Origin: Emiliania huxleyi CCMP1516
Lineage: Eukaryota
DNA: 64,000 nt
NCBI RefSeq assembly: GCF_000372725.1
Contig: NW_005201551.1
Coordinates: 218,520 to 282,519 of the forward strand
Reading direction: 5' to 3'
A program made the translations under genes and the position numbers. Below, one piece after another: positions 1 to 64,000 of this stretch. Each line of letters starts with the position of its first letter. Within the stretch, counting starts at the first letter, position 1. The notes under the pieces are model-generated. The model was not told the DNA's origin, made no database searches, and worked only from the letters and a program-made list of their open reading frames with translations.

Positions 1-289
1 GAAGGGAAGTGCGGGGTCCCCACGGGCGCCTCAGTTCGGCCCTCCCGAGGGGGGGAGGGGAGCAAGGGGGTGGGGGGATCGGGGTGGTGGGGAGGAGTCT
101 CGGGTTTCATGTGGCTAATACTTGCCCTTTCGGGGAATGGCCTCGGCCTGGCGAGTCCAGCTCAACCTGACTTCTTCCCCCCCTCCCTCGAGGCAGCAAG
201 TAGGCAGCGAGAGGAGGTCTCGAGCGCCTATATGAAGGTATGTGAGATGGTGATGGGAATGCGAGCCAAAAATCGGCGAGGAAGCGGCA

Positions 290-493
290 CCGGCGGCACT
301 CCGGCAGCTTGTCGTCGCCGGTGTCAGCTGAGGCGAACGTTGCGGCTGACTTCCCGTCGCAGCCCGGCGACTGCAGCTGGCGTGCCTGGATGAGCCGGTC
401 GACGGCATCGGCATGCGGCACCTTGAGCAAAGTGAGCTCCGCTTTGAGCGCCTTGACGCTCAGTCGTCCGGTGTCCAGCTCGGCGGCGCGCAT
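290..493 (-). CDS. possible coding fragment with SAP/LEM-like helix-extension-helix motif
   Basis: Reads MRAAELDTGRLSVKALKAELTLLKVPHADAVDRLIQAR, resembling the 'LsvkeLk..L...gv' HeH motif; gene limits unclear. Confidence 0.25.
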
Positions 494-629
494 GAGTGTT
501 GCCGCGTGAGACGCCGGACAGCGGCAGGAGCCAAACGAGAGCGCAGGGCGTGTCACGAAGGAACGCACGAAACTTCCAAGGTCGCAAAAAGTGGAACCCC
601 CCCCCCCCCCCCCCACCACCACACACCAC

Positions 630-670
630 GCGTCCGGGTCCCAGCGGGTTTTCACGTAACAAGTACACAC
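630..670 (+). repeat. 41-bp dispersed repeat, inverted copy at 23576-23616
   Basis: gcgtccgggtcccagcgggttttcacgtaacaagtacacac is the exact reverse complement of 23576-23616. Confidence 0.85.
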
Positions 671-873
671 CACGTACTCTAGGACGTGTCACGTACGGCT
701 TTAGGACGCACGCAACTTGACCCCCGCAAGGCGCGCGATACACACGTGGTGGTGTGGACCGTCCCTTCGAGACCATACGCCATACCCGTCACGACACCAT
801 ACCCCTCAAAAAGTTGGAAGCTGAAGCTCGCGCCGCAACGTAGAGCTAGACCTGCTAGAGGGCGCGGTGCGTC

Positions 874-1089
874 CTAAAATCTAAAATCCGAGGATTAAGG
901 ATTCAGGCATCGCTTCAGTGAGGCCAAAGTGAGTGTATGGATGTGTGAGAACGGTACGGGACACGAGCGGGAGGCACGCGGACCAACTCGTCGGTGACTC
1001 TGCTGCAGGCCACGCCGTTTCAGAATTTTTCTCAGCGTGAGCGAGACGTGGAAGAGTGCCACCGTCGGGTAGGACGGGTCGGCCCGGAG
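874..1089 (+). mobile_element. truncated copy of the left part of the MITE at 15165-15711
   Basis: ctaaaatc...gaggat...catcgcttcagtgaggccaaagtgag...gggtcggcccggag matches about 15186-15385. Confidence 0.7.
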
Positions 1090-1223
1090 TATCAGAGTAG
1101 CCGATGTGAGGCTACCAACCGCACTCCAAGGACCAAGTGCTCCATCCAGAACATAGACGGCACGAGTACTGACTACGACGGTTCCTGAATTCCCCGGCGC
1201 CCCTCCCCGCCCGGCGCCCCCCC

Positions 1224-6783
<5,560 letters not shown>

Positions 6784-7135
6784 NNNNNNNNNNNNNNNNN
6801 NNNNNNNNNNNNNNNNNNNNNNNNNNNNNNNNNNNNNNNNNNNNNNNNNNNNNNNNNNNNNNNNNNNNNNNNNNNNNNNNNNNNNNNNNNNNNNNNNNNN
6901 NNNNNNNNNNNNNNNNNNNNNNNNNNNNNNNNNNNNNNNNNNNNNNNNNNNNNNNNNNNNNNNNNNNNNNNNNNNNNNNNNNNNNNNNNNNNNNNNNNNN
7001 NNNNNNNNNNNNNNNNNNNNNNNNNNNNNNNNNNNNNNNNNNNNNNNNNNNNNNNNNNNNNNNNNNNNNNNNNNNNNNNNNNNNNNNNNNNNNNNNNNNN
7101 TTTGGCTTCTCTCTGGCGCTCCCCTCCTGGCCGGC

Positions 7136-7375
7136 GTGTATACGCCGACATGGAGCCTCTGTGAGGTGGAACGAACCCCGACCTTCAAACCCTCGAGCCC
7201 GCCGAGACGATCTACCTCGGCACGCGGCCCGTGGATGCTTTGCACAAAGCTGTACCCCCCCCTGTGGTGGATGCGCTGCGACTGGCTCGACGCACCACGC
7301 TCGCCCGAACCGGGTGTCAGCGTTACCGCTTACGATCTCGATGACCGCTACAAAAGGTTCGACGCCGCCGCCGCA

Positions 7376-7406
<31 letters not shown>

Positions 7407-8014
7407 CGGCTCGTCTCGTCTTGTCGCAGTCGCACACGCGCGCGCCCGCGTCGCTCCGCGATCGCGAAGCCGAGTTCGAACCATGGACTGCAGAGCTGGT
7501 GAGCTCAGCCAAAACAGCTCCGAGCAACATCTCCTACGCCATGCTGACCCGGCGGGTCATATGGGTCAAGCCCGATGGGCAGCGCGCCCAAGACACTCTT
7601 GCGTTTGCAAGTTTCCGAGATCAATATGGAGATCTCCGGAGCACAACCGACGAGACGGATCTCCGCCTCCCAGGTTTTGCTACCAATTTCTTTTCTTTGC
7701 CCACGTCCAATGAATCATTCAGTCAGGCGCAAGGTGCGTCCAAGCTTGACTGTTTGACCAACGACTTGGTGCAAAACTGGTCCCCGGAAACTGCGATTAC
7801 GTCCTCGTCGCCCGCTACCGTACGGCACGTGCTGGGCGTCCCTCTACCGGCGCTCATACTCGTGCACGCCACGACTGCGATGCCAACCACCCACTGCGCC
7901 AACGGCAGAGGGCGCCCTCACAAAGCTGTGCGATGCGTCCAATGCCGTCGCCTCTTTCCGTACTGCATCGTGTGCGATGCTCCTCTATACGGCGAGGTGT
8001 GCACACCCGTATAA
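7136..8014 (+). CDS. hypothetical ORF with Cys-rich C-terminus (CVQC...CIVC)
   Basis: 292-aa intronless ORF of ordinary complexity ending in two CxxC pairs; no family recognised. Confidence 0.3.
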
Positions 8015-8706
8015 ACCTCGGTTCGACCTCGCGGTGCGAACACGTAGCATGCAGAAGCATGTGCAATCGCAGCTTGTCCCGCATGTCGTCGCACCATCCC
8101 ATCGCCGTGTACACCGTCGTCCACAATTGAACCGCGTTGCGAAGGCGCTGACAAGTCAGCTCCTCCCTACGAGACATCGGCCTCGGCCCGAGAATCACCG
8201 TCACGGCGCTTCGACGTCTCGCCCTTCTCCGACGACTCGTCGTGGACGACGCGGCCGTGCCTCGACCGGCTACACCCACAGCTCCATCCTCGTCACCTCG
8301 CTCGCGACGCTCCCTCTCCACCAACGGCCTCAATGTGGTGCTCAGATTCGAATGCAACTGGTCACGCTCGACCGGCTCGCTGATCACCGGCAGGAAGGCG
8401 ACCGACTGCGGCGCCTCGCCGGCCGCGTCGCTCCCGCCGGCGCCGTCCGTGTCTCGAACCACAACGGACTGCGCGCTCCGCTTTTCGAACCACCAAAACT
8501 CGCGGCACCCAGGTGCAGGTGCAGGTGCAGGTGCAACAAGTTTGCGCCCGGCCCTCTAGCGCCGCGCGCTGGCCCCGGCTGCGTCCCCGCGCGGCCTGCC
8601 CGACGGCGTGGCGCCCGCCCTCCACCCACCTCCCCGCGCGGGGCCGCTCCGGGGCGACCCGGGCGCCCTCCGACCAAACTGCTCTATTACTATCATATAA
8701 AAGTAA

Positions 8707-8903
8707 ACACGGGTCTCCGAGGGTTAGTTCTGCGCTTTGGGTGACCCCAGCGGCGGAATTTTTCCCTCGCGCTGTGGGTCCCCCTAGCTGCGGAACGCCC
8801 CCTCTACTCGGAGCTAGTGGACACGACACTAACTACTGATACGAGAATACATACCGCCCCCACGCAACTACTCGAAGATAATACGAGAATACGCAGCTGC
8901 GAG
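8707..8903 (+). repeat. dispersed repeat, second copy at ~22797-22941
   Basis: acacgggtctccgagggttagttctgcgct...ccctagctgcggaacgccccctctactcggagctagtg...tactcgaagataatacgagaatacgcagctgcga is shared. Confidence 0.85.
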
Positions 8904-9299
8904 ACGCCTATAAAGAAACAGCGAGGTAAAGTTCGGCGGCTATGCTAAACCGAAAGTTGTCGTAAAACGCGGGCGAAAGCAAAGCAGAGGGCGGGCGCTT
9001 TCTGCCGCAGCGATGCCCGCAGCCTGTCGAGCAGCTTCCGCGGCGCACATGCGCCGCGGGGTTGAACGACAGCCGCGCCTCTCGAGCCACCNNNNNNNNN
9101 NNNNNNNNNNNNNNNNNNNNNNNNNNNNNNNNNNNNNNNNNNNNNNNNNNNNNNNNNNNNNNNNNNNNNNNNNNNNNNNNNNNNNNNNNNNGGGAAGAGG
9201 TCGGGGCGGGAAGAGGTAGGGGTGGGAAGAGGTCGGGGTGGGAAGAGGTCGGGGAATCTCGGAGAATCTCGGAGAATCTCGGAGAATCTCGCGCCCACG

Positions 9300-10028
9300 G
9301 GACGACGGCGGGCGGCGGCGGCGGCAGCCCCTCGGCTGCAGCGGCGTCTGGCGGCGCATCGCCCTTCAGGCTGACCTCTTCCCAATACGCCTCGACGCTG
9401 CCTCCTCTCCGCAGCAGCAGCAGCCCCTGCAGCAGCCCTCCAGCGGTCAGCCGCGATCTCCCCAGATCTCAGCCGCGATCTCCCCAGATCAGCCGCGATC
9501 TCCCCAGATCTCGAAGCGACTGCACGAGACCGCCCCGAGCTCGCCCGAGATTCCTCGAGATCGGACCGAGATTGGACCGAGATTCCTCGAGATTGGGCCG
9601 AGATTGGACCTGCAGCAGCGCCTGCCCTCTCCGCACCGCCGCCGGCGTGCCAGTCAGGTGTAGGAGGCGGCGCCCTGTTCACAGCCGAGGGGGGGGGGGG
9701 GGGGGTTGACCCGGAAGGGGGAGCAGGGGCGGGGGGGGATTTTTGAAGGACTTCCTCGAAACCCGGGGAAACCCGGGGAATCTCGGGAAAAATCCCTCCC
9801 CAAAGTTGTCCTCGTCCCGGGGGATTTCCCCGTCACAGCCCCTCCTGCCCTTTTTACTCAAAAGAAACCCCCCCCAATCCCGGCCTTTTTTTGCCGCATT
9901 TCCCAAGGCGGGGGCCCTCCTCTGGGGCAAGGGGGAAAAGTTGGCCCCCCTTGGCCCGATGACCTTGCCGATGGCGCTCGGCGGCACAAGCACGGCATGC
10001 CTCACTATCGTGGGACACGCCCCGCCGC

Positions 10029-10087
<59 letters not shown>

Positions 10088-12181
10088 GCCTCCTCCTCCG
10101 CCACCGCCGCATCCGCCTCTACCGCCGCCGCCGCTCCCTCCTCCGCCTCCGCCGCCTGCTCCGCCGCCGCCTTCTCCTCCTCCGCCGCAGGAAGCTTCGC
10201 GGAAACTTCGCTGCCCGCCGCAGGAAGCTTCGCGGAAGGTTCGCCGCCCGCCGCAGGAAGCTTCGCGGAAGCTTCGCTGCCCGCCGCAGGAAGCTTCGCG
10301 GAAGCTTCGCTGCCCGCCGCAGGAAGCTTCGCGGAAGCTTCGCCGCGCAGCAGGGCGAGCGCGGTGGCGCCTGAAACGGGGAGATATGGGGAGATATGGG
10401 GAGATATGGGGAGATATGGGGAGATATGGCGCCTGAAACGGGGAATTGGTGATGGTATCAATTCTCAAGTGTTCGTCCCCCGATTGCCCGCCTCGCTATG
10501 CTGCGCTCTCAAAAGTATGACAACTGAAGTGTCTCGTGGATCGTCTCTGAAGCATCTCGGAACGGTCTCGGAACGGTCTCGGAACGGTCTCGGAACGGTC
10601 TCGGAACGGCCCCTCACCTTGCTCCTCGATGCTGCCGCAATGCGGCAGCTCAAGCATCGCATTCGCGCGCCTAAAAAAGGAGTCCTCCCTCGGTTTTCTT
10701 TTGCTCGTAGTGCGGCAGCTCAAGCATCGCATTCGCGCGCCTAAAAAAGGAGTCCTCCCTCGGTTTTCTTTTGCTCGTAGTGCGGCAGCTCAAGCATCGC
10801 AGTCGCGCGCCTAAAAAAGGAGTCCTCCCTCGGTTTTCTTTTGCTCGTAGTGCGGCAGCTCAAGCATCGCAGTCGCGCGCCTAAAAAAGGAGTCCCCCCT
10901 CGGTTTTCTTTTGCTCGTAGTGCGGCAGCTCAAGCATCGCATTCGCGCGCCTAAAAAAGGGAGTCCCCCCTCGGTTTTCTTTTGCTCGTAGTGCGGCAGC
11001 TCCAGCATCGCAGTCGCGCGCCTAAAAAAGGAGTCCTCCCTCGGTTTTCTTTTGCTCGTAGTGCGGCAGCTCAAGCATCGCAGTCGCGCGCCTAAAAAAG
11101 GAGTCCTCCCTCGGTTTTCTTTTGCTCGTAGTGCGGCCAGCTCAAGCATCACATTCGCACGCCTGTTACCAACGAACACACGCACACTCCTCCACCGACA
11201 ACGAGGACCGCTCCAGCATCGTGTCCGCTCGCCAGACGAGCTCCTGGTCACAGCACAACGTGTGAACGGCGTCCTCTTCACACCTCGAGCCGTCCGCTCG
11301 CCAGACAAGCTCCTTCTCGTCCACGGGCGGCGCGGCCCAACTGCTGACGCCTAAAAAAGAAAAACAACGGGATATTTTTCCTCGTCGGCAGGGAGGCGCG
11401 GGAAGGCTAGCTGCTGGCGCCTAAAAAGAAATACAAAGTCGCGCATTTCTTCTTCTCGTTGGCAGGAGGCGCGGGAAGGCTAGCTGCAGGCGCCTGCAGG
11501 CGGCGGAGGAGCTGCTCCAAAGGTGTGTCTCTTGCGGGCGCTTGTGGATTGGGGGAGGGCGGTGTGGGTGCAGCTGCAGGGAGCAGCGCGTGAGGGCGGT
11601 GGCGGCACCCTTGGCGGCACATCCTAGGCGGCACCCTAGGCAGCTGCGGTGGCGGGAGTGAGGGGCGCGGCGAGGGCGGGCGGTGGTCGGGGAGAGGCAG
11701 TAGGCGGTGGAGCGTTCGTCGTTTGAGATCGGGGTGGGTGGCGTCACGGAAGGAACTCGGCGGAGACGGGGAGAGCGGCAGTGCAGCGGTGGCGGTGGCA
11801 GTGGCATAGTGTGGACCGGAACGGGGCGGCTAATGGCCATTGGAGTGCCACGGCCACGCTCCTCTGACGTCCGACCATACGGTGCGATGCGAGTGTGGTG
11901 GGAGGAGAGGAGGGGCGGACGGGGTGCGCTGGAAGCGGAGGAGTCAGGCGGCAGGCGGCCGCTGCGGGAGTGTGCGCACCGGCCGCGCGCTCGAGCGCCT
12001 CCAGCTGCTCGTTGAGGGCGGCCTGCCAGGTGTCCGCGTCGAAGGCCGAGGAACGCTGTGCCGTCGCGCAGGCGGGTGCGGCTGCGGCTCGCCCGCCGCC
12101 GCGCCGCCGGCCTGGTTTGCCTCGCGGCGAGGCCATGGCTCTCGGACTCTGGCGAGTACCTAGGTACAGCCACGCCTGCAT
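9300..12181 (-). CDS. putative multi-exon gene containing a KH-domain motif
   Basis: IVRHAVLVPPSAIGKVIGPRGAN (~10010-9940) fits the KH 'IGxxG' loop; preceded by 30-bp SEASAKLPAAG-type repeats; other exons and limits uncertain. Confidence 0.4.
10641..11160. repeat. 70-bp tandem array, ~7 copies
   Basis: caagcatcgc recurs at 10651, 10721, 10791, 10861, 10931 and on; each unit has a minus-strand tttttag acceptor-like motif. Confidence 0.95.
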
Positions 12182-12627
12182 TCACAGCACAAGCCCTCGC
12201 CGGCGGCTCGAGCATGCGCAGCGAAAAGCAAGTGAGGCGTGGTCTGTACTCGCCAGGCTCGGACTACTAACGCGCGCTGGAAAAAGAATTCTACAACCGC
12301 CGTTACCGCCGTGCCGCCGTACCGCCCACGCCGCCGCCGCCCTCCACCCCCTCCACACCGCCGCCACCGCTGCTCACGCCGCCGCCGCCCTCCACCTTGC
12401 CCACGCCGCCGCTACCCTCCACCTTCTTCCCACCGCCGCCGCCGCCGCCCACGCCTCCGCCGCCTTCCATCTCGCCCACGCCTCCTCCGCCCTCCACCTC
12501 TCCCATGCCGCCCCCCGGCCCTACAGCCCCCCCCCCCCACGATTTCTTTTCCTTGTTCTTTTCGGTTCTTGTTTTTAACACCTCTGAATTCTTTTTTCGC
12601 TGGAAGTCGACTTGGAGGTGTGGCAAG

Positions 12628-12801
12628 AAAGAAAGAAAGAAAACACACAACCCAAGGGAGGGATGGGAGAACGGCACGCCGCCACCACACAGGGATTTTA
12701 AGGAGAGGAGGGTGTGATGCGCTAGCCGTCGCCCACCCTGGGGAGTCTGCCTCTTCGTATCTCTTTTCGCAGTCTCTCGCCGCTTCTCGCTGCAACCTTC
12801 A
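12628..12801 (-). mobile_element. non-LTR retroelement 3' end, (CTTT)n-tail family
   Basis: Reverse complement of 53249-53417, which carries a target-site duplication; partial copy at ~24277-24330. Confidence 0.7.
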
Positions 12802-13037
12802 TGCCACCTCGCGGCCGTCCCACTCGCTGGATCTTTCGGTTCTTCCTCTTTCTTTTTTTGAGCCGGTGTGTGTGCCAGTCCGCGCCAGTCCGCGCCCTTG
12901 TCGTAGGTAGGTGCCAGTGTGCACGTTGCACAATTCTTTTTTTTAAAGTCGATCGCCTTACATTCAGATTTTCGGACGCAGATTCGGACACAAAACACAG
13001 CAAAGTGCTCAAAGTCGATGAAAGGCAGGCGAAAGCG

Positions 13038-14326
13038 ATGGGCTGCGGCACGAGCAAGCCGGGCCTGTTTTACGAGGAGAAGCTGAAGCAGTGGCGCAAG
13101 CGCGGCGGCGGCGACCTGGAGCCGGTCCTCGCGAGCGGCGCCGTCGCCCTCCTCGACGCGCAGTGGATCATCCGCCACGCCGAGGCGGGCGGTGTCCTCA
13201 CTCACCGCCAGGCGCTGCCCGAAGAGGCCTTCCTCTCTTTCGCCGACCTCGTCGAGGCGACCACGGGTGCTGGTGGGCTTCCCGTCGCCGCGCTCTCCTA
13301 CCCGTGGCTGACCAAGGACCACCCCGACCCGCGCGGAGCCAACCTCTCCCGCGTCGCGAGGGCGCTCAAGGCCCTGCTCACTAACAATGACGGCAGAATC
13401 ACGCGGCTCGGCGTGTTTTGGGACTTCGGCTCGCTGCACCAGCACCCCGACCCCCCCAACGGCGTCCTGCGCACCGAGGAGCAGAACGCGCTCTTCAAGC
13501 AGGGGCTGAGCTGCCTCGGCACGCTCTACTCCCACCAGCACTTGTTCGTGCTGCGGCTGACCTCCTTCCCGGACGGCCACAAGGCGGAGGACCAGCCCGA
13601 GGGCACCAACGTGGCCAAGTACGTTGACCGCGGCTGGTGCTTCACCGAGCAGTGCTGGGCTGGCTTGACAAAGGCTGGCGCCCTCTCGCTCGACCTCGGC
13701 TTGATGTGCGCCGGCAAGGAGTACGACGCCCGCAGCCTCCGAGACGACTGCACCCAGGACGGCAGCCGGCGCCCTCCGCTGCTGCCGTCTGCGTTCGCGG
13801 CGGAGCTGGAGTCGAAGAGCTTCACCAACGGCAAGGACGACAAGCCGCTGGTGAAGCGGCTGTACGAGGCCGCGTTCAAGGAGCAGTTTGGCAAGGCGAC
13901 CGTGCTGTGGTACAGCGGCCTCGGCTGGGGCGACGCGGAGGCGGCGCAGCTGGCGGAGGTCCTCGCGAGCGGGGCAGCGCCGCGGCTCGAGAAGCTCGGT
14001 CTCGGCGGCAACAAGATTGGCGACGAGGGCTGCAAGGCGCTGGCCGCCGCCCTCAAGGAGGGGGCAGCGCCGCGGCTCGAGGAGCTCTATCTCTTCTGCA
14101 ACGAGATTGGCGACGAGGGCTGCAAGGCGCTGGCCGCCGCCCTCAAGGAGGGGGCCGCCCCGAGCTTGAAGGCGCGAGACGCCACCCCTCGCCACACGCC
14201 CCTCCCCCACCCAATGCTGATCGCACCTCCCCTCGCGTGCAGGAGCTCCGCGTGGACAACAAGAACAGGGAGCAGCCTGAGCTGGTGGCCGTGTGCGAGG
14301 AGCGCGGCATCTACCTCAGCCGCTGA
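13038..14326 (+). CDS. HET/TIR-like domain plus LRR protein, copy 1 (exons 13038-14171, 14243-14326; 405 aa)
   Basis: Starts MGCGTSK; HET-like motifs ALSYPW, VFWDFGSLHQ, LGTLYSH, YVDRGWCFTE; LRRs LxxLxLxxNxIGDEGCKALAAAL x2; phase-0 71-bp GC-AG intron conserved in all copies. Confidence 0.85.
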
Positions 14327-14890
14327 GCTCTCCAGCCCCGGCCGGGCGGCGAGGGCGCGGGGCCCGGCGGGACCGCCGCGCGAGCTCGGCAGAGAGCGAC
14401 AGACCCTGCTGCTGCGGAGCACGACGTACAGGGGCGGTGCCGGGCGCGCGCGGCTGCGGGTTTGGTGGGCGGGCGGGCGGGTGGGTGTTGTGAGGAGGAG
14501 GAGGAGGAGAGGGGGGGGGGGGGGGGGGGGTTTAGCCCCCAAGGTGGAGGGGGGGGGGGGGGAAAGGAAAAGGGGGAAGGGAGGGGGGTTGGCATGGCGG
14601 GGGAGCGGTGCAGCTGCTGCTCAGAGGGGGGGAGAGAGGGCGGTTGCAGCCTGACGCAGGAGCGGAGCGGTGCCGGTGGAGGGAGCGGTGTCCAGAGTCC
14701 AGTTCGCGTAATTTAGTCCTGGAGACCGGCGCGCCGCGGCATCTCATTTTGCGTTACGACATACGAGCTTGCAAGTGTGGTGTGTGCGTCGCCTGCTGTG
14801 GATCTGGATGTGGTTTGGACTTTGGTTGTTGAGCTTTTTTATACCTGAATCGGGGATTGCTGTCTTCTTCCAGCGCCTTCGATGATTGTT

Positions 14891-15137
14891 ATGAAACAAA
14901 CGCAAGGCGGACACAAGCACATCGCTCTCTCGGTCCCACAGAGCATCCCGCACAGGCCCGCACACCCGCCGCACACCCGCCGCCCGCCGCCCCCGCGCGC
15001 GCCGGGAGAGACGGGAGTGACAGTTTGGGACGGCGACAGACGAGATACCTCGCACTCCCCATGTGCGAGAACGCAGAGAGAAAATGAAAGCGCCGTCCGG
15101 CCCCCAAGTCCGGCTCCGCCCCGAGCTGACCGATCTA
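14891..15137 (+). repeat. dispersed ~250-bp repeat (also ~58824-59057; split halves at ~40833-40990 and ~46063-46170)
   Basis: Shared gaaacaacgcaaggcggaca...gggagtgacagtttggga...caagtccggctc blocks. Confidence 0.8.
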
Positions 15138-15164
15138 AAGACTTGGTCTTGGAGCACTTGGATA

Positions 15165-15711
15165 GGGGGTGCACAGCGTCCCAATCTAAAATCTGAGGAT
15201 TCAGGATTGAGGCATCGCTTCAGTGAGGCCAAAGTGAGTTTATGGATGTGTGAGAACGGTACGGGACACGAGGAGTCACGCGGACCGACTCGTCGGCGAC
15301 TCTGCTGCACGCCGTTTCAGATTTTTCTCAGCGTGAGCGAGACGTGGAAGAGTGCCACCGTCGGGTAGGACGGGTCGGCCCGGAGCATCTGAGTAGCCGT
15401 CGTGGTCGCGGCGAGCAGCGCCGGCCACTCCGGCGCCGCGTCGGCAACATGGGAGCATGTCCACCGCCACATCGCGGTCGCAGCGCTGTTTGTCGACCAA
15501 ACGCCGCTATGTACCTTTTCGGGCAAACCATCGATCTGTATGTCGATTTCGACTTGACGGCGGCATGGAGGCATCATGTCTCCATGCCGCCGTCAAGTTG
15601 GAGCCAGTCAGCGGCGACCACAGCGCTCAGAAAGGTACATAGCGAGCTATTCAGAGTCAAGCGATTGCGCGAAATCCCACACTGGTGGATTTTGGGGCGC
15701 TGTGCACCCCC
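15165..15711. mobile_element. MITE-like element with GGGGGTGCACAGCG terminal inverted repeats
   Basis: Left gggggtgcacagcgtcccaa; right ttggggcgctgtgcaccccc; no clear target-site duplication. Confidence 0.7.
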
Positions 15712-15843
15712 TTGAGCACTTGAGCACTGGATAGGGCCGATTCCGCGTGGTACGGGACCCCTCGATCGTCTCGCCCTCCCTCACTGGTGTGTTCATTGGG
15801 GGGGGTCATAACAAACACGGTACAGGATCGAGGTGCACGCTGC
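15712..15843 (+). repeat. dispersed repeat (element end?), copy at 36763-36892
   Basis: ttgagcact...tagggycgattccgc...gttcattggggggggtcataacaaacacggtaca...ggatcgaggtgcacgctg in both; the start is also inverted at ~56577-56606. Confidence 0.8.
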
Positions 15844-16442
15844 CGAAGCAGTGTCTCCCCCCTCTCCCCAACGGCGATGGCGGTNNNNNNNNNNNNNNNN
15901 NNNNNNNNNNNNNNNNNNNNNNNNNNNNNNNNNNNNNNNNNNNNNNNNNNNNNNNNNNNNNNNNNNNNNNNNNNNNNNNNNNNNACTATCGACCCGACTG
16001 ATTGGCAGCATCAAAGCCGACCCCATGACGGTCCTTCAGCCCCACGAGGTAGGCAGTTGCGCCCTGATCTCGGTCCAAGACGGCCAACGCCGTGTCCGGC
16101 ACCTGCTGACTGCTTCACGGGGATGCCCCCCCCGGACACATGCTGCAGCCCCGAGTGGATGTATTGGTCGTTTGTGGGTCCCCCAAGACTACTCTAGTAG
16201 GGGCCGGGCGCTTGAGCGTCGGCGGTACACCTGTGCAGATGTTGCACGGGTGAAATGGCTCCTCGTACAGGGTAGGAGGCAGGTGGTGGGTTTGAGTGTC
16301 GTGAGTGCTTGCAGCCGCGAGTGCAGCACCGTTTGTGACTCCCATGGATGCAGTTGGGTGGGGCACGGTGCTGGGGGGCGGTCCGGTGCGCCACAACAGC
16401 CTCCCTGGCTGACCCCCATCCAGTTCGGCACCTCCATCCTTA

Positions 16443-17478
16443 GGGTGCCCACAGGACCCAAAAGAAAATAGCTTTCCGGCTCAAAAAGGGACGCACGAGG
16501 CAAATCTGATGTTGGATTGTTCCAATAGGAGCGAGGCCTCTTCCGTTGGGGGACCGAGTACATAGGAAACGAGGGTTCCCCGGTTTGTCACGCGCGAGCA
16601 CGAGCGTGACACTGCACGTGGCGCCGAGCGCCCGCGGCACAGACCTTGTGCAAGCCGACCCTCGGTGACCACGCCGGTCCGGACCGATGGCGCTCGGTGT
16701 GGAGCAAGCAAGACCCCCCCCCCCCCCCCCTCGGCGCGCGCTCGCCATTCCAACGGCCGCCAGGAGCACCAAGAGGACTCCTCATGGCTGTGGTCAAGTG
16801 GGCTTCGACCGGCCTCGACTGGGGGGGCGGGTTGTCCCGGCTGCGGACACCTTCTGCAGCCCCCTGGGCCCGTGACAGCACCCCAAAACTGCCCCTCGGC
16901 GGCATACAGCACTGCCAGCCAGCCTCTTCCTCCTCCTAAGGGCTGTACTATAGGCCATATTGCGCCGCCTCCTACTGGCAGCCGGGCGGGCGCGCGCCGC
17001 GGGCGCCTCGGCGCGCGCACGGCTCGCAAAGTTCGAACGAGTACTGCCGCCCGGCCGCCTCAAGGCTGCCGGGCGGCAGTACTCGCCTCGCAAGGCGCGC
17101 ACCGGCTGCTCTGGCTGCTGCGCCGGCGGCCGCTGCGCTGGCCGCTGCTGCGCTGGCTGGCGAGCGGTACGGCCGCCGGCGGCCGCTGCACCCGCGCCTT
17201 CCCTCGCGGGCGCCGTCGCGCCGCGCGCGCCCAACTCTGCTGGCACACGGCACGCGTCGTCACACAGCCGCGGAGAACAGGCGGTGCTGTGCGCGAAGCG
17301 CGCGCGATCTCGTACTTTTAAGGCTGGATCCGGCCATTCCAAGGGTATACCTTTGAGAATCCCCAGCGTCCCGCCCTCCTAGTCACACTCTCAATATCTC
17401 GACTATCCAACATGAAGTGCTGCGATCGGGAGTGCCCCATTTCTTTTTTCCTTTCTTTTTTTGGTCCTGTGGGCACCC
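16443..17478 (+). mobile_element. ~1.04-kb non-autonomous TIR element, copy 1
   Basis: TIR gggtgcccacaggacc / ggtcctgtgggcaccc with TA on both flanks; near-identical inverted copy at 57724-58759. Confidence 0.9.
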
Positions 17479-17543
17479 TAGAGTGGGACTCTGTGGGCCA
17501 GCGTGGAGTGTGTGGCCTGGCTTTGGTGGTGCAGATGCTGCTG

Positions 17544-20500
17544 CACTGGTCAAACTATTAGCCTCATAATGAGGAAAAGGCTAATAGCGATTTCAAATAG
17601 TGCTACTATTAGCTCAGAGGGGCTAATAGTGCAATTATTAGGTGTGCTAATAGCCGATGTCCTAATAATGGACCCTCATAATGCGCACTTAGCGATTTCG
17701 CGATTCATGCCGCATGCTTCACGGCGCGGCCTAATAGCTGGGCCTCATAGCGACATGCCGGCCACGGAGCTCGTCGCGCCCATGCCGCCATCGGCGCCCG
17801 CTGACCATCTGGCGTGCAGCGAGAAACCCTCTGCGAGCTGGCGCCAGCGTGGTGGTTTGGCGGCGTGCGGCGCAGCGCTGGTCTTCTTGGCGTCCATCCA
17901 CGGTGATCGCGGATCCGGCGAGAAGCCTTGCGCTGCCATCGGTCAAGGCGCAGCTGGACGAGACGATGCGAGAGGAAGGCCGGCGGCTTTTCGAAGCGCA
18001 GCACGACCTGCCGCGCCCGGCGCGCTGATGCCGACCACTGCAGGGTTTGTTGTCGACGAAGCTCGCTAGGTGTTTTTCTTGTTTGACTTGGCGATTTGAG
18101 AGTCGCGCACAGCACACACTGGCCAGTGTGCTCCTCGCTCGCTCCCCGCTCGCCTCGGTGACCTGTCGCCCACCAGCGCGCGGCGACCGCGCGCACACCA
18201 CCAGCGCGTGGCGACCGCGCACACCGCGCCCGCCGGCTCTCCGCCCTCCTCACCACCCGTCGGTATTGTTCTCCCTGGCGTGCGCGAGTCGCTCGTCCTA
18301 GGGAGCGAACTAGTGCGAGTCACTAGTGTACTCGAATGCAAGCGAAGGGTAGCTCTCGTCTGCTGCTGCTGCTGCTGCTGTTGCTCTCGCTACTGCTGTT
18401 GCTATTGAAGCTGCTGTCTAGTCGCTACGCAATTGTCGCTGTCTGTTAGCTACGGTTGCTGTGCTAACGTGCGCATCGTGTTCACGCACACCGCACCACT
18501 TTCCGCCCGGAAGGATAGGAGTGGTGCATTCGGGTGCGCATCGTGTTCACGCACGTGTGTGTGCTACCGCAGAGTGGCCTGGAGGCGACAGATTGCTTCG
18601 TAGAAGCGCTCCTATGCCTTATCCCCGGGAGGTGTCGCAGCGTGCGAGCGGTCGTCGTCGGCAGGGAGATTGTCTCATCTCTTGAGCGAGAGATTAGCAT
18701 CTCGCTATAGTGCCATGCAGCGGCACAAGTCGAGCTGTGAACACGCGGTGTGAACGAGCTCGGCGGGGAGATTGTCTCATCTCTTGAGCGAGAGATTAGC
18801 ATCTCGCTATAGTGCCATGCAGCGGCACAAGTCGAGCTGTGAACACGCGGTGTGAACGAGCTCGGCAGGGAGATTGTCTCATCTCTTGAGCGAGAGATTA
18901 GCATCTCGCTATAGTGCCATGCAGCGGCACAAGTCGAGCTGTGAACACGCGGTGTGAACGAGCTCGGCGGGGAGATTGTCTCATCTCTTGAGCGAGAGAT
19001 TAGCATCTCGCTATAGTGCCATGCAGCGGCACAAGTCGAGCTGTGAACACGCGGTGTGAACGAGCTCGGCGGGGAGATTGTCTCATCTCTTGAGCGAGAG
19101 ATTAGCATCTCGCTATAGTGCCATGCAGCGGCACAAGTCGAGCTGTGAACACGCGGTGTGCACGAGCTCGGCGGGGAGATTGTCTCATCTCTTGAGCGAG
19201 AGATTAGCATCTCGCTATAGTGCCATGCAGCGGCACAAGTCGAGCTGTGAACACGCGGTGTGAACGAGCTCGGCAGGGAGATTGTCTCATCTCTTGAGCG
19301 AGAGATTGGCATCTCGCTATAGCCATGCAGCGGCACAAGTCGAGCTGTGCGCGCAATGGCTCTCAGCCGCCGCCCGCAACGGGCCGGGTGTGTCGCACTT
19401 GCCGCTCGGCAGCGGTGGCTAACGCAGTTAGACCGTGCATCATACACACGGTGTCACACGCTTTTACACCCGCAACGGGCACACAGCCGTGTATTGGACT
19501 TGCCGCTCGGCAGCGGTGGCAGACGCCGCTGGCCCATGTATCACTCACATGGTGTTACACACAACATGTCTGGCCCATGTATCACTCACATGGTGTCACA
19601 CGTACTGCCACCCGCCACGGGCGCAGTCGTGTCGCACACGCCATCCGCAGCGGAGGCTAGCGCCTCTAACCATGTATCAGTCACATGGTGAGATCGCATC
19701 GTGCTCGCAATTCGGCAGATCGCTGAGGCAACGAGGTCGCGCGGGCTGGCGGGGCTGGGGCGCGGGCGATCGGGCTCTTCGCGGCGTGGGCCGGCTGCAG
19801 GCAGCGCGCCGGCTATGCATGCTAGGCCCCGAAGGGGCCTGCCCAACCACCTACGGTTCGCAGGGTGTGGCGGGAGGGGCGAATCGTGCAGTGTGAGCGA
19901 GCGAGCAAACGCAGCGGGGCAGCGTGCATCGCTCGCGAGCAAGGAGATCGGCGATCGACTTTGTGAAAGCCGAGCACGTGAGGCGCCGTCACAGCTGTCG
20001 CTGTGAATGGCTTATCGGATGGCTACCTGCGAGCGGGCTGCAGGTGGCCGGGAGGTGGGAACCAAGGCCGTCGCGATCGACAGGCCTACTCGTACAATAC
20101 GGGCTCCGCTCCACACCGACCAAACCTCTCGGAGCTAACGCTGTCCGCAGGCATGTGAGGCGGAACGGCGACCGCACAGCGCGCGCGGGTGTGGAGAACG
20201 TGATCAACCGCCGGGCTTCGGCCCCTCGCCGGCGCAGCGCCGGCGAGGTCCTGGGTCATCCCCGGGCGGCGGTCCGGGCGGCAGCAGATCTCTGCGCCGC
20301 CCGCATCCTGTTCGTGATCAGGGCGTGCGCAGTTTGAAATTGCAAGGTCCGAGCGCGCGCCCGCGCCCGCCGCGCCCCGCACGCAGCCACATCCTGCGTT
20401 CTGCGGCGGCAGCGGCCTTATCTCTCTCTCTCTCTCCCTGCTCTCCCAAGCCGTGCGCACCGTCGCCGCGCGCGCGCGCCGCCGCAAGCTGCCGGGCTGA

Positions 20501-22296
20501 CGCTCGTCCCCGTGCCCCTGTTGCGCAGGCAACACCCGCGCTCGTGCGGACCGCACGACCAGCTTTATGATGTAACATACTTGACCCCCCCCCTTGGGCC
20601 CTCGTGTTTTTCGTGCCAAACCAGCGCGATCTCGGCGGGGCGTCAGCGCCTCTCGGAGGGGCATCATGCGCTCCCGGGGCCGCCCGACGGCGCGGGCCTC
20701 TTGCTGATGGACCCAGCCGAGGTGCCCGACCAGTCGGAGTGGCGCTGACGCGCCGCGCGCGACCACCAGCCAGCTTGCCAGCCGGGCCGAGAACGGTGCC
20801 TCGAGAATGTAGACACTCTCCGGTCCATCCGGAATTTTGTCGTTCTAGTTAGCACTGCTGCTGCAGACAGGGCCCGCGCGACCCCTTGCACTTCCCGGAT
20901 CCAGCTCGCTGAGGCGTGGCGTCACCCCGCTGACCGCCCACAGGTGGCTGATCGCGGCCGCCACTCACGTCGCTTTTCGGCGCCTGGCTCTCAGAGGGCT
21001 CCTGCGGCTCTCCCTCGTCGCGTGACCGCCGCCGACAGCATCTGCTCGGTCGTGCCCGCCGGCGCGGAGCTGCGCCACGTCGACTTCTTCGGTGGCTCGA
21101 CCGCCGGCGCGCCCACTATCGCCTCCTGCGCGCCTCACACCCAGTATTCACCTCGCGCGCGACCGCCAAAGTGAGCGCACGACCACCTCCCCCTCGCTCC
21201 TGTAGGTGGGCCGCCCCGCGCTGGCGGGAAGAGGCGCGCCGAGCCATCGGTGACGTCCCGGCGAGCTCATGGGCCCCCAAAAGGTCGCACCGACCCGTGG
21301 CTCCGCCGTCGGCTCCGCCGCGAGCGGCGACGGTGAGGCCGCCGGGGCTCGCCTATACCGGCTAGTGTGGAGCCCTCAGTGTAGTTGCGTGTTGTACTAG
21401 TGATGCTGCACTAGGCGGCCCGTTTTTAGCAAAAACCAGATACCACATCGCGTGTGGTCGTCGAAAAACCGCATGTTCGCCCGTCTGGGACCTCTTCGTA
21501 CGGCTCCAAAAACCGCTCCTTAACGACGACTACGCGGCCCGGCGGTCGATCTGCGCCTTCTCAGCGGTGGAGGGGATGTGGGAGGTACGTGCGGACCGCG
21601 TGGTGTTGCGACGGTTTGACGAGTGCGACTCCCAGCGTCGACTTTTCGACCCCACGGAGCCTCTGCTGCTCCGGGGGGGGGGTCTGCAGACCACCCGGCC
21701 GAACTTCAGAGTCGCGGTGCTCCTCAAATACCGCTCAAACGCCCACGATGTTGTGCAGGGGACATATACTGATGATCCTGGCCCGATTGGTTCGCTCAGA
21801 AAGCTTCTGGGCGGTCGTTAAGGTTCGCTCCCCGCACACCGGCCCGGAAGTATGTTACATCATAGCTTCCTGCTCGCGCCGCCCTCGCTGTGGCCCGGCG
21901 TCTCCGCCGGCGGCTGGTGCGTCAAGGTGATGAAGAGCACCACCAAGCCTGACGTCACCACGGTCAAGTTCAACGACTCCACGGTGACCTTCTCGTTCGC
22001 CGTGGTTGCCTCATGGAAGCCCGTCTCCTAGAGAGTCGGCGCCATCGCTCTTGCCGCGCCGCGCGTAGTGCGCGTCGCGCGGGTACCGCACTATTAGGGC
22101 ACTATTAGGGCCACTATTCGGCTCTCATAGTGCCCTAATAGCGCCCTAATAGTCGCTATTAGCCCATCTCATAGTGGTGTTCTAATAGCTCCAGACGTTA
22201 TGAAGCTCAGCTATTAGCCCCTCTGAGCTAATAGTAGCACTATTTGAAATCGCTATTAGCCTTTTCCTCATTATGAGGCTAATAGTTTGACCAGTG
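17544..22296. mobile_element. 4.75-kb CACTG-terminated (CACTA/CMC-like) non-autonomous element
   Basis: ~85-bp TIR cactggtcaaactattagcctcataatgagg... inverted at ~22211-22296; subterminal ctattag/ctaatag repeats at both ends; TG on both flanks; no transposase recognised. Confidence 0.85.
18664..19349. repeat. 102-bp tandem array, ~6.7 copies, inside the CACTG element
   Basis: gggagattgtctcatctcttgagcgagag recurs at 18664, 18766 and on with 102-bp period. Confidence 0.95.
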
Positions 22297-23149
22297 TGGT
22301 GGCCTCGAGCTGCGCCGCGTCGGCTAGGATCTCCTTCCTCAGCAGATCGCCGTGACATGAGGCCACCATCGTGTGGGATCGTGACCGCCGGCCAGCAGCC
22401 CACGTGTAGCGCGACTCTTGGGCAGGATGAAGTGAGGGCATTTGGTCCTCGCTGAAACACGCAGAATTTCACCTGTGCCACAGCATGGGGAGGACGGTTC
22501 ATGTCCGCGCTGCGATTGACCCCGAGCAAGTCGCACGGGCCCGATCGACTGGCAGCGGAGTCGAGGACCGGCCGTGGCACCGAGCTCCATGGCAGTAGGA
22601 TGAGCAGGGCCACCATTATACGCCGCCCAAAAAGGCGGCGCCCGTCGGTGGTGTGCACCCCCTAACTTGGAGTGCAGTCATTAACCTCACGCCCAGGACC
22701 GGGGAGCTGAGAAGCGCACCCAGTTGGCCGGACGCTCGGCATCGGGTTACGGGCAAGAGAGCCCTAGCCCCGGGGGTGCGCGGTCGCAGGGCCATAACAC
22801 GGGTCTCCGAGGGTTAGTTCTGCGCTCCGGGTTTCCCCTAGCTGCGGAACGCCCCCTCTACTCGGAGCTAGTGATACGAGAATACGCACCGTCCCCACGC
22901 AATACCTTACTCGAAGATAATACGAGAATACGCAGCTGCGATGCACAACATGACGCCAAACACACGATTGCAGCACAGCCGTGCGCGCCGCCGCTCGCGC
23001 CGCCCCGCTCCTCGCTCCATATGTTCTTTACACACGCACCCCTTTGGGGTTACAGCCCCCCCGCCCACGATTTCTTTTCCTTGTTCTTTTCGGTTCTTGT
23101 TTTTCAACCCCGCTTCGCTGTTTATGTTCTTTTTTTTCCCACGACACCG

Positions 23150-23526
23150 GTGAAAAGTGGGACGATAAGTGGTGGCTGGACATCGAGGAGTACGGGGATG
23201 CCAACTTTGAGGCGCGAAAGGCGGCTGGGTTGGCGGCGCATGCGGCGGCGCTCGCGGACGGCCTCTCTCGGGAGGCGGCTTGCGACGCTGCTCTTGCGGC
23301 TGTCGAGGCGCTCCTGCTTAAGCAGGAGCCATGGAGGCTCAAATTCCTCAAGGCGGAGGAAGGCGTGGGAGAGGCGGACGCGAACCACCGCCGCCGGCGG
23401 GCGGCGAAGGGGCGCGCCAAGGAGGAGCGCGAGGAGCGCGCGGAGCTCGCTCCATTTGGGGAGGATTACGGCTCGGGAGGGCTAAATCGTGCAGAGATCG
23501 ACTTGTTCGATGACGATGGCCCCTGA
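23150..23526 (+). CDS. coding-like fragment of unknown function, probably element cargo
   Basis: EKWDDKWWLDIEEYGDANFEARKAAG...DLFDDDGP*; flanked by dispersed repeats (23051-23104 matches 12522-12575; 23576-23616). Confidence 0.3.
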
Positions 23527-23774
23527 GGGGGCCGTCTGCTGTGTCCTTTGTAGTGCCAGTCCCGTACCCGGTGTCGTGTGTACTTGTTACGTGAAAACCC
23601 GCTGGGACCCGGACGCCAGCACACACGGCTAGACGAGAGAGTAAAAAAATTTTTTTGGTGTGCCGGTGATAGCACTAGCACGCGCCAGTTCGCACCTGTG
23701 TCGAGCCTGTATACTGTGAGAGAGACTCTTTTGTTTAAATTCTTTTTTCAAATTCTTTTTTTTGCAGCACAGCA

Positions 23775-24363
23775 GGTAGGTAGGTAGTAAGGTGAAGAAC
23801 AGCCAGGCTCGGACTGGACACCAACGCGGTATGGGTGGACGCTGGACAGATGATGACGACACGCACGAGCGACACACAGACACAAACAAGCTCACAAGAC
23901 ACACAGCCATCTGGCTGCCACACACCCTGAGTCGGCGTACACATAACTCAGGGCCACATCCTCCCTGTCGCCCCCCCCAGCACTCCACGGTGCCAGAGGA
24001 CACAAACAAGGGCACAACAAACAACAGACGACAAGAAGTGACATGTGAGGCTAGAGCAGCTGCTCTGCCTCTAGCAATCTCACCGGCCTGCGAGGCACGG
24101 ACGAGACCGTATGTGGGGTCTAGTGAGGTGTCTATGGACGCTCTTCTCATGGGCTAGCTGCCTGCGCGCCGCCGCTCGCGGGCCCATTCGCGCCGACCCC
24201 TGCGGGCCCAAAAGGGCGACGGACGCTTGCGTCCTAGCCTCCTCCCCGGCGCAGAGGGGCCCCCGGAAGAATGCTGAAAGAAAGAAAGAAAACACACAAC
24301 CCAAGGGAGGGATGGGAGAACGGCACGCCCGGACTCAACCGCTGCTTAGTGGCCGTGCGTTAT
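23775..24363 (-). mobile_element. retroelement insertion, (CCTA)n-tail family, just upstream of the NIPA gene
   Basis: gtaggtaggtagt tail; body matches 40654-40820 and ~57601-57710; tttttttgcagcacagcag present on both flanks. Confidence 0.7.
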
Positions 24364-24431
24364 TTTTTTTGCAGCACAGCAGCGGCGCGCTCGCGCCAGC
24401 CCGTTCGCACCGGCCCCTGCGTGCCGCGCCG

Positions 24432-27400
24432 ATGACATGGGTGCCGTTCGGCGGGAAGACCAGCTCCATCTGGGAGCACACCTTCACGCCGCTCCACCTC
24501 GGCATCATCCTCGCTGTTAGCGGGAACCTGCTGATCGCGTGCAGCCTCGCCCTCCAAAAGTGGGTGCACATGGCCTTCGAGCGCGAAGACGAGGAGCCGA
24601 GGTTAGCAGCGCGCGCCCGCACGCTCTTCCCTGTGGCGCTGCTCGGGCTGATGCTGGGCGAGGTCGGCAACTTCGCCGCCTTCGGCCTCGCCAGCCCAAC
24701 TGTGGTGTCGCCCCTCGGCGCCGTCGCCGTCATCGCCAACGCCGCCATCGCCTTCCTCGTGCTAAAGGCGCGCCCAGTGCCAGTGCCCCCAGTTGCCGAG
24801 CAGCTAATTCGCTAGTGCTGATCAGTGCCTCTCGACTGGCTAGGAGCGCTTCTACCTCCGGAACCTTCTCGGAATCGTCGTCACCGTCCTCGGCTCCGTG
24901 GTCGTTGTGCTCAACGCGCCGCCGGCTGTTGGAGGGACCTCCCCCTCCCCACACTGAATGATGACGTGTCAACAACGAACCAACTAGGCGCCGCCGGCGG
25001 TGGAGGACCTCTCCCTTACCTCCTTTAAAACGCTCGTCACCGCGCCCCCCTCCCTCATCTATTTCGCCGTCGTCGGCGCTGGAATCCTGCTGCTCTGGCT
25101 CTCGGAACCAAAGTTCGGGCACCGGTGTCTGCCACTAGAAGCGGAGTCCGTAGTCACAAGCAGCGAGACCTCGAGAGGACACGCCTTCCGTCGACCGTAT
25201 TCGACCGCATTCGCTGTATTCGACCGTATTCGCCTCTGTCGTACCCACGCGATGCTCTGGCTGCACAGCACCCGAACTCGCGCAAAGATGTTTGCGTCTT
25301 CGCCACGCAGGTACTTGCTGCTAAACGTCGGCCTCTGCTCGCTGCTTGGCTCCATCACCGTCCCCTCCTCCTCCGTATCTCCTCACATCTCCCCATATCT
25401 CCCCCTATCTCCCCGTAGGCTCCATCACCGTCCTCTCCTCCTCCGCCATCTCGCACTTCATCACTCATTTGGGCGAAGACCCGTCGGTACTGCCGATCTC
25501 CGATCCCCTACTTAACTAACCCTTAAGTAAGCGCTTAATCACTCAATAATAGGTGCTGCGCTCTCCGATCCCGTACTTAACTAACCCTGAACTACGTGTT
25601 TAATCACTCATCAACTAATAGGTGCTGCGCTCTCCGATCCCCTACCTGCTTCTACCCGTCCTCGTCTCCACCGCGGTGAACTGCTTGCTCAGCCACCACA
25701 AGTAGTCGAGATCGCAATCTCGCGCCAGATCGCAATCTCGCGGCTATACTTCGCCCTCCAGCTCACTAGTCCAGATCGCAATCTCGCGGCTGTACCTCGC
25801 AGGCCCTCCAGCTCACTAGTCCAGATCGCAATCTCGCGGCTGTACTTCGCCCTCCAGCTCACTAGTCCAGATCGCAATCTCGCGGCTGTACCTCGCACGC
25901 CCTCCAGCTCACTAGTCCAGATCGCAGTCTCGCGGCTGTACTTCGCCCTCCAGCTCACTAGTCCAGATCGCAATCTCGCGGCTGTACCTCGCAGGCCCTC
26001 CAGCTCACTAGTCCAGATCGCAATCTCGCGGCTATACTTCGCAGGTCCTCCAGCTGAAGCACCTCAACTTGGCGCAGAAGCACTTTGACTCGAGCGCCGT
26101 CGTGCCGGTCTACTATGCTACCCCTCCTTCACCATCTGCTCCACCATCTCCGGCGAGTCAATCATGACGTAGTTAACTAATTAATCAGGTCTACTACCTC
26201 TCCTTCACCATCTGCTCCATCTCCGGCGGCGGTATCGTCTACCAGGTCCTTTGATTAATCAATGAGCTCTTAGTTATGGCTTCATTCGCTGATGATCAAC
26301 ACTTCATAACGGATAGGACTTTTGGCGCTTCACGCCCCTCACCGCCTTCGGCTTCGTCTCCGGCTGCCTCTTCTGCTTCAGCGGTGTGTCCACCTCACCA
26401 CCAATCGCGGTACCGAGGGTGATGAAGTGCTACTCAGTAGCTGCTGACGTGTACTAGGTGTCTGCCGTCATCACCGAGGGCGGTACCGAGGGTGAATCAG
26501 AGTGAACTTCCATTTTTTGATCTGTTCTTTAGGTGTCTACCTGATCACCAAGCGCGGTACCGTCGCCGCCGGCCGCGGCGTCTCTGATGCGCCGCCCGGC
26601 GATATTTCTTTTCTTTCGCTAGCAGAGAAAAAAGAAAAAATAGGCTTCTCGGATGCGCCGCCCGCCGCGCCGCCCTACGTCGGTGCCGCTATCGGCCCAG
26701 GTGAACTATTAATTGCTGAATATTAACTGTGATTACTATTCGTATTCGGAGCCGCTATCGGCCCAGGTGAACTATTAATGATTGAATTGAACTGTGATTC
26801 TTGACTCTTGGCCGTATGTCGGAGCTGCCATCGGCCCAGGCGTCAATAATTCACTATCGCCAATGCGGTGGGCGGTTGACTCATGCAGGCGGGCAGCAGC
26901 TGGCCGCCGCCATCTGCGAGTCTGCGCGGAGCGTGGCGCCGTCGCGTCTGGCGCGGCTGGGCAAGGCGGTTTCTCTCGACGAGGGGAGGCGGGGCGTGTC
27001 AGGCCAGCGGCTGTTGGAGGAGGTCGGCCTGCCCTCCTCCTTCTCCTGCTCCTCCGGTGCAGCGCTGTCCGACGTCGTCATTTCAGACCCACTCGGCGCC
27101 CCCACGTTTGGCGACCCCCACCTCTGCTCTCTCTCTCTCTCTCTCTCTTCACACCTCCCCGCTGTGAACAGGCGACCCCACGCTGGGCGACCCCTACCTC
27201 TGCTCCCCCTCTCTTCACACCTCCCCGCTGTGAACAGGCGACCCCACGCTGGGCGACCCCTACCTCTGCTCCCCCTCTCTTCACACCTCCCCGCTGTGAA
27301 CAGGCGACCCCACGCTGGGCGACCCCTACCTCTGCTCCCCCTCTCTTCACACCTCCCCGCTGTGAACAGGCGACCCCACGCTGGGCGACCCCTACCTCTG

Positions 27401-28274
27401 CTCCCCCTCTCTTCACACCTCCCCGCTGTGAACAGGCGACCCCACGCTGGGCGACCCCTACCTCTGCTCCCTCTCTCTTCACACCTCCCCGCTGTGAACA
27501 GGCGACCCCACGCTGGGCGACCCCTACCTCTGCTCCCCCTCTCTTCACACCTCCCCGCTGTGAACAGGCGACCCCACGCTGGGCGACCCCTACCTCTGCT
27601 CCCCGCCCCGCTCCAACTCCGCGCCTGGCCATGGCCAGCGGAGGGCGGCGTCGTACGAGTCGCCAGAGAGATTGCGAGAGCTCAAGTCACGGCGGCTGCC
27701 CTCGCGTCACCCTTCGCGGCGGGGCGCAGAGCCGCGGCAGCTGGACTTTGGCGGCGCGGCGGGCGGCGACGGCGGCGACGCGGCGCTGCTCGGCGCGACG
27801 GTCGCGCGCGGGGCGCCGCACCAGCTGCAGCGGCTTACTTCGGGAGGGATGCGGCGGATCTCGACGTCGATCTCGACGTTGCTTGACCGCGATATCTCCG
27901 TCGACCTCGACGCGACGGCGTCGCTCGAGCGGGGCATGTCTGGACACAACCCACCTCCAATGGTGCTCGGCGCCTCCACCTCGCAGCTGCATCTCTCTCC
28001 GCTGCTGGCAGTGCCTCGCCGGCTCCAACCGCGCCGGCGCGGCAGCGTGTGTTCACAGCTCGCGGTGTGAACAGGCTCGCACGTGGTCACCCTCAGTGCG
28101 GAGGAGCGCCGGCGGAGGCTTCAGCGCCGCCTCGATCGCCGAGGCCGCGGCGGCGGAGGCGGCGGCGCCCGCCACCGCCGGGCGGAGCAGCAGCGGCGGA
28201 GTGCTGGGGGGGCGCGGGTTTGGCTTCCGGGTGAGCGGGCTGGTGGGTCGGCCGCCCGATTTGCTGTGACGTAG
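24432..28274 (+). CDS. NIPA-family magnesium transporter (multi-exon, long C-terminal tail)
   Basis: LGIILAVSGNLLIACSLALQK, LMLGEVGNFAAFGLASPTVVSPLGAVAVIANAAIAFLVLK|ERF, YLLLNVGLCSLLGSITV, LQLKHLNLAQKHFDSSAVVPVYYLSFTICSI, GVYLIT are NIPA-type motifs; 3' exons less certain. Confidence 0.85.
27145..27606. repeat. 66-bp tandem array (7 copies; 4 copies in the duplicate at ~32971-33235)
   Basis: ctcttcacacctccccgctgtgaacaggcgacc unit at 27145, 27211 ... 27541. Confidence 0.95.
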
Positions 28275-28659
28275 GAGGGCGTCCCCGCAGAGCGCGGTGT
28301 TGCCGCGCCCTCCGCGCACGTGCAGCGCACTCACGTACCTGGCCTCATTTCCATGCGAGGGACGGCCAGATCTCTGTCGTGGCAGGCAGCCAAAGAGATT
28401 AAAGTCTCACCGCAGCGAGCACAGTTTGGTGAGTCCGATCAAACCGTATCTTTTCACGGCATGCTAGCTTTTAGATCAAAAGGCTCTGTTCAAAAGTTCA
28501 AAACCAGCTGAAACCGATCCGTAGCCACCGTCGATGGACGATGCACAACGCACGAATCCGCCGCCTTTTCGGATTTCGCTTACGCGATTCCCCCGTGCCC
28601 CGACGCCCGAGGGCCGAGCCCGACCATACACGCCGCGGCCCCCTTACGCGCGACTCGAG

Positions 28660-28930
28660 AGAGGGGAGGAGACAGGAGAGGAGAGGAGAGAAGAGAGGAG
28701 TGGAGTGGAGAGGAGAGGAGAGGGGAGGAGACAAGAGGGGAGGAGAGGAGAGGAGAGGAGAGGAGAGGAGAGGGGAGAGGAGAGGAGAGGAGAGGAGAGG
28801 AGAGGAGAGGAGAGGAGAGGAGGGGAGAGGAGAGGAGAGGAGAGGAGAGGAGAGGAGAGGAGAGGAGAGGAGACGAGACGAGACGAGACGAGACGAGACG
28901 AGACGAGACGAGACGAGAGGAGAGGAGAGT
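28660..28930. repeat. (GGAGA)n/(GACGA)n microsatellite
   Basis: Direct reading. Confidence 0.95.
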
Positions 28931-30282
28931 CAGGCCACGACTCGCCAATATCTCCCCGCATCTCCCCAACTTACACGGCGCCTCTTCTTGCCGCCCAAAC
29001 GAGGGCGCTGCTCACGGCAGCGGCGCCGAGCACGTAAAGCGCGGCACACGCGCCAAGGTAGCACCCTTTGAACGGCGTCTGACACAACGGCGCCGCGGGC
29101 CCTATCCGAGTCGAAAAGTGTGAGAATCGTCTCTTCACACCTCGAAGCCGCTAAGTCTTTTCGCCGTCAAGCCGTTCTAGCGGCGCTGCGCGCCACGTGG
29201 AGAGCGCGGCACGTACAGAGGAGCACGCGCTGCCCATGCACCGCGAAGGCCGTCTCACGAGTCAGCGAGCCGAGCCCTGTTCATAGCAAAGAGTGTGAAC
29301 GGCGCCTCTTCACACCTCAACACCGTGAACGCCGTCAATCGCCTTCTCACCGCCGCAAAGGCGCTCCGCGCCGTGCTAACGGCGCCGAGCGGGCAGCACA
29401 GCACGCGCGCGACACGCCCCTTGCACGGCGTCTGCTAAAACGGCGCCTCGAGCCCTATGCGAGTCGAAAAGAGTGAGACGGGAGTTCTGACCGTCAGAAT
29501 GAGGGCGTACGAGCGAGAGCACAGGCCTCTTCGCGGCAGCGCCAGTTTCTTTTCTTTTTCTTCATCCCATCCACGGATCGTCGCGTCGAAAGAAAGAAAG
29601 AACACCGTTCGCGATAATTTGGCTGCAAAATTCTTCTTCGGAGAGACTTGTCTTGTTTAAATTCTTCTTCGGCCGCGCGGTCTTGGCTCGCCATCGCACA
29701 CGATCGTGCGGGAGCGTGCGCGTGCACCCACGCAACGCCTCCATACCGTTCGCACCACTGCGTAGCTGTTGCATCTCCGTGTGCGTGCGACTCGGACTCG
29801 CTCTCTTGCACTCACCGCCGCCTTCGCCGCCGCCTTCGCCTCTGTCACGTCTGGATCGCTTCCCCATTCTCGCCCTGCCTCGCTCGCCAATATTCGAGAA
29901 CAGTGCACCATCGCTCCTTCCCCTCGCTCCCACGGGCTCACGCTTCGTGCTGTCGCTACTAGGTTCTTCGCATCTACCTGGAGTGGATAGCGTCTGCCGT
30001 CTCTCGCGCCGCTCGTTCCAGCTGCCACCTCGATGGCGCAGTCGCGCCGCTCTGACGCTAGACTCCCCAGGTCTTCGCTCCAGCGCTTGCTGCGCCAAGG
30101 AGCGCCAAGGAGCAACGGCGAGGCGGCAGCATCGCATCGGCCGACAGATTGCCGCCGTGACGCTCGGCGATCTCTCCCGCCATCACCTCCACCTCTCGCC
30201 GACGCCACGTTTGTTGCCACGCGATCGCCTCCGGCGCGCAGGGCCATCTCTCTCCGCGCAGGTCCGTCGCTCCATGGCGCCG

Positions 30283-30390
30283 TTAGGGTTGGAGAGGGTG
30301 TCGTTAGGGTGTTAGGTTAGGGTTAGGTCAGGGTTAGGGCCGAGGCGGAAGCGGAGGGAAGGTAAGGGTTAGGGTTAAGCTAGGGTTAGA
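30283..30390 (+). repeat. degenerate interstitial TTAGGG tract
   Basis: Several ttaggg/ttaggt units. Confidence 0.6.
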
Positions 30391-31938
30391 CGCCCCCCGC
30401 CACGGCTCGAAGAAGGGCTCAGAAATCGTTTAAAACGGCCCTCCCACCAAAAAATCGCGCGCTGCGCGCGCAGAAAGGAGAGAGAGAGAGGGAGGGTCAT
30501 TACCGCCGCCGCAACCACACCCCGGCGGAGCCCGGGAGAAAGTCGTGGAGCGCAGCGACACGACTTTCCCGGGGCGACGCCGGCCGCGCGCGGAAAACGC
30601 GGTTTTTGCCAAAACGGTGGAGGCCGCCCCGCGCTACCGCCCCATCAAACCCGCGCCGCCTGAATCGCTCCGGAAGGCCCCCAAAATGTCGACGCGGGAG
30701 GGCGAAAATCGCCTCGCTTCAGAGCCCGCGCGAGGACGGACCCCACGCCGCTCCACGAGCGACCCGCGCAACCCGCGACCAACAGCCGTGCGGAGAATCG
30801 GCAGGAGACGTCCGCAGCCCCCAGGATCGTCCTCGTCCGATAAAACCACCGACCACCGTGACCCTCCCCGCGCGCGCTGCAAATCTTCAGGCCCTCTGCT
30901 CGACTTTGGACGACGACTTTATTTCGGGTGCCAAAGCAGCTCGCACGGGCCCATCTCGCCGCCCCCGCCGCCGCCCGCCCCCGCGCGGCAGGCCCGGCGC
31001 CGCTCGCTTCCCCCGCGCACCTCACGGGGCGCCATGACACCGCCTGCCAGGCGGCCTGCAGCAGTGCGGGACAGCAGCTGCTACATTCCTCGCCTCCCGA
31101 CGGCCACGACGCCGCCCCACCGCCGAAGCTCGCAAAACCACGCACGGCCCCGTCCACACCGCTCACCGGACGCCCGCTCGCGCCGCCCGCGGACTCCTCT
31201 CCCGCCAAGCCCGCCCCTCTCCTAGCCCCTCCCAGAAGCCGCCACACAGGCCTCGCCTCGCCTCGCACCAGCCCCAAAAAGAGAAAAAGTAGGTGGCCAT
31301 TTTCTGGGGCTCCCAGGCCATTCCCTCTCGATTTCGGCAAACTTTTTTCCGGCGGAATTCTAGGCGCGATACTGATTTTTTCTTTATTTGCCCACACAGC
31401 CGGACGGGCGCCTCTCGCTCCAGCCCTGCTGTCTCTCTCGCCCTCTCGCCGCCACGCCTCGGCCACGCCCCTGCGTGTCCTCCATGCATCCTCCCGGCGC
31501 GGCGCGGCGCCCGACCGCGCGTCGGCGCGGTCTGATTGCCGCCGCGGCTCTCGACGCGCCGATTCCGCTCCGCCGTCTTCTCGGCGGCGGCGCGGCCTAG
31601 CCTGGGCTGGATACGCTCCAGATCTTCGTTAGATGCGCCCGGCACCCGACTACCTCCCGCCTCGCCCGGCGACATCTCGGCGCGCGGACACTGCTGCTCG
31701 CAAGGCACGCCGGCGGGTCGCGCGAGGCGGCCGGCGGGACGCTGCAGCGGCTGCACTCTCTGGTGGTGGACGAGGACTTTACACGCAGGACTCGATCGCG
31801 GCGGAGCGCGCCTCGCTGGAGGCCGAGCGGCTCTCCCTCCTCGCCGAGCAGATGAAGCTCGAGACTGCGCTCAAGCGTGGCGACACCCTCGAGGATGCTC
31901 CGCCGCCGCCGCTCGCGCCGCTCGCGGTACCGTCGGTG

Positions 31939-34186
31939 ATGCTACCCCTCCTTCACCATCTGCTCCACCATCTCCGGCGAGTCAATCATGAAGTAGTTAA
32001 CTAATTAATCAGGTCTACTACCTCTCCTTCACCATCTGCTCCATCTCCGGCGGCGGTATCGTCTACCAGGACCTTTGATTAATCAATGAGCTCTTAGTTA
32101 TGGCTTCATTCGCTGATGATCAACACGTCATAACGGATAGGACTTTTGGCGCTTCACGCCCCTCACCGCCGTCGGCTTCGTCTCCGGCTGCCTCTTCTGC
32201 TTCAGCGGTGTGTCCACCTCACCACCAATCGCGGTACCGAGGGTGATGAAGTGTTACTCACCAGCTGCTGACGTGTACTAGGTGTCTGCCGTCATCACCG
32301 AGCGCGGTACCGAGGGTGAATCAGAGTGAACTTCCAGATTTTTGATCTGTTCTGTAGGTGTCTACCTGATCACCAAGCGCGGTACCGTCGCCGCCGGCCG
32401 CGGCGTCTCTGATGCGCCGCCCGGCGATATTTCTCTTCTTTTGCTAGCAGAGAAAAAAGAAAAAAATAGGCTTCTCGGATGCGCCGCCCGCCGCGCCGCC
32501 CTACGTCGGTGCCGCTATCGGCCCAGGTGAACTATTCATTATTAAATATTAATATTAACTGTGATTACTATTCGTATGTCGGAGCCGCTATCGGCCCAGG
32601 TGGGCTATTCATTATTAAATATTAGCTGTGAGTCTTGCCTCTTGGCCGTATGTCGGAGCTGCCATCGGCCCAGGCGTCAATAATTCACTATCGCCAATGC
32701 GGTGGGCGGTTGACTCTCACGCAGGCGGGCAGCAGCTGGCCGCCGCCATCTGCGAGTCTGCGCGGAGCGTGGCGCCGTCGCGCCTGGCGCGGTTGGGCAA
32801 GGCGGTTTCTCTCGACGAGGGGAGGCGGGGCGTGTCAGGCCAGCGGCTGCTGGAGGAGGTCGGCCTGCCCTCCTCCTTCTCCTGCTCCTCCGGCGCAGCG
32901 CTGTCCGACGTCGTCATTTCAGACCCACTCGGCGCCCCCACGCTGGGCGACCCCTACCTCTGCTCCCCCTCTCTTCACACCTCCCCGCTGTGAACAGGCG
33001 ACCCCACGCTGGGCGACCCCTACCTCTGCTCCCCCTCTCTTCACACCTCCCCGCCGTGAACAGGCGCCCCCACGCTGGGCGACCCCTACCTCTGCCCCCC
33101 CTCTCTCTTCACACCTCCCCGCTGTGAACAGGCGACCCCACGCTTGGCGACCCCTACCTCTGCTCCCTCTCTCTTCACACCTCCCCGCTGTGAACAGGCG
33201 ACCCCACGCTGGGCGACCCCTACCTCTGCTCCCCGCCCCGCTCCAACTCCGCGCCTGGCCATGGCCAGCGGAGGGCGGCGTCGTACGAGTCGCCAGAGAG
33301 ATTGCGAGAGCTCAAGTCACGGCGGCTGCCCTCGCGCCACCCTTCGCGGCGGGGCGCAGAGCCGCGGCAGCTGGACTTTGGCGGCGCGGCGGGCGGCGAC
33401 GGCGGCGACGCGGCGCTGCTCGGCGCGACGTTCCCGCGCGGTGCGCCGCACCAGCTGCAGCGGCTTACTTCGGGAGGGATGCGGCGGATCTCGACGTCGA
33501 TCTCGACGTTGCTTGACCGCGATATCTCCGTCGACCTCGACGCGACGGCGTCGCTCGAGCGGGGCATGTCTGGACACAACCCACCTCCAATGGTGCTCGG
33601 CGCCTCCACCTCGCAGCTGCATCTCTCTCCGCTGCTGGCAGTGCCTCGCCGGCTCCAACCGCGCCGGCGCGGCAGCGTGTGTTCACAGCTCGCGGTGTGA
33701 ACAGGCTCGCACGTGGTCACCCTCAGTGCGGAGGAGCGCCGGCGGAGGCTTCAGCGCCGCCTCGATCGCCGAGGCCGCGGCGGCGGAGGCGGCGGCGCCC
33801 GCCACCGCCGGGCGGAGCAGCAGCGGCGGAGTGCTGGGGGGGCGCGGGTTTGGCTTCCGGGTGAGCGGGCTGGTGGGTCGGCCGCCCGATTTGCTGTGAC
33901 GTAGGAGGGCGTCCCCGCAGAGCGCGGTGTTGCCGCGCCCTCGGCGCCCGTGCAGCGCACTCACGTACCTACCTGGCCTAATTTCCAAGGTAAGGTAAGG
34001 TATATAGAGGTAAGGTAAACTCTTCTCCACACACACGCGAGGGGTGGTGGGGCGCAAGGGGGGGCACTAATTTCCATGCGAGAGACGGCCAGATCTGTCG
34101 TGGCAGGCAGCCAAAGAGATTAAAGTCTCACGACGCGCAGCGAGCACAGTTTGGTGAGTCAGATCAAACCGTATCTTTTCACGGCA
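31939..34186 (+). pseudogene. segmental duplicate of the NIPA gene 3' half (source 26115-28461)
   Basis: Collinear near-identity from atgctacccctccttcacc to gtatcttttcacggca, introns included. Confidence 0.9.
33988..34066 (-). mobile_element. 79-bp 5'-truncated retro-insertion, (CCTTA)n-tail family
   Basis: Flanked by ctaatttcca at 33978-33987 and 34067-34076; absent from the paralogous site at ~28344. Confidence 0.85.
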
Positions 34187-37034
34187 CACATCGTCCGGCG
34201 ATCCCCGCTCCCCGCGTGAGCGCCGTGAGAGGGGGTGCGCCCGGCCTTAAACCGTACACCGTTACAGGCCCTCTGCGCTCCTGCCCACATAACGAGCATA
34301 CAACTCGCTCTCAAGAACCCCAGGCCTCAGGCGGTGCCCCATCCATCTCGACTGCCTCTCGGTTTTGTGTGTGTCTCGCCCAAGCCAGCCCCTGGCCCTG
34401 CCCAATTCCCCTCTCGCCCGCCCTCTCCGCTCCCCCCCCGCTTCGCTCTTGTCCCAACCGTGCCGAGAGTCACAGAGTGCGATTGTGTGTGTGTGTGGGA
34501 GTTGGTTTGTCGGGAGGGAGGGGCAGGCTGCTCACCCACGTGCACCGGGCCAGTGCTTGCACTGGCTAGTTCCAATTCACTCTGACACGCTAATCTTGAA
34601 AACGTCCAACGGAGCTCCGTGTTGCTCCCAGCGCCCTCCCCCGCGCTCCCTGCGGCCATGGCCGATGATGCTAGTATGAGAGGTCATCTGGCTACCGCGA
34701 GAGCGACCCAACTCGTCGACATCGTCCGATGATGGTGCCGCAAAGTCAGCCTCCGGAGGCTATCGTGGGGTCGAGCCGTCAGTAGCCGTGACATGTGGTT
34801 CCACCGCCCCTCGTAGGCTTTGCCTCTGACCGCCACCGTTCCCAGGCTACCTTATGGGATGGAAAGGAAGGCTGGGCGAGCGTATAGAAGCGTGCTCGAC
34901 CTCGTCGTGGCAACCTGCACGTCAGCACTGGCGGGCGCGATGAGCGTCGTGCCACCTGACCCGAGACGGGTCGCAGGCGTCGTACCGAGCGCGTCAAGTC
35001 CGTGTAGGTGAGGTGCTCTGTACGGGCGAGTCACGTCGGCGTCAAAGGAGCGACGTGCGACCTGTCAGAGCTTGCTCTCCGATCTCAGCGGCGTCGAGTC
35101 GTCTCCGGCGGCGACAATTCGGTACCTCCCCAGGACGCGCAGAGGCAGCTGCGGAGGACTGGGGGGTCAACAGGGAGGCAGGGGGTCACAACCAGGCGAC
35201 GGAGGACCGTGGACCATCGCGGGGACGGGTCCGTCCGGAGGACGAGCTCGGCAGATCCGGATGGTCTTCACGCCGGTAGGAGGCACCGAGGCGTCTAGGG
35301 CGCTCCACTCTACCTTAAGCTCCTGAGGGGCGCGTGGTTGTAACCACGTAGGACTACAGCCCACCACAGACACCCTCCCCACTCCTCACGTGTGCACACT
35401 CCCTCACCCTCTCCCCTCTCCTCTCTCACTCTCTCCTCTCTCTCCTCTCCTTGTCTGTGCTGTCTGCCTGACTAAGGCACTAATTCTGCCGATGCGAGAT
35501 TGTGTGTGGGCTGCTCCGAGGGGGCCCTGTGCGATCCGATGGGTAGGGAGTCTGTGCCCGGGCGGTGTCCGGTGCGGGGTCTCTCTCTGATCCCACCTGT
35601 GATGTTGGGTGTGAGGTTGTGGCGGCTTCGAACCCAAGGGGGGGAGCTGATCCCACTCATAACCAACTCTCAGGGGCAGTAGGTGGGCGAGCTTCAGGCG
35701 CGCTCATCTCAATCGTCAAGAGGCGTCGCTACGCGCGGTCTTCCGCGGGGGGAGCTGCGTCGACGGGTGCGGGACCGCGGCGCAGCCAGTGCCGCGGCGA
35801 GGCCTCCGGCTGTTTGCGGCGGGCGGCTTGCTGCTCGCGGCGATGGCGAAAAACTCGTCTCGCCGCACACCAAGGGCTTATGCCCTGGCGAGATGTGAGG
35901 CGCATGCGCCCAGGAGGGGAGGGCGCACATGAGTATCGACGCTGCTGGAGATGCCTTTCGGGGCCCAGAGATAAAACTTCTGATGCCATGCATGACCTAG
36001 TAGTGTCCCCAGCTATGGGCGTGTCCACGTTGGAGGCAGCCAGGTGTGGTGTGGACGCGAGAATAGCTCCGCCGTTCATGGAGGCAACCGATGCGAGTCG
36101 ACTGGTGTGTGTCGTCGTGGTTTCGTATCAAGAATACTCACTCACACACACAAAGGATGTTCACAACGCTGCGCACGGGACTGGCGCGCACTCTGGCACT
36201 AAGCTAAAAGTACGTTGAAGTACGAATTCAACAAAAGAAGTACGTAGCTTCCTGGGATGCGTGTACGTAGTTTTAGCTTACTGGGAGAGTTCGCTCGGGC
36301 GCCTTGGGCGTCGGGGTGGCGAGCAGGGGACGCAGCTCTGAGCGCCCAGGGCGACGCGTGCCGGATGGAGTCCGGCCGCGGGTGACTAGGGAAGTTCGCT
36401 CAGGATGTGTGGCAGCCGCCCCTTGCTGAGTGTCTTGTCTTGTGGTTCTGTGTGTCGCTCCTGTGTGACCGTCATCGCCCGTCCTGCGTCCACCCATACC
36501 GCGTTGGTGTCCCAGTCGTTGGTCGGACTGTGTTTCGCCTTCCCATCAATCAATCAATGGGAGAAAGCGTGTACGTACTTTTAGCGTACTGGGAGAGAGA
36601 GAGTAAGTACTCTACTGGGAGAGAGGCAGGCGCGATTTCTAGGCCCTTGGGGGCCCTACCACTCAGCGCAGTGTGTCGGAGAAGCCGGTGAACGAATCTT
36701 AGGAGAGGATGGGGCAGTCAGCGTGTAAAATTCTTCCGATACATTCGGTTGTTTACATTCGGTTGAGCACTTGAGCACTTGACGTAGGGTCGATTCCGCA
36801 AGGTACGGGACTCGTCTCTCGCCCTCCCTCGCTGGTGCGTTCATTGGGGGGGGTCATAACAAACACGGTACACAGGATCGAGGTGCACGCTGTCAAAGCA
36901 GTATCGTGCGGCTGTGATAGTGCTAGCACGCGCCAGTCCGCACCTGTGTCGAGCCTGTCTGCTGTGAGAGAGAGTTTTGTTTTGTTTAAATTCTTTTTTT
37001 CTTTGGCATCGAACATGCACATCGGTTCGCGGTC

Positions 37035-40000
37035 TTAAGCAGCCTCACCGATGACCGCCTCTCCCCTCGACGCCTCCGCCGCCGGCTTGCCAGCCGCACG
37101 TCTCCTCCTCCGCCAATAGCAGAGTGCCGCGCCGCAGCAGGCCAGCAGCAGCACCCCGCCGAGGAGGGGGAGTGCGATGACGAGCCACTGGGCGAAATCG
37201 TCGTCGTCGGGCGTGCACTCGTAGTAGACGCAGTGCTGCTCGACGCCCGTCCACGAGAAGGCCGCCTCGCAGCAGTTTGTGTCGTAGAAGCAGACGGCGC
37301 CCTCCTGGCCGCACGCCGCCTGCGGGAAGGCTCCGAGAAGGTTCCGAGAAGGTTCCGGGAAGGTTCCAGGAAGGCGGCTCAGGAGTGGAAGACGAGCAGT
37401 TCGCCGAACCGCTGCCGTGTGGCAGAGCCTCCTCCCGCTGATCGCTAATCTCGGCGAATCTCGGCGAATCTCGGCGAGTCTCAGCGAATCTCAGCGAATC
37501 TCGACGAATCTCGAGCCGCGCCTCCTGCGCACCACTCGGCTCGCGCCACGCCGCGACGGCGGCTTCAAAGGCGGCGGTCGCGGCGGCAGCGCCGCCGCCG
37601 CCGCCGGCCGCGGGGAGCGCGAAGGTGGCGGTGACGATGTTGTGGTCGGTGAGGGCGTGCGCGGTGCCGGGAGCAGATGGGGCGAGCGTGCCGAAGATGT
37701 CGCTCTCGCAAAAGACGCCGGCCCACGCGTCGGCGGCGCGGAGGGTCGAGACCTGCGGGTGTGGGTGAGGTGAGGTGAGGTAGACTTCTCCACAGACACA
37801 CGCGAGGTGGTGGGGCAGGGGCCAGGGTAGTCCCTCGCGACTCCACGTCTAGACGCGACTCTAATTTACAGGCGCGGGGAGGGGTGGGTGGGTGGGTGGG
37901 TGGGTGGCTGGTGGGTGGGGCTGGGTGGGGTTGTGTGGGGAGGGGGGGGTGGGGGGAGGAAACCTCTTTCGGGGGGGCTTGCCCGGTCAGCGCGCCGTCC
38001 GAGCTGCTCGAGTAGACTAGGTAGTCGAGCAGCTGTTCACAGCAGCAGGTGTGAAGACGGCGAGCTGCCAGGAGGGGACGTGCGTGCCACATCTCGTCCT
38101 CATCTTGTTCAGGTCTCGTTCTCATCGCGTCCTCATCTCCCCCATGTCTCGTCCATGTCTCGGCCGCATCCCCGCGTCCTCTCGGCACATCTCCCCATCT
38201 CTCCCCACAGCTCCCCATATCTCCCCACATCTCCCCCATATCTCCCCATATCTCCCCCGCGAGCCCGGCGCCGCTGTCTAATGACCAAACACACGCACTA
38301 CTATTACGGCGGCAGAAGCGGCCACGCTCGCCTCGTAGCTCTCGCCGTCCGAAAAGATGGCGGCCAGGTCGTTTGTGGAGGTGTCCCAGGTGTATGGGCC
38401 AATCGCCCCCGCCGCGCACGCCGCGGGGAGGTCCAGGCCAACCTACATGGAGAACTGCACCATCAGGGCGCGAAGACGAATCGTGCAGGAGCATTCGGAG
38501 CACCCGTGAGTTCGAATACGGTCGAATACGGTCGAATACGGTCGAATGCGGTGCACCATCAGGGCGGGAGTACAGTGGCGTGCAGAGATTTCAGAGCACC
38601 ACACGCGTGAGTGCGAAGACGGTCGAATGCGGCTGGTTGCGTGTCCTCTCGAGCGGAGGACAGCTGAACCAGCGAGTGCAGCGGAGGACGCGTCCTCTCG
38701 AGCGCTAGATGGGGTGCATGAATGCCTCTTCCGCTTCTTCGCTCCGCGCTGCCAGATATGGGGGAGATACAGGGGAGATATGGGGGGGTCTTCCGCTTCT
38801 TGGCCGCCCCGCACCGCGCCCATCTTTTGGACGGTGAGCTGGTCGGTGATGAGGCTGCAGTCGGGCGTGGCGGAGGCGGCGGCCGCGGCGTAGGCGTCCT
38901 CGTTGAAGTCGCCTGGGGGGGGGGGGGGGGGGTTCTTCAATGGGACACGGCCCTATCACGCTCTGGTAGGGCGACACCTCGCCTCGGACATGCGAGGCCC
39001 GAGGCGGAGGAGGATGGGTGGCTGGGCGAGTGTCACACAGTGCCAGGAAGGCTCGGGGAAGTGTCTAGGAATCGTCCGCCTCCCATCACGACGCTGTACG
39101 CGAGTCCGGCACCGCCGAGGGCAGCGGCGACGGAGTCTTTGAAGGCAGCAATCTCCGACATCTGGTACGTCCGGATGTCCTCCGCTGTCACCTGTTCACG
39201 CGGCAACAGCCGTGAAGACACGCCGCTTCCGCACTCCGCAGAGCCGCGGCGAGATGTGTCCGAGATGTCCGAGATGTGTGCGAGATGTGGACGAGAGATG
39301 GTCGAGAGATGGCCGAGAGATGCAGTTGGCTAGGCGAGCCCGGAGGGGGTGGTGGGGAGCAGTGGGAGTCTCACAGGCAATCTCGGGGCGTCTCGGGTAA
39401 TCTCGGCCAATCTCGCGCACCCCAAAGTCGTACTCAGGAAACGCGTGCAGGTCGATCACCACGGCAAAGACGCCTAATGCCGCGAGATACCCCGAGATCA
39501 GCCGAGATACCCCGAGATACCCCGAGATCAGCCGAGATGCCCCGAGATCAGCTGAGATACCCCGAGATGCCCCGAGATGTCCCGAGATCAGCCGAAATGC
39601 CACGAGATGCCCCGAGATGCCCCGAGCTGCCCCGAGATACCCCGAGATGCCCCGAGATCGCATCTTGCACTGCGCGCGCTCACCGTCCGCCGGCTCAACC
39701 AGCACAGCCGTGTAGCCAGCCGGCGCCGGCAGGCCGTGCGCGCACCAGTTTTGCTTCGCCACGGAGAGGAGGGGGAGGCGCGAGAAGGTCACGAGCCCGC
39801 CTGCGCTCGCACGACGTCGGGTGAACTCGTCTGACCTGGTGCGACCTGGTGTGATCTCGGGTGATCTCGTGTGATCTCGTGTGATCTCGGGTGACCTCGT
39901 GTGACCTCGTGTGATCTCTGGAGATCTCGTGTGGTCTCGGGAGAGATCTAGGGTGATCTCGGTTAGCAGAGAGATCTAGCGTGATCTCGTGTGACCTCGT

Positions 40001-40537
40001 GTGACGTCGTATGATCTCGTGCGATCTCGTGCGATCTGGTGTGATCTCGTGTGAAGGAGCCCGCCGGAGTCGAGGCCGGTCAGCGAAACGAAGCCCTGCT
40101 TGTCCGCCAGGTCAAAGAGCGGGCCTGGCGCGTCGGCGCACTGCGGGTCCGCCGCCGTCGGGGCGGGGTCGCCCGTGCTGTGGACGAACCCTCTCGCGGA
40201 GAGCGCCGCGGTCACGTCTGCAAAGTTCTCCGCGGCGGTTCCGAGCTCCTGCGGCGAGCGAGTGAGTCGATGGGCCAGGGTCGGGCGCTCTCGGCGCTGC
40301 GGCAGCGGCTGTGGAGGACGCGACATGGGTAAGCGTGCGCAGCCGCACCTGCGCAATGACGACATCCACCGAGTCGAGGTCAGGGAGGCCGCTGTACGCA
40401 GACAGATTGGTGCCGCTGATGGCGTCGGCTATCAGGCCGAAGCGCGTGGCGCAGTTGTCGCATCCCGAGAGCGGAGCCACGTCGCGGCAGGCAAAGTTGA
40501 CGGTCAGCACCGTCAAGGTCGTGGCGGTCGACGGCAT
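37035..40537 (-). CDS. endonuclease/exonuclease/phosphatase (EEP) family, sphingomyelinase-like, with C-terminal TM helix (multi-exon)
   Basis: LTVLTVNF, VDVVIAQ|EL, DSGGL|VTFSRLP, VIDLH, IRTYQMSEI, VVMGGDFN, LLDYL follow the EEP motif order; ends WLVIALPLLGGVLLLACCGAALCYWRRRR. Confidence 0.75.
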
Positions 40538-40653
40538 GCGCCGGGGCTCACAGCCACGCTCACAGCGACTCGTGGAAAAGCGCGCGCTGCGTGCGTCCCT
40601 TGTGACGCGAGCCACTCTTTTCTTTTTTTTGATTAACTACGTCACTTCGAAGT

Positions 40654-40820
40654 GTGTACGCCAACTCAGGGTGTGTGGCAGCCAGCTGGCTGTGTGTCTT
40701 GTGAGCTTGTTTGTGTCTGTGTGTCGCTCGTGCGTGTCGTCATCATCTGTCTTGCGTCCACCCATACCGCGTTGGTGTCCAGTCCGAGCCTGGCTGTTCT
40801 TCACCTTTCTACCTACCTAC
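40654..40820 (+). mobile_element. 5'-truncated retro-insertion, (CCTA)n-tail family
   Basis: Ends ctacctacctac; 9-bp duplication cttcgaagt at 40645-40653 and 40821-40829. Confidence 0.85.
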
Positions 40821-41498
40821 CTTCGAAGTTCGGAAACAACGCAAGGCGGACATGGCATATCTTTCTCGGGCCCACAGACATCCCGCACACCCGCCCCCCG
40901 CGCGCGCGCCCCGGCCGGGAGAAAGGGGAGTGACAGTTTGGGACACAGACGAGTACTCCATGTGCAAGAACGCAGATAAAGGACTGGGGGGGGTGGGGCG
41001 GGGTTGTGGGGTGGGGTGGTAATGTCGGGGTGGGGAGTGGGTGGGCGCCGGAGTGGGAGTGGTGTGGCTGCTCCTGTGGTGCGGGCGACGGCTTCTGAGG
41101 AAGCCGTCGCCCGCGCCTTCCCTTTCGCGCGAATCGTGTTGTGCGACCGCCTTTTGTAAAATTGTTTTTCAGGGGAGGGGCTAGGGTGATTAGAGTTCTT
41201 TTTAATCCTTCCATGTACTAAGGTTACCACCAACACCTCAATATCCAGATACCCCGGCGCTGCGCGTGCGTCCAGCGGCAAGGAAGAAGAAACCACCCAC
41301 CACCCACCCACCTACGTCAAACCCCACCCACCCACGCCAAACCCCACCCGCCCACCCACCAAACCCCCGCGCGCCCCCACCGTCGCTGTACGTGCTTCGC
41401 TCCTTCGCAGCCGCAGGGTCTGCTGCCCTCTGCCGTGCTCTCAGGCGGCGGTCCCGCCAGACCCTGCGCCCTTGCCGCCCGGCCGGGGCTGGAGAGGC

Positions 41499-42780
41499 TC
41501 AGCAGAGGTCGATGCCGCGCTCCTCGCACGCGGCCACCAGCTCAGGCTGCTCCTTGTTCTTGTTGTCCACGCGGAGCCTCTGCACGCGAGGGGATGTGCG
41601 ATGAGCATTGGGTGGGGGAGGGGCGTGTGGCGAGGGGGGCGTCTCGCGCCTTCAAGCTCGGGGTGCCCCCCTCCTTGAGGGCGGCGGCCAGCGCCTTGCA
41701 GCCCTCGTCGCCAATCTCGTTGCCGAAGAGAGAGAGCACCTCGAGCCGCGGCGCTGCCCCCTCCTTGAGGGCGGCGGCCAGCGCCTTGCAGCCCTCGTCG
41801 CCAATCTTGTTGTCGAAGAGAAGGAGCGTCTCGAGCCGCGGCGCTGCCCCGCTCGCGAGGACCTCCGCCAGCTGCGCCGCCTCCGCGTCGCCCCAGCCGA
41901 GCATGCTGTAGCGCAGCACGGTCGCCTTGCCAAACTGCTCCTCGAAGGCGGCCTCGTACAGCCCCTTCACCAGCGGCTTGTCGTCCTTGCCGTTGGTGAA
42001 GCTCTTCGTCTCCAGCTCCGCCGCGAAGGCAGACGGCAGCAGCGGAGGGCGCCGGCCGCCGCCCCAGGTGCAGTCGAATCGGAGGCTGTCGCAGTCGTAC
42101 TCCCAGCCGTCGCGCATCTTGCCGAGGTCGAGCGAGAGGTAGCCAGCCTTTGTCAGGCCAGCCCAGCTTGACTCGGTGTAGCACCAGCCGCGGTCAAAGT
42201 ACTTGGCCACGTTGGTGCCCTCGGCCTGGTCCTCCGCCTTGTGGCCGTCCGGGAAGGAGGTCAGCCGCAGCACGCGTGTGTGTTGGTGGGAGTAGAGCGT
42301 GCCGAGGCAGCCCAGCCCCTGCTTGAAGAGCGCGTTCTGCTCCTCGGTGCGCATGACGCCGTTGGCGGGGTCGGGGTGCTGGTGCAGCGAGCCGAAGTCC
42401 CAAAAGACGCCGAGCCGCGGGATGAGGTCGGGACGGCTGAGCAGGGCCTTGAGCGCCCTTGCGACGCGGGCGAGGTTGGCTCCGCGCGGGTCGGGGTGGT
42501 CCTTGGTCAGCCACGGGTAGGAGAGCGCTCCGACGGGAAGCCACGGGACGTCGCTGGTCGCCTCGACGAGGTCGGTGAGGGAGAGGAAGGCCTCCTTGGG
42601 CAGCGCCTGACGGTGGGTGAGGACGCCGCCCGCCTCGGCGTGGCTGATGATCCACTGCGCGTCGAGGACGGCGACGGCGCCGCTCGCGAGGACCGGCTCC
42701 AGGTCGCCGCCGCCGAGCTTGCGCCACTTCTCCAGCTTCTGCTTGTAGGTCAGGCCCGGCTTGCTCGTGCCGCAGCCCAT
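41499..42780 (-). CDS. HET/TIR-like domain plus LRR protein, copy 2 (exons 42780-41650, 41579-41499)
   Basis: MGCGTSK; ALSYPW, VFWDFGSLHQ, RGWCYTE; two full LRRs; 70-bp GC-AG intron. Confidence 0.85.
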
Positions 42781-43757
42781 CGCTTCGTCTGCCTGTGTAA
42801 GGCCGATCGACTTTGAGCACCTGTGTGCCTGTCAACAGCGGCTCGGGCAGCGGCCGCAAACGTGAGCTGAGGGCGTGTCAAGATTTTTGTCACCGATCTT
42901 CAACTGAGCCCCCCCGGGGGACCATCGGTGCCTGCAGAGATTGTGAAAGAGGCGCTCGGACACACGTGAACGAAACGGAGGCGCCTGGATTTTTGTTTGC
43001 GATTTTCCTGAATTCTTTTTAGTAGCTGAACAGTCAAAAGCTTGCACCGCTGCTGGAGCTCTTTCGCAATCTCAATCTCCCGCTTCTGGCGGATTCGGAG
43101 ATTCGGCGAGATTCGCAATCCTCAGCAGAGGACGGCGCTCGCAACCTCCCGCGTTTGAGATTCGGAGATTGGCCGATATTAGCAGACGGCGGCGCTCGCA
43201 ATCTCCCGCATCTGCGCCGCGACCGCCGGCACCTCCAGCGCCAGGCAGATCGCGTGCATCTCCCGGTAGGACCTGATTATGATTAGCGCCCTGGTTATGA
43301 TGACTAAACTTGAGAATTCGGCAGAATGGCATGATCCCGGCAGGACCGCTTCGCTTCCGCCGGGGCATTCGCGTCGACTGTGTGGAACTGGTAGAATCGG
43401 TAGAGGGCGCACGCCTATAAAACAACCGGGCGTTGAAAGAAAAAGAGGAATCCTCGCCGCAGTGCAGAGCACTGCGTGGTGAGTACGAGGGCTACGAATA
43501 CGATGAAAAAGAATACCGAATCTAGTGTCTGGGCTACGAATACGCTCAAGACCGCGGGCCGAGGAGGCAAGATACGTGTCGAACGCAGAGGCCCGCAGTC
43601 AGCCTCTACGGGCGCGCGCCAGTGCGTTGCAGAGGGTGAGGTCCACCAGCGCCTCCGCCTCGGCCTGAGGTGAACGACGGTCCGGGGTAGCGTCTCGTGC
43701 GAGTGGCTCCACGTAGACAGGAGCCCCGGCGTTGAAAAGTGCTGGACAGGGTGAGAA

Positions 43758-43915
<158 letters not shown>

Positions 43916-44709
43916 GCGTTCGTGTGTTTGTATGTGCGGTGTGTGTGCGTGTGCGCGCCTTCCCGAACCCGCCCCGGGCGGCCGCGTAGCAAGCCAGCAG
44001 CGAGCCGAGGGCGGCGGCCTAAAAAAGAAGAAAAGCCGGCCGGTAAAAAAGAAAACACGGCGGGGCGGTGCGAGCAGCAGGGCGGGGAGACGTTGAGGGT
44101 GGCCGGAGGCGGGAAGACGTCGGAGGCGGCGGTGTCGTCGGCGGTGGAGAAGCAGCCGCCGGCCGCAGCGCAGGCCTGAGGCAAGGTATAAGGTAAGGTA
44201 AGGTAAGGCACAAGGCAAAGCAAGGTAAGGTCAGGTAAGGGGTACTCCACGTTGTGGCGCGTGTGTTTTCCACGTTGAATGATGTTTCCACGTTGTGCCT
44301 CTCTCTCAGGTCTCGGTGGAGCATCTGAGGAGATGTGGGGAGATATAAGGAGGTAGGTATTCGGCATCTAGGGGCGCAGGCAAGGTCGAAGGCGAGCTAT
44401 GAGGAGATGTGGGGAGATATAAGGAGGTAGGTATTCAGCATCTAGGGGCGCAGGCAAGGTCGAAGGCGAGAGGGCCGATGCAGCTGTCCTCCCAGTCCAC
44501 CAGCGCCGCCTGCCGAGATCAGCGGAGATCAGCCGAGATCTAGCTTGACAGCCGGCCTCCTGGTCCACCAGCGCCGCCTGCCGAGATCAGCGGAGATCAG
44601 CCGAGATGAGCCGAGATGAGCCGAGATTGACAGCACGTGCAAACTGGAAATGGAGCCACATCTCGGCAATATCTCGGCCATATCTCGGCATATCGCCGCC
44701 TGCGAGGTC

Positions 44710-45305
44710 TTGAGGTCGAGCAGCACCTATAATTCAGTATTAAGTACTCTCATAATGCATTATCAACTAAGGGTTAAGAGGTCTCGAGGTCGAGCAGCAC
44801 CTATTCAGTTATTAAGTACTCTCATAATGCATTATCAACTAAGGGTTAAGAGGTCTCGAGGTCGAGCAGCACCTATTCAGTTCTTGACGACGAATGAAAC
44901 TACGCTCAAACTATAAATAAGAGGTCTCGAGGTTGAGCGGGCACCTATTCAGTTCTTGACGACGAATTAAACTACGCTCAAACTATAATTAAGAGGTCTC
45001 GAGGTTGAGCAGCACCTATTCAGTTATTAAGTACTCTCATAATGCATTATCAGTTGATAATTAAGAGGTCTCGAGGTTGAGCGGGCACCTATTCAGTTCT
45101 TGGCGACGAATTAAACTACGCTCAAACTATAATTAAGAGGTCTCGAGGTTGAGCGGGCACCTATTCAGTTCTTGGCGACTAATTAAACTACGCTCAAACT
45201 ATAATTAAGAGGTCTCGAGGTTGAGCGGGCACCTATTCAGTTCTTGGCGACGAATTAAACTACGCTCAAACTATAATTAAGAGGTCTCGAGGTTGAGCGG
45301 GCACG
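44710..45305. repeat. ~70-bp AT-rich intronic tandem array (paralogue ~49905-50365)
   Basis: Recurring gaggtctcgaggt(t/c)gagc...cacctattcagtt with two interleaved spacer types. Confidence 0.9.
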
Positions 45306-46851
45306 TTGTCCGCGTACGGATCACCGTGCAGCAGCCTGCGGACATCAGTTATTCATCCTCAACTATTACTCGTTGATGGATGTGCAGCAGTCTGGGGGCA
45401 GTGTGTGTCTCAGAACCGTCACTGTTTTGTGTCGGAGGTGTCTCGGAGGTGTCTCGGAGGTGTCTCGGAGGTGCCTCGGAGGTGTCTCGGAGGTGTCTCG
45501 GAGGTGTCTCGGAGGTGTCTCGGAAGTGTCTCGGAGGTGCCTCGGAGGTGTCTCGGAAGTGTCGCGCGCCCCCGTGGCAGAGACGCGTCGGCAAGCACCG
45601 CCCGAGCCGTGTCCAGCCTACGGTTAGTCATTAGTGATAAGCGAATTCAGTCTGCCATAAACCAAACTGACCTTGAATAGGGAGTCTGCCTTCGGCTCCC
45701 AGGATGTCCTCTATGAGGACGGCGGCGCCGTTTGAGCGTCCGTTACGCGTGTGCCTCTTTTGCCACCCGTGTCGAACCTGTGTGCTGTGTGAGAGAGTTG
45801 TGCTTTCGTTGAACTCTACGATGTCCAACCGGCCGGCGGCAAACGCCCACGCGACGAAACCTGTGGGCTCGTCGGCCCGCCACACCTGTGGAAAAAGAAA
45901 CAAGTTCGGCCCAAAAGGAAACGCGACGCGGCTGTTCGACTTGTCGGCCAGCCACACCTGAATAGCAAGGCAATGTGGGGTGGAAGACAGAGACTTTTAG
46001 GCGGCATGTCGGCTCCTTTGGCCCGCCACACCTTGTGGAAAAAAGAGAAACACGTACCGGAAAGATAAAGGACTGGGGGTGTTCCGGCCCACAAGTCCGG
46101 CTCATGCGCCCCAGGCTGACCATCTACCGCACTGGCCACTTCCGCCCCCTCGCTCCCGACCCATCCACCTCGCCTCGGGCCGCGCCGCGCGATCTCGGGC
46201 GATCTCGCGCTATCTCGGGTGATCTCGGGGCCGCGCCGCGCTATCTCGGGCGATCTCGGAGCGTCGCTCGCGCGGCGGCACACCTGCTCAAAAAGGGCGG
46301 GTTGTGGGGTGGATCGGGTCGGGGCGGGGCGGGGCGGGGTTGCTTGGGGCGGGGTGGGGCGGGGTTGTGGGGTGGGGTGGTAATGTCGGGGTGGGGAGTG
46401 GGTGGGCGCCGGAGTGGGAGTGGTGTGGCTGCTCCTGTGGTGCGGGCGACGGCTTCTGAGGAAGCCGTCGCCCGCGCCTTCCCTTTCGCGCGAATCGTGT
46501 TATGTGCGACCGCCTTTCGTAAAATTCTTTTTCAGGGGTGATTAGAGTTCTTTTTAATCCTTCCATGTACTTAGGTTACCACCAACACCTCGATGTCCAG
46601 ATACCCCGGCGCTGCGCGTGCGTCCAGCGGCAACGAAGAAGAACCACCCACCACGCCCACCCACCTACGTCAAACCCCACCCACCCACGTCAAACCCCAC
46701 CCGCCCACCCACCAAACCCCCGCGCGCCCCCACCGTCGCTGTACGTCGTGCTTCGCTCCTTCGCAGCCGCAGGGTCTGCTGCCCTCTGCCGTGCTCAGGC
46801 GGCGGTCCCGCCAGACCCTGCGCCCTTGCCGCCCGGCCGGAGCTGGAGAGC

Positions 46852-48047
46852 TCAGCGGCTGAGGTAGATGCCGCGCTCCTTGCACACGGCCACCAGCTCA
46901 GGCTGCTCCGTGTTGTCCACGACGAGCGCCTGCACGCGAGGGGAGGTGCGATGAGCATTAGGCGGGGGGAGGGGCGTGTGGCGAGGGGGGGCGTCTCGCG
47001 CCTTCAGGCTCGGGGCGGCCCCCTCCTTGAGGGCGGCGGCCAGCGCCTTGCAGCCCTCGTCGCCAATCTTGTTGAGCTGGAGATTGAGCTCCTCGAGCCG
47101 CGGCGCTGCCCCGCTCGCGAGGACCTCCGCCAGCTGCGCCGCCTCCGCGTCGCCCCAGCCGAGACGGGTGTAGTACAGCTTGGTCGCCTTTCCAAACTGC
47201 TCCTCGAAGGCGGCCTCGTACAGCTGCTTCACCAGCGGCTTGTCGTCCTTGCCGTTGGTGAAGCTCTTTGTCTCCAGCTCCGCCGCGAACGCAGACGGCA
47301 GCAGCGGAGGGCACCGGCCGCCGTCCTGGATGCAGTCGCCGATGAGGCTGAAGTAGTCATACTCCTCGCCGTCGCGCATCTTGCCGAGGTCGAGCGAGAG
47401 GGCGCCAGCCTTTGTCAGGCCAGCCCAGCTCTGCTCGGTGAAGCACCAGCCGCGGTCAAAGTACTTGGCCACGTTGGTGCCCTCGGCCTGGTCCTCCGTG
47501 TTGTGGCCGTCCGGGAAGGAGGTCAGCCGCAGCACGAAAGTGCGCGGGTGGGAGTAGAGCGTGCCGAGGCAGCCCAGCCCCTCCTTGAAGAGCGCGTTCT
47601 GCTCCTCGGTGCGCATGACGTGGTTGGCGGGGTCGGGGTGCTGGTGCAGCGAGCCGAAGTCCCAAAAGACGCCGAGCCGCGGGAGGCGAGTGAGCAGGGC
47701 CTTGAGCGCCCTTGCGACGCGGGCGAGGTTGGCTCCGCGCGGGTCGGGGTGGTCCTTGGTGAGCCACGGGTAGGAGAGCGCTCCGACGGGAAGGCTGCCA
47801 TACTCGGTGGTCGCCTCGACGAGGTCGGCGAGGGAGAGGAAGGCCTCTTTGGGCAGCGCTTGGCGGTGGGTGAGGACGCCGCCCGCCTCGGCGTGGCTGA
47901 TGATCCACTGCGCGTCGAGGACGGCGACGGCCCCGCTCGCGAGGACCGGCTCCAGGTCGCCGCCGCCGCGCTTGCGCCACAGCTTCAGCTTCTCCTCGTA
48001 GGTCAGGCCCGGCTTGCTCGTGTCCGGCTTCTCGTGCCGCAGCCCAT
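46852..48047 (-). pseudogene. HET/TIR-like domain plus LRR, copy 3; frameshifted after codon 5, one full LRR
   Basis: 14-bp imperfect duplication (acgagaagccggac) gives MGCGTRSRTRASRA*; downstream frame intact; 72-bp intron 46930-47001. Confidence 0.75.
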
Positions 48048-48527
48048 CGCTTCGCCTGCCTGTGTAAGGCCGATCGGATGGTGCTCAACAGCGGCTCGGG
48101 CAGCGGCCGCGGCCGCAAACGTGAGCTGAGGGCGTGTCAAGATTGTTGAGATTTTGAATTCTTTTTTTTGAGAGAGCGCCTTCGTTGTTAATAGTGCAAA
48201 CCCAATGGTCTCTCGCGAGCGGTCCGTCGTCGCAGTCGCACACACTCACACGCCACGCCTCACCGCGCGCCCACCCGCTGCCCCGCCCAGGCGGGAAAGA
48301 GATGAGGAGAAGGGACAGCGAAGGAGGAGGCACAAACACGTATGGGAGGAATTCTTTTTAGCAGCTGAACAACAATCAAATCTGGACCGGTTGCACCGCT
48401 GCTGGAGCTCTTTCGCAATCTCAATCTCCCGCTTCTGGTGGATTCGGAGATTCGGCGAGATTCGCAATCCTCAGCCGAGGACGGCGCTCGCAACCTCCCG
48501 CGTTTGAGATTTGGAGATTGGCCGATA

Positions 48528-53147
<4,620 letters not shown>

Positions 53148-53248
53148 GGGTGGTGCACGGTGGTCGCGAGGCTCCGGAGCCGGCGAGCCTTGACACGTGG
53201 ATTTGCAAGAAAAACAAACGGTAATGCTTTCCCCGGCCCTGGATGTGA

Positions 53249-53417
53249 AGGTTGCAGCGAGAAGCGGCGAGAGACTGCGAAAAGAGATACGAAGAGGCAG
53301 ACTCCCCAGGGTGGGCGACGGCTAGCGCATCACACTCCTCTCCTTAAAATCCCTGTGTGGTGGCGGCGTGCCGTTCTCCCATCCCTCCCTTGGGTTGTCT
53401 GTTTTCTTTCTTTCTTT
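53249..53417 (+). mobile_element. 5'-truncated retro-insertion, (CTTT)n-tail family
   Basis: 13-bp duplication gccctggatgtga at 53236-53248 and 53418-53430; ends ttttctttctttcttt. Confidence 0.85.
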
Positions 53418-53717
53418 GCCCTGGATGTGAGGCAAATGACTGCACTCCAAGTGCTCCAAGTTATCCCCGCTCACGAGGCGTGAATCCGTTAGGATTCTTG
53501 TAAAATTGATGGGGATGATGGTTGTGTCGGCGAGCACTACGGTGTTGGCGGATTCGATCATCTGCCTGAGGACGACTTCCTTTATGGCGAGGGCGACGGC
53601 TTCTAAGGAAGCCGTCGCCTGCGCCTTGTCTGTCGTGTGAATCGTGCGTGTGCGAAAGGCTTAGCTTGTAAAATTCTTTTCCACCTTGTCCTTGGCAAAT
53701 TCGATCGACTTCTCACG

Positions 53718-55110
53718 ATGGGCTGCTTCTCCAGCCGCGTCGAGGCCCCGACCGAGGAGCTGCCCGGCCCTCCCGCCGTCGAACGCGACGCCCCGACGCC
53801 CGCCGAAACCGCCGCGCCGACGCAGCCGGCCGACGCCATCCCCTCCGCCACCGATCTCGGCGTCGATGAGGAGAAGCTGGAACTGTGGCGCAAGCTCGGC
53901 GGCGGCGACCTGGAGCGTGTCCTCGCGAGCGGCGCCGTCGCCGTCCTCGACGCGCAGTGGCTCATCAGCCACGCCGAGGCGGGCGGCGTCCTCTCCCACC
54001 GCCAGGCGCTGCCCAAAGAGGCCTTCCTCTCTTTCGCCGATCTCGTCGAGGCGACCAACAAGTATGCGGGTTGGCTTCCCGTCGGAGCGCTCTCCTACCC
54101 GTGGCTGACCAAGGACCACCCCGACCCGCGCGGAGCCAACCTCTCCCGCGTCGCGAGGGCGCTCAAGGCCCTGCTCAGCCGCCCCAACCTCACCCCCCGG
54201 CTCGGCGTCTTTTGGGACTTCGGCTCGCTGCACCAGCACCCCGACCCCGCCAACGGCGACATGCGCACCGAGGAGCAGAACGCGCTCTTCAAGCAGGGGC
54301 TGGGCTGCCTCGGCACGCTCTACTCCCACCAGAACACGTTCGTGCTGCGGCTGACCTCCTTCCCGGACGGCCACAAGGCGGAGGACCAGGCCGAGGGCAC
54401 CAACGTGGCCAAGTACTTTGACCGCGGCTGGTGCGCCACCGAGAACGCCTGGGCGAGCCTGACAAAGGTCGGCGCCCTCTCGCTCGACCTCGGCAAGATG
54501 CGCGCCGGCAAGGAGTACGACTTCGACAGCCTCACCCTCGACTGCACCCAGGAGGGCGGCCGGTGCCCTCCGCTGCTGGCGTCGGCGTTCGCGGCGGAGC
54601 TGGAGAAGAAGAGCTTCACCAACGGCAAGGACGACAAGCCGCTCGTGAAGCGGCTGTACGAGGTCGCCTTCAAGGAGCAGTTTGGCAAGGCGACCGAGCT
54701 GGTCTACGACAGCCTCGGCTGGGGCGACGCGGAGGCGGCGCAGCTGGCGGCGGTCCTCGCGAGCGGGGCAGCGCCGCGGCTCGAGATCCTCTATCTCGAA
54801 GGCAACAAGATTGGCGACGAGGGCTGCAAGGCGCTGGCCGCCGCCCTCGGCAAGGAGGGGGCAGCGCCGCGGCTCGAGAGGCTCTGGCTTCACGGCAACC
54901 AGATTGGCGACGAGGGCTGCAAGGCGCTGGCCGCCGCCCTCAAGGAGGGGGCCGCCCCGAGCTTGAAGGCGCGAGATGCTCCTCTCGCCACACGCCCCTC
55001 CCCCGCCCAATGCTGATCGCACCTCCCCTCGCGTGCAGACGCTCTGGGTGGGCAACAAGCAGCCTGAGCTGGTGGCCGTGTGCGAGGAGCGCGGCATCAG
55101 GCTGCGCTGA
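53718..55110 (+). CDS. HET/TIR-like domain plus LRR protein, copy 4 (exons 53718-54968, 55039-55110)
   Basis: MGCFSS start with a longer Pro/Ala linker; same HET motifs (RGWCATE); two full LRRs; 70-bp GC-AG intron. Confidence 0.85.
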
Positions 55111-55475
55111 GCCTCTCCAGCCCCGGCCGGGCGGCGAGGGCGCGGGTTCCTGCGGGACCGCCGCGCGAGCACGGCAGAGAGAGCAGCAGACCCTGCGGCT
55201 GCGGAGCACGACGCACAGCGGCGGCAATGGGGGGGGGGGGGGGGGGGGGGTGTCTGCCTCTCTCGGGGCGCGCTTCGCCCGCTTGAGACAAGAGCGTCGG
55301 AGCGCTCAAAAGAGCGGGAGAGGGGGAAGTGGGGTCAGGGTCTGGTTGGGCGAAAGACACGGGAGACAGTCGGGGGAATACGGAATAGATGATGCGGCAG
55401 ACCGGAGGCATCTGGCCATTTTTGGCGTGTTGCACGTTGTAAGGTAGGTAAAGTAAATTTCTCCACAAAAAACAA

Positions 55476-55788
<313 letters not shown>

Positions 55789-56994
55789 CCTCTTCTTTGT
55801 TCGAATGTTTTTCAATCCATCCTTCACGAAGCCCTCCCATGTAGCTAGCGTTCTTTGCGAATGTCTCGAAATGGCCAGCAGGCGCTGTCTGCTCGCGGTC
55901 TGTGCGGGCCGCTCGTCCTCCTCGCCCTTCTTTCGTCCTCCCGTCCCTCCCCTCCACCATGGCCTCCTCGGCACTTCTTTCTCCATCCGCCTCGCCCTGC
56001 CTTTTCGTATCGTGCCGTTCGCCTTCCATTCGGTGACCTCCATGGCCGTCCGCCTCCTTTTTTGGGTGGCGCTCTCGATACGGTTGCGTCAACCTCGACG
56101 TCGCTGTCGCCCTCCCCGTGCGTCCCCGCCGTCGCCCGTGCCTCGGTTCGCGTCATTGGTAGCGTTTCCGTTGTTCCCTCGTGCCCCGCCGTCGCCCTCT
56201 CTGCTCGGGCCGTTCGCGATTTCGCTCCTCCTACGTGTCGCCCCTCCGTCTCCTCCCCTGCCTCCGTCGTCATCGTCGCTGTCGCGAAAGCCCTCCGGTC
56301 CCTCGATTCCCTCGTCTATCCCCTCCGCTGCGTCGTCCCAGTTTACATCGTTGTCGGCTCGCCTCCGTCGACTGTGGCGCTGCCTCTTCCCTCGCCTCCG
56401 TCCTCCTCGTCTCGCCTGCCATCGTCCCGTGTCTCCTCGTCCTCGCCATCGCCTTGGCCGTTGTCTACCTGTTCATCGTGTCCCCTGCTGCCGGTGGCAT
56501 CGCCGTTGGCTTCCTCTCTCCCCCTTTCCTCCCTTCCCCTCTCGCTGTCTGGTGTTAATGGACCCCCTTCCTCTCTGCGGAATCGACCCTATCAAGTGCT
56601 CAAGTAAAAAAAACTCGACCCACGTAGACAAGGAGCGCGCGCCAATGGCCGCCTCCGTGACACTCCCACCTCCTGGGCCGGCGCGGGAGTTTTAACGAGT
56701 TTCTCCCAGCCGGCCGCCTCCTGACACGCCCACTGACCGAGCCCATCGAAAAAATCCGGCGCGCCGCACTGCTCTGACCCCTGCTCGCCCCTGCTCGCCC
56801 CTGCTCGCCCCTGCTCGCCACTGTCGCCTCGGTTGCCGAGGCTGCCGCGCACCCGCGCGCTACGCGACTACGAACTGCACCAGCTGGGCTCGAACCAACG
56901 ACCAAAACGTCCCCGACCTATCGCGCCACTCGACGCCCCGCGGCCGCCTCTCGCCTACCGCGCCGCCCTCGCCGGCCGCCGCACCGCCCGCGCT

Positions 56995-57155
56995 CCAGCC
57001 TAACCAGCTCTGTGCTCCAGCCTAAGCTCTGTGCTCCAGCCTAACTAGCCCTGTGCCCCAGCCTAACCAGCAGCCTAACCAGCTCTGTGCTCCAGCCTAA
57101 CAAGCTCTCCAGCCTAACCAGTAACCAGATCTGTGCTCCAGCTAACCAGCTCTGC
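56995..57155. repeat. degenerate ~22-bp tandem repeat (cagcctaaccagctctgtgctc)
   Basis: Direct reading. Confidence 0.8.
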
Positions 57156-57723
57156 ATCTCGCAACACACTCATGACAGGGACAGACCAGGCGCAGGAAAA
57201 GGGAGCGGGGCCCGAATCCAAGGGACCACCCCGTCGGGCGGAGGAGCTGTGAACTCAGGTCCAGTAGGAAGGCTGCTGGCTCCTGACTCATCCCCCAAAT
57301 CCCCCACCCCTGTGGCCTGAAACCTTAGCATTCGACCACCTCACACACACCCCTCCCCTAGGCGAGACGTCGACCACTCCTCAGGAATAGTTCTGTCAGT
57401 GGCTGCATTAGACGCCCATACGGAGGCGCGCTGCGCGGGCGGATGACCAGGGGAGAATAACCGGAGATCCTAGCTCGCTGGGAGACGTGCGCAACCTAGA
57501 GTTGGGAATAGGGGAGAAGTGTCAGTGTGAGGGGAGGGCGTGCGCCGGCGTTTTTGCCTTTGAAAACTAAACAGTTTTTTTCAAGTGCTCAAGTGCTCAA
57601 GGTAGGAAGGTGAAGAACAGCCAGGCTCGGACTGGACACCAACGCGGTATGGGTGGACGCTGGACAGATAGAGAGAGAGATAGATGATGACGACACGCAC
57701 GAGCGACACACAACCCAAGGATA

Positions 57724-58759
57724 GGGTGCCCACAGGGCCCAAAAAAAGAAAAGAAAAAAGAAATGGGCGACCCCAGATCGCAGCACTTCGTGTTGGCCAG
57801 TCGAGATATTGAGAGTGTGACTAGGAGGGAGGGACGCTGGGGATTCTCAAAGGTATACCCTTGGAATGGCCGGATCCAGCCTTAAAAGTACGAGATCGCG
57901 CGCGCTTCGCGCGCTGCACCGCCTGTTCTCCGCGGCTGAGTGACGACGCGTGCCGTGTGCCACCAGAGTTGGGCGCGCGCGGCGCGACGGCGCCCGCGAG
58001 GGAAGGCGCGGGTGCAGCGGCCGCCGGCGGCCGTACCGCCCGCCAGCCGGCGCAGCAGCGGCCAGCGCAGCGGCCGCCGGCGCAGCAGCCAGAGCAGCCG
58101 GTGCGCGCCTTGCGAGGCGAGTACTGCCGTCCGGCAGCCTTGAGGCGGCCGGGCGGCAGTACTCGTTCGAACTTTGCGAGCCGTGCGCGCGCCGAGGCGC
58201 CCGCGGCGCGCGCCCGCCCGGCTGCCAGGAGGAGGCGGCGCAATATGGCCTATAGTACAGCCCTTAGGAGGAGGAAGAGGCTGGCTGGCAGTGCTGTATG
58301 CCGCCGAGGGGCAGTTTTGGGGTGCTGTCACGGGCCCAGGGGGCTGCAGAACGCGTCCGCAGCCGGGACAACCCGCCCCCCCAGCCGAGGCCGGTCGAAT
58401 CCCACTTGGTCACAGCCATGAGGAGTCCTCTTGGTGCTCCTGGCGGCCGTTGGAATGGCGAGCGCGCGCCGATGGGGGGGGGGGGGGGTCTTGCTTGCTC
58501 CACACCGAGCGCCATCGGTCCGGACCGGCGTGACCACCGAGGGATGGCCTGCACAAGGTCTGAGCCGCGGGCGCTCGGCGCCAAGTGCAGTGTCACGCTC
58601 GCGCTCGCGCGTGACAAACCGGGGAACCCTCGTTTCCTATGTACTCGGTCCCCCAACGGAAGAGGCCTCTCTCCTATTGGAACTGGCCAACATCAGATTT
58701 GCCTCGTGCGTCCCTTTTTGAGCCGAAAAGCTATTTTCTTTTGGGTCCTGTGGGCACCC
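57724..58759 (-). mobile_element. ~1.04-kb non-autonomous TIR element, copy 2
   Basis: Inverted copy of 16443-17478; TA on both flanks. Confidence 0.9.
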
Positions 58760-59311
58760 TACCAAGGAAGGGATGGGAGGACGGCGCGCCGACCGTTATT
58801 TCTTTTGAGCTTAGCCTTCGTGTTATGAAACAACGCAAGGCGGACAGGGCATATCGCTCTCGGGCTCACAGACATCCCTCATACCCGCCGCACACCCGCC
58901 GCCCCCGCGCGCGCCCCACCCCGGCCGGGAGAAAGGGGAGTGACAGTTTGGGATGGCAACAGAACGAGTATGTTGAGTCCTGGCTCAACAACGCAGAGAG
59001 AAATGAAAGCTGTCCGGCTCCCAAGTCCGGCTCACGCGCCCCGACTGACCGATCTACCGCACTGAACACTTCCGCCCCCTCGCTCCCAACCCATCCACCC
59101 CGCCCCGGGCCGCGCCGCGCGATCTCGGGCGATCTCGCGCGATCTCGGGCGATCTCTCGGGGCCGCGCCGCGCTAAGGTAAGGTAAGGTAAGGTAAACTT
59201 CTCCACACACACGAGGTGGTGGGGCAAGGGGGGGCAACCCTCGCGTCTCCACGTCTGACGACAGGAGCCCCACGGCATTCAAAGTGCAAGGCCCAGTGCG
59301 CGTGGGTGAGC

Positions 59312-59447
<136 letters not shown>

Positions 59448-62408
59448 TCACGTCACTGCATCCTCCGCCGGTTCCTCCCGTCGCGCTATCTCGGCGATCT
59501 CGCGCTATCTCGGGCGATCTCGGGGCCGCGCCGCGCTATCTCGGGCGATCTCGGAGCGTCGCTCGCGCGGCGTCACATTATTTCTTTTTAACAGTCTGTT
59601 AAGGGGGGAGAAGATGAGGACGTCACCGAGCGGGGGCTGCCGGGAAGGTGGTGGGCGGGGCGTGGATGCACCTTAAACGGGCGAGTAGCGGGAAGACCGT
59701 CGATACTCCGGCGGAAGAGTGCTCCCCCGCCGCCCCCTGGGTCACCCCGAGTGACCTCGCAGCCCACGCCGTGAGGCGCTGCTGTCAGGGGAATGTTGGG
59801 GGCGCGCAAAGCCGCTCGGAAGAGACGGCCAGGAGCCAAGGAGCGGCCGGAGCGCGGCGAAAGACCGCGGGGAAGTGGCCGCCGCATACAGCCTCTGGCG
59901 GGCCTCCGGCGGACGCCTGCGGCGTGGCGCTGCGCGCGACCGGCCCCTTCTCGGTGCGCTGCAGGACGCCCTCGCTCAAACGCGCACCTGCCGGGTCGGG
60001 GCGGTCACGGGACCGGCTGAAATTGCGGCCGCAGCTGCTTGGGGGGGTGAGGATGGCCGGGCTTGAACGGCTTCTCGCGAGGTATCCGCGTCCCGACGCA
60101 GCAGCGATTTGGCATTCTATATCTTTCGCGGCCTTCGCCGAGCGCAGGCGAGGCCTAGCAGGCGGCGGTAAATTTCTTTTACCCGCCCGCGCCGAGCCAA
60201 AGGAGCTAGCGAGCGAATCGCCGGGGCGGGCGCCTGGCGGCTCCGCGGCGCAAAAACTTGCGCGTGAATTCTGAGCGTCACAAGACGTTTCGGCGGCGTC
60301 GCAAGAACGAGGCAGAGGAGAGCGACGCGACAGAGAAAGAAGCGACAAGGGAAAGAACGACGAGAGTGGGACGACCGCGAGGTGGCATGAAGGTCGCAGC
60401 GAGAATCGACACCGTGTGTGTATCGCGCGCCTTGCACCGGGTTCTCCCGCCTTTGTGGAAAGTGCTGCCGTCACTTTGCTACCGTCGCAAAGTGCGCACG
60501 AGGCGTAGTACGTCCTGGCTGTGGAGACACGGCAAGCTCAGAGGTCCTCACAGCGAGACTGAGGTCCTTGCACGGCTCAGAGGTCCTCACCAGCGAGATG
60601 CATCTATCTCGTAGCCACATCAATCGAGCCTCCACTCTTCTTGTCTAGGAGCCTGTGTGCGGTGGCCATTTCTTGTTGTGCACACGACACTGGACTGGCG
60701 CGCACTGGCATGCGAGGGAGCTTTGTTGTAAAATTCTTGTTGCAGCGTTTCATCGATGTGTGAGGACCTCTCGGTGAGGACCTCGCTCGACCTCTGACTT
60801 GGACCGCCGGGGCCCCACTCCCTTCACTCTCTCCCGGGCTCTCTCTCGCTGGCCCAAAACAAAGCCCTTTTTGTCGCCCTCTCGATGCCGGCAGGGGGCA
60901 CACTCCATCTCACGACCTTTTGAGATTGTACATTACATGAACATGTGTTTTGTTGAAGTGGAAGGGAGAAAGAATGTTAACCACATATATGGTGGTTATT
61001 AGTGCGATGTAGCGCTGTCCAACCGAAGGCACCGCCCCACGCCACGGTTGCCAGCCGTGCCTTCGCGAGAGTCGCCCTCGAGCCGCGTCCCGTCGGCACT
61101 ACCCTCGAGTGCGTGTCGCTTTGGTTGGCGACACCCACTTCGTCGAGGGCAGTCCGGCCGACGGGAGCCTGTCGCGCGCCGGCGACGAATGCGGCGTGCG
61201 TGTGTGCCTTCGAAGCGACGATGGCACGACCACCGCCCTGCTTCCTGACCGGGCAAGGAGGGGCCTACTCCCGTTCCACGAGGAACAGGAGGTCTCCCCC
61301 CCTCCCCCGGCCTGAGCAGCGACGGGTGGACGGCAGCCCCTTCGAGGTTAGCAGGCGAGCCAGTTCAGTCTCAACCACACGCACCCCGCGCCTGTACTCC
61401 ACCAAGTCAAGGTGAAAAGATCTTATCAACCAGGCGGGCGCGCCCACTTATTTCTTTTTTCCGGGCCCTTGGACGCGGCCGCCCGCCAAGGCCCTTTTGG
61501 CAATGCCAGCTGTCGGCCCCTGTGTCCCCAGGCCGCCCGCCGGCCCATGCCCGCCGCATCAGCCGATCCGCGTCGGAGCCGATCCGCACGCCGTGCGCCA
61601 CCTCCTCCAGTGGCGCTCTCCAGCCTCCGACGGAAGCTCTGCTGGGACAGTCCGAGAGCTCTGCTGCGCCGAGGACGGCGAGGAGAGCCCCCCCGGGCTG
61701 GCGCCGGCCGCGGCCGACGCCCACGCCGAGGAGGAGGAGCTGGGAGTGGTGGGCTCGCCCTCCTCACACCGCCGCCAGCTCGACGGCCCACCGAGCCCTC
61801 CACCTCCCTCGCCGCCTCCTCCCTCGCCGCCGCCGCTGCCATCGGCCTCGCCCCCACCTGCCTCGACGCGGCTCGAGAGCGCACCCGCCCGGAAAGGCCG
61901 CGCCCTGTCCGCGCCTCCCACCTCGCCGCCGCCCTCGCCGCCGCCCGCCGCGCCGCTGCCGCCCTCGCTGCCGCTCCCCGCCGCTCTCGCGCCTGCGCTG
62001 AGCGTCCGAGTCGACACCGGCCTGCGCCGAATAGATGATGAAGCACACCCGGAGATTAGACCCGCAATTTAACGGCACGGCACCTGGCGGCGGCGTGTTC
62101 AAATCGCGGGGCTCGCCCTCGCTCTCAATGAGTAGCTCATTTCTCTCTAGTCAACCCCTTACGCACTCTTCACACAGGAGCACTCACAGCAGAAGGCTCA
62201 CGGGGCCGACTACAGTGTACAGCGGGGAGGAGTGCTCTCTAGTTAATGATCTCTGGCCACGCGAGTGTGAATTCGTAGTCAACGATCTCTCGCCACGCTC
62301 GCCGTCAAAGGTAGGTAGGCAGGTAGGTGTTACCTGACACTGTCTAGGCAGAGGCAGGGAGGGACCCCCGCACACACGAACCCACACATACAGCTCGCCG
62401 TCAAAACT

Positions 62409-64000
62409 ATGCATGCTGCATGCACTCAACTTCACATCCAGTCAACGCTCTCCCCAGGCCTCGCCACGCTCGCCCTCGCCCTCTCCATCGCGTGCGCGGG
62501 CCTCCTCCACTTCTTCGGCCGCGCGATGCGACGGCGGCGCGGCCCTCGCTCTTCCGAGGCGCGGAGGCGGCGCAAGGCAAAAGCCTTGCTAGGAGATTGC
62601 ACGAGATTGCACGAGATTGCACGAGATTGCATGATACAAAAGCCTTGCTTGGCGGCGACGGAGCCACCGTGCGTGGTTCTTTGCTAATGAGCTAGAGGTT
62701 TGAGTGGCTCCTTAGGCTACTCGTCTGGTGGCGAAGGCGCGCCGCTGCGGCAGCAGTGACCCTCTGTGTGAACGGCGCCTCTTCACACCGCCAGCTGTGA
62801 GCAGGTGTGTACCGCGTGCTGGCGGCGTCCTAATGAATCATTCCGTACTCTCATCATCGAGTAACAATTAATTAGGCGCACCGCGTGTTGGCGGCGGGCG
62901 ACGCGGCTGCTGCTCCCCCGGCGGTGCCAGAGTGGCAGAGCGGTGTGGTTGCTATTGGCGCGTTGGCCGCGGGCGGCGGCGCCCCCCCCACTCTCGTCGG
63001 CACCGGGTTTGTGGTCTACCTTCCGCCGGCCGAGGAGGAGGTGGTTGCACGAGATTGCACGAGATTGCACCAGTCTGCGGCGAGATCGCACAAGATTGGA
63101 GCGAGATTGCACGGGATACGACGCGGGTAGTTTCTTCTTTTAGGCTGCGCGGACAGTCCCGGCGATGTGCAGTGGCGAGGGCGGCGGGGAGGGCGGCGGG
63201 GAGGGCGGCGCAGAGGGCGGCGGAAAAGGCGGCGGAAAAGGCGGCGGAAAGGGCGGCGGAAAGGGCGGCGTGGAGGCGGCGGGTTCGGTGGTGGTGGTGG
63301 CGGCGCATGCGGCTGAGGCTCCTGCGGTTGACGAGAGATGCGTGGAGGTGACCTGAGAGATTGCCCGAGATGATCCGAGGTTCTCCGAGATGATCCGAGA
63401 TTGCACGAGATGCTCCGAGATTCACAGGCAGGGTCGGGACGTGCAATCTCGTGCAATCTCGTGCAATCTCGTGCAATCTCGTGCAATCTCCTAGGCGGAC
63501 GCCATATGGGGAGATCTGGGGGAGGTATGGGGAGGTACGGGGAGATACGGGGAGATACGGGGAGATATTGGGAGATACGGGGAGGTATGGGGAGGTATGT
63601 GTGTCCTCTAGGCGGGCGCCGTGATCTCTACTTGCGCGCATGTGCTTGACGACATCCGGCAGCACGCCGCACACGCGCCGGCCGGCGCCGCCGCAGCGTC
63701 ACCGAGGCGAAGCACGCTTCTCGACCCATATGACCACGGCGAGCCTTACCCGAACCCGAACCCGAACCCGAACCCGAACCCTACCCCTACCCCTAACCCC
63801 AACCCTAACCCTAACCCCAACCCTACCCCTACCCCTACCCCCTAGTCCTATGCTTCTCGGCCCGTATGAACACGGCGTGGCGGTCCCACCGTCCACCCAC
63901 CGCCGACGACTCGGCTCGTACTCATCTGTCTCTGGCGCATCGATCACTCACCGCTCACGACTCGGCTCGTACTCATCTGTCTCTGGCGCATCGATCACTC
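62409..64000 (+). CDS. trypsin-like serine protease domain gene (multi-exon, runs off the window)
   Basis: Hydrophobic N-terminal segment; QSGVVAIG...LVGTGFVV (~62935-63015) and AVISTCAHVLD (~63618-63650) match the trypsin-like GTGF...TCAHV motifs; start uncertain. Confidence 0.6.
63747..63845 (-). repeat. telomere-like (CCCTAA/CCCGAA/CCCTAC)n tract, apparently intronic
   Basis: Direct reading. Confidence 0.8.

What the first reader, a model, noticed from the sequence alone, without database searches (positions are those of the whole stretch)
13038..55110. Cluster of four HET/TIR-like-LRR genes with hypervariable LRR binding faces: candidate algal immune-receptor family
Seen: four paralogues share an almost invariant scaffold (GDEGCKALAAAL, WGDAEAAQLA, PWLTKDHPDPRGANL). 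The x positions of the LRR strand differ in every repeat: KLGLGGNK, ELYLFCNE (copy 1); TLLLFDNK, VLSLFGNE (copy 2); ELNLQLNK (copy 3); ILYLEGNK, RLWLHGNQ (copy 4). The first repeat varies too: VLWYSGL, VLRYSML, KLYYTRL, ELVYDSL. Established: these x residues form the concave ligand-binding face of LRRs. ALSY.W / FWD..L.Q / LY / RGW..E are HET (PF06985-type) motifs, HET is a TIR-related cell-death effector in fungi, and WCxxE matches the TIR catalytic-glutamate motif. Inference: a sensor-effector receptor with no NACHT/NB-ARC domain, under diversifying pressure from viruses or other non-self. I do not know of this architecture being described in haptophytes.
Basis: partly seen in the sequence, partly recalled or inferred. 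Interest (0 to 1): 0.92.

Follow-up and report, generated by a model that had tools for sequence, protein, structure and literature searches.

The report
Algal TIR-like–LRR hypervariable receptor family
Four copies (one broken) of a large marine-algal gene family join a predicted TIR/HET-like domain directly to leucine-rich repeats, and a few codons in both domains change protein sequence far faster than neutral, so these are likely minimal non-self sensors, though neither their target nor their enzyme activity has been shown.

Summary
The four paralogues, their motifs and the variable LRR positions are real. Copy 3 is frameshifted just after its ATG. They belong to a family with at least 37 named Emiliania huxleyi gene models and relatives in a dinoflagellate, a diatom and Chromera. 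The N-terminal domain misses Pfam HET (0 of 74 and 0 of 33 proteins). Its confident model matches TIR/SEFIR or nucleoside-deoxyribosyltransferase folds in 11 of the top 12 solved structures, but weakly (Z 5.0-5.6), and it keeps an invariant RGWxxxE glutamate. There is no NACHT/NB-ARC domain. Positive selection is strong (omega about 12 at 5% of codons; LRT 203, or 96 with multi-base hits allowed). Family members are spliced in public runs. No link to viral infection was found. The scan noted this architecture before on other DNA (a dinoflagellate gene; a TIR-LRR family in a flagellate). Verdict: a likely NOD-less sensor-effector family; ligand and activity untested.

The parts
13038..14326 (+). 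Copy 1: intact gene, 405 aa; MGC N-terminus, TIR/HET-like domain, one degenerate plus two full RI-type LRRs and a capping repeat; exons 13038-14171 and 14243-14326
13272..13748 (+). Predicted TIR/NDT-superfamily core of copy 1 (residues 79-237): SYPW at 13296, FWD..L.Q at 13416, RGWCFTE at 13629-13649 with the candidate catalytic Glu204
13902..14171 (+). LRR strands of copy 1; x positions 291, 293, 294, 319, 321, 323, 324 inferred under positive selection
14172..14242 (+). 71-nt GC-AG intron; a joint skipping it is seen in contigs of 4 of 4 public runs laid at 88% likeness (paralogue pool)
41499..42780 (-). Copy 2: intact gene, 403 aa; intron 41649-41580
46852..48047 (-). Copy 3: one full LRR; 14-nt duplication after the ATG breaks the frame (likely pseudogene); intron 47001-46930
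53718..55110 (+). Copy 4: intact gene, 440 aa, longer Pro/Ala-rich N-terminus; intron 54969-55038
40986..50952 (.). Tandem duplication of a roughly 5-kb unit (40986-45888 and 46347-50952) carrying copies 2 and 3; serves as an internal clock

Best explanation
These genes encode members of an expanded, positively selected family that fuses a predicted TIR/HET-superfamily domain directly to 1-8 LRRs, and they likely act as membrane-tethered non-self sensors in which ligand binding would switch on the TIR-like effector without an ATPase step. Shown: gene structure, family expansion, absence of a NOD domain, and site-specific excess of amino-acid change in both domains. Predicted: TIR-like fold; a beta-sheet running from the TIR-like core into the LRRs. 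Inferred: the variable loops before each core strand, one helix face (231/232/235/236) and the LRR x positions form one composite binding surface, away from the invariant S87/W90/D129/Q135/R198/W200/E204 pocket. Inferred: MGC acylation tethers the protein to a membrane (motif recalled). Untested: NAD+ or other N-glycosidic hydrolysis by E204, cell death or signalling as output, and the identity of the ligand.
For: Family: 159 hits, 32 of the 120 listed named as E. huxleyi models; 37 named models over; named relatives in Prorocentrum, Seminavis and Chromera. Models: pLDDT 94.4 and 95.6. Fold: 11 of the top 12 of 48,161 chains are TIR/SEFIR (6) or deoxyribosyltransferases (5), aligned over model residues about 69-230. 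Glu204 is invariant in 33 of 33 diverse domains and present in 208 of 238 full domains by regex. A Walker A motif occurs in 1 of 238 and an LRR-like motif follows the domain in 179 of 238. Selection: M1a vs M2a LRT 203/207, omega about 12, 16 sites of which 7 LRR and 9 N-terminal; LRT 96, omega 7.5 with double and triple hits allowed. Invariant codons next to variable ones are not more variable (0.023 vs 0.045), so this is not a mutation hot spot. Tandem copies 2/3 differ 3-4% in near flanks and 4.2% in scaffold codons, but 64% at hypervariable codons, with 21 of 22 residues changed. A separate clade of metagenome paralogues (tree) gives LRT 179 with sites 112, 215, 232, 289, 293, 294, 319, and all 12 of 12 comparable N-domain hypervariable sites fall in its top 15%. 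Aromatic residues make up 22% of hypervariable vs 12% of scaffold positions. Remote cyanobacterial relatives lie beside TIR and/or TPR genes in 3 of the 4 loci, of which 3 had neighbours scanned.
Against: No Pfam HET or TIR hit; no sequence match to solved TIR structures; Foldseek found nothing at E<=0.001. VIA Z of 5.0-5.6 is below the tool's typical chance best of 7-8, and TIR cannot be separated from deoxyribosyltransferases. None of 35 family gene IDs is in the virus-infection DE table of PMC12489294, with the search control found; this is a different strain and best-hit annotation, so a mild negative. Only 1-2 full LRRs in 32 of 47 paralogues make a small sensor. Site incompatibility is high (0.66-0.68), so the tree is unreliable and omega may be inflated by gene conversion. 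Variable loops are partly expected on any surface.
Confidence: 0.6

Rival explanations
1. Allorecognition or cell-contact identity system: polymorphic receptors that tell kin, mates or prey apart, as fungal het genes do, rather than sensing pathogens.
For: HET-like motifs; fungal HET genes are multi-copy, variable and often act without an NLR (PMC10197012 passages). No virus-induction signal.
Against: Dozens of paralogues within one genome fit a repertoire better than an allelic identity locus; the same review notes only 5 of 125 Podospora HET loci act in allorecognition.
Confidence: 0.15
2. Target-guided enzymes or decoys: the variable surface picks a protein or nucleic-acid substrate (or baits an effector), and the TIR/NDT-like site modifies it locally, without cell death; this includes selfish poison-antidote behaviour.
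For: Deoxyribosyltransferases score as well as TIRs; selected sites lie in the enzyme domain itself, and 202/205/206 next to E204 are polymorphic.
Against: Domain order and cyanobacterial TIR/TPR neighbours resemble defence effectors; no antidote-like linked gene was detected.
Confidence: 0.15
3. Relaxed constraint, gene conversion or transposon cargo: a neutral amplified family whose surface residues drift.
For: One of four copies is broken; high site incompatibility; repeat-rich, gene-poor surroundings.
Against: Changes at variable codons concentrate in positions 1-2 (0.585, 0.631, 0.279 vs scaffold 0.047, 0.030, 0.052); up to 16 amino acids per site; 15-fold excess over flanks in a tandem pair; replicated in a second clade; 77% of codons at omega 0.04; no transposase or RT domain in 94 ORFs.
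Confidence: 0.07

Closest known systems
Fungal HET domain proteins (Pfam PF06985; Podospora HET-E/D/R, Neurospora TOL, PIN-C, HET-6)
   Same: Motif order S-Y-x-W / W-D-x-x-x-x-x-Q / R-x-W-x-x-x-E (HET motifs recalled, not from a call); TIR-related; multi-copy and variable; homologues known in haptophytes (PMC4986451 section 16).
   Different: No PF06985 hit; fused directly to LRRs with no NACHT; MGC N-terminus; selected sites inside the effector domain.
Plant TIR-NB-LRR receptors
   Same: TIR-type effector, LRR sensor with selected concave-face residues, clustered paralogues with birth and death.
   Different: No NB-ARC switch; only 1-8 RI-type repeats; TIR similarity is remote (Z about 5).
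Enzymatic TIRs (SARM1, SpbK, ThsB) and nucleoside 2'-deoxyribosyltransferases
   Same: Best structural matches of the N-terminal core; conserved Glu after an RGW motif.
   Different: 7-16% identity, rmsd 3.3-4.4 A, large additions; activity untested; residue-level equivalence of the Glu not checked.
Gephyrocapsa (Emiliania) huxleyi TIR genes induced in virus infection (PMC12489294)
   Same: Same species as the closest named relatives; proposed immune role.
   Different: Those 15 genes were Pfam-detectable TIRs and lacked LRR and NBS domains (passage read); this family is invisible to those profiles.

Membership tests
HET domain (PF06985) | Profile match above the curated cut-off | tested here: not met
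   0 of 4 window proteins, 0 of 74, 0 of 33 N-domains at E<=10; cyanobacterial relatives also 0 of 4
HET domain (PF06985) | Three conserved blocks with S-x-x-W, W-D..Q and R-x-W..E | tested here: met
   S87, W90, Q135, W200, E204 invariant in 33 of 33; the HET consensus itself is recalled, not fetched
HET domain (PF06985) | Induces cell death | not testable with these tools
   needs expression assay
TIR/SEFIR/NDT superfamily | Parallel five-stranded alpha/beta fold superposable on TIR | tested here: inconclusive
   11 of the top 12 VIA hits are TIR/SEFIR/NDT but Z is 5.0-5.6; Foldseek gave no significant hit
TIR/SEFIR/NDT superfamily | Conserved catalytic glutamate | tested here: inconclusive
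   E204 invariant; structural equivalence to the TIR Glu not readable from the output
TIR/SEFIR/NDT superfamily | NAD+ or nucleoside N-glycosidase activity | not testable with these tools
   biochemistry needed
NLR (STAND) receptors | Central NACHT or NB-ARC NTPase | tested here: not met
   no such Pfam hit; Walker A in 1 of 238 relatives
NLR (STAND) receptors | C-terminal repeats with positive selection on exposed x positions | tested here: met
   LRR_6 above cut-off in 4 of 4; 7 LRR sites with posterior >0.95
Transposon cargo | Linked transposase/RT or terminal repeats around the gene | tested here: inconclusive
   no such Pfam domain in 94 other ORFs of 150 aa or more; no long inverted termini in 40500-51500; spliced or decayed elements could be missed

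The most novel reading that the evidence does not exclude
A germline immune repertoire of single-chain receptors in bloom-forming algae, in which an enzymatic TIR/HET-like domain and a short LRR form one antibody-like variable surface that gates the enzyme directly, with no ATPase switch; independently expanded and selected at the same positions in several marine protist lineages.
Probability: 0.35. Interest if true: 0.88.

Novelty: new variant of a known kind. Interest (0 to 1): 0.72.

Why it matters
[quoted passage not shown] This family is missed by Pfam TIR/HET profiles, carries a textbook arms-race signature, and offers a short list of residues and a single glutamate to test. Selection inside the effector domain points to a receptor design that differs from NLRs. 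It also offers a small soluble route to the still-unestablished biochemistry of HET-like domains (PMC10197012 says their enzymatic activity remains to be established).

Tried and rejected
No whole genome is held, so no genome census was possible. Viral contigs: 22 pattern matches, none a relative. Fold searches of the full model returned only LRR proteins. Foldseek of the N-domain against PDB and viral structures gave nothing at E<=0.001. Sequence and profile searches of PDB with the N-domain gave nothing useful. ESM Atlas gave only unnamed, mostly haptophyte clusters at 0.85-0.86, a lead only. The representative-library counts are inflated by LRR matches and were not used as family size. Homodimer prediction: no verdict. 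No RNA holder on record was listed. Copy-specific expression, and an independent check of the copy-3 duplication, could not be read from short contigs. A distance-decay recombination test was not significant (p 0.36 and 0.99) although incompatibility was high. The Prorocentrum cluster collapsed to 3 sequences and was too few for a selection test. Rfam: 0 matches. A local mutation hot spot and multi-base mutation artefacts were tested and do not explain the signal. Indel-rich loops (75-80, 115-122) were dropped from the codon models. Six of 15 close loci were left out as frameshifted or too short. The N-domain site class was chosen from proteins that overlap some of the 13 sequences, so only the four-copy figure and the codon models are free of that circularity. 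Nine literature searches listed no paper describing this architecture; the library lacks most subscription papers.
Full report
Observation. Six-frame motif search finds the quoted scaffold and LRR strands at four loci. Copies 1, 2 and 4 are intact two-exon genes of 405, 403 and 440 aa, with a 70-72 nt GC-AG intron before a last exon that adds one more variable strand. Copy 3 has a 14-nt duplication just after its ATG that ends that frame after 14 codons, and its long frame has no Met before residue 157. Copies 2 and 3 sit in a tandem duplication of about 5 kb. No other copy lies in the window.

Family. A search with the N-terminal region returned 159 proteins; 32 of the 120 listed are named E. 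huxleyi gene models, most at 72-87% identity, and 37 such models appear over. Named relatives come from Prorocentrum, Seminavis and Chromera. Metagenome contigs gave 239 relatives, 78 loci kept; viral contigs gave none. Five weak bacterial loci were found; four encode cyanobacterial proteins with the same motif order, and the three whose neighbours I scanned lie beside TIR_2 and/or TPR genes. Among 238 fetched proteins that cover the core, 179 have an LRR-like motif after it and 1 has a Walker A motif. Of 47 close paralogues, 24 begin MGC, a dual-acylation-type start (motif recalled); LRR number runs from 0 to 8, and 61 repeats show 55 distinct x-position combinations.

The N-terminal domain. 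Pfam finds only LRR_6 in the four proteins, no HET or TIR in 74 members, and nothing relevant in 33 isolated domains. AlphaFold2 models are confident (94.4 full; 95.6 domain) and show short strands at 83-87, 125-127, 170-173 and 217-219 alternating with helices. Against 48,161 solved chains, 11 of the top 12 matches are TIR/SEFIR domains (SpbK, SARM1, MyD88, IL-17R/ACT1, TRR-2, IL-1RAcPb) or nucleoside deoxyribosyltransferases, at Z 5.0-5.6 and rmsd 3.3-4.4 A over 103-125 residues. These scores lie below the tool's usual chance maximum, and Foldseek found nothing significant, so the assignment rests on the consistency of the hits plus motifs. S87, W90, D97, Q135, W200 and E204 are invariant in 33 of 33 diverse domains. 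I conclude a likely TIR/HET-superfamily domain, but not a Pfam HET member. In the full model, LRR proteins align from residue 168 or 204-216 onward, which suggests that the last core strands continue into the LRR sheet; this is inferred from aligned ranges only.

Selection. Among 47 close paralogue proteins, 213 of 317 positions are nearly fixed, and 26 carry 2.3 bits or more: 8 LRR x positions and 18 N-terminal ones (22, 76-80, 116-120, 168, 170, 215, 231, 232, 235, 236). In the four window copies, dN is 1.21 at LRR x codons and 0.84 at N-domain variable codons, against scaffold dS 0.063 and dN 0.043. My own codon-model implementation on 13 sequences, indel loops excluded, gives M2a over M1a by LRT 203 (F3x4) and 207 (F61), omega about 12 at 5% of codons, and 16 sites: 18, 29, 170, 213, 215, 227, 232, 235, 236, 291, 293, 294, 319, 321, 323, 324. 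Allowing double and triple hits leaves LRT 96 and omega 7.5; neighbouring invariant codons show no excess synonymous change. Site incompatibility is high (0.66-0.68) with no distance decay, so the tree is poor and exchange between paralogues is possible; omega values are approximate. A tree-free control agrees: tandem copies 2 and 3 differ by 2.8-4.2% in near flanks (6.5% in the repeat-rich far flank, 35% in the poorly aligned stretch just upstream of the ATG), 4.2% in scaffold codons, and 64% at hypervariable codons. A separate clade of metagenome paralogues at about 45% identity (tree) shows LRT 179 with sites 112, 215, 232, 289, 293, 294, 319 (14 loci), and its most variable N-domain sites include 12 of 12 comparable E. 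huxleyi ones (18 sequences). Part of that overlap may simply be surface loops.

Expression. No run on record as RNA was listed. In contigs of runs guessed to be RNA, a joint skipping the 71-nt intron appears in 4 of 4 runs, and joints across the copy-3 intron in 3 of 4 other runs, with varied letters in the last LRR strand. This shows spliced family members, not expression of these particular copies. In the differential-expression table of a virus-infection time course (PMC12489294, supplement 1, searched by term), 0 of 35 family gene IDs searched (of 37 known) occur, with a control ID found. Four LRR_6 rows occur there, which I could not assign to the family. The sequence supplement could not be read.

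Mechanism. The variable loops each lie just before a core strand (76-80, 116-122, 168/170, 213-215), so in a parallel sheet they would line one edge; 231/232/235/236 have the spacing of one helix face; the LRR x residues are by established LRR geometry on the concave side. The invariant polar residues follow the strands or flank E204. I infer a composite variable binding surface on one side and a conserved pocket on another, with ligand binding activating the pocket by clustering or a conformational change at a membrane. The geometry, acylation, activation, chemistry and ligand are all inferred or untested. Rivals are allorecognition, a target-guided enzyme or decoy, and neutral amplification; the last is largely excluded.

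Literature. PMC4986451 (passages and section 16 read) reports HET homologues in Haptophyceae and HET-TIR similarity, with no LRR fusion mentioned in that section. PMC9153377 (2 passages) notes the shared glutamate. PMC10197012 (passages) says HET enzymatic activity is not established. PMC12489294 (passages, supplement searches) found G. huxleyi TIR genes without LRR or NBS domains. PMC4236053 (passage) cites TIR and LRR proteins in E. huxleyi lipid rafts. PMC3834299, PMC11685980, PMC2784329 and bioRxiv 10.1101/2022.03.16.484565 (passages) did not describe this family. Nine searches (listings only) showed no paper on this architecture. This scan's own notes hold a dinoflagellate HET-like-LRR gene and a flagellate TIR-LRR family; these are unchecked AI notes and not counted as evidence.

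Verdict. A real, selected, NOD-less TIR/HET-like-LRR family; a new variant of effector-plus-LRR receptors; immune role likely (0.6) but unproven; interest 0.72.

Noticed in passing
L007:971-3259 and L014:2-2017: A relative with additional, diverged HET-like domains in tandem upstream of the family domain and LRR.
   Followed up: partly
P0140/L049, P0188, P0051, P0119: N-terminal add-ons vary among relatives: EF-hands, PF08238 (Sel1, name recalled) in a diatom, Dpy-30.
   Followed up: no
L079, L080, L081, L083 (about 2620-3940): Unnamed 380-aa cyanobacterial proteins with the same motif order, next to TPR, TIR_2, vWA and AAA genes; possible uncharacterised defence modules.
   Followed up: partly
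P0125, P0322-P0327: Seven Prorocentrum cordatum models from one cluster with near-consecutive accessions and near-identical N-domains; isoforms or a tandem array.
   Followed up: partly
P0254: A named model on a 6-kb contig matches copy 1 at 97% over most of the N-domain but is annotated as fused to a helicase; likely an allele with a mis-joined gene model.
   Followed up: no
window:24075-24812: Exon of a NIPA-type magnesium transporter gene.
   Followed up: no
window:16441-17480 and 57722-58761: A 1-kb segment repeated in inverted orientation at 96%; also 12628-12801 / 53246-53417 at 98%, upstream of copies 1 and 4. Possibly non-autonomous repeats.
   Followed up: no
window:26115-28353 and 31939-33987: Duplicated 2-kb segment with a 66-nt tandem array of differing copy number.
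   Followed up: no
window:10641-11164, 18658-19349, 44704-45304, 49908-50364: Minisatellites of 70, 102 and 72 nt.
   Followed up: no
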